A stretch of DNA of 36,423 nucleotides, from assembly GCA_900321195.1 (NCBI GenBank), contig ONVG01000001.1:1-36423 (forward strand), read 5' to 3'. The first letter of the stretch is position 1, and each line of letters opens with the position of its first letter. This document shows positions 1-36,423 of the stretch, piece after piece. Source of the DNA: an uncultured Eubacteriales bacterium. GTDB taxonomy: Bacteria > Bacillota > Clostridia > Oscillospirales > Acutalibacteraceae. The position numbers were made by a program, and so were the translations under genes. The notes under the pieces were generated by a model. That model was given only the letters and a program-made list of their open reading frames with translations, had not been told where the DNA came from and searched no databases.

Positions 1-89
1 CCATCTGTCAAAATCCGATTGTTTATATAGAGCAACCGAGCCGTCCGCCATTTGTCGCCTTTATAAAATTTTTCAGCCCATTTTTTCAT
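1..89 (-). CDS. HNH endonuclease-like protein, N-terminal fragment running off the left edge
   Basis: ATG at 89-87 (minus). Translation MKKWAEKFYKGDKWRTARLLYINNRILTDG resembles the N-terminus of phage HNH endonucleases. Absent from the ORF track because it is truncated. Confidence 0.35.
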   Translation of the reverse strand, partial: MKKWAEKFYKGDKWRTARLLYINNRILTD

Positions 90-92
90 TTT

Positions 93-425
93 TTACTCTC
101 TTTTTTCTTGATCCAACAGGAAAAAGAACAGTCGTCTTATTCTCCTGTAAGTCGAACGGCTGCACGGAATACTATGTCTCATATACAGATGATCGTATGT
201 TATATCCTCTCTTGTAACAGATGAAAGAATGTCCACGAACAGACTATCCATTCTTGAACCGTTGTAAATTGCTTTCAGAGCCCGGTGTAAAGCATCCTCA
301 ACGATTTTCCGCCGCCTGTCTGTTATTCCCCATTTCGGATATTGAAGGCACCAATAATAAAGTTCACGGTACCTGTATCTGCTTATCCCATATTCGCTAA
401 GCTTCAGATCCCTTCTCTTCGACAT
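93..425 (-). CDS. putative late-gene transcriptional regulator (sigma-like/ArpU/RinA-like), weak call
   Basis: 110-aa ORF lying just before the HNH gene, as phage late activators do. C-terminal basic HTH-like segment SRSTYRRIRRLF. Confidence 0.35.
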   Translation of the reverse strand: MSKRRDLKLSEYGISRYRYRELYYWCLQYPKWGITDRRRKIVEDALHRALKAIYNGSRMDSLFVDILSSVTREDITYDHLYMRHSIPCSRSTYRRIRRLFFFLLDQEKRE

Positions 426-428
426 GAT

Positions 429-626
429 CTATTTCCTTTCTTTCAGCTTTCTCTGCATATTCATAAACGCTCTTTCGGAATACTGCACCAGTGCTTCTTC
501 CGGGTTTGTCGTTATAAAGGTTGAACCGTCTTTGGAATTGTAAATGAGATGTTCTCCCGTTCCGGGATTATAATACCATCCCACTCCCGCTGATGGATCA
601 ACCTTCTTCATTCCTTTGACATTCAT
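429..626 (-). CDS. hypothetical protein
   Basis: 65-aa ORF packed tightly between neighbouring genes on the same strand. Confidence 0.45.
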   Translation of the reverse strand: MNVKGMKKVDPSAGVGWYYNPGTGEHLIYNSKDGSTFITTNPEEALVQYSERAFMNMQRKLKERK

Positions 627-944
627 TCAGATCCCGCTTTCTTCAATATCAAGATAACGGCATATAGTCCTTGCTGCTTCCTGCCAGCTGTAACATACCG
701 CTGTTGCATATCCTTGCGCCGACAGAAAAACAAGCCACTTGACCTGTTCCTCTGTCGGCTTGTTCTTACCGTATTTCATTTCTATCCTCAAGCCGTGATA
801 ACCTTTTCTTGCGACCGGCAGATCAAGATCAGGCACTCCTGCTCTGACTCCCTGCCTTTTGAGGTTGACTGCTTCTTTCTTGTTGCGGCTTCCGCCGTTC
901 GGAATATGGTGCAGATATTCAAGCTCTTTGTACTTTCCGGACAT
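627..944 (-). CDS. VRR-NUC domain nuclease; reading frame stays open and VRR-NUC-like upstream to 1040
   Basis: Motifs HIPNGG, GVPDLDL and LRIEMK (PD-(D/E)xK core) followed by EEQ..W. The same frame upstream of the ATG reads GVLIQHEAIEQQHLFQWAAF, the usual first helix of the domain. Confidence 0.8.
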   Translation of the reverse strand: MSGKYKELEYLHHIPNGGSRNKKEAVNLKRQGVRAGVPDLDLPVARKGYHGLRIEMKYGKNKPTEEQVKWLVFLSAQGYATAVCYSWQEAARTICRYLDIEESGI

Positions 945-1141
945 AAATGCCGCCCACTGAAACAGATGCTGCTGTTCAATTGCTTCGTGCTGTATAAGAA
1001 CGCCTTTATTCTTTCCTCTGCCGCTGTGAATTGCAGATCGTCAATAAAATCGCATAGCTGCGCATCTGTCATTTTCCTGACCTTTACCGCTGTGTCATGC
1101 TGCCTTTTCTCAAGAGGTGTCTTCCTGTAATTCTTCTTCAT
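788..1141 (-). CDS. hypothetical ORF; only about the first 45 codons look genuine, possibly joined to the VRR-NUC gene by a -1 frame change
   Basis: ORF overlaps the VRR-NUC gene by 157 nt. Its C-terminal part is Cys/Arg-rich, shadow-like sequence. Confidence 0.3.
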   Translation of the reverse strand: MKKNYRKTPLEKRQHDTAVKVRKMTDAQLCDFIDDLQFTAAEERIKAFLYSTKQLNSSICFSGRHLCPESTKSLNICTIFRTAEAATRKKQSTSKGRESEQECLILICRSQEKVITA

Positions 1142-2048
1142 TCGTTTTTCTCCTTCCGATAAAACTGTCTATGTATTCGTCATCATCAAACCAATCGTTC
1201 ATATCCCATTCGGACTCCTGGGAGTTTCTGTACATAACCAGTGATACATACCACTGCTGATTGAACCGATTTTGCCCGGTCACTATTTTCACGACCCTGT
1301 ATCCCCGATACCGCCGTTCCCAGTACTCCCTGTCTTCCTGATGAACAGTACCCATCAGCTCAACTCTGCGGCTTGTCAGCTTACCGTCTTTTATTTTTTC
1401 TTCCGGCTTTCTGAGATTACGTGAACAAACAAATTTTTTTGCCCCGGGCGGTGCGTAGGAATGATCCGCCTGCTTGACAAGGTAAGCGCCTATTTTTTCA
1501 GGTCCCCAGTAGTCAGGATCATACCTGTCAGCTTTGCGGGATATGCCCTTATTCCAGATACTTCTGTAATCTCTCCAGTCTCTTTCATATCCGCATCCGG
1601 ACAATATCAGATGGAAATGATATCCGCCCCGTTTTTTCGCTTCGATCGTGTAGATATATTTCAGCGGTTCTTCTGCCTTTCTGAGCTGTGCCCTGAGTTC
1701 CTTGTTTTTGGGTTCGGCTTTCAGCTTTGATCTCAGCTCTTCCGCTTTCCTTTCACGGAACGTCTTTATCCGCCGAAGGTAGTTAACTATATCCCGCTTG
1801 GCCTGCTCATACTCATCCGGTCTCTTATTCTCCGAATATGTCAGATGAATGATTACATCGCTTTCATCAAAATTTGCATTGAGCAGTCTGACCGCTCTCT
1901 TTTGCGCTTGCTTTTGATTGTATTTTGCCTGCTGCTCTGATGATACCTTCGACTTCGGACCTCTGAATATGTGCTTGCCGTCCCGTGTCACCGGATAGAT
2001 ATTCACTTCCAGCAGCTTCCCGGATTTTATCCTTTTCTCTCTTATCAT
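1110..2048 (-). CDS. HUH-superfamily Rep-like (rolling-circle type) replication initiator candidate
   Basis: Ordered motifs IIHLTYS (motif 1-like), YHFHLILS (HUH) and GAYLVKQ (Tyr motif), located in the early region downstream of the Cro-like gene. Confidence 0.5.
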   Translation of the reverse strand: MIREKRIKSGKLLEVNIYPVTRDGKHIFRGPKSKVSSEQQAKYNQKQAQKRAVRLLNANFDESDVIIHLTYSENKRPDEYEQAKRDIVNYLRRIKTFRERKAEELRSKLKAEPKNKELRAQLRKAEEPLKYIYTIEAKKRGGYHFHLILSGCGYERDWRDYRSIWNKGISRKADRYDPDYWGPEKIGAYLVKQADHSYAPPGAKKFVCSRNLRKPEEKIKDGKLTSRRVELMGTVHQEDREYWERRYRGYRVVKIVTGQNRFNQQWYVSLVMYRNSQESEWDMNDWFDDDEYIDSFIGRRKTNEEELQEDTS

Positions 2049-2123
2049 TTTTCGACCTCGTTCCCGTTGATAAGATAATACGGATATTCAAGCTCAAAAG
2101 CGGCTTAAAAACCGCTTAAAAAC

Positions 2124-2152
2124 TTGACTTTCCGGAGTCGCCGTGGTATAAT
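2124..2152 (+). promoter_or_regulatory. near-consensus sigma70/sigmaA-type promoter facing against the surrounding genes
   Basis: TTGACT (2124-2129), 17-nt spacer, TGgTATAAT (extended -10, hexamer 2147-2152). Confidence 0.5.
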
Positions 2153-2221
2153 TCAATTGTCTTGAAATATCGGAACCGACGACTCCGATCCGCCCGTGGA
2201 CAGACGTTTGCCCTGCTCTGT

Positions 2222-2461
2222 TCATGGGTCTTTTTCTATGTTCAATGCTCTGAACATGATCTCGGCTCTTTCCGGATACATCTCCAGAAACTTCTCTCTG
2301 ATCTCTGCTTCAAACTCTATCCGTTCCTGATCGGATATCGGAAAATGCTGCGGCAGTCCTTTCCGCTTTTTAAAGCTTTCATATTTTTCGCGGATCCGGG
2401 GATCAGAGATATTAACGCAGAACCCGTATTCATTCATCGGCATGAAAATAGCCATACTCAA
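2222..2461 (-). CDS. hypothetical protein
   Basis: 79-aa ORF whose start overlaps the stop of the upstream gene by 4 nt. Confidence 0.5.
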   Translation of the reverse strand: MSMAIFMPMNEYGFCVNISDPRIREKYESFKKRKGLPQHFPISDQERIEFEAEIREKFLEMYPERAEIMFRALNIEKDP

Positions 2462-2667
2462 CGTCCCTCATTTGCAATACGTTCTATCATCAGTTTGTCA
2501 TTGTAGCTTATGTACCCAAGTGCCCAGAGGTAGCTTGTGGCGGTTGCCATCGGAACACCCACAGCCTTTATTCTCCCGACTACCGCCGACAGTTTTCCCG
2601 GTGACGGTCTGATATAGGCATCTACTATTGCTCTTTTCTGCTCTGCTGTCATATCATTTATCTGCAT
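2458..2667 (-). CDS. hypothetical protein (start refined to the internal ATG)
   Basis: GAGGGAG RBS lies ahead of MQINDMTAEQK. The longer ORF-track start would overlap the upstream gene. Confidence 0.45.
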   Translation of the reverse strand: MQINDMTAEQKRAIVDAYIRPSPGKLSAVVGRIKAVGVPMATATSYLWALGYISYNDKLMIERIANEGR

Positions 2668-2680
2668 TGTTATCACTCCC

Positions 2681-2872
2681 TCAGACAGCTGAATACTTCC
2701 TTGGTATCGGACGGATGAACTCTTCATCTGTCCTCTTTTTTCTACCTCTTTTTTTAACAAGGGCAGTCATTTCCCTCTCAAGGTGATCTATTGCCCTTGC
2801 ATAATCCTCGATGGTGTCCAGCGGAGCGGTAAAATTTACTCCGCTGTTTTCCTTTATGCTAATTTTTCCCAT
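2681..2872 (-). CDS. hypothetical small protein, paralog of 33783..34013
   Basis: Shared pattern MG..I..NSGV...AP.DT.....I..L..E...L with the other copy. Confidence 0.5.
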   Translation of the reverse strand: MGKISIKENSGVNFTAPLDTIEDYARAIDHLEREMTALVKKRGRKKRTDEEFIRPIPRKYSAV

Positions 2873-2944
2873 TGGCTTGTTCTCCTCTCAGATTCTCTGT
2901 TATTATGCACAGCATGAGCTTTAGTGCCAACAGTTTACGTTTAT

Positions 2945-3193
2945 TCATAATTTATCCACCTGCCCGATAATGAGCATATTCAATGGCACTTCACACGCTG
3001 CCGCTATTCTTATTAACTCACCTATTGTAAAGGTGTCCGGTCGTTTTTCCCTTCGAAGAAGTGTAGTATAAGGAATGGAAATTTTCAAAGCCCACTCCTT
3101 ATGAGACAGTTCCAGTCTATTCTGATGGTAAGCCATAACATCAAGAACTCTTTCCCCGGGATTTCGTGTCTTGTAGCTTTTAACTTTTGGCAT
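2945..3193 (-). CDS. HTH DNA-binding protein (XRE-like)
   Basis: 82-aa ORF with an HTH-like segment SHKEWALKISIPYTTLLRREK. Confidence 0.55.
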   Translation of the reverse strand: MPKVKSYKTRNPGERVLDVMAYHQNRLELSHKEWALKISIPYTTLLRREKRPDTFTIGELIRIAAACEVPLNMLIIGQVDKL

Positions 3194-3323
3194 TTAGTTC
3201 ACCTCTTTTTCTCCTGCATACCGGGCAGATGTAGTACTCGTACTTATCAAACTTGCTGACGTTCCACTCTGTCCCACAGTATATGCAGGTTTTGTATACC
3301 GCGCCCTCTTTCCGCTGTTTCAC
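3180..3323 (-). CDS. small zinc-ribbon protein (47 aa, below the ORF-track cutoff)
   Basis: GTG start overlaps the Cro-like stop (GTGA). Translation VKQRKEGAVYKTCIYCGTEWNVSKFDKYEYYICPVCRRKRGELNAKS has CxxC...CxxC. It fills an otherwise empty gap. Confidence 0.4.
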   Translation of the reverse strand: MKQRKEGAVYKTCIYCGTEWNVSKFDKYEYYICPVCRRKRGELNAKS

Positions 3324-3529
3324 TGCTGTACTCTCTCCCCGTAGACTAACTGGTCGACTGTCGTGCTCAGAGCCCTCGCTATCTTCACAGCGTTCTCAAG
3401 GTTCGGCACTTTCAGCCCTGTTTCAAACATGCTTATCGCCTGCTGTGTTATCTGGGCTTCTTCTGCAAGTTCTGTCTGGCTCATGTTTGCCTTTTCTCTG
3501 TAATGCCTGATATTTTCTCCCAATGCCAT
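3320..3529 (-). CDS. Cro-like XRE-family HTH regulator
   Basis: MSQTELAEEAQITQQAISMFETG is a classic XRE HTH. Gene is divergent from the CI-like gene. RBS AAGGGGGGTG. Confidence 0.8.
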   Translation of the reverse strand: MALGENIRHYREKANMSQTELAEEAQITQQAISMFETGLKVPNLENAVKIARALSTTVDQLVYGERVQQ

Positions 3530-3567
3530 ATTTTCACCCCCCTTTTTTATTTTTACATTTTTGGTTG

Positions 3568-3596
3568 TTGACTTTGTGAATAAAAAATAATATACT
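3568..3596 (+). promoter_or_regulatory. candidate rightward (repressor-side) promoter
   Basis: TTGACT, 17-nt spacer, TATACT. Confidence 0.4.
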
Positions 3597-3653
3597 TAAA
3601 GTAAGTATATATATTTATTTGGGTTGTTACATTCTCGTTACAACCTTAACTGT

Positions 3654-3682
3654 ATTATAATTTACATTTATGTAGAAATCAA
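3654..3682 (-). promoter_or_regulatory. candidate early (Cro-side) promoter
   Basis: Minus strand reads TTGATT, 17-nt spacer, TATAAT. The palindrome TACATTTATGTA sits in the spacer. Confidence 0.45.
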
Positions 3683-3746
3683 GTAAATTTTCTAAGTTCT
3701 TGTAGATTTGTAATGATTCCACAATTTCAGCTCTACATTTTTGTAG
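3663..3746. promoter_or_regulatory. operator-like TGTAGA sites in the switch region
   Basis: Palindromes TACATTTATGTA (3663-3674) and CTACATTTTTGTAG (3733-3746), plus TGTAGAT at 3701. Confidence 0.45.
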
Positions 3747-3769
3747 AAAATATTGAAAGGAGTGATTAT

Positions 3770-4144
3770 ATGTTATTTTGGGAACGATTTTATAGTCTGT
3801 GTCTGTCAGTTAATAAAAAGCCTAATACAATTTGCAATGAATTAGGCTTCTCTTCAGCAACATCAACTCATTGGAAAAACGGAACAATGCCAAAAGGAGA
3901 TGCGTTGTTGTCACTTGCTGACTACTTTGACTGCTCGGTAGATTATCTGCTCGGACGAGAGGAAACAAAAAAAGCCGCTGTTCTATCAGTTGAGAGCAGC
4001 GACACTAAAAAAGAGCAGCTCATAAAAAACTATGAACTGCTCAATGATGAAGGGCAGGAAGACCTTCTGGACTATTCGGAGATGCTTGCAAGCAATCCGA
4101 GAAAAATAAAAGAAAGTAATAATTCTGTTCAAATGAATGCGTAA
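3770..4144 (+). CDS. CI-like XRE-family repressor (start refined)
   Basis: RBS GAAAGGAG 8 nt ahead of the ATG at 3770. HTH segment PNTICNELGFSSATSTHWKNG. Divergent from the Cro-like gene. Confidence 0.75.
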   Translation: MLFWERFYSLCLSVNKKPNTICNELGFSSATSTHWKNGTMPKGDALLSLADYFDCSVDYLLGREETKKAAVLSVESSDTKKEQLIKNYELLNDEGQEDLLDYSEMLASNPRKIKESNNSVQMNA

Positions 4145-4163
4145 TTAAAGAAAGGATGATAAA

Positions 4164-5276
4164 ATGGATCCGATAGTAATTTTCTTTGTCATTATAATTG
4201 TCGTTTCAGTAATAATTTCAATACTATATTACAGTGCAATTAATAATAACAATAATTCTCCGCCATCACAACCCAAATACACATCCTCTAAACCTCAATA
4301 TACACCTGACTATGAACATGAACTTGAATACAAAAAAAATAAAAGCGTTGATATATCGTACAATACAACACACAATATGCCAAGTACCTACATAATTGTT
4401 GACGTCCAGACTACAGGCTTGGATTATTTCAAGGATAGTATTCTTGAGATCACTGCTGAAAGATATGACGAAGGAATAAAACATGATGACTTCCATAGCT
4501 ATTGTAAATATACTAAACACATCCCCGATGAAGCGTTTGCGGTTAATAATATTTTTTCATCAGATGTAAACAACGCTCCTTCTTTACGTATTGTACTTAA
4601 CGAATTTCTGAACTACATTAAAGATTATCCTCTTTTAACATACAATGCAGAATTTGAAATGAGTTTTTTACAGTATAATTGTATCACTAAACTTAAAAAA
4701 CGTATAAACAACAATGTTATTAATGGACTTGAATTGAGTAGAGAAAACCTGCCCGATCTTCATGATCACAAGCTGTCTACTATTCAAAAATATTTCAACG
4801 TAGTAAAAGGTCCTAAACACTCATATAACAATTGTAAAACAATCAATCACTTGTACCACTATTGCATACAAAGAGAAGAATCAATCAGTAAATATGGAGT
4901 AGCATTTTCATCAGATCCTTGCGAGCTGAACGATTTAGAAGTTAATTATCTTAATGAATTTGTAAAAATCTGTGTCAGAAATAAAATCAAGAAATCCTCA
5001 CTTTCAATCAGAAAGAGTGGAAAATATCTTATTGTTATGCGCAATCAAATACCACTTATTAAGTTTAAGCTTAACGGAAAATTAAACTATTTTTTGATAG
5101 ATATACCTTATAATAAATTTATATCAGAATGTCATACGGAAATAGAATGTGCTTCCGGAAGCAGTAACGAAATAGGAATGACAAGAGTATTATCAACATC
5201 TCCGGAGCAAATGAACGAGTTTAAAGAATACATTTTTACATCAAAAACAAGAGTCTGGTCAACTCAATCATTTTGA
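4164..5276 (+). CDS. membrane-anchored DnaQ/DEDD-exonuclease-fold protein with degenerate catalytic motifs plus an unknown C-terminal domain
   Basis: N-terminal TM helix IVIFFVIIIVVSVIISILYY. Exo I-like VDVQTTGL (E to Q), Exo II-like YNAEFEMSFL (D to E), Exo III-like HSYNNC (D lost). Confidence 0.6.
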   Translation: MDPIVIFFVIIIVVSVIISILYYSAINNNNNSPPSQPKYTSSKPQYTPDYEHELEYKKNKSVDISYNTTHNMPSTYIIVDVQTTGLDYFKDSILEITAERYDEGIKHDDFHSYCKYTKHIPDEAFAVNNIFSSDVNNAPSLRIVLNEFLNYIKDYPLLTYNAEFEMSFLQYNCITKLKKRINNNVINGLELSRENLPDLHDHKLSTIQKYFNVVKGPKHSYNNCKTINHLYHYCIQREESISKYGVAFSSDPCELNDLEVNYLNEFVKICVRNKIKKSSLSIRKSGKYLIVMRNQIPLIKFKLNGKLNYFLIDIPYNKFISECHTEIECASGSSNEIGMTRVLSTSPEQMNEFKEYIFTSKTRVWSTQSF

Positions 5277-5283
5277 ATAATAT

Positions 5284-6087
5284 ATGAAAGAAAGAATTTT
5301 TGAAATAGTAAGTTCGCCTGACGAACCAAGCAAGCTCAGTAAAGCATTTGACATTTTTATAATCTGCCTGATAGTTTTGAATGTTATAACAGTAATAGCA
5401 GACACATTCAGTCTTCCTGAGTGGGCAAGAAACATCCTCTGGTGGATAGAAGTAGTATCTGTTGTGATCTTTACACTGGAGTACCTGCTGCGTATCTATA
5501 CAGCAGACCTTATGTTTCCCGAAATGAAGCCGTTCAGAGCAAGACTCAGATACATACGATCCTTTATGGCAGTGATAGATTTGCTTGCAATTCTGCCGTT
5601 TTATGTTCCATACATAATTCCTATTGATCTGCGTGTGCTGCGTATGCTGCGGATAATAAGACTGCTGAGAATATTCAAGATAAACCGCTATACAACGGCA
5701 TTATCAACAATTGCAGATGTATTCAAACGCAAAAGACACGAGCTTTTATCATCAATTGCAGTTGTATCAATGCTGATGATAATTGCCGCTGTCCTTATGT
5801 ACAATATAGAGAACGAAGCACAGCCGGAAGCCTTTGAGAATGCCTTTGCCGCTTTATGGTGGGCAGTAGCTACTCTGACTACTGTAGGATATGGAGATGT
5901 TTATCCGGTTACTGTTCTCGGGAAAATTCTGAGTGCAATTATTGCCCTTCTCGGTATCGGACTGGTAGCAGTACCGACAGGTATTATATCATCGGGTTTT
6001 GTTGAGAGCATGGAAGAAAAGCATAAAGCTCAGGAAGAACATGATAAAAAATGTTTTTGTCCCTATTGTGGGAAGAAATTGAAATAA
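5284..6087 (+). CDS. 6TM voltage-sensor-type potassium channel
   Basis: Selectivity filter TTVGYGD. S4-like segment RVLRMLRIIRLLRIFK with a basic residue every third position. Six hydrophobic segments. C-terminal CFCPYCG. Confidence 0.85.
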   Translation: MKERIFEIVSSPDEPSKLSKAFDIFIICLIVLNVITVIADTFSLPEWARNILWWIEVVSVVIFTLEYLLRIYTADLMFPEMKPFRARLRYIRSFMAVIDLLAILPFYVPYIIPIDLRVLRMLRIIRLLRIFKINRYTTALSTIADVFKRKRHELLSSIAVVSMLMIIAAVLMYNIENEAQPEAFENAFAALWWAVATLTTVGYGDVYPVTVLGKILSAIIALLGIGLVAVPTGIISSGFVESMEEKHKAQEEHDKKCFCPYCGKKLK

Positions 6088-6127
6088 AAAATCGCCCCCG
6101 CCGGCACTGGTAATACCGACAGGGGCA

Positions 6128-6187
6128 GGAGCTGTGTTATATGTCAAAAAACAACTCAATATGATATTGTTATTATAACACAGCTCC
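6128..6187. repeat. perfect 14-bp inverted repeat between the channel gene and int
   Basis: GGAGCTGTGTTATA (6128-6141) and TATAACACAGCTCC (6174-6187), separated by a 32-nt loop. Confidence 0.7.
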
Positions 6188-6215
6188 GATAAAAACGCAA
6201 TAAGGAGTGATATTG

Positions 6216-7256
6216 ATGAAAGCTAAAAAATTACCATCCGGATCATGGAATGTGCAGGTATTTGTCGGCTATGATCAGAATGGAAAGAAAATACGCAAGA
6301 GCTTTACTGCGCCGACAAAGAAAGAAGCAGAATATCTTGCTGCAAGCTTTAAAGCTCACCATCAGGAAGTCACCAGAGACAGTTCTGCTATGACTCTGAG
6401 TGAAGCTATAGATAAGTACATTGAATTTAAGGGGGCTACTCTTTCCCCTTCAACTATCAGGGGTTACAATTATATTAAGAAAAAAGCATTTCCATCAATA
6501 ATGAACATAAAAATCAATAAGCTAACGGCACACAAGGTACAAGCAGCAGTTAACAAAGAAATTGGAACAAAAAAACCTAAAACAATAAAAAACGAGATTG
6601 TTCTGATACGTACTGTTGTAAAAATGTATGCTCCATCGGTCAATCTGTCTGATATTTCTTTACCGCAGCCAAAGAAATATATAGCTCAGGAGTTATCTTT
6701 GGAGCAGGTCAAACTGTTATTATCTGAGATAGTAAAAGATGAACAAGCTATTCCGTTATTGATAGCTATGTGTCTGGGGCTGAGAATTTCCGAAATAACA
6801 GCACTCAGATGGAGTGATTATGATACAGATAATATGGTTCTTTCTGTAGATAAGGCGATAGTCAGAGATATCACAAATGCAATGGTTCAAAAAGGAACCA
6901 AAACAGAGGAAAGCGAACGTACTATAGTTGTTCCGCCTTTTCTCCATAAACTAATGGTTAGAAACGCTCAAAAACCATCTGATCATATAATGACCAAATC
7001 TCAGTCGGCTGTAAGAGAACATCTTAAAAAAATATGTGATAATGTCGGTATTCCACATCTGAGAGTACATGATCTCAGACACATTAACGCATCTGTTATG
7101 CTTTATCTGAACATACCGGCAAAATATGCAATGGAACGTGGAGGATGGAGCGATATAAAAACAATGGACAAAATATATCAGTTCACATTTAAGGATCAGA
7201 AAAGAGTTGTCGATGATCGGATAAACGACTTTTTTTCTCAGGCTGTTGACCTGTGA
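6216..7256 (+). CDS. int: tyrosine integrase
   Basis: LRISEITALRWSD (Arg), HDLRHINASV (HxxR), GGWSDIKTMDKIYQF (Tyr). N-terminal arm-binding-like segment KLPSGSWNVQVFVGYD. AAGGAG RBS ahead of the ATG at 6216. Confidence 0.9.
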   Translation: MKAKKLPSGSWNVQVFVGYDQNGKKIRKSFTAPTKKEAEYLAASFKAHHQEVTRDSSAMTLSEAIDKYIEFKGATLSPSTIRGYNYIKKKAFPSIMNIKINKLTAHKVQAAVNKEIGTKKPKTIKNEIVLIRTVVKMYAPSVNLSDISLPQPKKYIAQELSLEQVKLLLSEIVKDEQAIPLLIAMCLGLRISEITALRWSDYDTDNMVLSVDKAIVRDITNAMVQKGTKTEESERTIVVPPFLHKLMVRNAQKPSDHIMTKSQSAVREHLKKICDNVGIPHLRVHDLRHINASVMLYLNIPAKYAMERGGWSDIKTMDKIYQFTFKDQKRVVDDRINDFFSQAVDL

Positions 7257-7339
7257 TTCCATATGGAATTTCATATGGAATAGCGTTAAAAAATATGAAA
7301 TTTTAATCCTAAAAGTGATAATATAATTACATATCTGAT

Positions 7340-7396
7340 ACTATAAAAATATATAAACCCCGCATAAACACTGAACTTTCAGCATCTATGCGGGGT
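7340..7396 (-). terminator. rho-independent terminator downstream of the tRNA fragment
   Basis: 10-bp stem ACCCCGCATA/TATGCGGGGT, followed on the minus strand by TTTATATATTTTT. Confidence 0.6.
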
Positions 7397-7405
7397 CTTT
7401 CTGAG

Positions 7406-7431
7406 TGCCGGTGGTGGGGCTCGAACCCACC
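7406..7431 (-). other. tRNA 3'-end fragment (T-arm plus 3' acceptor strand), candidate att core
   Basis: Minus strand reads GGTGGGTTCGAGCCCCACCACCGGCA: T-stem GTGGG/CCCAC, T-loop TTCGAGC, acceptor strand CACCGGC, discriminator A. No D-arm or anticodon arm upstream. Confidence 0.6.
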
Positions 7432-7496
7432 AAAAAACTTTTAAAAGCCTATTATTTCAAGTGTTTTAGAATTATCATATGGAATTTCATTTGGAA

Positions 7497-8708
7497 TTAC
7501 TTCTTCCCTTCCACAATAAACGCATCCATGAAGCCTGCCTTTTTGACTGCTTCAAGATAAGCGTCCGCATTCTTTTTCTCTGCGAATGCCCCGACCTGCA
7601 CACGGTAGATCGTGTTTGAAACCGACTGTGTTGTTGTCTTTGAAGCCGTCGAAGCTGCCCAGTTCGGACGGAAGAAGCTGTGTACACTGCCGTCACTAAG
7701 ATACCTCGTGCACCTTGCAAAAGTTGAAGTTCCCGCCCAGTTGCTGCCGCTGCCCTGAACATTGCCTTCAAGCGTAGTGATGGTGTTTCCGCTGACTTTT
7801 TCAACAATGCCGATGTGAGAGCATGAATACTTGTCCTGAGTCGGGCATCCGTCATACTTGAAGAAAATCAGGTCACCCGGCTGCGGAGTCTTACTTCCTT
7901 TAGCAAACCATGTTCCCGTCTTGCCGTCACCATAGCGGGCAGGGTAAGGCGCGACCCCATACACTTCCGGCTGATACTTCGGAATGAATCCGCAGTCCTT
8001 CATGATCGCAGACACGGCATAGCAGCACCAGTCATAAACTGCGCCAAGTTTAAGCTTAGTCTGGCAAACATAATAGCCATTCTTTCCGATATAGGAACGA
8101 GCCGTTTCAAGGAATTTATCCCTGTCGCTGACTGTAGTTGCTGCCTTTGCAGTACTTGAAGTTGTGCTTGCAGACGTGCCGGGTGCTTTGTATGTGACCC
8201 CGAAAGCCTGACACACACCTTTTGCAAAGGCTTCGCCGACTGTTGACGTATTTTCTATTAACCACTTTGCAATTGTGGGATTGTCATGGAAGTCAACCTC
8301 AGTGTATACAGCAATTGCATTTGTGTTACAAAGTTCGGATAAATCGGGGTATTCTCTGACACCATACTCCGTTTTACCGGGCGTAACTGCCTGAACTGCC
8401 TTGTATATAGGGTTTGCATACTTCATGTTTTCAGAAGCCTTGCTGTAAACCATGCACATTGTACCCGAACCGCCGCCGGCGTTTGTATGTATCGGCATAT
8501 GCAGATCAGAACCCCAATTGTTAGATTCTGCAATAGACTTGCTCATATCCTGCCCCTTTGGAGCTTTTTTGACGGTAAATCCGCAGCGTTCAAGGGCTGT
8601 TTTTGCTGCGTCTGCAATTCTGTTGCACTGCTCCATTTCACTTGTGTTGCCGTAAGCGTACTTGTTTCCGCTTTGATTTGACGGTGATAAATAAATTTTT
8701 TTGGACAT
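7497..8708 (-). CDS. three-module endolysin: N-acetylmuramoyl-L-alanine amidase, NlpC/P60-CHAP-like peptidase, SPOR domain
   Basis: KIYLSPSNQ...HMPIHTNAGGGSGT (amidase); DWCCYAVS...SCSHIGIV (Cys-His peptidase); IYRVQVGAFAEKKNADAYL (SPOR). Start refined to the ATG at 8708, which has an AAAGGA RBS. Confidence 0.8.
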   Translation of the reverse strand: MSKKIYLSPSNQSGNKYAYGNTSEMEQCNRIADAAKTALERCGFTVKKAPKGQDMSKSIAESNNWGSDLHMPIHTNAGGGSGTMCMVYSKASENMKYANPIYKAVQAVTPGKTEYGVREYPDLSELCNTNAIAVYTEVDFHDNPTIAKWLIENTSTVGEAFAKGVCQAFGVTYKAPGTSASTTSSTAKAATTVSDRDKFLETARSYIGKNGYYVCQTKLKLGAVYDWCCYAVSAIMKDCGFIPKYQPEVYGVAPYPARYGDGKTGTWFAKGSKTPQPGDLIFFKYDGCPTQDKYSCSHIGIVEKVSGNTITTLEGNVQGSGSNWAGTSTFARCTRYLSDGSVHSFFRPNWAASTASKTTTQSVSNTIYRVQVGAFAEKKNADAYLEAVKKAGFMDAFIVEGKK

Positions 8709-8713
8709 ATTGA

Positions 8714-9157
8714 TCAATCCTTTCTTTCTGCTGATGTTTTCAGCCTGCCTATAATTTTCTTCAAAAACTCAGGTATCGGCACACCAAGCCGCCCCAGATT
8801 TTCAAGTATGGATATCATCTCATTTATGATGAGCCAGACCGCAACGAGCAGCCCGAACCACATATTGTAACCGACTTCGATATTAGCTGCCACAATTCCA
8901 CTATAGATAAGATAATCCACTCCCATAGCAACAGCAATTAGTGCCATATACCCGACTTTTTTCACAATGCCCTTTGCGCCGACCTTGCTTGACAGCGTTC
9001 CCTCGCTCCATGCCGCCGACATACCGCTGAGGTAGTCAATTATCATCATTACCATAAGTACAATGATAGGCACAGCAAGCGCACCTAAATATGACGCAAA
9101 AGCCGCCAGCGCAGCGGAGATAATTGCCTGAATCCCAATGCTTTCAACCTTATCCAT
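8714..9157 (-). CDS. holin
   Basis: 147-aa protein with several TM segments immediately upstream of the endolysin. IDYLSG...KGIVKKVGY resembles TcdE/phage holin_4-type holins. Confidence 0.7.
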   Translation of the reverse strand: MDKVESIGIQAIISAALAAFASYLGALAVPIIVLMVMMIIDYLSGMSAAWSEGTLSSKVGAKGIVKKVGYMALIAVAMGVDYLIYSGIVAANIEVGYNMWFGLLVAVWLIINEMISILENLGRLGVPIPEFLKKIIGRLKTSAERKD

Positions 9158-9160
9158 CTT

Positions 9161-9910
9161 TCACACCTCCATCAATGTGTTATTGTTGACCGCATAATAC
9201 ACCTTGTCGCCAACAGGATAAAACATATCACCTGTGATTGTTGAAGTATCAAAAGACTGGGCTATTGCTCCGTCCTTAATACCGTTCTGTACAATAATCT
9301 TATTTTCTATAACATCTATCTCTGTTATATCCGACTTAGCTATATACGGCAGCCGTGACGGTGCTGTAAATGCCTGTTCACCGCTGATGTTAAACATTTG
9401 AGTATCAAGTGCAAAATTACGAGTAGTTGAAACTGCGTTAGTGTCGTATCCGGTGCAGCCGAAAATGGCACCACCGTTTGACGTTCTCGAATAAAAAAAG
9501 TTCATGTCAAAATTAGTGCTTTCAACTTCTGCCCCGCCCACTATAGGGAACATTCTGTCTCCTCTGAGTGTCAAGGCAAAACTATTGTTATTCAATGCTG
9601 CTTTAATGCCACAAACATAACCATAATCTTTTCCCAAACCGGAGCAGACTCTGAAACGTCCTGAAAACAGTGGTGTATTTTCATAAGTCATTGCTGATAC
9701 ATTAACAAATTGCTTAAAATTTTCATTACCCGACATTACTATCTTAAATTTGTTGTCAATGCTGAGTGCGTTTGTTCCTGATATTGCTGTTACAAAGCCG
9801 CCAAGTTCAAGTATTTTTCCTTTTATAAGATTAGCAAAACCGTGTAATGCTTCTATGGTGCTTGTGCCGTCTTTATCCTTTTTTTTGAGTTGTATATGAA
9901 TATAGCTCAA
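9161..9910 (-). CDS. hypothetical tail-associated protein
   Basis: 249-aa ORF between the fibre genes and the holin. Confidence 0.45.
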   Translation of the reverse strand: MSYIHIQLKKKDKDGTSTIEALHGFANLIKGKILELGGFVTAISGTNALSIDNKFKIVMSGNENFKQFVNVSAMTYENTPLFSGRFRVCSGLGKDYGYVCGIKAALNNNSFALTLRGDRMFPIVGGAEVESTNFDMNFFYSRTSNGGAIFGCTGYDTNAVSTTRNFALDTQMFNISGEQAFTAPSRLPYIAKSDITEIDVIENKIIVQNGIKDGAIAQSFDTSTITGDMFYPVGDKVYYAVNNNTLMEV

Positions 9911-9912
9911 TA

Positions 9913-10167
9913 TTATACCCCCTCTGGTTGCTCGATCGGTGATTCATCAACCACAACATAGACATTAGCTGACTCGATATCCCCTACTTCCATAATAAAA
10001 GGAGAGATATACACAAAATGATACCCACCGCTAATCGGTGTTGGCGGTGTTGGTTGACTACCGCCTGACCTGTGTATCACACCTGAGATCGTCCGTGTTT
10101 TCGCTATTGTCCCTGAGATCGTTTTCATCGGAACTATATCCGCTCTGATCGTCTGCATATTCATCAT
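9913..10167 (-). CDS. hypothetical protein (probable start at ATG 10158)
   Basis: GAAGGGAG RBS upstream. Overlaps the acidic C-terminus of the upstream ORF by about 100 nt. Confidence 0.4.
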   Translation of the reverse strand: MMNMQTIRADIVPMKTISGTIAKTRTISGVIHRSGGSQPTPPTPISGGYHFVYISPFIMEVGDIESANVYVVVDESPIEQPEGV

Positions 10168-11524
10168 CTCCCTTCAACTGTTCCGAAACGTCAAAACTTG
10201 GCTCCCCCTCCGGGGAAGCTGTCAGCGCAGCTGACTGATGGGGCTCATCCGCCCCGTTTTCACTGCCAGACAGCAGCACATCCAACTCGTTTTCGCTGCC
10301 AAACATCAGCGAATCTGATATCTGCCGTGACAGTAAAACCGGCTGCGCGCTTACAGCTTTTATCTTTCCCATAACTTCAACCTTTGACGGTTGCACCTCT
10401 GTTCCGATTGACAGAATATTTGTTCCTGCGATTATCGGGAGTGTAGGGAGCGTTACGTCGAGGTCTGTGTTTTCAATGTAGGGTTCGTAAGTATCATCTT
10501 CGATATTTGCCGTACGAATCATGGGGTAGAATGTTAAGTTATTCACTGTTACTCCCACCGGAATAATTATCTGAGGCCTAGCTATCCCAGTGCCCAATGC
10601 TGGAAATGCTGCACCATGCCCAATATCATAGACCCAAGAGGATCCATTGTAACATTGTATAGCATAACTTCTAAACATTGCACCTCCCTCGGGGCATCCA
10701 CTTACAATATACCCTCTACCTATTTCCAATGATATACCCGACTGATTAAACTCAAATATAATATCCGACGTTCCCCTGTTCGTACCGTTACAGGTTACAC
10801 TTTTATCTACATTTACAGTAAATGTAACACCAGTAACCGTTTTAGAAGTTGCAACTACTGGAAGCAGATTTTTCCTAACTTTGTGCATTTTCTGTTCCCT
10901 ATAGTCTATATGCTCTGCTTCATCGCCTACCATTTTGATTTGTTCAGGGAGGTAGAGGTTAGTGGTTGTTGGGGCGTGGTATGGTTCGTATTCTGTAGCT
11001 GACTGTGATAACTCGACCTGTATCGTTGTACTATCGTCCCATGCTGTGTTACTTTCATTGCGAAACGCTAAAGATACATAACTGTCATTAGCAAGTGTAA
11101 ATGTATATTCCTGAGTGTATTTACTTCCTATAGGATTAGATCTATAAATATCTGAGGTTATATAGCGAATAATAAGCACGGGAACACTACAGCTGAATGT
11201 GTATGTACCGGCAGATAACAGTAACTTAAAAGATTTGTAGTTTCCGGTCGCTCCGCCTATTGATGTCATTGTGGAATCAGTGTAATATCCGCTGAAAAGC
11301 GTCCCGTCAAATTTATTTTTTCCGGCAATCGTCACCGGAATAACATACTTTCCGCTGTTCTCGTCATAATCACCGACGCCCCCGGCAGCGCCGTAGAACC
11401 GGTAATTTTTCAGCGCCGATCCATCCGACTTGAATATCAGCGGCGGCACACCCGAAACAGTTTTTCTCCCGCCGTCCTCAAGCAGCATCAGCAGCCGTTT
11501 AGTTCTGTTGTTCATCTTACTCAC
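10058..11524 (-). CDS. putative tail fibre / receptor-binding protein
   Basis: 488-aa beta-rich ORF in the distal tail module with an acidic, low-complexity C-terminal tail. Confidence 0.5.
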   Translation of the reverse strand: MSKMNNRTKRLLMLLEDGGRKTVSGVPPLIFKSDGSALKNYRFYGAAGGVGDYDENSGKYVIPVTIAGKNKFDGTLFSGYYTDSTMTSIGGATGNYKSFKLLLSAGTYTFSCSVPVLIIRYITSDIYRSNPIGSKYTQEYTFTLANDSYVSLAFRNESNTAWDDSTTIQVELSQSATEYEPYHAPTTTNLYLPEQIKMVGDEAEHIDYREQKMHKVRKNLLPVVATSKTVTGVTFTVNVDKSVTCNGTNRGTSDIIFEFNQSGISLEIGRGYIVSGCPEGGAMFRSYAIQCYNGSSWVYDIGHGAAFPALGTGIARPQIIIPVGVTVNNLTFYPMIRTANIEDDTYEPYIENTDLDVTLPTLPIIAGTNILSIGTEVQPSKVEVMGKIKAVSAQPVLLSRQISDSLMFGSENELDVLLSGSENGADEPHQSAALTASPEGEPSFDVSEQLKGDDEYADDQSGYSSDENDLRDNSENTDDLRCDTQVRR

Positions 11525-11816
11525 CCTCTACAAACTCGTACCAACTGTCAGAACTTTCCTCATACATATAAGCCTTAGCCGCCCCGCCTGTTTTCCAGTC
11601 AGCAACAAATGCCACAGTTCCGGAAACGACGGTGAATACCTGCCCATCCGCAAGCTTACCGCTGCACGCAGATTTTGTAAGATCGGAATTAAGCTTTGAG
11701 ATATCCGCCGCAAGCAAAGCAAAATCCCCGCCTGCTCCGAGCCTGATCGACCCGAGATCAGGCTCCTGCCCCTCTTTGAATCTCATGTTGGTGTTTTCAT
11801 TGATAACAAAATTCAT
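11517..11816 (-). CDS. hypothetical tail-module protein
   Basis: 99-aa ORF with overlap coupling to its neighbours. Confidence 0.45.
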   Translation of the reverse strand: MNFVINENTNMRFKEGQEPDLGSIRLGAGGDFALLAADISKLNSDLTKSACSGKLADGQVFTVVSGTVAFVADWKTGGAAKAYMYEESSDSWYEFVEGE

Positions 11817-11827
11817 AAATATACCTC

Positions 11828-12148
11828 CTATACACTTCGTTTAACGAATAGCCTTTCTGTTTCTATAAGATCGTAGATACCGCCGTCGGTGGTCACATAG
11901 TAAATTCCGTATGCGTACTCACCCTCGCTGAGTACCGCTGTTTCCGATGCTTGTAAATTCAGAACATATCCGCTTTGACCTTCGTCCCATTCCAGGTCTT
12001 TTGAAATGAGCACATTCCCGAACTCGCCCGATCTTACAGCGAAAACAACGTCAGTGATACTCCCGTCAGGAGTATACGCAGTCCCGTCAGGATTTACAGG
12101 CTTGATCAGAAAATCTGCATTTCTGTTTTGCATTAAAACGAGTTCCAT
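11828..12148 (-). CDS. hypothetical tail-module protein
   Basis: 106-aa ORF inside the tail module. Confidence 0.45.
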   Translation of the reverse strand: MELVLMQNRNADFLIKPVNPDGTAYTPDGSITDVVFAVRSGEFGNVLISKDLEWDEGQSGYVLNLQASETAVLSEGEYAYGIYYVTTDGGIYDLIETERLFVKRSV

Positions 12149-12161
12149 TTTCCCGCTCTCC

Positions 12162-13286
12162 TTATCCGTTAGATTTCAGCGTTCCCGCTCTGAGATTGTT
12201 GATTATCCTGTCAATAGGCTTTTTCCTCGCCTTCCCGTCTTTAGCAACAGTGATCTTTACCGCTGTTCCGGACGGCATAAAATTCATCTGCGCTCCGACG
12301 ATCCGCCCATGATAGAAGTTGCGCAGAGCGTCATCTTTCACACTGACAATATCCCCGATATTGTAAAGTACACCATATCTCCTGCTGTCCGGCTCTATTG
12401 CATACTCATCCGTCTGGACATTGTCCCTGATCTCATACAGCGCATATTTGGAAAGATCAGAAACCGTCGGCACATCCACTTCAACCGCCGATTCGCGCCG
12501 AAGCAAACCCGACGGGATATTACTGCTGTCCCTGTAAACTGCCACTGTTGCTCCTGCCCCCGTAGCCCATACAGCATTGATCTCATTGGAGCAGTCATAA
12601 TTGAAGCTCAGAGCTTTGACGTTCCTTTTTGACGCGCCTAATATCACCGGAGAATTGACTCTTTGAGTAATCGACCTGTCTGTACCTTCAATCAGTCTGA
12701 ATTTCAGCTGTGCAGCATTTCCGCTGTAGCCGGCAGTTATCCTGTACCCTATCCCTGCGCTTTCGCAAAGCTCATTGACAATATCGCTTAAAGGCTGTAA
12801 TTTGGCAAGATAACTGTCACTTGTAAGACCCACAACACCATTCTCATCAAAAACCATAGGCATTTTTCTTGACCCGCTTGCTTCAATCATGTTGCTGTCA
12901 AGATAATGTTTGATGCATTCCCAGGTTGCGCCGCTCACCGGATCATAATCCTGAGTAGCCCCGTTAATGTATGTACTTATCCTGAGCGTAAGCAGATAGT
13001 TAAGATCATATCCCGTTATCTCAATAGTTTTAGTGTCGAAGGCGATCGACTGAATGATGAACCAGTCCGCCGAACTTCCCGAACTGCCGTTTCTGCATAC
13101 TTCCACAAGATAATTAAGCTTCAATACCTCAAGCCACCTTGCAGAATAGGGCAAAACAAGACTGAAAGCCCCGTAACCTATGTATTTGATATCATATTCA
13201 AGGGATGATATCAACATAGTTCCCCCGAGATAACATTGTTTCCATGTTTTGACTCCGTCGGGAGTCGAATAAAACTGTATTTTCAT
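12162..13286 (-). CDS. tail-associated / baseplate protein (Tal or Gp37-like position)
   Basis: 374-aa ORF directly after the distal tail protein gene. Confidence 0.5.
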   Translation of the reverse strand: MKIQFYSTPDGVKTWKQCYLGGTMLISSLEYDIKYIGYGAFSLVLPYSARWLEVLKLNYLVEVCRNGSSGSSADWFIIQSIAFDTKTIEITGYDLNYLLTLRISTYINGATQDYDPVSGATWECIKHYLDSNMIEASGSRKMPMVFDENGVVGLTSDSYLAKLQPLSDIVNELCESAGIGYRITAGYSGNAAQLKFRLIEGTDRSITQRVNSPVILGASKRNVKALSFNYDCSNEINAVWATGAGATVAVYRDSSNIPSGLLRRESAVEVDVPTVSDLSKYALYEIRDNVQTDEYAIEPDSRRYGVLYNIGDIVSVKDDALRNFYHGRIVGAQMNFMPSGTAVKITVAKDGKARKKPIDRIINNLRAGTLKSNG

Positions 13287-13295
13287 ACCTTCACC

Positions 13296-14045
13296 TCAGA
13301 AAAACGACCTTGCAAGCTCATGCCATCTGATAACAGGCACACTCCCCGAGATCAGTATCTCATTGTCTCCGTAATTCATCACCATATCTTCTATCGGGTA
13401 GGTAGCAATATCTATAATGTCGTAGACACTGTTTCCGTCCGAATCAATAACTGTCAGATCTTCGGTGTTGATGGTTATTGCCTTGCTGTGAGTATTTGAT
13501 ATTGTCATCTGCGCCCCGTTGATTTGCAGCATGCCGCTGTCCCCTGCCTGATACGTTATCTTCACAGGCGTTCTGTTTATGGTTTTGGAACGTATGACAG
13601 ATGTGCCGATACCGCCGTCAAACGACCTTTCCTGCCCCCTGCGCCAGTAGGGATACGGCGCATAGAAATCAATGTCGAAACTCCAGAGATAGTCTATATC
13701 CTTATCCCTGACAAATACAGGGGCTTCCTGCGGACGGCAGTCCATCGTGTATTCATCATTTTCTGTGTAGATAGTAAGAACTCCCCATAGAAGCGGCTCA
13801 AATACAGCTGCTATCCTGTCCCGCTGAACGGCTGTACCAATATCTACAAAAGTGAACTCTGCCGGAATCACCCTGCTTCTTGACCTGAGATCAGTAACGA
13901 CCGACCCGGGAACACCTACAAGACTGCTTTCATCCTGATCCACAGCCGACCCCGACGCATCGATCTTAGACATATAAAGCGGACCCGCCCGGGTAAACTC
14001 AAGCCGCCCAATTTCATTTTCATACATCCCCGTCTTAATAAACAC
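13296..14045 (-). CDS. distal tail protein (Dit-like), start refined
   Basis: Lies immediately after the tape measure gene. AAAGGGGTG RBS 8 nt ahead of the GTG at 14045; the ORF-track start lies inside the heptamer array. Confidence 0.55.
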   Translation of the reverse strand: MFIKTGMYENEIGRLEFTRAGPLYMSKIDASGSAVDQDESSLVGVPGSVVTDLRSRSRVIPAEFTFVDIGTAVQRDRIAAVFEPLLWGVLTIYTENDEYTMDCRPQEAPVFVRDKDIDYLWSFDIDFYAPYPYWRRGQERSFDGGIGTSVIRSKTINRTPVKITYQAGDSGMLQINGAQMTISNTHSKAITINTEDLTVIDSDGNSVYDIIDIATYPIEDMVMNYGDNEILISGSVPVIRWHELARSFF

Positions 14046-14066
14046 CTGTAACACCCCTTTATTTAA

Positions 14067-14101
14067 CACTATTCATTATTCACTATTCATTATTCATTAT
14101 T
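14067..14101. repeat. heptamer array (CAYTATT)x5 abutting the tape measure stop codon
   Basis: Units read CACTATT CATTATT CACTATT CATTATT CATTATT. The last unit overlaps the TAA stop. Confidence 0.9.
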
Positions 14102-17100
14102 TACAGGCTGACTATTGCTTTAAGGAACTGCTGAGCCTGTTTTTGTGTCAGAGCCGACCCTCTGACAGCTTCAAAGTTCTGAGTAACGTTGTTATTGTTA
14201 ATGATCTGCTGCGTTGACAGAGTCCCGCTTGCTTTTGCGAGAAGGTAGGAAAAGTTTTCAAGCGTAGTATTAAGGTTTTTCATAGCGGCAGTATTTTTGT
14301 CTATCTCATCATTAGCCTTGTTCTGGATATCAAGCTTTTTCTGTTCCATCCTTCTCTGGTAGTCGGCTTCTGCCTGTTCGTTAAGTATCTCCTGCCGCCG
14401 CTGTTCAAGCGAAAGCCTGCTGGTCTCATTGTCGTCGTGCATATATTTGAGCTGTAGGTTAATAGCGTCCAGCTCTTTTTTCCTGCTGTCGTCTTCCTGC
14501 TTCTGCCTTCGCTTCTCAAGCTGTTCGTCTATCTCTTTGACCTGCCTGTCAGCACCCGCTTTTATAGCGTCATTCAGATCATTGAGCTTTTCGACCTGCC
14601 CGTTAATCAGTTTTGTATACGCTGCCAACGCATACTCCTGCGCTTTTTTAGCGTTTTCGTTCTGTTTTTGCAGCTGTGCGTCCGCTAACTTGTCTGTAAG
14701 GTTCTTGAGCTTGAGCCTGATGCTGTAGGATTCGTCAGCGGTAAGCTGTTCCTGACGGAGTATCTTTTCATACTCGGCTTTAAGCTCATTGTCGTTTATT
14801 TTGCCTATCTGATGAACACGCTCAACAAGACTTAAACGTGCGGCGGCACTGGTGTCTCCCGTGCCGATTTCGTCCATCCAGCCCCATGTCCACTGCACGC
14901 TGTCGTTTCCTGCGCTTGTCTGAGTCGGATTGTAGTTGTTGTTGGTGTTATCGTTTCCGCCGTAATTGTTTACGCCGAAGTTTTTCAGTGACTCAATGGC
15001 TTTGTTGTAGGCGTCGATCTTATCCGTACCGTTGTTGAACTCGCCGTTAAGCTCTGCAAGCTGATCTTTTGCATTGCCGGTAAGAGTTATAAGGGTCTTG
15101 TAGCTGTCCATTGACGTCAGCTTTAAATTTTTCAGAACCCGGAGATAGTTTTCGTAAGTCCTTATCTGATCCCTCAGTTTATCCATGAGTTTTTCTCTTT
15201 TGTTGTTTTCTTCTTGTACTGCGTCCCGCGCACTTTCAAGAGTCAACCGAAGCTCATCTTTTTTGAGGTTAAAAAGCTTTTCAACTATTTCTTTCTGAGC
15301 TTCAAGACTTCCGTTAGCGTTTATTATATCCGCCGCATATTCGGGATATTTTTCGGCAAGCTGTAAAAGCGCGTCAATACTCAGCTGCTGACCGTCACTC
15401 AGAGACTTGTACGTATTTGCAAGACTGTTCATCTCGCTCCTGACGCTTGCGGACTGCTTTGCGATATCAGAAAGCTTTTCACTGAGTGTCTGAGCATCCC
15501 ACGCTGCAGTTTTATACTCAGCCTGCGCAGACTTAACGTCTTCTTTAAGCCCTACCTGTTCGGTCCTGAGCTGCGCCAGCTTTTCTTTGGCTTCTTCAAG
15601 CTGCTGACCTTTAATTATAGCGTCCTCGTCTGTTATATCAGGCTTGTTGAGTTCCTTTCTCAGTCTTTCGATTTCATCCTGAGTATTTTTGATCTCGGTC
15701 CTGTTATCCTCAAGAGCCTTGTTTGCGTTTGTCAGCCTTTCTTGTAAATAATCTGCCGCCTCTCCCGTATCACGGAAAAGTTCATAAAAGCCTTTCAGGT
15801 CATACCCCTCTTCACCGTTCAGCATCTTATCAGCATACGCTTGAACATCATCCACAGCGTCCCCGACTTCTTCGATCTTGCCCTTGACTCCGTCCAAAGC
15901 TGCGCCTGATGAATTAGTAGCCGCCTTTGCGTTTTCCGTATATGTAACAGCTTCGTCAATTTTTCCGCTGTAATAGTCAACTGCCTTTGCAGCATCAATA
16001 GCAGCGTTTTTCAGTGCCGTAACTTCTTCTACAACATCCTTGGTGTCATAGTTGTATTCGTTGCGGTTGAGGTTTCCTTTTTCATCGTACAGATCCGGAT
16101 ATTTTTCCCGAACTTCCTGAAGCTTCATTCGGTAAGCTTCTTCCGCCTTCAGCTGAGTTTCATACGCAGATGTCAGTCCTGCCTTTGCCGCTTCCATCTG
16201 AGCTTCAAGCTTCATCATTTCGACGGTCTCTTTTATCTTGTCTGCTAAACTCTGATACTCCCCCGCCGTATTCTTGACTTCGTCTGCTTCAAGTCCCAGC
16301 TTGCTTTGCAGTGTATCAGCGATTGAAGCTAATCTGTTCTTTTCCTCACTTGTAAGGTCTGCTTTAACTCTGAGCTTTTCATATTCAGCTCCTAAAGACT
16401 GTATGTATATAACTTCACTTTCAGCGGAAGCAGCACTCGCAGCAGACGCTTCCGAAGCGGTTTTTAACGCTTCGTTCACTTTCTCTGTTGCATCAGCTGA
16501 GTTTCTTGCAGCAATTGAATACGCCGTTAATCCGGTAGTCAATGCTCCGAAAAGTCCTATAACTACACCTACCGGATTGGAATTCATAGCGGTATTAAGA
16601 GCGATCTGACTTGCTGTTTCTTTGTCCGTTGCCATCTTCAGTGCAGACACAGCCGAGCATAAACTGTTAATAAGGGATCCAATAGATAAACCTATTTTGT
16701 ACCCCGCCAACGCACCTGCCGCCCCTGCGACTGCTTCTTTGTGCTTAACGACCCACATAACAAGATTTTTGAGATCCTCTGCGCCCTTACGGATGGTAAC
16801 CCCCCATGACTTCATAACGGTTTCAAGCTCTCCCGACTGCGCCATAGCGTTGACCTCGTCAAGCAGATCGTCAGCCACTTCAAGAAGTCCTTCCACAGCA
16901 GGGGTCATCTGAGAAGCCGTCAGCCGCTGTAAAGAATTGCTTTTAGAGATAAGACTGTCTATTTCGTCGTTGAATTTGTTAAGTCCGTCAAGCTGATCCT
17001 GAGATAGTATAAGCCCTGCCTTTTCCGCTTCATCGCCGATAGCCTTGAGCGCATCCGCGCCGCCCATGATAAGCGGGTTAAGCTGCTGAGCGGATTTGCC

Positions 17101-17916
17101 GAAGATCTCCATCGCGAGGGCATCCCGCTCCGTTTCGTTCCCTACTTTGCCGAGTGCTTCAATGACATCATAGAAAACTTCCTCACGGTCTTTCAGCTGT
17201 CCGGAACTGTCGAGTATAGATACATTCAGCTTATCGAAGCTTTCCGCAGCCGCCCCTGTACCGTTCTCAGCTGACGCAGCCATATTTTTGGTCAGCTTAG
17301 TCAGACTTCCGCTGAGCGTATCCATAGAAACATCAATAAGCTGAGTTGCATATTCAAACTTTTGAAGTTCTGAAGTAGATATTCCGGTGGTTTTAGACAG
17401 AGTATTCATACTGTCCGCCCACTGCGCCGCCTGCCTGCCGTAAGATACCATACCGGCGACTGCCGCTGTACCTGCTGCCGCAAGCCCCGCAAGCTCAGAA
17501 CCTAAGTCTTTGGCATGGGTCTTGGCGTCATCCATAGAAGTCTTGAACTTCTCCATAGCATTTTTCTGTTCTTCGATCTTCTTTTTGGTGCTGTCTATTT
17601 CATTTTTAAGCCCTGCCTGAGCGATTTTCAGATCATCGAGTTTTTTCTTAGCCTCTCTGATCACATCATTAAGCTCTTCCTGCCTTTTCTTCTGCCCTTC
17701 GGTAGCCTTGCCGTTTTTCTGAATTTCCTTTTCAAGTAATGCTAATTCCTTTTCAGCGTCTTTGATTTCCTTTGACGCTGCTTTTTGTTCTTTAGTGTTG
17801 TTCTTGTATTCCTTTTGAAGTTTTCTGAGCGACTCCGTCATCCTGTCGATACCGGCTTCAAATGACTTTGTTCCCGCCCCGAAATTCGTCACATAAGACC
17901 TTCCGCTCTCCGCCAT
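14101..17916 (-). CDS. tail tape measure protein
   Basis: 1271 aa, long coiled-coil regions, central Ala/Gly-rich TM-like segments, located after the chaperone gene. Confidence 0.9.
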   Translation of the reverse strand: MAESGRSYVTNFGAGTKSFEAGIDRMTESLRKLQKEYKNNTKEQKAASKEIKDAEKELALLEKEIQKNGKATEGQKKRQEELNDVIREAKKKLDDLKIAQAGLKNEIDSTKKKIEEQKNAMEKFKTSMDDAKTHAKDLGSELAGLAAAGTAAVAGMVSYGRQAAQWADSMNTLSKTTGISTSELQKFEYATQLIDVSMDTLSGSLTKLTKNMAASAENGTGAAAESFDKLNVSILDSSGQLKDREEVFYDVIEALGKVGNETERDALAMEIFGKSAQQLNPLIMGGADALKAIGDEAEKAGLILSQDQLDGLNKFNDEIDSLISKSNSLQRLTASQMTPAVEGLLEVADDLLDEVNAMAQSGELETVMKSWGVTIRKGAEDLKNLVMWVVKHKEAVAGAAGALAGYKIGLSIGSLINSLCSAVSALKMATDKETASQIALNTAMNSNPVGVVIGLFGALTTGLTAYSIAARNSADATEKVNEALKTASEASAASAASAESEVIYIQSLGAEYEKLRVKADLTSEEKNRLASIADTLQSKLGLEADEVKNTAGEYQSLADKIKETVEMMKLEAQMEAAKAGLTSAYETQLKAEEAYRMKLQEVREKYPDLYDEKGNLNRNEYNYDTKDVVEEVTALKNAAIDAAKAVDYYSGKIDEAVTYTENAKAATNSSGAALDGVKGKIEEVGDAVDDVQAYADKMLNGEEGYDLKGFYELFRDTGEAADYLQERLTNANKALEDNRTEIKNTQDEIERLRKELNKPDITDEDAIIKGQQLEEAKEKLAQLRTEQVGLKEDVKSAQAEYKTAAWDAQTLSEKLSDIAKQSASVRSEMNSLANTYKSLSDGQQLSIDALLQLAEKYPEYAADIINANGSLEAQKEIVEKLFNLKKDELRLTLESARDAVQEENNKREKLMDKLRDQIRTYENYLRVLKNLKLTSMDSYKTLITLTGNAKDQLAELNGEFNNGTDKIDAYNKAIESLKNFGVNNYGGNDNTNNNYNPTQTSAGNDSVQWTWGWMDEIGTGDTSAAARLSLVERVHQIGKINDNELKAEYEKILRQEQLTADESYSIRLKLKNLTDKLADAQLQKQNENAKKAQEYALAAYTKLINGQVEKLNDLNDAIKAGADRQVKEIDEQLEKRRQKQEDDSRKKELDAINLQLKYMHDDNETSRLSLEQRRQEILNEQAEADYQRRMEQKKLDIQNKANDEIDKNTAAMKNLNTTLENFSYLLAKASGTLSTQQIINNNNVTQNFEAVRGSALTQKQAQQFLKAIVSL

Positions 17917-17935
17917 ACTGCCACCACCCTTTTTT

Positions 17936-17968
17936 TAATGAATAATTAATAATGAATAATGAATAATG
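17936..17968. repeat. heptamer array, opposite orientation (AATRAAT-type units, about 4.7 copies), just 5' of the tape measure RBS
   Basis: TAATGAATAATTAATAATGAATAATGAATAATG. The identical 33-mer recurs at 25066 and 27083. Confidence 0.9.
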
Positions 17969-18047
17969 TTTGTAGCTCTGACTTTTTCCGCCGAATCCTT
18001 CGTCACCCTTGAGCGACCCCTGCGTTATTCCCGGTACAGGCACGCGC

Positions 18048-18076
18048 AAAAAAATAAAGCATCCGCTAACGGACGC
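18048..18076 (-). terminator. rho-independent terminator (minus strand)
   Basis: Minus strand reads GCGUCCG UUAG CGGAUGC followed by UUUAUUUUUUU. Confidence 0.6.
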
Positions 18077-18105
18077 TTGACAATACAGGTGTGATGTTGT
18101 AAAAT
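18077..18105 (+). promoter_or_regulatory. near-consensus promoter for a short plus-strand RNA
   Basis: TTGACA (18077-18082), 17-nt spacer, TAAAAT (18100-18105). Confidence 0.6.
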
Positions 18106-18111
18106 AAAGAC

Positions 18112-18208
18112 AAAGAGAGTACCGCACAGTAGGCGGTTTGCTCCCCAAGATTGGTATTAAGAAAACACCGCAGCTTTGGAAGGGCTTGGCGGTGTTTTCT
18201 TATTTTTT
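18112..18208 (+). ncRNA. candidate antisense sRNA (about 97 nt), putative type I antitoxin
   Basis: Bounded by the promoter above and a terminator: stem GAAAACACCGC/GCGGTGTTTTC at 18161-18199, then a T-run to 18208. No ORF. Antisense to the 3' region of the minus-strand peptide transcript. Confidence 0.5.
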
Positions 18209-18227
18209 ATGTAAAAAACTAAGAAAA

Positions 18228-18323
18228 TTACTTTCTCTTACTATTATCTCTAACGATATTGTAAACGAAAGTGATAACATGGACTAAAGCCACTATGCAA
18301 GCGCATACATCGCTGATCGTCAT
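18228..18323 (-). CDS. 31-aa hydrophobic peptide, type I toxin-like (Hol-Tox/Fst-like pattern)
   Basis: MTISDVCACIVALVHVITFVYNIVRDNSKRK. SD AAAGGGGG lies 8 nt upstream and can pair in the hairpin CCCCUU-AGUA-AAGGGG. Has its own promoter. Confidence 0.5.
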   Translation of the reverse strand: MTISDVCACIVALVHVITFVYNIVRDNSKRK

Positions 18324-18404
18324 AGCTATCGACCCCCTTTACTAAGGGGAACAAACCGCCTTTGCCGGCAAAAGCCGGCACCGCACTGTACAGTACTCGT
18401 GTTT

Positions 18405-18433
18405 ATTCTAACACCACATCTCGACCATGTCAA
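18405..18433 (-). promoter_or_regulatory. near-consensus promoter for the small peptide gene
   Basis: Minus strand reads TTGACA, 17-nt spacer, TGtTAGAAT (extended -10). Confidence 0.6.
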
Positions 18434-18468
18434 GAGTCAATCATATTCTATTTACCTGCGAGCCGCCA

Positions 18469-18502
18469 CAGCTCTGAGCTCATAGCCCTTAGCTCTGAGC
18501 TA
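18469..18502. repeat. stop-adjacent AGCTCTGAGCT palindrome pair
   Basis: CAGCTCTGAGCT...CCCTTAGCTCTGAGCTA, ending in the TAG stop of the chaperone gene. Near-identical copy at 21167-21200. Confidence 0.8.
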
Positions 18503-19048
18503 CAAACTATCATATCTTTTAACGATAACGGGTTTGTCTTTTTGTCCCTTGACTTCAAGGTACTTGTCGATCCTGTCGTCGATCTCTGCCCGTGTGCTTG
18601 ACCAGAACTCTTCCTCAGGACGCTTTATTATGTCGCAGTAAAACGCTCTCAAATGTCCGTAACCCGTATAGTAGTTGTGTTCCTCATCGTTTCCCGCAGC
18701 CGCCCTGCTTTTGCTGAAGCTTTCCGAGATCGCCATCATAAGCTCCAAGCGAAGGCGGGGCAGGTCGCATATACCGACCGCCGCCCCCAGCTCAGACAGC
18801 AGCGGCTTGACTGCTGTAAAATCCCTGTTAGAAACACATTCACGGTTTTCGGGCAGGTCACAGAATCCTGCTCTTAAAAGCTGTAAGCAGTCTTCGATCT
18901 GCCACTTGTCATACTCTGTCTGAAGTATTTTTTCAATGCTTTTATACTCCACTTCAAGGTAAAGCAACGCGTTAAGAGAGAACCTGATCTTAAACTCTCT
19001 CCCCCCGATATGTACAACGCTTGACTTTCTTATAAGACTGCTTAACAT
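18500..19048 (-). CDS. tail assembly chaperone (start refined)
   Basis: Lies between the major tail and tape measure genes. VVHIGGREFKIRFSLNALLYLE resembles gpG-type chaperones. AAGGGG RBS ahead of the ATG at 19048. Confidence 0.55.
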   Translation of the reverse strand: MLSSLIRKSSVVHIGGREFKIRFSLNALLYLEVEYKSIEKILQTEYDKWQIEDCLQLLRAGFCDLPENRECVSNRDFTAVKPLLSELGAAVGICDLPRLRLELMMAISESFSKSRAAAGNDEEHNYYTGYGHLRAFYCDIIKRPEEEFWSSTRAEIDDRIDKYLEVKGQKDKPVIVKRYDSL

Positions 19049-19066
19049 AAAACCAAACCCCTTTTT

Positions 19067-19097
19067 AATAGTGTGAAGAGTGAAGTGTGAAGATAAG
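19067..19097. repeat. degenerate 7-nt repeat (GTGAAG-type) just 5' of the chaperone RBS
   Basis: AATAGTGTGAAGAGTGAAGTGTGAAGATAAG. Confidence 0.6.
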
Positions 19098-19128
19098 AAT
19101 TTTTTGAAAATTTGCAAATTCTTTCAAA

Positions 19129-19193
19129 GTCATCCTTGCGGATGACCGCTTTGCCGCCGCAAAGCACACCTCACGCGACCCGCTTGCGGCGGC
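19129..19193. other. two strong intergenic hairpins
   Basis: GTCATCC-ttgc-GGATGAC (19129-19146), and GCCGCCGCAA...TTGCGGCGGC (19153-19193) with a 10-bp stem. Confidence 0.7.
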
Positions 19194-19206
19194 TCACCTT
19201 TCCTGC

Positions 19207-20145
19207 TCAGACTACAACCGTTGCTGTGATAGTCTTTGTTGCTGTGAGTCCGTTAGCGTCCTTAGCAACGATTTTAAAATAATAAACGGTGTCACTTACA
19301 ACAGTTACTTCCCTTGTAGCAGTGGTGTCGCTGCTGTCCTCAGCAACGGCAGTCCAGCTGTCGCTTCCCTGCGCTTTAAGATAATAGCTGTACTTGTAAG
19401 GCGCAGTGCCGCCCGATGCGCTTCCGCTGAATGTAACAGTACTTCCGCTGTTAATAGTGCCGCCGTCAAGTACAGGCAAACTATTAACTATTATTGCGGA
19501 ATTCGTGTTATACAAACCATCTCTTCCAACGAAATCTCCATCCGTAAACCAGTTCTCGATAAATGCCGCGCCTTCCTCAGTGTTGGGATTAACACCCTTT
19601 GCTTCATAGATTTTACCCGTCAGGTTCTCGTTAGTGGAGAAGGTATTGAAGAAAGTAAACGGAACAGAGATAGTAGAGAACGTAGCCTGTCCCGACTCAT
19701 TCACCTGATCTACAGTTTTTTCGTATGGTGAGAACTTGCACCTAAGGAACTTGTACAGGTTAATGAGCCCTTCTTCGCTATCAGTATCAGTAATAAACGC
19801 AAGTCGTACATAAGGCGCAATATCCCTGCTGCCCACATTGGTAATATTGATAACAGAATTATTCAGAATCACACCGCCTGCAGTATTCCCGAGAATCATT
19901 GACCTTTCGCCCGGTGTCAGCTCCGCCAGTCCCAGCGTACCCTGTCCGTTGGGAATACCGGTATACGAACCTACCGTAACACCGTCGGAGTTCACGAACT
20001 GCGTATTAGCGTTAAGCGACCAGGACGCGGACTTTGCGCGTTCCCCGAAAGCGTAAGCCTTACCGCACTGTTCAGTCTTGCTGTTTGTAAACGGCCATAC
20101 TACAATATTTCTGACATTCACGTCATGATTTACAAGAACATTCAT
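19207..20145 (-). CDS. major tail protein with C-terminal Ig-like domain
   Basis: 312-aa ORF in the expected position. C-terminus VTFSGSASGGTAPYKYSYYLK...YYFKIVAKDANGLTATKTITATVV is Ig/PKD-like. Confidence 0.7.
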   Translation of the reverse strand: MNVLVNHDVNVRNIVVWPFTNSKTEQCGKAYAFGERAKSASWSLNANTQFVNSDGVTVGSYTGIPNGQGTLGLAELTPGERSMILGNTAGGVILNNSVINITNVGSRDIAPYVRLAFITDTDSEEGLINLYKFLRCKFSPYEKTVDQVNESGQATFSTISVPFTFFNTFSTNENLTGKIYEAKGVNPNTEEGAAFIENWFTDGDFVGRDGLYNTNSAIIVNSLPVLDGGTINSGSTVTFSGSASGGTAPYKYSYYLKAQGSDSWTAVAEDSSDTTATREVTVVSDTVYYFKIVAKDANGLTATKTITATVVV

Positions 20146-20220
20146 TATAATTTCCCCCTTTTTTTCAATCAGGAATCAGGAATTATTATCACAAACAATA
20201 CCTTTTTCCCTTCCGTAATT

Positions 20221-20252
20221 CACTATTCATTATTCATTGTTCACTATTCACT
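20221..20252. repeat. heptamer array (CAYTRTT, about 4.6 copies) overlapping the stop of 20234..20584
   Basis: CACTATT CATTATT CATTGTT CACTATT CACT. Confidence 0.85.
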
Positions 20253-20584
20253 AAAACAAATTCCAGGTCTCTTCTGAACTCTTTCGGGAATAGTTCATCC
20301 TCAGCATATCTGCATCCGCTGTAGCGGATCCTTCTGCTTTCAAGCAAGGCGATAACGCTTTCCTTGACATTATCCACAGCTGTTTCGGAGAATCCCATAA
20401 CAGATACGGTAATGTAACAGTACCTTGCCGCTAAGGACCCGTCATACCTTGCCGCTGTAATTTCATAAGCTGAGATCACAGCGAGCACATCCGGCTTGTC
20501 GCCCTTGCCAAACTCGGGCATTTTAGTGTAGACGTCCACCCCGGCTCCCGCCAGTATGTCCGCCACGGTTTTTACTGCATTCAC
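20234..20584 (-). CDS. tail completion / terminator-like protein
   Basis: 116-aa ORF between the gp10-like gene and the major tail gene. Confidence 0.45.
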   Translation of the reverse strand: MNAVKTVADILAGAGVDVYTKMPEFGKGDKPDVLAVISAYEITAARYDGSLAARYCYITVSVMGFSETAVDNVKESVIALLESRRIRYSGCRYAEDELFPKEFRRDLEFVLVNSEQ

Positions 20585-21084
20585 GTCATCGCCTTCTTCT
20601 GAACCGCTTCGACCTTTCTGATGATAAGATCGGAAGCTCCAATTTTTTTGTTGTCAAATCCTCTGCGTATATGGGGCTGAGGCTGTATAGGTCCTTTTTT
20701 CTTCCTCATAAAAACAGTTCTGCCGGTTTTGGTTTTGTAGTGCCAATACCTGTATTCGCTTTGCCGTGTTGACGAAGACTGCCCGGGACGCCCATGTTCA
20801 AAGATAAGCCCTATCACAGGCCAGTCACCGGATCTGAAATCCCTGTACCCGACTTTTATAGATAGCTTGCCGTTTTTTTGCAGTTCTATCCCGCCCGCTG
20901 ATATCCACTCAGGCAGTACATGACAGATAGGCGCGGCAAGCCTTTTCATCTCAGCTGCGATAATTTTACCGCCCTCGTTGAGACCTTCGGCAACAGCCTG
21001 CCTTACTTCTTGTTTGCATAAGTCCAGATCTTTGATAAACGAAGCAATATCAGGCTCTTCCATAGTAAAAACATCATCCGCCAT
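20581..21084 (-). CDS. HK97 gp10-like head-tail joining protein (start refined)
   Basis: Position and size fit. AAAGGTG RBS 9 nt ahead of the ATG at 21084. Confidence 0.5.
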   Translation of the reverse strand: MADDVFTMEEPDIASFIKDLDLCKQEVRQAVAEGLNEGGKIIAAEMKRLAAPICHVLPEWISAGGIELQKNGKLSIKVGYRDFRSGDWPVIGLIFEHGRPGQSSSTRQSEYRYWHYKTKTGRTVFMRKKKGPIQPQPHIRRGFDNKKIGASDLIIRKVEAVQKKAMT

Positions 21085-21166
21085 ATCATCACGCACCTTT
21101 TTATTAATGTGGAATTAGGAAAGTGGAATCAGCTTCGCAGCCAAAAGCATAACCCCCGAGCCTCCA

Positions 21167-21200
21167 CAGCTCTGAGCTCTGAGCCCTTAGCTCTGAGCTA
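21167..21200. repeat. stop-adjacent AGCTCTGAGCT palindrome cluster
   Basis: CAGCTCTGAGCTCTGAGCCCTTAGCTCTGAGCTA, ending in the TAG stop of 21198..21512. Confidence 0.8.
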
Positions 21201-21512
21201 TCCGCTATTCACTAAGACGAGCTTGACGAGCAGTTCATTAAGAGAAGTCCCGACGGAGTCTATCCTGTAATCACTGCCGTCATTAAGAACGACATGAGTA
21301 GGAGAAAGACTGCCGAACTCAGCCCGCCACATATGGAGAGTTTTGTCAACGCTCATTCCTGCCGCTCCGAGCCGTGAACGGAAAGAAGCGGAAACTTCCT
21401 CAAGATGTCCCCATACGGCAGCTTCGGCTTGTACTTCATACCCGCCGCCGTATCCCCCTTCCGGGACTCTGCGCTGAAGGATAACACGGTCATTCATTTC
21501 CATTGTTAACAT
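21198..21512 (-). CDS. head closure / head-tail adaptor protein
   Basis: 104-aa ORF in the canonical position. Confidence 0.55.
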   Translation of the reverse strand: MLTMEMNDRVILQRRVPEGGYGGGYEVQAEAAVWGHLEEVSASFRSRLGAAGMSVDKTLHMWRAEFGSLSPTHVVLNDGSDYRIDSVGTSLNELLVKLVLVNSG

Positions 21513-21789
21513 CCTCCCAGTATTTGTCGCTGGCGTACTCCTGAGCGAGAGCCATAGCAGTGGCTAAAGCCTCATAATGCGTATACCAGGCGTCGCCTTT
21601 GCCGAGATAGTCGTAATTCCACTTGCAGTACAGTTCAACGGCACGTATAACAAGCTTTTCGGTGCTTGTAACCGCCGCTTCAACGCCCCTGCGCCTGAGA
21701 TCATCGACCCCCGCCGCAATATTTTCAGCTATGTCCTCGTCCAGACTGTCATTTGAAATTCTGAGAGCCTGTTTGATCCTTTCCAGCAT
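21490..21789 (-). CDS. gp6-like head-tail connector protein
   Basis: MLERIKQALRISNDSLDEDIAENI is typical of this family. Lies directly after the capsid gene. Confidence 0.6.
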   Translation of the reverse strand: MLERIKQALRISNDSLDEDIAENIAAGVDDLRRRGVEAAVTSTEKLVIRAVELYCKWNYDYLGKGDAWYTHYEALATAMALAQEYASDKYWEDVNNGNE

Positions 21790-21830
21790 AGAGAAACCGC
21801 CTTTCCCGTTTATAGTTTAAGACCCTATGA

Positions 21831-23084
21831 TCACGAAGCTTTCGGCAGAGCAATACGCATAATACCCTTAGGTACTACCATATCAACACCGAATGAAGCC
21901 ACACCACGAACAGAGAGTAAGCCCTCAGCGAACTTGTAATCTTCGGAAACCGAGACCTTCATGCCGCCGAAAAGATCAAGCTTGATGTTTGAGGGGTTGC
22001 CGTAGAACATGGTAGGTTTGGTTGCAGTTGTAGAACTGTTAGTCGAACCCGTAAGCGCATCAGCTTCCGGAAGGATACAGTATTTCACACTTAGTCCGCC
22101 GTCTTTAATGATACCCGTGTTGGGGTTGGCTGTGTCGGGAGTGACCTCATAGACTGCCTTTTTCTCGTTTGTACCTCTTACATCGCCGAAAGCGATAAGA
22201 TCAGCCTTGTTGAGGAAAAGCACAGCATTGCCGTCAACGATAGAGTCCGCACTGTAACCCAGCGCGATCTTGCGCAGAGTGTCCGCCCCGATAGCCGTCA
22301 TAGTGATCTCATCCGCAAGAGCGGAAGCGTATACAGCATCCTTGATCTTTTCAGCCGCCTTTTTGCGCAGTGCCTTGCGTACTGCCGCAATTACTTTGGT
22401 CTCGTAGTCAAGCGGCGACTGGTTTCTGATCTGTTCACCCACATACGCCATAAGTCCCCATACAGACGGTGTAATGGTAACATAGTTGAATGTAGGCTCT
22501 GATGCAGTCGGTGCCACGCCCTCAGTCACGGCAGAAGCGGAAGACTCGGTAACCTGATAAGCCACATTGTCTGCGCTCATACCCGTACAATCCTCAACCG
22601 TTACCATGTCAACGATAGAGGAAACCACGCCGGGGATGTCATTGATACCACTTACCTTGGTAGGTGTAGCGATATGCCCGCCGTTCAGGATAAGCGCACG
22701 CTGTTCAGCTCCGGAAATAACGATCTTTCCCCTTTCCACAAGCTCCTGAGCGCGCTTTTTGCGTTCGTCAAGATCGATCTCCGCCTTGCTTTCGGGCAGA
22801 TGTGCCATAGAACGCTTCATAGCGCGGTTCATCTGTGGTCCGTCACCGTAATTCTCTCCACCGCCTTCAACAGGCTCACCCTCTACTCCCTGAGCGATCA
22901 GAGCAAGCAGATTATTTCTTGCCTGCGCCTTAGACTCAAGATCTCTCTTTTCTTCAAGAAGTTCGTTGACTTCTCTTGTGAGAGCGTCAATATCAGCACC
23001 CTCATTCTCCATTTCATTCTGAATTTCTTTCAAACGTGCGATAATTTCCGCAAGTGTTCTCATTGTTTTTTCGTCCTTTCTCAT
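21831..23084 (-). CDS. HK97-family major capsid protein (alternative start at ATG 23063)
   Basis: N-terminal coiled-coil delta-like region, about 410 aa, located after the prohead protease gene. Confidence 0.88.
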   Translation of the reverse strand: MRKDEKTMRTLAEIIARLKEIQNEMENEGADIDALTREVNELLEEKRDLESKAQARNNLLALIAQGVEGEPVEGGGENYGDGPQMNRAMKRSMAHLPESKAEIDLDERKKRAQELVERGKIVISGAEQRALILNGGHIATPTKVSGINDIPGVVSSIVDMVTVEDCTGMSADNVAYQVTESSASAVTEGVAPTASEPTFNYVTITPSVWGLMAYVGEQIRNQSPLDYETKVIAAVRKALRKKAAEKIKDAVYASALADEITMTAIGADTLRKIALGYSADSIVDGNAVLFLNKADLIAFGDVRGTNEKKAVYEVTPDTANPNTGIIKDGGLSVKYCILPEADALTGSTNSSTTATKPTMFYGNPSNIKLDLFGGMKVSVSEDYKFAEGLLSVRGVASFGVDMVVPKGIMRIALPKAS

Positions 23085-23163
23085 GTCATAAATTGTCTGT
23101 ATTCGTACAAAATACAGGCGAACTCCCCGCCTGCGCCCCGGTCACTCCGCCGAAAGGCTTTTT

Positions 23164-23196
23164 TAATGAATAATTAATAATTAATAATGAATAATG
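23164..23196. repeat. heptamer array (AATRAAT type)
   Basis: TAATGAATAATTAATAATTAATAATGAATAATG. Confidence 0.9.
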
Positions 23197-23249
23197 TTTG
23201 TCGACTCTGAGCCCATCCGCTAAGTGTCATTTTTTAGCCGTCCCGGCTT

Positions 23250-23288
23250 CACTATTCACTATTCACTATTCACTATTCATTATTCACT
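23250..23288. repeat. heptamer array (CAYTATT, about 5.6 copies) overlapping the protease stop
   Basis: CACTATT x4, CATTATT, CACT. Inverted relative to 23164-23196, 53 nt away. Confidence 0.9.
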
Positions 23289-23930
23289 AAGCGCTAACAT
23301 CAGCTTGAGCGCAAGCCTTTTCTTAGCGGCTTCTCTGACCTTAGCCCGTACAAACTCCATCTGCGCTGTAATAAACGAGCGTGTACCTATGGATGTCGTA
23401 TCATTTGCGGGCAGCGACACTGCCGAAACGTCATATATTTTTCGTATGTTCTTGTAAGTGATCAACCGCTGTTCAGGGTCATAATCAACTTCTCCGGGCA
23501 GAAAAGCCCAGGACATTTTAGTGACCATGCCGGTAGATATGTCGCTGTACAGCCCCCTCGAAGCATCGGTTTTTGACAGATCCGCCGCCACAAATAAACC
23601 GCTGTCACTGACTTCAACGATAAGCGTTTTGTTGCTCATCCTTGCCATAACTCTGCCGCTGTGATCATATTGCATGATAACATCAGACATATCGGTATTT
23701 CTGAAATCCTCTTTATGAAACTGTTCATAGATCGGACCGTCATCAAAATCAAACAGTATATATCTTTCGTAGTTTGCGGCGAAGCCTTCAACGTAGAAGT
23801 CACTGTTTATCCTCTTCTTGTTCTGTTCCTGCTGAGTCAGTACCGGCATCTGCCTGTACTGCCTTTCCTGCTTTATCGGCATTATCCTCATCTCCTGTTC
23901 TGAGGGCTTCACTTTCGCCCTCATCAGCAT
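23280..23930 (-). CDS. HK97-family prohead protease (true start probably an internal Met)
   Basis: Lies between the portal and capsid genes. FYVEGFAANYERY and about 200 aa fit the family. The annotated start overlaps the portal gene by 130 nt. Confidence 0.75.
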   Translation of the reverse strand: MLMRAKVKPSEQEMRIMPIKQERQYRQMPVLTQQEQNKKRINSDFYVEGFAANYERYILFDFDDGPIYEQFHKEDFRNTDMSDVIMQYDHSGRVMARMSNKTLIVEVSDSGLFVAADLSKTDASRGLYSDISTGMVTKMSWAFLPGEVDYDPEQRLITYKNIRKIYDVSAVSLPANDTTSIGTRSFITAQMEFVRAKVREAAKKRLALKLMLALSE

Positions 23931-25050
23931 TTTTATACTCGCCTCTTATGTAACGTATGTCACCGCCCTCGACCGGTGCCATATTGAATACTTCACGGGC
24001 TTCGTTAATGGACAGTCCGCCTCTGTCGCCGAATTCTTTTACAAAGCTTATTTTGTCAGCAATTGAAGCATATTGCAGACGATTGGAACTGAAAAACACC
24101 TGATTCCCGTAAGCCTTCTGATTGTCCGTGAATAGCATATCGGTATGTACAAGCGACAGTTCCAGCGCAAAGGGCTCAATTTTGCCCTCATAAAAAGCGT
24201 TCCATTCATCGGGGCTAAAACTGTTCTGTAATATTTTCTCGTTGACTCCGAAATAATTGAACACGTTCTGTTTGATCTGATCCATCTGCGCCGCATCAAT
24301 GGCCACAGGTTTTGACTCTATCTGCTTTACATCCTGATATTTGCTGTCAATTACCATAGCCCCGCCGTTGTTAGCCGAGCCGAGATAGAAGTTGTTGAAG
24401 TAATCTCTTTCCTTTTCAACATCCTTAGGCTTGAGCGGCTGTACAAGCTTTGCAATAAATCGTATTGTTGCGGAATTTTTTATACCTTCAATGATACCTT
24501 GATTCTGAACGTTTATAAGCTCAAGAGTTGATCTAAAAGCCTTGTTGTTCTCGCCCCAGAGTTCGTCCTTGAACTGGAACTGGTTCAGTATCCCGCATTT
24601 TTCAAGCTCAATTGCAAAATAATTGTCATTGTCAAGCCGGTATCTTATGTACACTTCCCCCTGATATTCCCTCAGCTCAATTTTTGAGGTAATAAGAGGA
24701 TAGAATCCCTCGATCTGCCCGAGCCTGTTTTCTATTGGCGCAATAACGGCATTGTTTTCCACAGCATAAGCTGTAGCCAGCCTGTACAGGTACTTTTTTG
24801 TATCCATGATACTATTCGGCTGAAACTGTAAACGCCTCTCTAATGCCCTGTTACCGGGCGCATTGCCCGCAATTTCGGGCTTGAGTTTTGAAGCGTGTAC
24901 AGCAAAGGCATGGACCGCCGCCCTTGTCAGCTCCATCTCATAGATACCGCCGCTGAAGCTGCTGAATGCAGGAGAATAAGCAGAAAACAAGCTGAAATAC
25001 TCCCCGAGTGCCTTTTCAATTTTCTTTTCCTTCCTCGAAAACAGCCCCAT
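23800..25050 (-). CDS. portal protein (start refined)
   Basis: 416 aa, directly after terL. AAGGTGG RBS ahead of the ATG at 25050. The longer ORF-track start reads through the heptamer array. Confidence 0.88.
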   Translation of the reverse strand: MGLFSRKEKKIEKALGEYFSLFSAYSPAFSSFSGGIYEMELTRAAVHAFAVHASKLKPEIAGNAPGNRALERRLQFQPNSIMDTKKYLYRLATAYAVENNAVIAPIENRLGQIEGFYPLITSKIELREYQGEVYIRYRLDNDNYFAIELEKCGILNQFQFKDELWGENNKAFRSTLELINVQNQGIIEGIKNSATIRFIAKLVQPLKPKDVEKERDYFNNFYLGSANNGGAMVIDSKYQDVKQIESKPVAIDAAQMDQIKQNVFNYFGVNEKILQNSFSPDEWNAFYEGKIEPFALELSLVHTDMLFTDNQKAYGNQVFFSSNRLQYASIADKISFVKEFGDRGGLSINEAREVFNMAPVEGGDIRYIRGEYKNADEGESEALRTGDEDNADKAGKAVQADAGTDSAGTEQEEDKQ

Positions 25051-25065
25051 CACAACCACCTTTTT

Positions 25066-25098
25066 TAATGAATAATTAATAATGAATAATGAATAATG
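25066..25098. repeat. heptamer array just 5' of the portal RBS
   Basis: Identical 33-mer to 17936-17968. Confidence 0.9.
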
Positions 25099-25147
25099 TT
25101 TGTCGGCTCCAAACCGCCACGCTTTGAACTGCTTCGCTTGCGAAGCC

Positions 25148-26812
25148 CTATTCATTAAGATAAATAAACTTGTCCTTGTTGTCCTGTAGGACTATGTAAC
25201 CGCAGATAAGAGCGACACTGCCGTCAATTCTCTGAGTCCTGTCGGTTTTCTTTACAGGCTGAATATTGCCGTTAATGTCCGTTTTGACTTCCGTGTTGAA
25301 TAAACACCATTTGTCTATCGGATTGTTGTCATATATAACATTTCCCTCAGCGAAATCCGCCGCAAGATCCTTCATGGGTCTTGACATTGTATACACACCC
25401 TGACGTACCGGTATCATGCACTTATCACCGAATTCTGCACGAAACTGCGCAAGTAAAGTGTCGTCGATATGCCACGGGTCATATCCTATGTAAAGCGTGT
25501 AGATGTCGTATTCATCCCTCAGCTCCCCGAACCATTCAAGGAAAATACGCTTGTCGCACTTGCGCCCGGGGCAGGTACGAAGATACCCTTGTTCTATCCA
25601 AAGATCATACGGCACCTTGTCACGTCCTTCACGGCTGCCCCTGCGCTGCTGCTCTTCAATGACCGCTTCCGGTATCCAGTACATGGATTTGACGTAGATG
25701 TGTGGATCATCAGGACGCATGAACATAACCTTGGCAGCATTAAGATCAACACTGTCTGCTGCGTCGAATCCGCCTACACCATAGCCAAAATCTTGGATAT
25801 CAAAGGTCTGATTGTTGTTGAATACTTCGTAAGGCATCCACCCAGATACAGAAGTCTGAGGTATGTTGAAGTCCTTTACAAGCACAGTCGGTTTGAACGT
25901 CGGATCGTCAAGAGCCTTGCTGACATAGCCCTTGAGTGCTTCAAAGGATTTTACGGTCCCTAGCCCGGGATTAGCCTTTATCCAGGCATTTTCATCCGTC
26001 CACTCTTTCGGGTCATCCAGTTCATATATAAGCGGCAGAAACCTCTCGTTTTTCTCTTCAAGTTCGCCGTAAAGAAGCTTTTTTGAGTAAGCGTACTGCG
26101 CATCAAAAATGCCCTCACGGATAAATCCATTGGTAGTTATTGTATACATAAGAGGCTGCTGCCTTGCTGACATAGACTGTTTGACGAGATCGTAAATATC
26201 ACGGTTTTTTATAGCCGCAAGCTCATCCACACACCCGAAATGAGTGTTCAGACCGTCAAGACCGTTGCTGTTGGAGCTGAGAGCCTTGATAAAGCCCATA
26301 TTACCCTCACAATAAAGATCAGCCGCTCTTTTTCTTGTGTAACGAGATAACATAGGCGACTGTCTTTTCATGTTCAGACAGGCTGTAAAAGCCTTTTTAG
26401 CCTGATCGAGTTTTGTTGCAACGTTGTATATTTCTGGTGCGCCCTCGCCGTCGCATATAAGCATATAAAGCTCAATCGCCGCTGTTTCGGTAGTCTTTCC
26501 GTTTTTACGTCCTTCGATTATAAGCACTTCCTGAAACTGCCTGAGATCATCGTCGTCCACGAACCCGAAAATGGCTTCAAGACGCGCTTTCTGGAACAGC
26601 TCCAGCGTCAGCGGCTGCCCGAGCCGTCCGTCAGGCTTGCAGCAGAAGGATTCAATGAACTCTATAGGTCTTCGGGCAAGATTGCGGTCAAAATGAAACC
26701 TGCCCGGGTTCCGGAACTCCGTAAGCAGCATTTCCGCCGCCTTTTTAAGCTTTTCACAGGCGACGATCCGCCCGTCATAAACGGCGGTAAAATATATTTC
26801 AAAATCAGTCAT
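25148..26812 (-). CDS. terL: terminase large subunit
   Basis: 554 aa, Walker A GRKNGKTT, followed by the portal gene. Confidence 0.92.
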   Translation of the reverse strand: MTDFEIYFTAVYDGRIVACEKLKKAAEMLLTEFRNPGRFHFDRNLARRPIEFIESFCCKPDGRLGQPLTLELFQKARLEAIFGFVDDDDLRQFQEVLIIEGRKNGKTTETAAIELYMLICDGEGAPEIYNVATKLDQAKKAFTACLNMKRQSPMLSRYTRKRAADLYCEGNMGFIKALSSNSNGLDGLNTHFGCVDELAAIKNRDIYDLVKQSMSARQQPLMYTITTNGFIREGIFDAQYAYSKKLLYGELEEKNERFLPLIYELDDPKEWTDENAWIKANPGLGTVKSFEALKGYVSKALDDPTFKPTVLVKDFNIPQTSVSGWMPYEVFNNNQTFDIQDFGYGVGGFDAADSVDLNAAKVMFMRPDDPHIYVKSMYWIPEAVIEEQQRRGSREGRDKVPYDLWIEQGYLRTCPGRKCDKRIFLEWFGELRDEYDIYTLYIGYDPWHIDDTLLAQFRAEFGDKCMIPVRQGVYTMSRPMKDLAADFAEGNVIYDNNPIDKWCLFNTEVKTDINGNIQPVKKTDRTQRIDGSVALICGYIVLQDNKDKFIYLNE

Positions 26813-27074
26813 TTGTCGCTACCCCGTCATTAATACCCCTGTTCCAGTAGGAGCGAGCCATTACAGAAGCTGCCCGGGCACTTTCCCCGAAAGCGGATAC
26901 CATCCTGTGACAGCCTTTGCAGTAAACGGTTGAAACGAACCCGGGCACACCGACATAATTTCTTCCCGGTATAGTGCCTTGTATAGCCTCACCTTCGCAG
27001 TAAAAACAATTTTTAAGCTCTTTGACTTCTTTTTCAACCTTGTCAATAACCTTTTCACTTTTCAACCGTCTCAC
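26805..27074 (-). CDS. Lar-like zinc-ribbon protein (restriction-alleviation-like)
   Basis: CFYCEGEA...VYCKGCHRM...ARSYWNRG follows the pattern CPFCGG...C..C...WNRR. Probable TTG start at 27065. Confidence 0.45.
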   Translation of the reverse strand: MRRLKSEKVIDKVEKEVKELKNCFYCEGEAIQGTIPGRNYVGVPGFVSTVYCKGCHRMVSAFGESARAASVMARSYWNRGINDGVATND

Positions 27075-27082
27075 CCCTTTTT

Positions 27083-27115
27083 TAATGAATAATTAATAAT
27101 GAATAATGAATAATG
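27083..27115. repeat. heptamer array just 5' of the RBS of 26805..27074
   Basis: Identical 33-mer to 17936-17968. Confidence 0.9.
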
Positions 27116-27127
27116 TTTATCTGCTCC

Positions 27128-27201
27128 GAGTTCCACGTTGTCATCCTGCCCTCGTTGTCATCCCGAGTCCCACGTTGTCATCCTGCCCTCGTTGTCATCC
27201 C
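27128..27201. repeat. tandem 37-nt repeat x2
   Basis: GAGTYCCACGTTGTCATCCTGCCCTCGTTGTCATCCC occurs twice. Confidence 0.85.
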
Positions 27202-27276
27202 GAGCGAAGCGAGGGATCTTTATCACGAAAGCGGCAGATCAGAAAGATTCCTCGTCGCTTTGCTCCCCGGAATGAC
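27194..27276. other. long imperfect hairpin (about 28-bp arms)
   Basis: GTCATCCCGAGCGAAGCGAGGGATCTTT pairs with AAAGATTCCTCGTCGCTTTGCTCCCCGGAATGAC. Second copy at 28751-28830. Confidence 0.75.
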
Positions 27277-27350
27277 AAACGGAAGACGCTCTTAGCTACA
27301 TTTTGTATATTATAAGTCAAAAGTACGTCCCCATAAGTTCAAGATATAGT

Positions 27351-27384
27351 AAAAAAAGAGACAGACTCAAAAGCCTGTCCCTCT
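27351..27384 (-). terminator. rho-independent terminator after 27433..27792
   Basis: Minus strand reads AGAGGGACAG...CTGTCTCT followed by TTTTTTT. Confidence 0.55.
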
Positions 27385-27432
27385 ACAAATCAGCTAAAAA
27401 ACTTTTTCGCTATAATATCTCCGTATCCTTTG

Positions 27433-27792
27433 TCAATGTACTGTTTTATAACCTTTTTCGCCCTCGCTTTTCATTCTTGCTCCGCAGTTGGGGCAATATG
27501 GTGTAGCCTCATACTCGCTATTCTCATACCATCCACACTCTGAACAATAAGGCTTTTTTACCTTTGCCCACCGCTTTTCCTGTACCGCTCCATTTTCTCC
27601 ATAGCTGACACGACCAGTGTTTATTAAAATATTTCTTTCTTTGTAAATCCACTGCCCTGTTTTAGGTTGACCGCCGGGTATTTGTTCAATCCACTCTTTC
27701 ATCAACTCACCCATATTCGGGTGTTCTTTGATATAAGGTATGCTTTGGAGAAAAGCAATCGCCGCCTTTCTGCTTATTAGATCATCACTCAT
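27433..27792 (-). CDS. hypothetical protein with C-terminal zinc ribbon
   Basis: CSECG...CPNCG. 119-aa ORF. Confidence 0.5.
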   Translation of the reverse strand: MSDDLISRKAAIAFLQSIPYIKEHPNMGELMKEWIEQIPGGQPKTGQWIYKERNILINTGRVSYGENGAVQEKRWAKVKKPYCSECGWYENSEYEATPYCPNCGARMKSEGEKGYKTVH

Positions 27793-28066
27793 TTTCTCTT
27801 TCCTCCCACTTGTTGAGCGTTAGTTCTTTCAGCAGCCTGCCACCGATAAGAGTAACGAAATCATCTTTAGAAAGCTTTCCGTGATCGTAAAGCTCCTTAA
27901 GCTGAGCGATAGCCATATCAAGCATATCATTCCATGTTCCGGCGACATAAACCTTGATTTGGGAGTATGAGCGGAGTGCCATACTGTACCTGACTCCCTG
28001 CCCGGCGAGTTCCAGCCTTGACCTGCCCAGCTCATCAGCCACTCTGTAAAATTCCTTAGTATTCAT
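27785..28066 (-). CDS. hypothetical protein
   Basis: 93-aa ORF with overlap coupling to its neighbours. Confidence 0.45.
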   Translation of the reverse strand: MNTKEFYRVADELGRSRLELAGQGVRYSMALRSYSQIKVYVAGTWNDMLDMAIAQLKELYDHGKLSKDDFVTLIGGRLLKELTLNKWEERENE

Positions 28067-28277
28067 ATCTTCTACCCGTTTCTTTTATAGACCTGCATAT
28101 CCTGTCAGGAGCGCTAACAGCAGACTTCCACCCCCGGCAGCAGTACGAATCCGCCACAAGCAGAACCTTGCCTTTATCGGGATCACTGCGCCTGACGCAG
28201 CACTTGTTATTTGATTTAGCGAAGGAGAAGCGAAACTCCACGGCATACCTGCAATTTTTACACATTTTCTTTTCCAT
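28056..28277 (-). CDS. hypothetical Cys-rich protein
   Basis: 73-aa ORF with CKNC...CC...CC. A competing ORF (28085..28429) in another frame looks like a shadow. Confidence 0.4.
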   Translation of the reverse strand: MEKKMCKNCRYAVEFRFSFAKSNNKCCVRRSDPDKGKVLLVADSYCCRGWKSAVSAPDRICRSIKETGRRYEY

Positions 28278-28283
28278 ATTTTT

Positions 28284-28583
28284 TCAGTCCTTTCTTCTGT
28301 CATCGAACCGTTCTCCGATATGAGCGCAGAGATATTCACGTTCGGTAACTTCGACCCATTCTTCACCGTCCAACTGAATTTCATATTTTTCGGGAGCTTG
28401 TACATTGAAGTAGCTGCCGCCCGCTTCAACGATCTCGATATGTTCCGATATAAACCGCTTATCGGTCACTCTTGGCAGATAATTCACCGGACTACAGAAC
28501 GCAATCCCGAGTATTAACGCAAAAAGCCCCGCAACCACTCCGACACAAGCGGCACCTGTCAGCCTTTCTTCTCTTTCATCCAA
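28284..28583 (-). CDS. hypothetical single-pass membrane protein
   Basis: TM segment GAACVGVVAGLFALILGIAF. AAAGGGGTG RBS and TTG start. Confidence 0.45.
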   Translation of the reverse strand: MDEREERLTGAACVGVVAGLFALILGIAFCSPVNYLPRVTDKRFISEHIEIVEAGGSYFNVQAPEKYEIQLDGEEWVEVTEREYLCAHIGERFDDRRKD

Positions 28584-28602
28584 ATCAACACACCCCTTTT
28601 GC

Positions 28603-28628
28603 TAATGAATAATTAATAATGAATAATG
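28603..28628. repeat. heptamer array just 5' of the RBS of 28284..28583
   Basis: TAATGAATAATTAATAATGAATAATG. Confidence 0.9.
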
Positions 28629-28640
28629 TTTAACTGCTCA

Positions 28641-28750
28641 GAGTCCCACGCTGTCATCCCGAGTTCCACGTTGTCATCCCGAGTTCCACGTTGTCATCCC
28701 GAGTTCCACGTTGTCATCCCGAGTTCCACGTTGTCATCCCGAGTTCCACG
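28641..28750. repeat. tandem 20-nt repeat, about 5.5 copies, containing a parS-like half-site
   Basis: GAGTTCCACGTTGTCATCCC repeated head to tail with no spacers. Confidence 0.9.
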
Positions 28751-28830
28751 TCCCGAGCGAAGCGAGGGATCTTTATCACGAAAGCAGCCGATCAGAAAGA
28801 TTCCTCGTCGCTTCGCTCCTCAGAATGACA
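28751..28830. other. long imperfect hairpin, second copy
   Basis: TCCCGAGCGAAGCGAGGGATCTTT pairs with AAAGATTCCTCGTCGCTTCGCTCCTCAGAATGACA. Confidence 0.75.
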
Positions 28831-28844
28831 CTTTATGCTCTGAG

Positions 28845-29936
28845 CTAAACTACTTCGTCAAGTATTTCTCTTACCGCTGTCAACGTTTCGCTGATCATCT
28901 CAGCATCGGGAACATCAGCATTTATAAGCTTATCAAGATATACCGCCAGAGAGTCAGCCACCCTGAGCTTTATCCCGACAATTTGTTCCTCATGAGAGGA
29001 CTGTTCATCATCGGAAACCGTAAAGTTTACAACCATATTGTCTGCGCCGGCAATAAGCTTTCCGTTTCCTCCTATCAGGAATGGGGAAATCGGGCCGGCA
29101 ACAGGCTTTTCCCCAATTGTTTCCCCGGAAGCATCTCCATTTTTGAATATTGCAATATTTTCTTTTATTTCCTGAACTTTTTCTTTCCCGACTTTTTCCA
29201 CTTGCTGAACGTCCTTTCCCTGTGTCTGACTCTCAGCCACCACTGATGTCTTTTTCTCGATATCCTTGTTTTCTTCTTCACCGTCTTTGCCCTCTTTTCC
29301 CGCTGTAAGTCTTGAATATTTGTTTTTTACAGCACTTTCTGTGATCCCGAATCTTTTCGCAGCATCTTTGACTGAGACCCCTGAATCAATAAGCTTTACA
29401 AGCTCTCCGCATTTTTCCTCATCCCACACAAAATATTTGCTATTTATCCGTCCGGCTTTCCTGAGTTCAGCCGCTCTTCTTTGAACTGTCGTTTCCGATA
29501 ACCCCAGCTTTTCTCCGATCTCCTTGTATGTATGTCCTTCTGCATATAAAGAGACCAGAGCATTATTCTGATCTTCTGCCCGCTTTTTACTGCTCATTTC
29601 ATCATCTCCACTGTCAGTGCTCTTTTCTTCCTGCCTTTTTCTGATGATATCCAAAAGTCTTTTTCTCTCGCTTTCGGTAAACATCATAAGTCTTACTCCC
29701 TTAGCGATACCGTCAGACATGATCCCCGACTCTACTGCCACATCCAGAGCTGTTGCGGGCGTGCAGAATTTCAGCTCCAGCAACCCGACAGCGATCTTCT
29801 CTATATCGCCGCTGCCTACTCTGCACACTGCCCTTATCAGTTCTTTCTGGTATTTGCTTAGCTTGTCTTTGGGCAGAACAACAACTTTCTCCGGATAGTC
29901 CGTTTCATTCAGTCCCGTGATCGAATTCTGTTTCAT
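28845..29936 (-). CDS. multi-HTH DNA-binding protein (possible small terminase or regulator)
   Basis: HTYKEIGEKLGLSETTVQRRAAELRKAG and VKDAAKRFGITESAVKNKYSR are HTH-like. 363 aa, upstream of terL. Confidence 0.45.
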   Translation of the reverse strand: MKQNSITGLNETDYPEKVVVLPKDKLSKYQKELIRAVCRVGSGDIEKIAVGLLELKFCTPATALDVAVESGIMSDGIAKGVRLMMFTESERKRLLDIIRKRQEEKSTDSGDDEMSSKKRAEDQNNALVSLYAEGHTYKEIGEKLGLSETTVQRRAAELRKAGRINSKYFVWDEEKCGELVKLIDSGVSVKDAAKRFGITESAVKNKYSRLTAGKEGKDGEEENKDIEKKTSVVAESQTQGKDVQQVEKVGKEKVQEIKENIAIFKNGDASGETIGEKPVAGPISPFLIGGNGKLIAGADNMVVNFTVSDDEQSSHEEQIVGIKLRVADSLAVYLDKLINADVPDAEMISETLTAVREILDEVV

Positions 29937-29951
29937 TTTCGTTCTCCTCTT

Positions 29952-30299
29952 TCATGATCTTCTTCTTTTTTTCTTAACTTCTTCTGAATGCTTTTCCCTT
30001 GCTTCAACGTCTTCTCTCGGCAGATTGATCCCCATATCTTTTAGTCTGTCATCATAGTGTGCCCATCTGGTGGGCATGCGGAAAACATCGTCGCTTTCAG
30101 CTGTAACCAGATTCAGGAACCTTTTAAGCCTTTCTTTCCCGAAACCGAATTCATCATTAAGCACAATGCAGGAAAGCTTCAGCGCACGAATAATACTTTC
30201 GTTCTGTTCTTTTTTCCGCTGTTCCGCCAGTTCTTCAAATACTTCATTGAAGAGCCGCCGTGCCTGCGGCGAAAGCGGAACCTTCCAGTTAGCTTTCAT
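29952..30299 (-). CDS. hypothetical protein (start refined)
   Basis: AAGGAG RBS 10 nt ahead of the ATG at 30299. Confidence 0.45.
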   Translation of the reverse strand: MKANWKVPLSPQARRLFNEVFEELAEQRKKEQNESIIRALKLSCIVLNDEFGFGKERLKRFLNLVTAESDDVFRMPTRWAHYDDRLKDMGINLPREDVEAREKHSEEVKKKRRRS

Positions 30300-30301
30300 T
30301 T

Positions 30302-30469
30302 TCACACTGCTCCTTTTTTATTAACTATAACAAGACAAGTATTAACATTTGTGCCGCTGTCCTTAAAGGATTTTTCCGGCAGTCCCTTTTTATCGGTGTT
30401 AAGGAATTTTTTGTCTATATTTTTCCCCTGCGTAACGACTGCGCAATCTCCGATAGTTATTACAGTCAT
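30302..30469 (-). CDS. hypothetical 55-aa protein (below the ORF-track cutoff)
   Basis: ATGA start/stop overlap with the upstream gene. Fills a 160-nt gap. Translation begins MTVITIGDCAVVTQGKNIDKKF. Confidence 0.35.
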   Translation of the reverse strand: MTVITIGDCAVVTQGKNIDKKFLNTDKKGLPEKSFKDSGTNVNTCLVIVNKKGAV

Positions 30470-30954
30470 TTCCCGTACTTCTCCGCATCTTCAAGCTCCC
30501 CGTACAGATACAACAGCTGATCCGAATACTTTATGACCGCCCCTGCCTCTTCCGGCCCATTTTCGATAAGACTGTTCTGAGCCTTTTCAAGCTGATTTAT
30601 CTGCTTTCTCAGACCGTCAATAGCTTTAAATGCAGCAGCATCACTTTTGCGCTCTATGTGATCATATGTACTCTGTTCCATTTCATCTATCCCCCATTTC
30701 TCTTTCTCCTGCTTTGCTTTCTCGATCATATAACAACTTTCGGTATCGCTGTCCCAGTTGCAATAACCGCTGCCGTCCTTGCTGCCGTCACAGAAGCTGC
30801 ACAGCACCAGAGTCTTACCGCACACCGGACATATTGCTGTCATGTCGTTAAAACCGTTAATAATAACAGGTATCATGCTGTCACAATGCGGGCAATATTC
30901 CTTGGAATCATAATCAAGTGCCGCCCCCGGCTTAAAAGTCAGTATCATTTTCAC
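30466..30954 (-). CDS. hypothetical zinc-binding protein
   Basis: CPHCDS...CPVCGK...CSFCDG...C motifs, followed by a coiled-coil C-terminus. Confidence 0.5.
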   Translation of the reverse strand: MKMILTFKPGAALDYDSKEYCPHCDSMIPVIINGFNDMTAICPVCGKTLVLCSFCDGSKDGSGYCNWDSDTESCYMIEKAKQEKEKWGIDEMEQSTYDHIERKSDAAAFKAIDGLRKQINQLEKAQNSLIENGPEEAGAVIKYSDQLLYLYGELEDAEKYGK

Positions 30955-30962
30955 TCCACCTT

Positions 30963-31055
30963 TTAAAACTTCATCTGTTCAGAACTGATAGGCACTAAAT
31001 TAAAATCAGTTCTCAGCTTTTCGAATACATCCGAGTTTATATCAAGCTTGTCCAT
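30963..31055 (-). CDS. hypothetical 30-aa protein
   Basis: AAGGAG RBS 8 nt upstream. Translation MDKLDINSDVFEKLRTDFNLVPISSEQMKF. Fills a gap. Confidence 0.3.
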   Translation of the reverse strand: MDKLDINSDVFEKLRTDFNLVPISSEQMKF

Positions 31056-31067
31056 ATTTTCAGCTCC

Positions 31068-31298
31068 TTAGTAGCACAGGCATTTCGCCACATCAAATAC
31101 AGCAGCAATACCGCTGTCGCAGTCTATGTCTATATCCTTCATGTGTCCGTTCTTGTATGTAACGCGGGCAGCCACACCTAAATAATCCTTATTTCCCTTG
31201 GGCACGGTCACAGGCACAATGCTCACTATGTTCTTGCCCGCATCCGTGAGCCTGAGAGTTTCGCCCAGGCTTTTAAGTATTGATGTCATGTTTTCCAT
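31068..31298 (-). CDS. hypothetical protein
   Basis: 76-aa ORF with an AGGAG RBS. Confidence 0.45.
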   Translation of the reverse strand: MENMTSILKSLGETLRLTDAGKNIVSIVPVTVPKGNKDYLGVAARVTYKNGHMKDIDIDCDSGIAAVFDVAKCLCY

Positions 31299-31360
31299 TC
31301 AGTTCATCTCCTGTAGTTTATTCAAAGCTCCTCACACAGCTGTACAGTGCCGGTTACTAA

Positions 31361-31392
31361 CATTATTCATTATTCACTATTCATTATTCACT
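31361..31392. repeat. heptamer array (CAYTATT, about 4.6 copies) overlapping the ParB-like stop
   Basis: CATTATT CATTATT CACTATT CATTATT CACT. Confidence 0.9.
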
Positions 31393-32825
31393 GAATAAAG
31401 TTCGCTTTCACCCTCGAGTACATCCTCAAATTCCTGCTCTCTGTCTTCCGGGAAACGAAATCCCCACATATGCAGCAAGTTATAAAGATCAACATAACCT
31501 TTTGCCGCTGACGCATCGTAATAACCCGAATAGCTTTCAATCATACTTCGGCTGATCTCCAGTGCATGTACTGCTACATGAGCGATCTGCAATGCTACAG
31601 GCACACGTTTAAGCTTTTTCCTGACAGTTTCTCTTTCATCATCAGTTAATTGATAGTATGACTTGTCCATGAATATTCCGACAAAATCATTAAGCCCGGC
31701 AGTACCGTGAATATCCATAAGTATATCCCATGCAAAGCGAAGCTCCCGATCAGAACAGAAATTACCACCACCCATAAGCCCGGAAGATTTTTCCTTGATC
31801 AGCTGTTCAAGATAGTACCTCATCTCTTTGACTATTTCTTTTGTAATCTCAAAAACCTGTCTGCAATTGGATTTTATTTTTCGCTGCTTCTTTTCCTCTT
31901 CGGTCAGTTCTTTTTTCTCTTTCTTCTTTTTCCTGAGAACGTATATCGTCTGATAACTCTGCGTGTATATCATCCCGTCCTCAACTTTGAAAGTAAGCTT
32001 TATCGGCGGATCAGCAGTAAGGTCAAATTTTTTAACGGTTTCGACCTTGCCTGAGTCCCAGATGATATTTCTCGCTTCCGCATCAAAAGGTATTCCTGCG
32101 CTTTTCATCAGCTTATCTATGGCCGCCTTGCATACTTTTGCTTTTTCTTCCCTCAGCTCATTGATTATGAAATTCTTCAGCACAGATGAGCTGTGTGATC
32201 TTTTAAGCAGTTCATTCCTTTTCTTTACATTCTTTATCTTTTCAAGCTCTCTGAGATCGTCAAGGGATACCTGCCACTCCTCATGTGCTTTCCGGAGCGT
32301 ATCACTGTCAAGCTGAGCAATATTCAGCCTTCGCCGGACAGTGGTTTCGGAGAACCCTGTCCGCTGAGAGATAGTCTGTACAGTTTCGCCTAAGTCAAAC
32401 ATAAGCTGAAACCCCTGAGCCTGTTCAATGACGGTCAGATCATTCCTCTGCATATTTTCTTCAAGCATGATACCGACCTGTTCCGCCTTGCTCAGACCTT
32501 CTGCGATCAGACAGGGAAGAACTTCAAGCCCCGCTCTTTTTGCAGCTTCAAAACGCCTGTTTCCGATCAGAACATAGAAAAAACCTATCTTGTCCGACTG
32601 AATAACAGTGAGATTCTGCATAATACCGTTTTTGCGTATGCTGTCGGTAAGTTCCGAGATATCGCCTATAGCTTTTCGTGGGTTGTCGGGATGATGAAGA
32701 AGATTTTCTATTTCTATCATCTTGATTTTTCCGTCAGTATGATTTATACTGATATCAGACCTTATTTCGAGTTCCGCTGTCGGTGCATCCGTGCCGGCGG
32801 CGGAATTTTCTTTTTTATCAAACAT
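31377..32825 (-). CDS. ParB/Srx N-terminal-domain protein with HTH (orphan; no ParA in the window)
   Basis: HHPDNPRK and LIGNRRFEAAKRAG (ParB box), then HTH ISQRTGFSETTVRRRL. GAGGAGG RBS ahead of the ATG at 32825. Confidence 0.75.
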   Translation of the reverse strand: MFDKKENSAAGTDAPTAELEIRSDISINHTDGKIKMIEIENLLHHPDNPRKAIGDISELTDSIRKNGIMQNLTVIQSDKIGFFYVLIGNRRFEAAKRAGLEVLPCLIAEGLSKAEQVGIMLEENMQRNDLTVIEQAQGFQLMFDLGETVQTISQRTGFSETTVRRRLNIAQLDSDTLRKAHEEWQVSLDDLRELEKIKNVKKRNELLKRSHSSSVLKNFIINELREEKAKVCKAAIDKLMKSAGIPFDAEARNIIWDSGKVETVKKFDLTADPPIKLTFKVEDGMIYTQSYQTIYVLRKKKKEKKELTEEEKKQRKIKSNCRQVFEITKEIVKEMRYYLEQLIKEKSSGLMGGGNFCSDRELRFAWDILMDIHGTAGLNDFVGIFMDKSYYQLTDDERETVRKKLKRVPVALQIAHVAVHALEISRSMIESYSGYYDASAAKGYVDLYNLLHMWGFRFPEDREQEFEDVLEGESELYSVNNE

Positions 32826-32836
32826 TGTTATCCTCC

Positions 32837-33055
32837 TCAAAAATCTCCGATACAATCATATTTTTCTTTTAACTGCCGACAACTTTCATCAGTTTTCAAG
32901 AAAGCATATATTTTTTTACCGCTGAATTGCGGCAGACCGTTCGTGATCCACACATATCCTTTAGGATTTGTTGTTGCGTTAGCCTGAATTTTCCATCCAT
33001 CCGGCATTTCATCATAAACGTCAATGTAAAATTTTCCGAATTTAAGTTTATTCAT
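32837..33055 (-). CDS. hypothetical protein
   Basis: 72-aa ORF, tightly packed. Confidence 0.45.
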   Translation of the reverse strand: MNKLKFGKFYIDVYDEMPDGWKIQANATTNPKGYVWITNGLPQFSGKKIYAFLKTDESCRQLKEKYDCIGDF

Positions 33056-33507
33056 TTTATCACCGCCCAGCCCCAGAGCTTATCTTTGAATTGCTGTTGT
33101 AAGGAAAGCATCTCAAATTTACCGATAACAACGACTTTAAGCCCTGAATAGTCCTTTGCAAACTGTGCAAGTACAGTTTCACTTCTCTCATTCATCCAGC
33201 CTTTTACTTCGTGTATCTCATAGGTGCCGTCTTTGTAGAAAACAATAAAGTCAGGTCTGTAAGCCTGCTGTTTTCTTCCTCTTGTTTCGACTTCCTCAGA
33301 GAATCCAAATTTTGTTGTGTTGCGTACCCATCCGGCGATCTGACCGCTGTCATAGAGATAATCAAGATAGAGAGCATAGTCATATTCATAATTACTGTCC
33401 AGACTGCACACCTGATTAAGCGAGCTGACATATTTTCTATGAATAGATATAACCTGTTTCCCGCTTCTTTTCTCGCTGAGTACCCTGTTTTTTGGTATTT
33501 CTATCAT
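33052..33507 (-). CDS. PD-(D/E)xK nuclease-fold protein (DUF1064/TnsA-N-like)
   Basis: YRPDFIVFYKDGTYEIHEVKG matches a D...E.K core. Confidence 0.5.
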   Translation of the reverse strand: MIEIPKNRVLSEKRSGKQVISIHRKYVSSLNQVCSLDSNYEYDYALYLDYLYDSGQIAGWVRNTTKFGFSEEVETRGRKQQAYRPDFIVFYKDGTYEIHEVKGWMNERSETVLAQFAKDYSGLKVVVIGKFEMLSLQQQFKDKLWGWAVIK

Positions 33508-33522
33508 TTGTAAGCCACCTCA

Positions 33523-33801
33523 TTATTTTTTTATCCATGTTCTTTCATTGATTTTTACGAAATCACTGTATGCCATAACTTCTTCGGTAAGCTCATCGAG
33601 GAAGTATACATAAAACTTCCTGTCCGGTTCTTGAAATTCATCATGTGTACAATCGAACACCATTCCGAACTTATAGCCCGGGTAATTCTGTTGAAGCCAC
33701 AAATAGACTTCATCAATGTTTTTCACCCCGGAGAACACGAACATATCCCGTCCGTATCCGTCCTGCCGATCATCATAGACCTTCATCTTATCACCACCCA
33801 T
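33523..33801 (-). CDS. hypothetical protein
   Basis: 92-aa ORF. Confidence 0.45.
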   Translation of the reverse strand: MGGDKMKVYDDRQDGYGRDMFVFSGVKNIDEVYLWLQQNYPGYKFGMVFDCTHDEFQEPDRKFYVYFLDELTEEVMAYSDFVKINERTWIKK

Positions 33802-34013
33802 CCCCTCGCAGCGTCAAAGCCTGTGCTTAGGTCCGACTTGATGATCTCGCCTGCCTTCTGCTTTTTCGGCTTGCTATCGCTTCTTATGAGAGTCTCACGC
33901 TCCGCTGCAAGGAACTTAATTACCTTGTCAAGCTCCCCGACCGTGTCGATCGGCGCCGACATTTTTACACCACTATTGGTTCTGATTTTTACGCTTCCCA
34001 TTGCATTAATCAT
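33783..34013 (-). CDS. hypothetical small protein, paralog of 2681..2872
   Basis: MGSVKIRTNSGVKMSAPIDTV aligns with MGKISIKENSGVNFTAPLDTI. Confidence 0.5.
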   Translation of the reverse strand: MINAMGSVKIRTNSGVKMSAPIDTVGELDKVIKFLAAERETLIRSDSKPKKQKAGEIIKSDLSTGFDAARGWVVIR

Positions 34014-34773
34014 CCTTGATTCCGAAATGAATTTTTACAACTTCAACTGCCGCTAAGTATTCTTTAGCATAAACATTGTCGGCGTGCGTTTCTTTTACTT
34101 TCGCTGCAAACTCATCCAACGTGCCGTAAAAACATCCGCAGCATACTGACACACCGCCTTTTTTATTGTTATAAAATGTTGTATTCCTATATTTCGAGCC
34201 TAAACCCTTAATACAAATGTAATCAGCATCACCGCAGACCTCTGCATTATCGCAGACCCTTGCATCACCGTAGACCCTTGCATCACCGTAGACCCTTGCA
34301 TCACCGAAGACCCTTGCATCACCGCAGACCCTTGCATCACCGCAGACCCTTGCATCACCGTAGACCCTTGCATCACCGAAGACCTCTGCATTATCGCTGA
34401 CCTCTGCATTACCGCTGACCCTTGCATCACCGCAGACCTCTGCATTATCGCTGACCCTTGCATCACCGTAGACCCTTGCATCACCGTAGACCCATGTATC
34501 ACCGCAGACCCTTGCATCACCGCAGACCCTTGCATCACCGAAGACCCTTGCGTCACCGCAGACCCTTGCATCACCGAAGACCCTTGCATCACCGCAGACC
34601 TCTGCATTATCGCTGACCCATGCGTTGCCTTCATCACTGAGGTTTGCTCTTTTTTTAATAAATCCGCCGAGTTCCCCAGCCTTAACATTCCCAAAGTCAG
34701 TTATAGCTTTAATTCGGTGTAATGCTATTCCGTTTACAACTTTTATTTCATCTGTAAACTCATATTTTCCCAT
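34006..34773 (-). CDS. hexapeptide-repeat (left-handed beta-helix-like) protein
   Basis: About 22 consecutive GDARVx / SDNAEV hexads encoded by near-identical 18-nt DNA repeats, with non-repetitive N- and C-terminal domains. Confidence 0.7.
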   Translation of the reverse strand: MGKYEFTDEIKVVNGIALHRIKAITDFGNVKAGELGGFIKKRANLSDEGNAWVSDNAEVCGDARVFGDARVCGDARVFGDARVCGDARVCGDTWVYGDARVYGDARVSDNAEVCGDARVSGNAEVSDNAEVFGDARVYGDARVCGDARVCGDARVFGDARVYGDARVYGDARVCDNAEVCGDADYICIKGLGSKYRNTTFYNNKKGGVSVCCGCFYGTLDEFAAKVKETHADNVYAKEYLAAVEVVKIHFGIKDD

Positions 34774-34842
34774 TGTTTTGCTTCTCCTCTCGTATTAACC
34801 ACACTGCAAGCAATAAATCCTGCCTTTTCCGTTTATGCGCTT

Positions 34843-35052
34843 TCACCCTGCTCTTTCCCTGATCCAGTCCATTAGCAGATTTTCGTATATCTCATAAACC
34901 CACTGCCCGCACTGAATAGCCACACCAAACGGATAAACCCGCTGCTGTAAACCCAGCCCGAGTTTATTCGGGTCTGTTTTCATCCCGTATTCTGCAAGTA
35001 TTTCGCAGGCTCTCTTTGTGGTAATGACATTTATTTTCGGAATTTCTGCCAT
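34843..35052 (-). CDS. small DNA-binding protein, excisionase-like pattern (weak)
   Basis: ITTKRACEILAEYG...VYEIYENLLMDWI resembles Xis/MerR-type winged HTH proteins. Confidence 0.3.
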   Translation of the reverse strand: MAEIPKINVITTKRACEILAEYGMKTDPNKLGLGLQQRVYPFGVAIQCGQWVYEIYENLLMDWIRERAG

Positions 35053-35131
35053 ACTGTTTTCTGTTCTGCCAGAATTGAAATCACCCGATTCACAAATACT
35101 TTTTCATCGTTCTGTATCTCTTTATTCATTT

Positions 35132-35305
35132 TCAGTCGTCCTTCCTGAGCTTAGCCCGTTTAACGCTAACGCTTTCATCTTCTTTCGGTTCGACCTGTTT
35201 CCAGGTCTGATACAAAGCCCAGGCTATAGGCAGATGAACCCATTTAAGCGACAGAGCCCTTTCATAGTTTTTCCTCAGCAGCCTTTCCGCTGTTTCTAAT
35301 TTCAT
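35132..35305 (-). CDS. hypothetical protein (start refined)
   Basis: GGAGGG RBS 6 nt ahead of the ATG at 35305. The longer ORF-track version overlaps the upstream gene. Confidence 0.4.
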   Translation of the reverse strand: MKLETAERLLRKNYERALSLKWVHLPIAWALYQTWKQVEPKEDESVSVKRAKLRKDD

Positions 35306-35684
35306 GGTCAACCCTCCAGTTCCAATCCTCAATAGCTTCTTTTTCTGATTTGCACCATAGTGGTGAACCCATTCCCATAAACCACTTGCACTTGCTGTTT
35401 CCACACGTAACATAATATGCCTTACGCCATGGAATATCCTCTACTATAATCGCAGCACTCCCACAGGACGGACACGGCTTCAATTTTTCATTCTTCCTGA
35501 GTTCCGTGTGCGCTGCAAGCCATTTCAAAGCGTGATAGTAATCACGTTTTTTTAAAATAGTGTTGCTTGTCGGCTTAACTTCTGAAATTTTTTTGCAGGC
35601 TTCAAGCTTTGCCTCGTCCGGATATAAGCATCTTTCAATGTTCATCACGATTGTACAAGCCTGTTCCATATTCATCACTATCAC
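35262..35684 (-). CDS. Lar-like restriction-alleviation-type zinc-ribbon protein with N-terminal extension
   Basis: LKPCPSCGS...VTCGNSKCKW...EAIEDWNWR follows the pattern LKPCPFCGG...C..C...EAI.AWNRR. Confidence 0.5.
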   Translation of the reverse strand: MIVMNMEQACTIVMNIERCLYPDEAKLEACKKISEVKPTSNTILKKRDYYHALKWLAAHTELRKNEKLKPCPSCGSAAIIVEDIPWRKAYYVTCGNSKCKWFMGMGSPLWCKSEKEAIEDWNWRVDHEIRNSGKAAEEKL

Positions 35685-35763
35685 TCCATTTCAATCCTTG
35701 TTTGCTGCGAATAAAGCCGAGATAAAAAAGCCGAACACAGCCCCGACGATCCAGCAAATCAAG

Positions 35764-36021
35764 TTAATAAGAACCTCTTCCACAATCATCCCCCCTAACT
35801 CCGGGATCATAATTATCTAAATATTTCACGACAGTTTTTCCATCGCTGAATTTTTCATATATTGCCACACACAGACCGTCTGCATATAATTTTTGTGTTG
35901 AAACAATTTTTGGTGTTCTGAGCCTTCTTTTACAGTAGTCACAGAACTGACCGCCCTGATCCGGCGCACCACATGAAGGACATTCATTAATCAAATAATT
36001 TTTTATATCATCCATTTTCAC
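35764..36021 (-). CDS. hypothetical zinc-ribbon protein
   Basis: CPSCGA...CDYCKRR. Confidence 0.45.
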   Translation of the reverse strand: MKMDDIKNYLINECPSCGAPDQGGQFCDYCKRRLRTPKIVSTQKLYADGLCVAIYEKFSDGKTVVKYLDNYDPGVRGDDCGRGSY

Positions 36022-36027
36022 ACCATA

Positions 36028-36354
36028 TTATTTCTTATATTTAGCCAGAAAAGTTTGAAGCTCATCCGCCCCACCGGTATTTTCCGGGAGCAGCCCCACC
36101 AGACTATTCACAACGGCAACGAAGTTCTTAACGAGCTGCATATAGGTTTCACCCTTGCTTGATTTTTTAACGCCGCTTTGATCCTTGCCATTCTGGTAAG
36201 TTTCGACCCAGCCTTCTTTTTTAAGATCCTTTTGCAGCTGTCTGAGCTGCGCTTCAATAAATTCCACCTGCTTAACGAGAGCCGCCGCCAGCTCCTTTCG
36301 GTTGCCCTCTGCCATCGCCTTGATCTCGCCTTTGGTTTTCACAAATCCCGCCAA
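36028..36354 (-). CDS. hypothetical protein (faint P27-type small-terminase-like pattern)
   Basis: 108-aa ORF. LKKEGWVETYQNGKDQSGVKKSSKGE resembles the keG.v..nG...knP segment, but the gene lies 9 kb from terL. Confidence 0.4.
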   Translation of the reverse strand: MAGFVKTKGEIKAMAEGNRKELAAALVKQVEFIEAQLRQLQKDLKKEGWVETYQNGKDQSGVKKSSKGETYMQLVKNFVAVVNSLVGLLPENTGGADELQTFLAKYKK

Positions 36355-36423
36355 TTCATCCTCACTCCTTTCAATTCGTCCAACCTACACCCCCCTCGCG
36401 CGTACTATGCGTTAATATGGTAG

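Follow-up and report, generated by a model that had tools for sequence, protein, structure and literature searches.

In Firmicutes phages, superinfection-exclusion genes such as those of the lactococcal Sie2009 and of Ltp of the Streptococcus thermophilus phage TP-J34 are located in the slot between the repressor and the integrase genes. Their products are small membrane proteins or lipoproteins which block DNA injection, and none of them is an ion channel or has a nuclease fold. Genes for K+ transport are also found in viral DNA: E. coli trkG is located in the rac prophage, and Kcv of chloroviruses, which infect eukaryotes, is a minimal pore with two transmembrane (TM) segments that is carried by the virion and acts at entry. 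In lambda (rexAB) and in the mycobacteriophage Sbash (gp30/gp31), cargo genes lie directly downstream of the repressor gene and are expressed in the lysogen. RexA and Sbash gp30 carry the DUF4747 domain, RexB and gp31 are small proteins with four TM segments (4TM), and for one cargo product of each phage, a membrane protein, ion conduction has been proposed (PMC6426596). Further, a prophage of Oenococcus sicerae encodes a KQT-like channel with 88-89% identity to channels encoded by the host chromosome (PMC9867325), and the genes enriched in gut phages that infect spore-forming bacteria include a K+ channel orthologue group (PMC10294663).

The stretch of 36,423 nt analysed here (the window) represents a temperate phage of gut Clostridia, in which two membrane-protein cargo genes are located between the repressor and the integrase genes (Table 1). 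The repressor gene, an exonuclease-like gene, a K+ channel gene and the integrase gene follow each other on the plus strand, and the remainder of the window is coded on the opposite strand. The first three ORFs are where the earlier note had placed them, with gaps of exactly 19 nt and 7 nt, and their identities were confirmed. The note had also described the cargo as strongly AT-rich. This holds for the exonuclease-like gene (GC 0.307) but not for the channel gene (0.399), whose GC content is near that of the repressor gene (0.387); the integrase gene has a GC content of 0.371 and the rest of the phage of 0.453. Megablast of positions 3500-7400 against GenBank phages gave no match. The region is best read as the module for lysogeny in a temperate phage whose hosts are gut Clostridia of the Oscillospiraceae type.

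Between the repressor and the divergent Cro-like gene there are three operator-like palindromes at positions 3661-3678, 3691-3706 and 3732-3749 (repeats D1, D2 and I1), which resemble TCTACA-N4-TGTAGA. Promoter-like sites were predicted at 3568-3596 on the plus strand and at 3682-3654 on the minus strand. The repressor start at 3770 is preceded by a strong AGGAG 8 nt upstream, and a longer alternative ORF starting at 3713 would overlap an operator palindrome. The HTH matches of the repressor are weak: HTH_26 of Pfam is matched with E 0.0025, and this match, like those to DicA and RstR, does not reach the cutoff.

Table 1. Features of the lysogeny module and its borders (positions in the window).
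Feature	Position	Strand	Evidence and remarks
Cro-like HTH gene, 69 aa	3320..3529	-	HTH_3 E 1.6e-16; divergent from repressor
Divergent promoter/operator region	3530..3769		24% GC; three operator-like palindromes
CI-like repressor, 124 aa, without peptidase domain	3770..4144	+	phrog_8 6e-13; RBS
Membrane-anchored DnaQ-fold protein, 370 aa, degenerate DEDDh motifs	4164..5276	+	RNase_T E 1.4e-16
6TM voltage-sensor K+ channel, 267 aa, TTVGYGD, full S4, C-terminal CxCPYCG	5284..6087	+	Ion_trans
Two adjacent hairpins	6093..6187		6093-6127 GC-rich; 6128-6187 long, AT-rich; fold z-score -3.9
Tyrosine integrase	6216..7256	+	Phage_integrase 1e-13; phrog_1 4e-56
Probable attP region	7257..7496		15-nt exact repeat, tRNA-3'-like stretch, minus-strand terminator

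RNase_T is the sole Pfam match of the 370-aa protein. Its AF2 model (pLDDT 88.9) has a TM helix (residues 3-29) that is joined by a disordered linker to a DnaQ fold (75-241); a further domain occupies residues 257-362. The model matches DnaQ, PolC-exo and DinG-exo structures with E values from 3e-12 to 1e-9, which shows the DnaQ/RNase T fold. Four of the five positions of the DEDDh catalytic set are altered and D80 alone is kept: E is replaced by Q82 and the two D by E165 and N223, and motif III is shifted by one residue, so that the H-to-D spacing differs. An N-terminal TM helix combined with a DnaQ fold of degraded motifs was thus correctly recognized before. In this exonuclease family most members are intact (25 of 31 have the complete acidic DEDD set of four residues), and the loss of catalytic residues is limited to the small subclade of the window protein. 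A word-indexed protein search found only three close relatives, and the wider set was obtained by exhaustive HMMER search. The gene is under strong purifying selection (dN/dS 0.08-0.14).

The DnaQ fold is common to NF005289 (PRK06807), phrog_14632, gp78 of the C. tetani phage phiCT9441A, Cas2-DEDDh and the window protein. The latter differs from these DnaQ/DEDDh exonucleases, however, by the replacement of the catalytic E, D and D and by its N-terminal membrane anchor. Its match to NF005289 extends over residues 69-359 (E 1.4e-42), with 146 bits vs. a curated cutoff of 335, and by this score it is a relative and not an equivalog. The gene for gp78 is at the attR end of its prophage and has no channel gene nearby. 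The C-terminal domain of approximately 120 aa is shared with PRK06807 and phrog_14632 (E 1.4e-42 and 3.5e-36) and had no match among Pfam and PDB sequences. Its fold matches are weak (YjbR with E 0.045 and a TM-score of about 0.5; also DUF1801 and the C-terminal domain of T4 MotA), and a DNA-binding double-wing fold is no more than a lead.

The product of the third gene matches Ion_trans (E 1.5e-41; 142.7 bits, cutoff 25) and Ion_trans_2 (61.5 bits, cutoff 22.5), and its best solved relatives are Kv7 and Kv2, the Kv7 structures being found at E about 1e-31. S4 has the form RxxRxxRxxRxxRxxKxxR (R117, R120, R123, R126, R129, K132 and R135). These charges, the counter-charge positions F63, E66 and D99 in S2/S3, and the selectivity filter TTVGYGD (residues 199-205) are invariant across 27 homologs. 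Judged by profile, S4 and filter, a complete 6TM Kv-type channel is predicted, in agreement with the previous assignment. The channel shares the S1-S4 voltage sensor, the filter and the 6TM topology with Kv7/KCNQ and Kv2 channels, but it comprises only 267 aa, is without a T1 or RCK domain, and has CxCPYCG at its end. Its scores for the NCBIfam equivalogs MVP and Kch do not reach the cutoffs. Like Kcv it is a virus-encoded K+ channel; in contrast to that 2TM pore, it has six TM segments and is part of a lysogeny module.

The channel has more than 8000 relatives, and copies with 64-70% identity were found amid housekeeping genes on large contigs. Its identity to widespread chromosomal channels is 62-70%, with every functional residue kept. 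By this comparison it is derived from the host, as a copy with little change of a gene that is common on Oscillospiraceae chromosomes. It thereby resembles the O. sicerae channel, which is also of the Kv type, and trkG, both K+ transport genes copied from the host into a prophage. For those genes, the literature offers either a brief mention or the demonstration of a role in K+ uptake, whereas the arrangement described here recurs across dozens of lineages. The dN/dS values of the channel gene are 0.05-0.07 (strong purifying selection). The range of 0.05-0.14 for the two cargo genes and the invariant channel residues indicate that both are functional. At the locus L001, the channel gene was considered as a frameshifted pseudogene, a view which was rejected: there is a single in-frame TAA in an otherwise conserved sequence. 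This codon may have arisen by recent mutation or reflect an error in sequencing, and it was not used as evidence.

The earlier note had likened the layout to lambda cI-rexA-rexB and had suggested that the two cargo products form a pair of sensor and effector. The position of the cargo directly after the repressor is indeed shared with lambda and Sbash. A Pfam scan of the 370-aa protein revealed no RexA-like DUF4747, the downstream product is a 6TM Ion_trans channel and not a RexB-like small 4TM protein, and PADLOC at E<=1 gave no Rex-named match, its hits being DEDDh, PDC-S48 and DRT models. Unlike rexAB and gp30/gp31, a DnaQ-fold protein and a 6TM Kv channel are combined here, and they are no obligate pair. 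Since DUF4747 and a RexB-like 4TM protein are absent and the genes are not inherited together, membership in RexAB was rejected.

As evidence against a pair, the note had named beforehand that the two genes should fail to co-occur elsewhere, and this is largely what we found. No exonuclease-like gene is present within 6 kb in 80 of 81 viral channel loci. In the sole viral channel locus with both genes, their order is reversed and the exonuclease belongs to a different, catalytically intact subtype. A channel gene was found in none of 160 exonuclease-like loci (80 viral and 80 genomic ones, the genomic scan being based on an 11-sequence alignment). When a single channel protein was used as the query, the viral scan gave 2 loci only. 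The same picture emerged among close relatives. Channels with at least 75% identity are found in ten gene orders, three of them with an exonuclease-like gene. In sister phages with channels 75-90% identical, this gene is replaced by a lipoprotein, by other membrane proteins or by nothing; the remaining gene orders of close relatives contain a lipoprotein with HicAB, a 74-aa tail-anchored protein, other TM proteins, or repressor, channel and integrase in direct succession. Further, in the comparison of the window with L013 the exonuclease-like proteins are 72% identical (dS 2.0) and the channels 90% (dS 0.96).

Where an exonuclease-like gene adjoins the channel gene, this occurs in two unrelated arrangements: it precedes the channel gene in the window and in L011, and a gene for a different TM-DEDDh protein follows it in L014, L183, L184 and L187. 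As a control, 80 recombinase-anchored lysogeny modules were collected with the L009 serine recombinase (the window integrase as a query gave just 1 locus), and one of them contained an exonuclease-like gene. Compared to this control, the enrichment of adjacency is weak over all non-redundant loci (Fisher p 0.12-0.21); within the close clade, in which the phages are not independent, p is 0.004 (3/10 gene orders vs. 1/80 controls).

These data bear on the possibility of a Rex-like two-component abortive infection, in which the inactive exonuclease-like protein would sense incoming nucleic acid at the membrane and gate the channel, at least in this clade. The 7-nt gap within the repressor operon, the membrane nature of both products, the occurrence of a TM-anchored DEDDh gene beside the channel gene in two orders and subtypes, and the frequency in the close clade are in line with it. 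We nevertheless consider it improbable: each gene is far commoner without the other, sister phages retain the channel with unrelated neighbours or none, the two neighbouring genes have diverged to different degrees, neither DUF4747 nor a RexB-like protein is present, and the gating input would already be supplied by the voltage sensor. Moreover, L011 and L014 have exonuclease partners with intact catalytic residues, and thus an inactive sensor is not a common feature. Our best reading of the sequence comparisons is that the two genes are independent passengers of a well-known cargo slot and not a matched pair.

Indeed, each family separately and repeatedly occupies the slot between repressor and integrase of temperate phages. 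Among the two upstream neighbours of the channel in 59 non-redundant loci there are 35 HTH_3, 7 M78 and 6 S24 proteins, and among the two downstream neighbours 19 tyrosine integrases and 9 serine recombinases; RNase_T is found upstream in one of these loci, the window itself. The neighbours in 41 non-redundant exonuclease-like loci comprise 37 HTH_3 proteins, 20 integrases or recombinases and 10 M78 proteins, and a TM segment was predicted in 22 of the 41. The cargo of the window has the placement typical of a moron or Sie slot: it lies between repressor and integrase, is co-oriented with them and varies among related phages. Alternative occupants are HicAB, a predicted lipoprotein (L010), an Ltp-family lipoprotein at one other channel locus, and membrane-tethered nucleases. 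Thus, in a comparison of genes alone, the locus shares with Sie2009 and Ltp the genomic slot and the membrane-associated nature of the products, sister phages having a predicted lipoprotein at the same position. In the literature, a search for exclusion or defence functions of K+ channels from prophages, and for defence proteins of the TM-DEDDh type, gave nothing relevant, and no description of the recurrent repressor-channel-integrase arrangement across dozens of phage lineages was found in the literature searched.

The hairpin downstream of the channel gene was previously interpreted as a terminator. This could not be upheld, since the T-run of the hairpin at 6093-6127 is on the minus strand. 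Neither of the two hairpins is followed by a U-run on the plus strand. Because no plus-strand terminator is predicted between 3200 and 7600, the integrase gene may be co-transcribed with the cargo. Downstream of it, the exact 15-nt repeat CATATGGAATTTCAT is present at 7260 and 7476, a minus-strand terminator is predicted at 7355-7398, and a stretch at about 7405-7430 resembles, by eye only, the 3' end of a tRNA; a tRNA search of the whole window revealed no tRNA gene and no intact tRNA.

In the circular phage genome the channel gene is close to the lysis cassette (amidase and holin genes, 7497-9157), and holin triggering is known to depend on the membrane potential. The channel could serve the cycle of the phage itself and not the lysogen, by tuning the membrane potential so as to time holin triggering or by coupling prophage induction or DNA entry to the energetics of the cell. 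This is very unlikely in our view, since the channel gene has the orientation of the repressor and integrase genes whereas all lytic genes point the other way, integration at an attP beside the integrase gene would part it from the lysis genes, and across phages it tracks the repressor and the integrase and not the holins.

We favour the explanation, with a probability of roughly 0.45, that the two membrane cargo genes were acquired independently, work independently and are expressed in the lysogen, which the channel, in our preferred reading, would protect. Both genes would be driven by the repressor promoter. The exonuclease-like protein would be tethered to the membrane by a single pass, its DnaQ-fold and C-terminal domains being probably cytoplasmic according to the charge distribution. 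It would have lost metal-dependent catalysis and would probably bind nucleic-acid ends at the membrane rather than degrade them. The channel would act alone, with the S1-S4 domain as the sensor and the pore as the effector. The added voltage-triggered K+ conductance would then protect the lysogen at the membrane, by superinfection exclusion or by abortive infection upon depolarisation by an incoming phage. A channel opened by depolarisation would, however, tend to repolarise the cell, so that the effect on the infecting phage may go in either direction.

Alternatively, the cargo genes may be independent but the channel may contribute to host fitness instead of defence, the extra copy adjusting K+ uptake or release, membrane potential, or signalling of the sporulation or biofilm type in the lysogen. 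This is somewhat unlikely, although several observations point to it: the similarity to chromosomal channels with all functional residues kept, the precedents in the Oenococcus and rac prophages, and the enrichment of a K+ channel group in gut phages of spore-formers. In addition, the channel matched no PADLOC defence model; the author of the earlier note knew of no described defence system with this pairing. Judged from the sequence, a near-unchanged housekeeping channel would be compatible with a role in host physiology as well as in defence. On the other hand, the slot and its alternative occupants (HicAB, lipoproteins, membrane-tethered nucleases) suggest exclusion or defence cargo, and a second, similar copy would be of little gain to a host already having the gene. 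Still less likely is the more specific idea that the phage Kv channel is a one-protein device for exclusion or abortive infection, whose voltage sensor would detect the depolarisation caused by phage DNA injection and whose pore would respond via K+ flux; membrane-tethered DEDDh or pseudo-DEDDh neighbours might cooperate in some lineages. Such a device would account for the repeated presence of these channels immediately downstream of the repressor in many temperate phages.

These results have several implications. First, adjacency within a cargo hotspot should not be taken as evidence for a two-gene system. Second, the same slot has another recurrent, uncharacterised cargo in the membrane-tethered DnaQ-fold family, which is mostly intact and catalytically disabled here. 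Third, the recurrence of a K+ channel on its own next to phage repressors appears, at the level of sequence, to be a modestly novel lead. The repressor-channel-integrase arrangement is simple and recurrent in dozens of non-redundant phage lineages, and therefore it is directly testable. Should the channel be active in lysogens, it would connect a classic protein of excitable membranes with the conflict between phage and host, or with host physiology driven by prophages, in Clostridia that are abundant in the gut.

The window is a temperate-phage genome of ~36 kb with nearly all coding on the minus strand. Plus-strand coding is confined to one block with the genes for an HTH protein (repressor), the exonuclease-like protein, the channel and a tyrosine integrase. 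The repressor and the divergent Cro-like gene are separated by a 240-nt spacer (24% GC) with three TCTACA-N4-TGTAGA-like palindromes and promoter-like sites facing both ways, and this region is a standard immunity switch. The co-oriented arrangement described in the earlier note, with gaps of 19 nt between repressor and exonuclease-like gene and 7 nt between the latter and the channel gene, was confirmed. In a lysogen, the repressor promoter would drive both downstream genes. The first hairpin behind the channel gene had been regarded as the operon terminator, but its T-run is on the minus strand, and no plus-strand terminator was predicted across 3200-7600. It is oriented as a minus-strand terminator, yet no minus-strand gene reads into it, and it may be a remnant brought in with the host-derived channel gene. 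Of the two cargo genes proposed to be AT-rich, the exonuclease-like gene alone is strikingly so (GC 0.307). The channel gene has a GC of 0.399, with values of 0.387 for the repressor and 0.371 for the integrase; the remaining phage has 0.453.

Coordinates of features in the window
Feature	Position	Strand	Remark
312-aa ORF	1110-2048	-	matches gene annotated REP_ORF2-G2P in sister contigs L002, L004
Cro-like HTH_3 gene	3320-3529		divergent, upstream of repressor
HTH protein (repressor), 124 aa	3770-4144	+	strong RBS
Exonuclease-like protein, 370 aa	4164-5276	+	
Channel, 267 aa	5284-6087	+	
Channel C-terminus, residues 255-267	6046-6087		CxCPYCG motif
First hairpin	6093-6127		GC-rich
Second hairpin	6128-6187		14-bp stem, directly after the first
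Tyrosine integrase	6216-7256	+	
Probable attP	7257-7496		beside integrase
15-nt repeat CATATGGAATTTCAT	7260 and 7476		exact copies, 0.12 expected by chance
tRNA 3' end-like sequence	~7405-7430		between repeat copies; window without intact tRNA gene

REP_ORF2-G2P is a rolling-circle-type replication initiator, which is unusual in tailed temperate phages with genomes of such a size.

The exonuclease-like protein begins with a TM helix (residues 3-29), which a disordered linker connects to a DnaQ fold (RNase_T, E 1.4e-16); with Foldseek, DnaQ, PolC-exo and DinG-exo were matched with E-values between 3e-12 and 1e-9. A further domain of ~120 aa follows. It has no sequence-family match, and its similarity to YjbR, DUF1801 and the double-wing fold of T4 MotA is weak. 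The charge distribution suggests that the DnaQ domain faces the cytoplasm. The degraded catalytic motifs proposed before are indeed present: the fold is common to DEDDh exonucleases, but of the five DEDDh positions D80 alone is clearly retained, with E->Q, D->E and D->N exchanges elsewhere and a one-residue shift of motif III. An exhaustive HMMER search revealed a family (phrog_14632, related to NCBIfam PRK06807) in which the N-terminus varies, being a TM segment in 20 and a CxxC ribbon in six of the 31 members, and is followed by a DEDDh domain and a C-terminal domain that is conserved. The four acidic DEDD residues are complete in 25/31 members, and the degenerate state is limited to the window protein and the homologs P0002, P0003, P0124 and P0133. 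Since this subclade is still under purifying selection (dN/dS 0.08-0.14), the window protein is functional, although probably not as a nuclease. A word-indexed search found only three close relatives, all in sister phages. A full-length, catalytically intact relative from C. tetani phages (L006, phiCT9441A, 5839-6981) lacks a clear TM segment and occupies another cargo slot, behind the lysis genes at the attR end.

The earlier note had proposed that the exonuclease-like protein and the channel form a matched sensor-effector pair similar to lambda RexAB. This was not borne out by the distribution of the two genes, which differs strongly. Profile-guided scans of IMG/VR yielded 81 loci for the channel and 80 for the exonuclease-like gene, and an HMM search of all their ORFs detected an exonuclease-like gene within 6 kb of the channel at a single viral channel locus (L014), while a channel was found in none of 160 exonuclease-like loci (80 from IMG/VR, 80 genomic). 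At L014 and three further loci (L183, L184, L187) the order is reversed and the partner is a DEDDh protein of another kind, with two TM segments, intact catalytic residues and no C-terminal domain. Among 80 control lysogeny modules, for which a related serine recombinase served as the anchor, each gene was found once. Enrichment of the exonuclease-like gene beside channels was not significant across all non-redundant loci (Fisher p 0.12-0.21) and was nominally significant solely within a close clade of non-independent phages (p 0.004). All that the window genes have in common with RexAB and Sbash gp30/31 is their place behind the repressor and the concept of a membrane effector that conducts ions; DUF4747, a RexB-like protein with 4TM and an obligate pairing were looked for and not found. 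A Rex-like pair is therefore improbable.

Phages with channels 75-100% identical to that of the window show 10 gene orders. Among them the channel is constant and its neighbours are interchangeable, the exonuclease-like gene being one of several. The two adjacent genes have also diverged to different extents: in a comparison of the window with L013, the exonuclease-like proteins are 72% identical (dS 2.0) and the channels 90% (dS 0.96).

Nine gene orders around closely related channels
Locus	Gene order
Window, L004, L005, L178	repressor, inactive exonuclease-like, channel, Tyr integrase
L013, L001	HTH + M78, inactive exonuclease-like, channel, Tyr integrase
L011	repressor, intact 401-aa TM-DEDDh, 74-aa protein, channel, Ser recombinase
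L009	HTH + M78, 74-aa tail-anchored protein, channel, Ser recombinase
L010, L012	HTH + M78, lipoprotein, channel, HicA-HicB-HicB, Ser recombinase
L353	HTH, 215-aa TM protein, channel, Ser recombinase
L355	132 aa, 80 aa, channel, 332-aa TM protein, Tyr integrase
L357	S24-type CI, channel (overlapping start), Tyr integrase
L179	HTH, channel, Tyr integrase

The basic, tail-anchored 74-aa protein, absent from the window, is conserved in L009 and L011 (4780-5004), and the 4-nt overlap of its gene with the channel start codon suggests translational coupling. L355 (4333-8076) is a 3.7-kb mini-island between host ABC-transporter and two-component genes, in which the 132-aa gene is repressor-like and the 80-aa product is a Zn-ribbon TM protein; it may be a prophage remnant that retained the channel. 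The otherwise different TM-anchored neighbours in L353 (4351-4998) and L355 (5864-6862) have a common C-terminal domain of ~58 aa (57% identity) with an H-x-C ... C-x-x-C pattern and no Pfam match on record.

Each family recurs independently in the slot between repressor and integrase. When the first two neighbours per side were scanned at 59 non-redundant channel loci, 19 tyrosine integrases and nine serine recombinases were found downstream, and 35 HTH_3 proteins, seven ImmA-type M78 peptidases, six S24 repressor-type peptidases and one Ltp lipoprotein upstream; the only RNase_T neighbour was the window's own. The neighbours of 41 non-redundant exonuclease-like loci, 22 of them with a predicted TM segment, include 37 HTH_3 proteins, 20 integrases or recombinases and 10 M78 peptidases. 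The window genes are lysogeny-module cargo, a known kind. We favour two membrane cargo genes that would be expressed in the lysogen, and it is probable that they are independent of each other.

In agreement with the earlier note, the 267-aa product is by sequence a complete, bona fide 6TM Kv-type channel (Ion_trans, E 1.5e-41; Kv7 structures, ~1e-31) with the S4 pattern RxxRxxRxxRxxRxxKxxR, the filter TTVGYGD and counter-charges in S2 and S3. It has >8000 relatives and is of host origin: copies with 64-70% identity are located on large contigs among housekeeping genes (ECF transporter, PcrA/UvrD, AP endonuclease), and all their functional residues are retained in the window channel, which is also under selection (dN/dS 0.05-0.07). 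The C-terminal CxCPYCG motif shows no variation among 27 homologs from phages and hosts; we know of no described role for it, and it could form a metal-binding knuckle between subunits. In the sister phage L001 (3364-3754), the channel gene contains one in-frame TAA (E->stop after NIEN, immediately before the pore helix) with conserved, in-frame flanks, so that the gene was recently inactivated or the stop is a sequencing error.

We favour a protective role of the channel because the slot is the classic Sie and Abi slot, and in sister phages it harbours HicAB, lipoproteins and membrane-tethered nucleases. The channel alone would protect the lysogen at the membrane level, with voltage as the trigger. 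To the independent-cargo model including this stand-alone protection we assign a probability of about 0.45, since a physiological role, although the less likely possibility, fits an additional copy of a housekeeping channel of the host nearly as well. For such a role trkG, which is located in rac, is a precedent. Others are the channel in an Oenococcus prophage (PMC9867325) and the enrichment of a K+ channel orthologue group among gut phages that infect spore-formers (PMC10294663); phage K+ channels were noticed in passing there and in GenBank annotations. Our literature search found neither a functional study of phage K+ channels nor an account of the recurrent repressor, channel, integrase arrangement. 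That the channel serves the phage's own cycle is very unlikely. In summary, the proposed pairing is unsupported, and the stand-alone channel offers a clean lead that can be tested.

Follow-up and report, generated by a model that had tools for sequence, protein, structure and literature searches.

Complementary heptanucleotide arrays at late-operon junctions of a rumen Ruminococcus phage: possible arms of palindromic intercistronic cassettes

A temperate HK97-like siphophage of rumen Ruminococcus has tandem arrays of 7-nt units in the gaps between the head and tail genes of its late operon. The arrays were examined in a 36,423-nt stretch of contig ONVG01000001.1 (the window) and are given as they read on the transcribed minus strand. 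Two mutually complementary types are strictly placed relative to SDs and stop codons: purine-rich AAUA(A/G)UG (B type) at stop codons and pyrimidine-rich (C/A)AUUAUU (A type) before ribosome-binding sites. We tentatively read them as rapidly turning-over palindromic intercistronic cassettes with a possible local role on late mRNA: as sites of RNase III processing, in translational coupling, or as an unstructured leader. This reading is somewhat more apt to fail than to hold.

All nine arrays listed in the initial annotation, in their two orientations, were recovered by TRF with minus-strand read-out (Table 1). A pattern of three units, with up to 2 mismatches allowed, matched 22 times compared with 0.02 expected from 100 dinucleotide shuffles. 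Between 31.4 and 14.0 kb there are 12 clear gaps longer than 40 nt, and 10 of them contain period-7 arrays; elsewhere in the window, outside 14.0–31.9 kb, no such array reached 3 copies. Three A arrays (17936-17968, 25066-25098 and 27083-27115) are, as had been reported, the identical 33-mer CATTATTCATTATTCATTATTAATTATTCATTA. In 4/5 A arrays the repeat runs straight into A5-6 or GCAAAA, after which comes the SD, GG(G/T)G, 5–7 nt past the 3' end of the array; the fifth precedes the capsid gene. The B arrays were confirmed at or over the stops of the ParB-like, protease and tape measure genes and of ORF 20234-20584. The AAUARUG arm carries stop codons in all three frames, and enrichment of stop codons in repeat units was weak (77% vs 67% expected from permutations).

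Table 1. Heptamer arrays and associated elements of the window.
Feature	Coordinates	Strand	Context
B array, AATAATG/AATAGTG, ~4 units	31361..31390	-	overlaps last codons and stop (31377) of ParB-like gene (31377-32855)
Structured domain	28636..28847	-	between stop of gene 28845-29936 and A array 28603..28628
A array, 3.7 units	28603..28628	-	ends 6 nt before SD GGGGTG of ORF 28284-28583
Second palindromic hairpin copy, 17-mer tandem repeats and CTCGGAGC	27123..27285	-	directly 5' of A array 27083..27115
A array, identical 33-mer	27083..27115	-	ends 5 nt before SD GGGGTG of ORF 26805-27065/27074, just upstream of TerL
Single B-like unit AATGAATAG	25148..25156	-	supplies TerL last two codons and TAG stop
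A array, identical 33-mer	25066..25098	-	ends 5 nt before SD GGTGG of portal gene (23800-25050)
B array, 6 units, mostly AATAGTG	23248..23289	-	overlaps protease stop (23280); 5' arm of predicted local hairpin
A array	23164..23196	-	51 nt after B array; 79 nt before capsid ATG (23084); 3' arm of predicted local hairpin
AGCTCAG-type array, 4.6 units	21168..21199	-	first unit holds TAG stop of ORF 21198-21512
Degenerate pyrimidine-rich array, CTGATTCC ACTTTCC TAATTCC ACATTAATAA	21101..21132	-	directly before SD of ORF 20581-21084
B array, 5 units	20218..20253	-	supplies last codons and stop of ORF 20234-20584
ATTCCTG array, 2.4 units	20167..20183	-	before A-rich SD of major tail gene (19207-20145)
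TCTTCAC/ACTTCAC array	19067..19097	-	before SD of chaperone gene (18500-19048)
AGCTCAG-type array	18470..18501	-	holds TAG stop of chaperone gene
A array, identical 33-mer	17936..17968	-	ends 7 nt before SD GGGTGG of tape measure gene (14101-17916)
B array, 5 units	14067..14101	-	begins at tape measure TAA stop; ends ~10 nt before SD GGGGTG of Dit gene (13296-14045)

The protease-capsid junction is the only one in the window with both array types. A local hairpin with a stem of ~32 bp is predicted there (23080-23300, z -5.81); the 221-nt junction has an MFE of -68.1 kcal/mol, and 0/200 shuffles were as stable. A hairpin is also predicted at the chaperone-tape measure junction of L092, a relative at 99% identity, where a short B array lies 33 nt upstream of the A array (z -4.96). 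The local A+B hairpins at these shared junctions span 26–32 bp. For 7/9 arrays there is no partner nearby and the prediction is unstructured RNA; these include the B array at the tape measure stop and the A array at 28603..28628, which is single-stranded in the predicted fold of its whole junction. Because of these partnerless arrays, and because only one junction has both arms, the hairpin role is extrapolated for most arrays. The single unit at the TerL stop pairs with the first A units in the minimum-energy fold. Every A array contains an AATTATT variant, which gives G-A mismatches with B arrays.

We propose that the arrays are the two arms of palindromic cassettes ordered as upstream stop, purine-rich AAUARUG arm, loop, pyrimidine-rich G-poor (C/A)AUUAUU arm, A-rich spacer with SD, and next gene. 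If the genes are co-transcribed and the RNA folds in vivo as predicted, cassettes with both arms would form a local AU-rich helix of 26–32 bp, and its base would hold both the stop codon and the ribosome-binding site of the following gene. Any regular dsRNA of ~20 bp or more is a substrate for bacterial RNase III. The helix would probably be cut by the host enzyme, as intercistronic sites of T7 and SP82 are, or melted by terminating ribosomes, resulting in translational coupling. Partnerless arms would be single-stranded and could act either as a trailer with stops in all frames or as an unstructured leader that separates structured RNA from the SD. Of the roles raised in the initial annotation, RNase III processing and an AU-rich leader or enhancer are plausible for the local structures and might benefit the phage. 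The closest known systems are cyanobacterial STRR and prokaryotic heptanucleotide repeats; the phage arrays are STRR-like heptanucleotide tandem repeats and seem to be a rapidly changing relative, in phage, of the bacterial ones. Cyanobacterial 7-bp STRR hairpins lie between co-transcribed genes, e.g. hupS and hupL, and an effect on transcript stability or translational coupling has been suggested (PMC2670836).

The same heptamers occur with the same placement at head-operon junctions of unrelated P22-like (L293) and lambda-like (L287) contigs. L293 carries the B-loop-A-SD unit twice, its compact form being a stop, (AATAGTG)4, a 21-nt loop, (CATTATT)2 and an SD. Complementary neighbouring arrays were counted in 25 contigs from 14 unrelated lineages (GC 32–64%); the purine arm came first in 63 pairs and the pyrimidine arm in 0. 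For adjacent arrays with or without complementarity the count was 38 vs 1, again with the purine arm first. Arm pairs taken across contigs were no less complementary than real neighbours, so the pairs give no true signal of covariation. A trend of arrays toward stop/start proximity in the foreign contigs, for which gene calls were crude, was not significant (p 0.07).

Arrays were gained, lost or changed in copy number between genomes that are 97–99% identical. The protease-stop B array has one extra unit in L080 and L092, one unit of the A array at 28603..28628 differs in L080, and the AATTATT unit of the portal A array is at another position in L092. L080 also carries ~85 nt of hairpin and 17-mer sequence inserted just upstream of the portal A array. 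At 82% portal identity, L294 has arrays at the TerL-portal junction and L295 and L296 have none. L087 (72% portal identity) has three ~170-nt cassettes, each with a GGAATTT-type arm, a TAATTCC-type arm and an SD, which from their sequence appear to be the same architecture built of different repeat units; they fold no better or only slightly better than shuffles (z 0.3, -2.0, -1.6). The ~160 relatives searched at 44–63% portal identity have no arrays. Slippage, insertion and gene conversion among copies probably create the cassettes and make them change quickly, and some cassettes are nested with a widespread palindromic element; with such turnover most arrays in this genome would therefore be orphan halves.

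Because presence or absence differs between nearly identical phages, individual arrays are dispensable. A close rival to the cassette reading is a selfish or neutral repeat family.

The initial annotation paired each 5' array from 25.1 to 14.1 kb with a complementary 3' array on the other side of a gene block. Its interpretation is supported in part; this central idea of bracketing is not supported, and the arrays do not look like a conserved long-range RNA bracketing system. Between 25.1 and 14.1 kb the arrays do follow the order A-B-A-B-A-B, with B-A-A-A further upstream, but the alternation carries little weight because 2/20 orders of three A and three B arrays alternate (chance ~0.1). Junctions with both types fold locally, and the proposed partners are not co-inherited: the B array at the ParB-like stop is missing in L080 (97% identical), which has a 20-nt spacer in place of the array and ~60 nt, and L300 carries an additional B array, located at the holin stop. 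Among minus-strand transcript tiles, the four strongest pairing partners of the A 33-mer (-24 to -31 kcal/mol; tile mean -4.1) all lie in B arrays. A x B duplexes are stronger as minus-strand RNA (-21 to -35 kcal/mol) than as plus-strand RNA (-13.5 to -27 kcal/mol), and therefore the argument that variant units pair through G-U only in the minus-strand transcript holds for this genome. It is not general; the more stable strand was sense in 5, antisense in 4 and tied in 3 of 12 lineages, so wobble asymmetry is not a general signature. A role as recombination linkers for module exchange has little support, as identity between relatives is unchanged at arrays. Nor are the arrays an assembly artefact, because four further independent assemblies reproduced them identically wherever the window overlapped (97–100% identity over the aligned late-gene region).

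The remaining 7-nt arrays, described before the ribosome-binding sites of the major tail, 171-aa and chaperone genes, were confirmed. The chaperone array pairs with GUGAGGUGUG just past the major tail stop in a predicted stem that closes junction 19040-19180 and joins stop and RBS (z -3.58). In L087, TAATTCC arrays lie in the intergenic region upstream of a 167-aa ORF, a gene-order position equivalent to that of the array at 21101..21132.

Some arrays adjoin the widespread palindromic element, and two A arrays come immediately after a large hairpin with 17–20-mer tandem repeats. The domain at 28636..28847 consists of TAGCTCAGAGC (the stop and one AGCTCAG unit), a large palindromic hairpin GTCATTCTGAGGAGCGAAGCGACGAGGAATC...GATCCCTCGCTTCGCTCGGGA, 5.6 copies of the 20-mer GGGATGACAACGTGGAACTC, whose copy number differs in L080, and then CTCTGAGC, which pairs back to GCTCAGAG. 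Its junction (28590-28852) has a predicted MFE of -83.7 kcal/mol (z -2.7), with a closing stem that joins stop and RBS. Upstream of the domain at 27123..27285 is a strong intrinsic terminator (27384-27355). These hairpin and tandem-repeat sequences upstream of the two A arrays were overlooked in the initial annotation, as were single B-like units, one of which (21205-21213) shortly precedes the stop of gene 21198-21512. Also overlooked was a third type of array, AGCTCAG, which is associated with stops; it occurs at 21168-21199 and 18470-18501, and gene 28845-29936 has one such unit at its stop. A 532-nt inserted block (moron), which L092 lacks, has the array at 18470..18501 as its left border.

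The window is a temperate HK97-like siphophage with nearly all of its genes on the minus strand. Beyond Dit lie further tail genes, the holin, the endolysin and the integrase. A portal that is 99% identical was found in a contig of a MAG named uncultured Ruminococcus sp. RUG10851. INPHARED phages gave 0 matches to the 14–32 kb region by megablast, and no close relative was found among deposited phages. The window has no Rfam match at gathering thresholds and no tRNAs.

Positions of genes and repeat elements in the window and, where indicated, in viral loci fetched for comparison (Lnnn)
Feature	Position	Strand	Remark
ParB-like gene	31377-32855	minus	
HTH / sigma-70 region 4 protein, 363 aa	28845-29936	minus	just upstream of the first A array and 20-mer repeats
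TerL	25148-26812	minus	
Portal	23800-25050	minus	
Protease	23280-23930	minus	
Capsid	21831-23084	minus	
Major tail	19207-20145	minus	
Tape measure	14101-17916	minus	
Dit	13296-14045	minus	
RNase T/DnaQ-like exonuclease	4164-5276	plus	
Ion-transport-family channel protein	5284-6087	plus	
AGCTCAG-type array	21168-21199		third type, stop-associated; overlooked in the initial annotation
AGCTCAG-type array	18470-18501		stop-associated; overlooked in the initial annotation
Single AGCTCAG unit	28837-28847		stop-associated; overlooked in the initial annotation
Palindromic element GTCATTCYGAGG..GGAATC / GATCCCTCGCTTCGCTCGGGATGAC	28750-28835; 27195-27285; L300 20557-20700; L303-L310		with tandem 17-22-mer end copies

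Two kinds of heptamer array occur in the late region. A arrays are built of (C/A)ATTATT units on the minus strand, are pyrimidine-rich and precede SD sequences, and B arrays are built of AATA(A/G)TG units, are purine-rich and lie at stop codons. The nine arrays described in the initial annotation were all recovered at their stated positions by TRF (period 7, 3.7–6 copies, 86–94% matches) and by direct read-out, and an identical 33-mer is indeed shared by 3/5 A arrays. A three-unit pattern with up to 2 mismatches gave 22 matches versus 0.02 expected by chance. The arrays are head-to-tail 7-nt tandem repeats of at least about 3 copies and exceed chance length, as heptanucleotide LSSR/STRR-type repeats do. 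Four further assemblies, 97–100% identical over the aligned late-gene region, have identical arrays wherever they overlap the window. The arrays are therefore not assembly artefacts.

All five A arrays lie 5′ of genes, and 4/5 end 5–7 nt before an A-rich SD. Their phase relative to the SD is constant. Each of the four B arrays overlaps or starts at a stop codon. Together with five arrays of other units, every one is located at a gene junction, the dispersed, multi-variant pattern of LSSR/STRR-type repeats, and period-7 arrays are present in 10/12 clear gaps of >40 nt between 31.4 and 14.0 kb. The initial annotation had overlooked not only the AGCTCAG type but also single B-like units, one at the stop codon of TerL and one slightly ahead of that of gene 21198-21512. 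A scan for intrinsic terminators (GC-rich stem, 3–8 nt loop, U tract) called none of the arrays; their stems are AU-rich, and A runs follow the A arrays. The window has no TAACTGA arrays.

Gene order and the lack of terminators suggest that the late genes are co-transcribed. The protease–capsid junction is the only one in the window with both array types. Its arms are 51 nt apart and are predicted to form a stem of ~32 bp (z −5.81). The relative L092, which is ~99% identical, is missing a block of 532 nt that in the window separates the chaperone stop from the tape measure A array. In place of the block it has a short B array and a 33-nt loop, and the predicted hairpin joins stop codon to SD at its base (z −4.96). 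Closing stems that join stop and RBS were also predicted at 28590-28852 (z −2.7) and 19040-19180 (z −3.58). An intercistronic stem of at least ~20 bp is predicted at 23164-23289 and at 8836-8925 of L092, and not at the seven orphan arrays. These 7/9 arrays have no local partner and are predicted to be locally unstructured. Any pairing by them must therefore be long-range or in trans.

Both units were used to scan IMG/VR. Many unrelated contigs contain numerous dispersed arrays that belong to one RTGAA-like super-family and its complement. Arrays are located at head-operon junctions in the lambda-like contig L287 and in the P22-like contig L293 (GC 34%), both unrelated to the window. L293 has two B-loop-A cassettes made of the very same units as those of the window, one of them compact: stop, (AATAGTG)4, 21-nt loop, (CATTATT)2, SD. 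It was the sole IMG/VR match to a tight B-N(15–45)-A pattern, and the exact A-array-plus-SD module was found solely in L080, a 97% relative of the window. L287 and L273, another fetched locus, have (TAACTGA)n arrays beside AATAGTG arrays. A plasmid search with L008, also a fetched locus, gave no match.

Arm order was examined in the fetched loci L001–L310, where arm spacing ranges from 4 to 250 nt. Complementary neighbours within 250 nt are purine-first in 63 cases and pyrimidine-first in 0 (25 contigs, 14 unrelated lineages, GC 32–64%). Adjacent arrays regardless of complementarity are purine-first in 38 cases and pyrimidine-first in 1. The general rule is that, whichever strand is read, the purine-rich arm always comes 5′ of the pyrimidine-rich one. 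Because this order reads alike on both strands it is independent of gene calls. The 63:0 pairs have the fixed polarity of MITE/Correia terminal inverted repeats. In foreign contigs the closeness of purine arrays to stops, and of arrays to stops and starts, is a trend only (Fisher p 0.07, with crude gene calls), and stop-codon enrichment in the units is weak (77% vs 67% expected). Covariation of the arms, a check suggested in the initial annotation, was not demonstrable across lineages, because all units belong to the one super-family and cross-contig pairs are equally complementary.

Conserved placement in relatives, the other comparative check, was not borne out, as the sites are absent from ~160 portal relatives and variable among close ones. 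Heptamer arrays are essentially absent from the ~160 relatives, at 44–63% portal identity. Among genomes that are 97–100% identical (the window, L080, L092 and the close relative L300), copy number, unit order and the presence of arrays differ, which is the length polymorphism of LSSR/STRR-type repeats. Occupied and empty sites are found in otherwise identical genomes when the window is compared with L080 at the ParB junction, where L080 is missing the ParB-stop B array, with L092 at the chaperone–tape measure junction and with L300 at the holin. The holin stop of L300, in a divergent lysis module, has an additional B array and a palindromic element. L080 also shows conversion of >100 nt adjoining an array; beside its portal A array lies an extra hairpin/17-mer block that is a copy from the 27.1-kb junction. 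Among relatives whose portals are 82% identical, L294 carries TACAATG units at the stop codon of TerL and CATTACG/CATTATA ahead of the SD; L295 and L296 have neither. L087, at 72% portal identity, has a ~170-nt cassette in three copies, made up of a GGAATTT-type arm, a TAATTCC-type arm and the SD; the predicted folds are weak.

Two A arrays in the window are directly preceded 5′ by a large palindromic hairpin with 17–20-mer tandem repeats, also overlooked at first. The hairpin, GTCATTCYGAG...CTCGGGATGAC, and the tandem copies of its end lie between stop and A array at both junctions. In L300 the element is placed after a B array. Its right half recurs in GC-rich (59–71%) viral contigs beside (CAGCGAC)n heptamers, and in the fetched locus L305 it lies within, and in frame with, two ORFs, one TerL-like (739-2427) and the other of portal size (2772-5444). 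This favours a mobile or self-propagating component. In the cassettes of the window, L092 and L293 no MITE/Correia-like target-site duplication is separable from the repeat unit itself, and their loops are unrelated, with no conserved internal sequence. No transposase cognate to the cassettes was found.

A strong intrinsic terminator (27355-27384, minus; 13-bp stem and T run) follows ORF 27433-27792. A transcript that includes the small ORF 26805-27065, TerL and the genes that follow therefore probably begins between 27355 and 27075, a stretch in which no canonical promoter was detected; its 5′ leader would then contain the hairpin, the 17-mers and also the A array.

Heptanucleotide repeats are described as the most abundant long simple-sequence repeats in prokaryotes (Mrazek 2007, summarised in PMC4679880 and PMC4692102). 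In cyanobacteria, 7-bp STRR hairpins lie between co-transcribed genes such as hupS/hupL, and a role in stability or translational coupling has been suggested (PMC2670836). The window arrays are like STRR/heptanucleotide LSSRs (Mazel 1990; Mrazek 2007; reviewed in PMC4692102, PMC4679880, PMC2670836) in having 7-nt tandem units, 3 to many copies and many intergenic sites. In both, a genome has several variants of the unit, copy number varies between close strains, the phylogenetic distribution is sporadic and hairpins can form between co-transcribed genes. The window arrays differ in belonging to a Firmicute phage rather than a cyanobacterial or proteobacterial chromosome, and in forming two complementary families tied to stops and SDs, respectively. 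STRR1–3 units are CCCCAGT, TTGGTCA and CAACAGT, whereas those of the window are CATTATT, AATARTG and AGCTCAG. Since the units differ and the host is a rumen Ruminococcus MAG rather than a heterocystous cyanobacterium, the arrays are LSSR/STRR-like and not STRR proper. The STRR/heptanucleotide literature searched was not found to state a purine-first rule for paired arrays, nor did literature searches turn up arrays of this kind in phages. The feature is real and is unusual in being a variant, carried by a phage, of a repeat class that is known yet unexplained.

Intercistronic RNase III processing hairpins occur in polycistronic phage mRNAs at the T7 R sites and in Bacillus phage SP82. As modelled, the cassettes are like these sites in placing repeated stem-loops with a double-stranded stem of at least 20 bp in the gaps of long phage transcripts, where they would divide one cistron from the next and leave 3′ stems as protection. 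The T7 sites have a defined bulged structure that is conserved among relatives, whereas the window stems are tandem heptamers, nearly perfect, AU-rich and variable between near-identical genomes, and most arms are orphans. Conservation among related phages, as in RNase III sites, is not a property of the arrays. Neisseria Correia/NEMIS, ERIC, RUP and Rickettsia palindromic elements are MITE-like palindromes co-transcribed with genes, and Correia hairpins in mRNA are cut by RNase III. The cassettes would share with them fixed-polarity inverted-repeat ends, presence/absence polymorphism, insertion at gene junctions and predicted hairpins in mRNA, and the window-associated palindrome lies in frame inside ORFs as Rickettsia palindromic elements do. 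They differ in having, in place of fixed terminal inverted repeats, arms made of tandem repeats that vary in length, with no target-site duplication, internal conservation or cognate transposase identified. By analogy of function the cassettes appear to resemble T7/SP82 RNase III sites or Correia-type MITEs most; they lack defining features of both.

The best explanation, which we hold tentatively, is that the cassettes (stop codon, purine arm, loop, pyrimidine arm, A-rich spacer with SD, next gene) are rapidly turning-over palindromic intercistronic units that would act locally on late mRNA. A close rival, possible though somewhat doubtful, is that the repeats are selfish or neutral DNA, either heptanucleotide SSRs or the arms of a MITE-like palindrome, which spread by slippage, gene conversion or trans-mobilisation with incidental effects on RNA. 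They would persist at junctions because they are harmless there, bringing their own stops and leaving the SD intact. Presence/absence and copy-number variation among 97–100% identical genomes argues for selfish spread, as does the lack of arrays in nearly all more distant relatives. The identical 33-mers suggest recent copying, to which the conversion in L080 adds. Moreover, the same units are present in unrelated phages of GC 32–64%, and in fetched DNA no protein is common to the window and the other array-rich loci. Element termini would show fixed purine-first polarity, and the arrays are contiguous with a palindromic element that also lies in frame inside TerL-like and portal-sized ORFs. 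Slippage is the origin to which the abundance of heptamers, the commonest long SSRs in prokaryotes, has been attributed (Mrazek 2007, summarised in PMC4679880 and PMC4692102). However, slippage alone does not explain the 63:0 polarity and the confinement to 10/12 junctions of one operon, and the constant phase of A arrays relative to the SD, the differing loops and the failure to find a transposase, target-site duplication or conserved internal sequence also speak against selfish DNA.

A more speculative and fairly unlikely reading is that the cassettes are portable, strand-symmetric gene punctuation (all-frame stop arm, hairpin, G-poor leader arm) common to unrelated tailed phages and STRR-type bacteria. 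Such a unit could be inserted between or within ORFs in either orientation and would still terminate, process or couple, and restart translation. If so, the purine-first rule would reflect selection by the translation and RNA-decay machinery, and the 35-year-old heptanucleotide-repeat puzzle would gain a testable function.

It is also conceivable, but improbable, that only single-stranded arrays matter. G-poor arrays would then be enhancers or standby sites for 30S or S1 landing, or insulators shielding the SD from upstream structure, with purine arrays as their inverted copies or as stops in all frames. All pre-SD arrays are poor in G irrespective of unit (CATTATT, TCTTCAC and ATTCCTG; TAATTCC in L087), and an A-rich SD follows each of them within a few nt; one A array is predicted to be unpaired beside a 210-nt structured domain. 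Marine Beggiatoaceae, cyanobacteria and Bacteroidetes have TAACTGA direct repeats just 5′ of start codons (MacGregor 2015, PMC4679880), and those of Beggiatoaceae have been proposed as post-transcriptional regulator sites, with S1, Csp and CsrA as candidates (PMC4679880). Like the window arrays they are 2–6 heptamer direct repeats in one orientation immediately before start codons, with stops in all frames of the repeated unit, a patchy distribution that suggests horizontal spread and a proposed translational role. They differ in the unit itself and in replacing or overlapping the RBS, whereas window A arrays, in forward orientation, end 5–7 nt before a strong, canonical SD. Complementary stop-side arrays and hairpins like those of the window are not described for them (PMC4679880). 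Against the single-strand proposal, one A array is 79 nt from its gene with other hairpins between, and a purine-rich B array occupies the pre-SD position before Dit. In addition, the most strongly expressed genes are not those that follow A arrays (portal, tape measure, small ORFs), and close relatives dispense with particular arrays. A repeat- or RNA-binding protein encoded by the phage was considered and rejected: Pfam and PHROG searches of most window ORFs found no RNase III, Hfq, CsrA, S1, KH, cold-shock, TRAP or HutP domain, and UAG-N4-UAG was not retained as a HutP-like site since many units have UAA.

The initial annotation proposed panhandles that process or stabilise late mRNA segments. 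A (5′) and B (3′) arrays of gene blocks would pair over 1.8–3.8 kb or in trans and define the segments like the stems flanking 16S and 23S rRNA. Any A array pairs with any B array as minus-strand RNA, with predicted energies of −21 to −35 kcal/mol, so long-range or trans pairing is possible. These duplexes are 3–15 kcal/mol more stable than their plus-strand counterparts, which upholds for this genome the proposal of better pairing as minus-strand RNA. Across lineages the sense strand is not consistently more stable (5 sense, 4 antisense, 3 ties). When transcript tiles were compared with the A 33-mer, the best four all fell in B arrays (−24 to −31 kcal/mol; tile mean −4.1, sd 3.1). The orphan state of most arrays is likewise consistent with panhandles. 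The strict alternation reported from 25.1 to 14.1 kb stands as an order but carries little weight, since its chance probability is ~0.1 for six arrays and the upstream order is B-A-A-A. The claimed bracketing of gene blocks is not supported: any nearby partner sits in the same junction, and in close relatives the proposed partners come and go independently of each other. Furthermore, the RNA between arrays is translated, and the AATTATT units present in every A array create G-A mismatches with B. Panhandles are unlikely, more so than single-stranded action.

Binding of a phage or host protein to the arrays as DNA, such as a late activator, a stoperator- or H-NS-like silencer, terminase or the ParB-like protein, is highly doubtful. 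The HTH / sigma-70 region 4 protein is encoded beside the first A array and the 20-mers, the ParB-like gene is adjacent, and the purine-first arrangement resembles inverted half-sites. In CTX phage, TTTTGAT heptad repeats upstream of ctxAB are transcription-factor sites, a parallel in favour of DNA binding. Yet equivalent positions hold several unrelated unit sequences, arm spacing varies from 4 to 250 nt, and the same units occur in phages without proteins in common in the fetched DNA. Promoters coinciding with arrays are just weak 9-of-12 matches, and A arrays were rejected as promoters for this reason. Mycobacteriophage stoperators, to which the repressor binds, are asymmetric sites of 13 bp that occur singly and all point the same way relative to transcription. 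The arrays share with stoperators and start-associated sequences the character of short dispersed intergenic phage motifs whose orientation is linked to transcription or whose position is linked to start codons, but they are tandem heptamers of several units and, unlike stoperators, occur in both orientations relative to transcription.

Least probable of all are recombination linkers, in which the arrays provide short homology for module exchange between co-infecting phages, for although the moron or B-loop alternatives before the tape measure A array, the L080 block insertion beside the portal A array and the extra B array and palindromic element at the divergent L300 lysis module would fit, identity profiles of relatives show no breakpoint or step at arrays, the tape measure gene remains 98–100% identical for 1 kb after its A array with divergence internal, and identical 33-mers at three junctions would favour deletions over orderly exchange. 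The tape measure is internally variable among near-identical phages, with patches of 64–84% identity between flanks of 98–100% (window 15290-16800 vs L092), and measures 1155 aa in L300 (12230-15697) vs 1271 aa in the window.

Heptanucleotide repeats have been known in cyanobacteria since 1990, with no proven function or established origin for the STRR, LSSR and TAACTGA types. A phage late operon is a compact, well-ordered setting in which their relation to stops, RBSs and each other is directly readable, and with the purine-first rule it yields concrete predictions for reporter and RNA-mapping work. Cassettes that modulate processing or translational coupling would be a natural analogue of synthetic intergenic insulator parts. 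Selfish cassettes would be a previously unremarked repeat class that reshapes phage gene junctions, even splitting or extending ORFs. For annotation, the arrays explain odd C-terminal codons and spurious ORF extensions and can mislead gene callers. The mechanical 'portal' ORF of 451 aa (23800-25155, minus) starts at 25155 and, since (CATTATT)n has no stop in this frame, extends across the A array; the true initiation codon is the ATG at 25050, which follows the SD.

Several other features of the window were observed. Upstream of the capsid gene is a double hairpin (23090-23160, minus), ..GGCGGAGUGACCGGGGC, then GCAGGCGGGGAGUUCGCCUGU, then AUUUUG. Similar double hairpins occupy the capsid junction of L087 (8820-8880), L296 (2340-2385) and L297 (4720-4770), relatives without the heptamer cassette there, and the structure may be a conserved leader or attenuator. 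The 532-nt inserted block absent from L092 is a moron (window 17969-18501, minus). It has a near-consensus sigma-70 promoter (18433-18405, TTGACA-17-TAGAAT with TG), a hydrophobic/basic ORF of 31 aa (MTISDVCACIVALVHVITFVYNIVRDNSKRK, 18323-18228) with terminator-like hairpins downstream, and a convergent plus-strand promoter with 11 of 12 matches (18077-18105). This layout resembles a type I toxin-antitoxin module. A plus-strand block of low GC (34–40%) adjoins the integrase (3713-7256), and its exonuclease and channel protein are probably cargo expressed in lysogeny. Finally, ORF 34006-34773 (minus) contains an 18-nt coding tandem repeat in 22 copies (34226-34623) and matches the YdcK beta-solenoid repeat (E 1e-27) and bactofilin.

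Follow-up and report, generated by a model that had tools for sequence, protein, structure and literature searches.

Genomic context of the cassette

The DNA analysed here (the window) is a stretch of 36,423 nucleotides that contains the tail operon of a phage. Between the chaperone and tape-measure genes of this operon lies a cassette of ~390 nt (18047-18433) with two convergent promoters, a 31-aa ORF, two terminators and the arms of a long-range RNA helix (Table 1). The G+C content of the cassette is ~0.41, versus 0.47-0.52 in the flanks. The host phage is a temperate Firmicute (Clostridia-like) siphophage and not a Bacillus phage; it encodes an integrase, a holin and a lysin, consistent with a temperate context. 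Because homologs of the chaperone have 180-184 aa, its gene probably starts at Met24 (18500..19048). In an exact-protein look-up, the 205-aa chaperone ORF and the tape-measure protein had no record, and the major tail protein returned only copies from the same phage.

Table 1. Features of the cassette and its immediate flanks, in window coordinates.
Feature	Position	Strand	Remarks
Start-associated heptamer leader of tape-measure gene	17931..17974	-	Flank, outside cassette
Second intrinsic terminator, 9-bp stem + UUUAUUUUUUU	18047..18078	-	Stem 18078..18057 + T-tract
Predicted long peptide mRNA, ~350 nt	18047..18398	-	From ~G18398 to T-tract of second terminator (ends predicted)
Antisense-RNA promoter TTGACA-17-TAAAAT	18077..18105	+	Consensus scan, 11/12 positions
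Predicted antisense RNA, ~97-99 nt	18112..18210	+	5' stem-loop, linker, terminator; no AUG, no SD
3' arm of long-range helix (GGGGAGCAAACCGCCUACUGUGCGGUACUC)	18117..18146	-	Contains SD-like GGGGAG
Bidirectional terminator hairpin	18158..18202	.	Perfect 14-nt arms 18158-18171 and 18189-18202
31-aa ORF MTISDVCACIVALVHVITFVYNIVRDNSKRK	18228..18323	-	One predicted transmembrane helix + basic tail
Anti-SD/SD hairpin UCCCCUU-AGUA-AAGGGGG	18333..18350	-	-10.8 kcal/mol; occludes ribosome binding site
5' arm 2 of long-range helix (GGCGGUUUGUUCCCC)	18346..18361	-	94% complementary inverted repeat, partner 18131-18146; contains anti-SD CCCC
Leader hairpin UGCCGGC-UUUU-GCCGGCA	18363..18380	-	-14.7 kcal/mol
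5' arm 1 of long-range helix (GAGUACUGUACAGU)	18385..18398	-	Inverted repeat, partner 18117-18130
Peptide-mRNA promoter TTGACA-17-TGtTAGAAT	18405..18433	-	Consensus scan, 11/12 positions + TG extension
GCUCAGAGCU repeat element	18455..18502	-	Flank, outside cassette, after chaperone stop codon

Repeated elements border the cassette on both sides. The GCUCAGAGCU repeat has a second copy at 21157-21199 and is also present in a cassette-free relative (L043), while the heptamer leader of the tape-measure gene recurs before the genes at 23159, 25061, 27072 and 28594. A 14-nt inverted repeat that flanks the gap (17968-17981/18494-18507) was considered as the terminal repeats of a mobile element, and was rejected as a cassette boundary because two phage-wide intergenic repeat families explain it. 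No further copy of the cassette was found elsewhere in the window. Other strand-specific intergenic RNA pairings are present in the phage.

Cassette-free relatives and a homologous cassette at another junction

The initial annotation called for a comparison of related phages at this junction. Five groups of related phages, with chaperones 70, 67, 59, 49 and 44% identical to that of the window, lack the cassette and leave gaps of 135, 83, 72, 102 and 17 nt, respectively, before the next gene. A frameshift extension of the chaperone was also considered for the cassette region and was rejected, since relatives leave only 17-135 nt before the tape measure and have no coding extension after the chaperone. 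In L043, where the sequence was read directly, a hairpin and a T-run follow the chaperone gene.

A homologous cassette resides at a different tail-gene junction in two further loci, L058 and L059, from a phage that has only the holin and lysin (84% aa) in common with the window phage. The comparison thus covers two independent lineages and three alleles (window, L058 and L059), and shows the module to be a mobile one. The L058/L059 cassette retains the ORF, both terminators, both promoters and the helices, with diverged loops and promoter spacers. Between the lineages, compensating changes are seen at several base pairs; with only two lineages and three alleles found, this covariation and the dN/dS value given below rest on few substitutions. 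The ORF is the best-conserved part of the module (88% nucleotide identity between lineages, vs. 65-81% elsewhere).

L058 and L059 are nearly identical to each other along ~1.1 kb of flanking DNA (99.7%) and fully identical in the ORF, the 5' UTR and the second terminator. Their differences are concentrated in one segment of 136 nt (28% divergent), which contains 38 of the 41 and comprises the 3' UTR, the antisense RNA and the spacer of the antisense promoter.

Promoters, terminators and predicted transcripts

The two convergent promoters proposed in the initial annotation were both recovered by a consensus scan; they are of the sigma-A type and the only 11/12 matches in 20 kb of the late region. 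Both are kept at this level in all three alleles. The peptide promoter of L058 and L059 has identical hexamers, the same 17-nt spacing and the TG, with a different spacer sequence; the antisense promoter reads TTGACA-17-TAAAAT in L058 and TTGACA-17-TAGAAT in L059, again with diverged spacers. The promoter scan found no minus-strand promoter between the cassette and the tape-measure gene.

The bidirectional terminator has a strong T-tract in the plus-strand direction and a weaker one (UUUUCUU) in the minus-strand direction; its stem is invariant in the three alleles and its loop variable. The second minus-strand terminator was likewise located where it had been proposed, and it abuts the -35 element of the antisense promoter. 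It is kept in L058 and L059, where three base pairs have changed on both sides in a compensatory manner. In addition to the long peptide mRNA there may be a shorter one of ~240 nt that ends at the bidirectional terminator. We infer read-through of this terminator by the peptide mRNA only from the strand-specific pairing described below and the conserved second terminator.

Folding of the ~350-nt mRNA had been suggested as a check. For the 349-nt minus-strand RNA, the minimum free energy is -139 kcal/mol (z = -9.9 relative to 100 shuffles) and the minimum-energy structure contains a 5'-3' helix; the homologous mRNAs give z = -10.4 and -9.6.

All elements of the proposed ~97-nt non-coding RNA that ends at a strong terminator and is antisense to the 3' region of the mRNA are present; the RNA itself is a prediction. 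It would be perfectly complementary to the 3' UTR of the mRNA, including the 3' arm of the long-range helix and the terminator hairpin. [quoted passage not shown] The predicted antisense RNA has a fold z of -4.1; its homologs (-3.9 and -5.2) take the same two-hairpin shape.

The 31-aa ORF

The hydrophobic peptide with a basic tail described in the initial annotation is encoded as proposed: a 19-residue hydrophobic core (mean Kyte-Doolittle 2.4) is followed by a KRK tail with a net charge of +3. An SD sequence (AAGGGGG) lies 9 nt 5' of the AUG. The cassette therefore contains a small (<60 aa) hydrophobic ORF with a ribosome binding site, as type I TA systems do. Between the two lineages the ORF has a dN/dS of ~0.3, with 7 replacements, all conservative, and an unchanged length.

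An exhaustive HMMER search of 1.84 billion representatives gave a single match, the homolog P0007 (77% identical, E = 2e-8), whose cluster has one member. Among 15 billion predicted proteins, the 31-aa ORF was found only as one mis-extended gene call.

Long-range helix and occlusion of the SD

According to the initial annotation, the 5' leader of the mRNA is complementary to its own 3' UTR, with mismatches that pair as G-U on the minus-strand RNA only. This is borne out by the two inverted repeats of Table 1, in which each of the three mismatches gives G.U in the minus-strand RNA and C.A in RNA of the opposite strand. The resulting helix of 29 bp (-45 to -52 kcal/mol) spans the first 53 nt of the mRNA and the 3' UTR, and is found in both minimum-energy and consensus structures. 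The part of it formed by 5' arm 1 appears in the minimum-energy structure and recurs in the RNAalifold consensus, where U.G pairs have changed to U-A. The arm duplex of the window has -52 kcal/mol on the peptide-mRNA strand vs. -39 kcal/mol on the other, and in all three alleles the helix is 8-13 kcal/mol stronger on the peptide-mRNA strand. The three alleles differ in sequence, and all still pair with their own leader by way of G.U to A-U changes and single bulges; cognate 5'/3' pairs are stronger than most heterologous pairs. Complementarity is also complete between the 3' arm and the 5' portion of the antisense RNA. The leader hairpin has the form CCGGA-UU-UCCGG in the homologs.

Sequestration of the SD by a local hairpin, another feature of the initial annotation, is supported by the predicted fold, and the hairpin covaries to CCUCCCU/AGGGAGG in L058 and L059. 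Partition-function calculations give an unpaired probability of ~0.1 for the SD in the free long mRNA, the short mRNA and the antisense-blocked mRNA. The primary transcript is thus predicted to be translationally inert, as expected of type I toxin mRNAs. A switch in SD accessibility upon antisense binding was not reproduced in silico, since the SD is ~90% paired in every modelled state, and such a switch stays an analogy to SR4. Direct pairing of the antisense RNA with the SD was rejected, as hand pairing allows only 4-5 bp.

Family and database searches

Searches of Pfam, NCBIfam and PADLOC that allowed E-values as high as 10 gave no relevant match to the peptide, and Rfam gave none to the cassette RNAs at the gathering score. 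In E-value mode, the Rfam matches were all sub-threshold and driven by the terminator, the best being OrzO-P (25 bits vs. a cut-off of 60). Across these four databases, sequence membership in the bsrG/SR4, txpA/RatA, Fst, Hok, Ldr, TisB and similar families was not found. A blastn search of phages with the chaperone-tape-measure gap gave no match, and tblastn with the peptide against 50,697 phage records, Clostridioides phages included, gave one chance match (E up to 10) in a Rhizobium phage; tblastn against plasmids returned nothing real. The same tblastn of the phage collection revealed no peptide similarity to CD0956.2-type toxins, a type present in all C. difficile phages. Exact and degenerate DNA patterns of the cassette had no occurrence in IMG/VR or GTDB genomes. 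Candidates from a 15-mer scan of IMG/VR (40 loci) and an 18-mer scan of JGI metagenomes (3 loci) were discarded as chance matches without a surrounding cassette.

Interpretation of the cassette

We interpret the cassette as a moron-type insert of ~390 nt with a type I toxin-antitoxin-like pair built like bsrG/SR4, in which the roles of toxin and antitoxin are putative, and put the probability of this reading at about 0.65. The central proposal of the initial annotation, a self-contained type I TA-like cassette inserted in the tail operon, is upheld by its absence from relatives and the retention of its elements in a diverged copy. Like other morons, the insert is an extra transcription unit with a promoter and a terminator of its own, and relatives lack it at this junction. 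Its location in the middle of a tail operon, regarded as unusual in the initial annotation, is not so, because HK97 gene 15, the original moron, occupies the same junction.

In a lysogen, both promoters would fire independently of the repressed late operon. The peptide mRNA would fold during its synthesis such that the SD is trapped by the upstream CCCC, and transcripts that pass the bidirectional terminator in its weak direction would end at the second terminator. The 3' arm of this long transcript could then pair with the 5' leader, with the stability calculated above, to give a closed mRNA that is nuclease-resistant and translationally inert. Pairing of the antisense RNA with the 3' UTR would form a duplex of >90 bp for RNase III, and would also release the leader from the 3' arm, so that the anti-SD could lock the SD, as SR4 does on bsrG mRNA. 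Upon loss of the prophage or of the antisense RNA, the stable mRNA would be translated, and the peptide would insert into the membrane and stop growth. The cassette would then probably serve in prophage maintenance, in the exclusion of competitors, or in both. In the lytic cycle, late transcription would reach the tape-measure gene only by read-through of both terminators, as is the case for other morons.

Part of this evidence would also fit a moron for a benign inner-membrane peptide with a function in the lysogen (e.g., superinfection exclusion like that of HK97 gp15), with the antisense RNA serving only to tune the level of the peptide; the cassette would then be neither an addiction nor a toxin module. 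In favour of this, a small inner-membrane protein is encoded at the same junction by HK97 gene 15 (PMC3594210), relatives lack the cassette, which has a promoter and a terminator of its own, and no toxin family of Pfam, NCBIfam or PADLOC matches the peptide. We nevertheless consider a benign product unlikely: the conserved, layered control by SD occlusion, 5'-3' closure of the mRNA and a dedicated antisense RNA with a consensus promoter is a hallmark of genes with a harmful product (PMC6733600, PMC3834814), and the length of 31 aa, the single helix and the KRK tail fit type I toxins (PMC7699646).

A regulator of the late operon that acts at the RNA level is considerably less probable. Here, the terminators and the convergent promoter would set the ratio of tail-tube/chaperone to tape-measure transcripts, and the small ORF would be incidental. 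The late transcript has to cross two terminators before the tape-measure gene, with no minus-strand promoter in between, a hairpin and T-run follow the chaperone in cassette-free L043 too, and the phage has other strand-specific intergenic RNA pairings. However, the supposedly incidental ORF is the best-conserved part, with conservative replacements and a fixed length; the module sits at a different junction in L058 and L059; relatives do without it; and attenuation needs no two consensus promoters. A chance constellation or a degenerate remnant, such as a decayed frameshift extension of the chaperone, could draw on the single promoter- and terminator-like matches that are common in AT-rich intergenic DNA (shuffle means), but is already refuted by the comparative data: each element is conserved individually in an unrelated context, and no coding extension follows the chaperone in relatives. 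In addition, the two 11/12 promoters are the only ones in 20 kb, and the fold z is about -10.

If the insert is a type I TA-like module, the divergence between L058 and L059 raises a more speculative idea. The antisense-RNA segment could conceivably be an exchangeable specificity determinant, with recombination or diversifying selection creating antitoxin types. In that case, the antisense RNA of one phage could not neutralise the toxin mRNA of a close relative. This would amount to RNA-based incompatibility or warfare among sibling prophages, which might come into play when the toxin is transcribed as part of the late operon of a superinfecting phage. The local swap of the antisense segment between near-identical phages offers a testable handle on the evolution of antitoxin specificity.

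The cassette is a toxin and RNA family without sequence relatives, with the role of the toxin being putative. Type I TA modules are almost invisible to annotation, and this cassette shows why. To our knowledge, few type I TA modules are known from gut Clostridia phages. The cassette also links the classic chaperone/tape-measure moron site with RNA-controlled toxins.

Comparison with known systems

The initial annotation likened the 5'-3' pairing to that of hok and other type I toxin mRNAs; the closest mechanistic match is not hok but bsrG/SR4 (and bsrE/SR5). In hok/sok and aapA/IsoA of Gram-negative bacteria, the full-length toxin mRNA is locked by 5'-3' pairing, and local anti-SD hairpins act during transcription (PMC6733600). 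The cassette resembles these systems in the long-distance 5'-3' pairing of the mRNA and the local anti-SD hairpin. The antitoxins of hok/sok and aapA/IsoA, however, bind 3'-processed mRNAs in the 5' region, and the 3' end of the mRNA sequesters the SD, whereas the antisense RNA of the cassette is complementary to the 3' UTR only and the SD is trapped locally. The cassette also has no conserved overlapping mok-like leader ORF, which sets it apart from the hok/sok family.

In the par system (Fst/RNA II) of Enterococcus pAD1, convergent RNAs share a bidirectional terminator, and the toxin of ~33 aa has a charged tail. Repeats at both 5' ends make the RNAs complementary there, covering the ribosome binding site of the toxin. 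The cassette has predicted convergent RNAs with a shared bidirectional terminator and a short peptide with a charged tail in common with par. It does not belong to the par/Fst family: there is no Fst family match, and the 5' ends of its RNAs are alike and not complementary, because the repeats are inverted in the DNA and hence have the same sense in both RNAs.

The C. difficile prophages phiCD630-1 and phiCD630-2 encode type I systems (CD0977.1/RCd11 and others) with toxins of 34-47 aa, for which prophage maintenance has been shown (PMC7699646). Like the cassette, these are carried by temperate Clostridia phages and combine a hydrophobic N-terminal part and a positive tail with antisense RNA antitoxins, putative in the cassette (PMC7699646). 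They differ in their position, at the prophage extremities vs. within the tail operon, and tblastn with the cassette peptide gave no real match among phage records that include Clostridioides phages.

HK97 gp15, a non-toxic exclusion protein of the inner membrane, prevents DNA entry in a manner dependent on the tail and the tape measure (PMC3594210). Gene 15 and the cassette are alike in their absence from relatives, lower G+C content and small membrane protein (PMC3594210). Beyond this, the cassette has an inert-mRNA fold and a convergent antisense RNA gene; PMC3594210 mentions no antisense RNA for gp15.

Type I systems of B. subtilis prophages have toxins of 29-59 aa and antitoxins of 100-222 nt (PMC6562991). 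Among them, bsrG/SR4 and the structurally similar bsrE/SR5 of prophages SPbeta and P6 encode toxins of 30-38 aa that combine a hydrophobic helix with a basic C-terminus (PMC3834814, PMC6562991). In bsrG mRNA, structure probing showed a helix between nucleotides 1-35 and 232-262, the 3' arm of which is bound by the SR4 antitoxin (PMC3834814). The cassette and bsrG/SR4 are both prophage-borne, with convergent genes that overlap at their 3' ends; in both, by prediction for the cassette, the mRNA is closed by a helix between its 5' end (the first ~35 nt in bsrG) and its 3' region, and the SD lies in a short GC stem. SR4 bound to the 3' arm frees the 5' arm and alters the SD helix, and the predicted layout of the cassette is the same, with a 29-bp closing helix and an antisense RNA (18112-18210) that covers the 3' arm (18117-18146). 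The differences are that the cassette has no detectable peptide or RNA sequence similarity to bsrG/SR4; that its antisense RNA is ~97 nt long vs. 163-180 nt and lies wholly inside the 3' UTR; that it has a shared bidirectional terminator plus a second downstream terminator; that its 3' arm carries an SD-like copy which competes with the real SD for the anti-SD; and that its host is Clostridia-like and not Bacillus. In its predicted structures, the cassette thus independently reproduces the bsrG/SR4 design of a closing helix, an occluded SD and an antisense RNA on the 3' arm, which suggests a convergent or very old solution in Firmicutes.

Elements of the cassette

The ~390-nt cassette between the chaperone and tape-measure genes (18047-18433) contains every element described for it in the initial annotation: convergent promoters, a 31-aa ORF, an SD hairpin, terminators and 5'-3' pairing of the peptide mRNA (see table). 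The two promoters are the sole 11/12 consensus matches within 20 kb of the late region. Through the inverted repeats the 5'-terminal 53 nt of the minus-strand RNA can pair with its own 3' UTR, and the three mismatches between the helix arms are all G.U on this RNA and C.A on the other strand, bearing out the strand-restricted G-U pairing claimed earlier. The 349-nt minus-strand RNA, proposed at ~350 nt, folds at -139 kcal/mol (z = -9.9) with the 5'-3' helix as part of its minimum-energy structure, while the 99-nt plus-strand RNA has a 5' stem-loop and the terminator (z = -4.1). The predicted antisense RNA (~97 nt) has full complementarity to the 3' UTR, covering both the terminator hairpin and the helix's 3' arm.

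Features of the phage and its cassette (window coordinates)
Feature	Position	Strand	Details
Late genes		minus	terminase, portal, protease, capsid, connectors, major tail, chaperone, tape measure, Sipho_Gp37-like, holin, CHAP/amidase lysin
Major tail	19207..20145	minus	
Chaperone	18500..19117, probably 18500..19048	minus	
Tape measure	14101..17916	minus	
Tyrosine integrase	6207..7256		
Rolling-circle Rep-like ORF	1110..2048		
Peptide-mRNA promoter	18433..18405	minus	TTGACA-17-TAGAAT, TG extension; consensus scan, 11/12 positions
Antisense-RNA promoter	18077..18105	plus	TTGACA-17-TAAAAT; consensus scan, 11/12 positions
31-aa ORF	18228..18323	minus	19-residue hydrophobic core, RDNSKRK tail
SD hairpin			UCCCCUU-AGUA-AAGGGGG, holding the SD of the 31-aa ORF
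Bidirectional terminator	18158-18202	both	perfect 14-bp stem
Second terminator	18078..18047	minus	
Inverted repeats	18117-18130/18385-18398 and 18131-18146/18346-18361		
Heptamer arrays	14067-14105, 17937-17968, 20214-20252, 23165-23196, 23250-23288, 25067-25098, 27084-27115, 28604-28628, 31361-31392		

A homologous cassette in a second phage

Pfam, NCBIfam and PADLOC contain no family that the peptide matches, even with E relaxed to 10, and tblastn of the peptide against 50,697 phage records and 72,556 plasmids gave no credible match. Nor does any Rfam family match the RNAs; OrzO-P scores 25 bits (cut-off 60), owing to the terminator. An exhaustive HMMER search of 1.84 billion representatives with the 31-aa peptide returned one match (E = 2e-8), P0007, whose C-terminal 31 residues (MTISEICACIVALVNVISFVYDIIKDNSKRK) share 77% identity with it. 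P0007 is encoded on two contigs, L058 and L059, of another phage that has only holin and lysin (84% aa) in common with the window, and there the cassette is flanked by a 122-aa gene on one side and the gene for a large (649-aa) tail-region protein on the other, in the same orientation as the late genes. Scanning IMG/VR, GTDB genomes and JGI metagenomes added no copies, and the comparative evidence comes from two lineages and three alleles.

The promoter hexamers, 17-nt spacing and TG extension are retained in the alignment; the spacers diverge. ORF length is kept between lineages, with seven conservative replacements and five synonymous changes (dN/dS = 0.3). The anti-SD/SD hairpin covaries (UCCCCUU/AAGGGGG to CCUCCCU/AGGGAGG), the leader hairpin is kept in the homologs as CCGGA-UU-UCCGG, the 9-bp stem of the second terminator persists with both bases replaced in three of its pairs, and the bidirectional terminator has an invariant stem and a variable loop. 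An SD-like stretch recurs in the 3' arm (GGGGAG in the window, GGGAGG in L058, GGGAGA in L059). All three alleles are predicted to form the 5'-3' helix (homolog folds, z = -10.4 and -9.6). Its duplex energies are -52, -47.5 and -44.7 kcal/mol for the peptide-mRNA strand, compared with -39, -36 and -36 for the opposite strand, and the cognate 5'/3' pair of the window is 9-12 kcal/mol stronger than heterologous pairs. Such conservation of pairing on one strand is the chief reason to think that the minus-strand transcript passes the bidirectional terminator and runs to the second one. The cassette is mobile as well as conserved.

Over the first 1,247 nt of their alignment, L058 and L059 show 41 differences, of which 38 fall in a 136-nt stretch (L058 359-494) that begins just past the stop codon of the peptide ORF and ends just short of the antisense -35. 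Inside this stretch lie the antisense RNA, its promoter spacer and the 3' UTR; the 5' UTR, ORF and second terminator show 100% identity. A third allele, with 70-80% identity to each of these two, is found in the window. The pattern indicates that the antisense-RNA/3' UTR segment is exchanged, or evolving about 100-fold faster than its surroundings, with leader pairing kept, which suggests, speculatively, distinct antitoxin specificity types.

Genomic context

The window represents a temperate siphophage or prophage whose host is a Firmicute. Its large terminase shares 55-60% identity with Paenibacillus and Clostridium/Clostridioides phage counterparts, and the relatives of its tape measure are from gut Oscillospirales and Butyrivibrio phages. 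The phage is also in several public assemblies (L042, L063, L064; 99.8-100% identity), every one with the cassette. Next to the integrase, between it and the left part of the window, 4164-6087 (+) encodes an RNase T-family exonuclease (370 aa) and an ion channel protein of the voltage-gated type (267 aa; Ion_trans, E = 1.5e-41); these could be cargo for lysogenic conversion or host genes at the edge of the prophage.

A location in the middle of a tail operon had been regarded as unusual. [quoted passage not shown] Given this location and membrane product, a benign gp15-like exclusion peptide is the main rival to a toxin, but the repression of the ORF is elaborate and conserved, which argues against it.

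Chaperone homologs at 70, 67, 59, 49 and 44% identity were traced to their contigs. They are 179-184 aa long, and the N-terminus of the 205-aa six-frame ORF call is therefore probably overextended. In all five homolog groups the cassette is absent from the junction and the next gene (tape measure where identifiable) follows directly, 17-135 nt past the chaperone. In the 70% relatives (L043-45) the chaperone stop codon is still followed by the GCUCAGAGCU element and the tape measure still preceded by the AT-rich leader, with just ~70 nt separating the two. Because of these short gaps, the ~390-nt core, which has a slightly lower G+C, is an addition in the window lineage, and a conserved frameshift extension of the chaperone is ruled out. 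The relatives' gaps are also too small for the usual -1 frameshift extension (G/GT arrangement). In cassette-free L043 the gap (2770-2906) seems, by eye, to hold a hairpin followed by a T-run (AGCUUGGCAUUUCAGGCU UUUUUCUU), and thus partial termination ahead of the tape measure may be native to this phage group.

Repeats elsewhere in the phage

Arrays of a 7-nt unit (AATGAAT/AATAGTG) occur in many intergenic regions in both orientations (29 matches vs. 0.1 expected), only in the window phage lineage and partly in the 70% relative. The form UAGUGAAUAGUGAAUAAUG... (late-mRNA sense; stop codons in all three frames) comes after stop codons, its reverse complement ACAAACAUUAUUCAUUAUUCAUUAUUAAUUAUUCAUUAAAAAAGG lies directly upstream of the SD of at least five genes, and the two bracket gene blocks (portal and protease, capsid to connector, tape measure). 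On the late-mRNA strand the two forms can make duplexes of -30 to -38 kcal/mol, which are weaker by 4-15 kcal/mol on the opposite strand; long-range mRNA stems, RNase III processing sites or translation insulators/enhancers are possible functions. A ~45-nt repeat (UAGCUCAGAGCUAAGGGCU..GAGCUCAGAGCUGUGG.GGCUCG) follows the stop codons of the chaperone (18455-18502) and of gene 21198..21512 (21157-21199), and also the chaperone in L043. The motif AGCTCTGAGCT has 13 matches in the window vs. 0.7 expected.

Several public contigs of the window phage end in or beside repeat-rich intergenic regions: IMG/VR contig L001 stops within the chaperone gene, and L042 and L064 stop within the heptamer leader. 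Short-read assemblies thus seem to break at the repeats, which may explain the absence of the cassette from IMG/VR.

Comparison with known type I systems

In bsrG/SR4 of the B. subtilis prophage SPbeta, nt 1-35 of the bsrG mRNA pair with nt 232-262 (helix P1) and the SD lies within a GC stem of 4 bp; binding of SR4 to the 3' part frees the 5' arm and lengthens the SD helix to 8 bp, which blocks translation, and SR4 also triggers decay (PMC3834814; B. subtilis type I systems are summarized in PMC6562991). The cassette, known from sequence and predicted folds, reproduces the layout of this experimentally probed system. In the most likely mechanism, the SD-like stretch of the 3' arm would compete with the real SD for the leader anti-SD, and the mRNA would be closed, stable and inert. 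Duplex formation with the antisense RNA would lead to RNase III cleavage and also liberate the anti-SD, which would then lock the SD; on loss of the short RNA, the membrane peptide would be made. Partition-function modelling gave no change in SD accessibility between states (SD ~90% paired in all), so the translational part of this model is an analogy, not a computed result. Type I systems of Clostridia prophages, whose toxins are 34-47 aa long, act to stabilise the prophage (PMC7699646); by the same token this is the most likely role of the cassette, with exclusion of competitors as the alternative.

The likeness to hok noted initially holds for the 5'-3' pairing but not for the antitoxin target: in hok/sok and aapA/IsoA the antitoxin acts on the 5' region of the processed mRNA (PMC6733600), whereas the antisense RNA here is complementary to the 3' UTR, and the closest layout is that of bsrG/SR4. 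par/Fst differs in that the cassette repeats are inverted, so its two RNA 5' ends are alike, not complementary. With the insert absent from relatives and its elements conserved in L058 and L059, sequence comparison supports the proposed type I toxin-antitoxin reading and makes the cassette a new sequence family within a known class: a moron-borne module of the bsrG/SR4 type.
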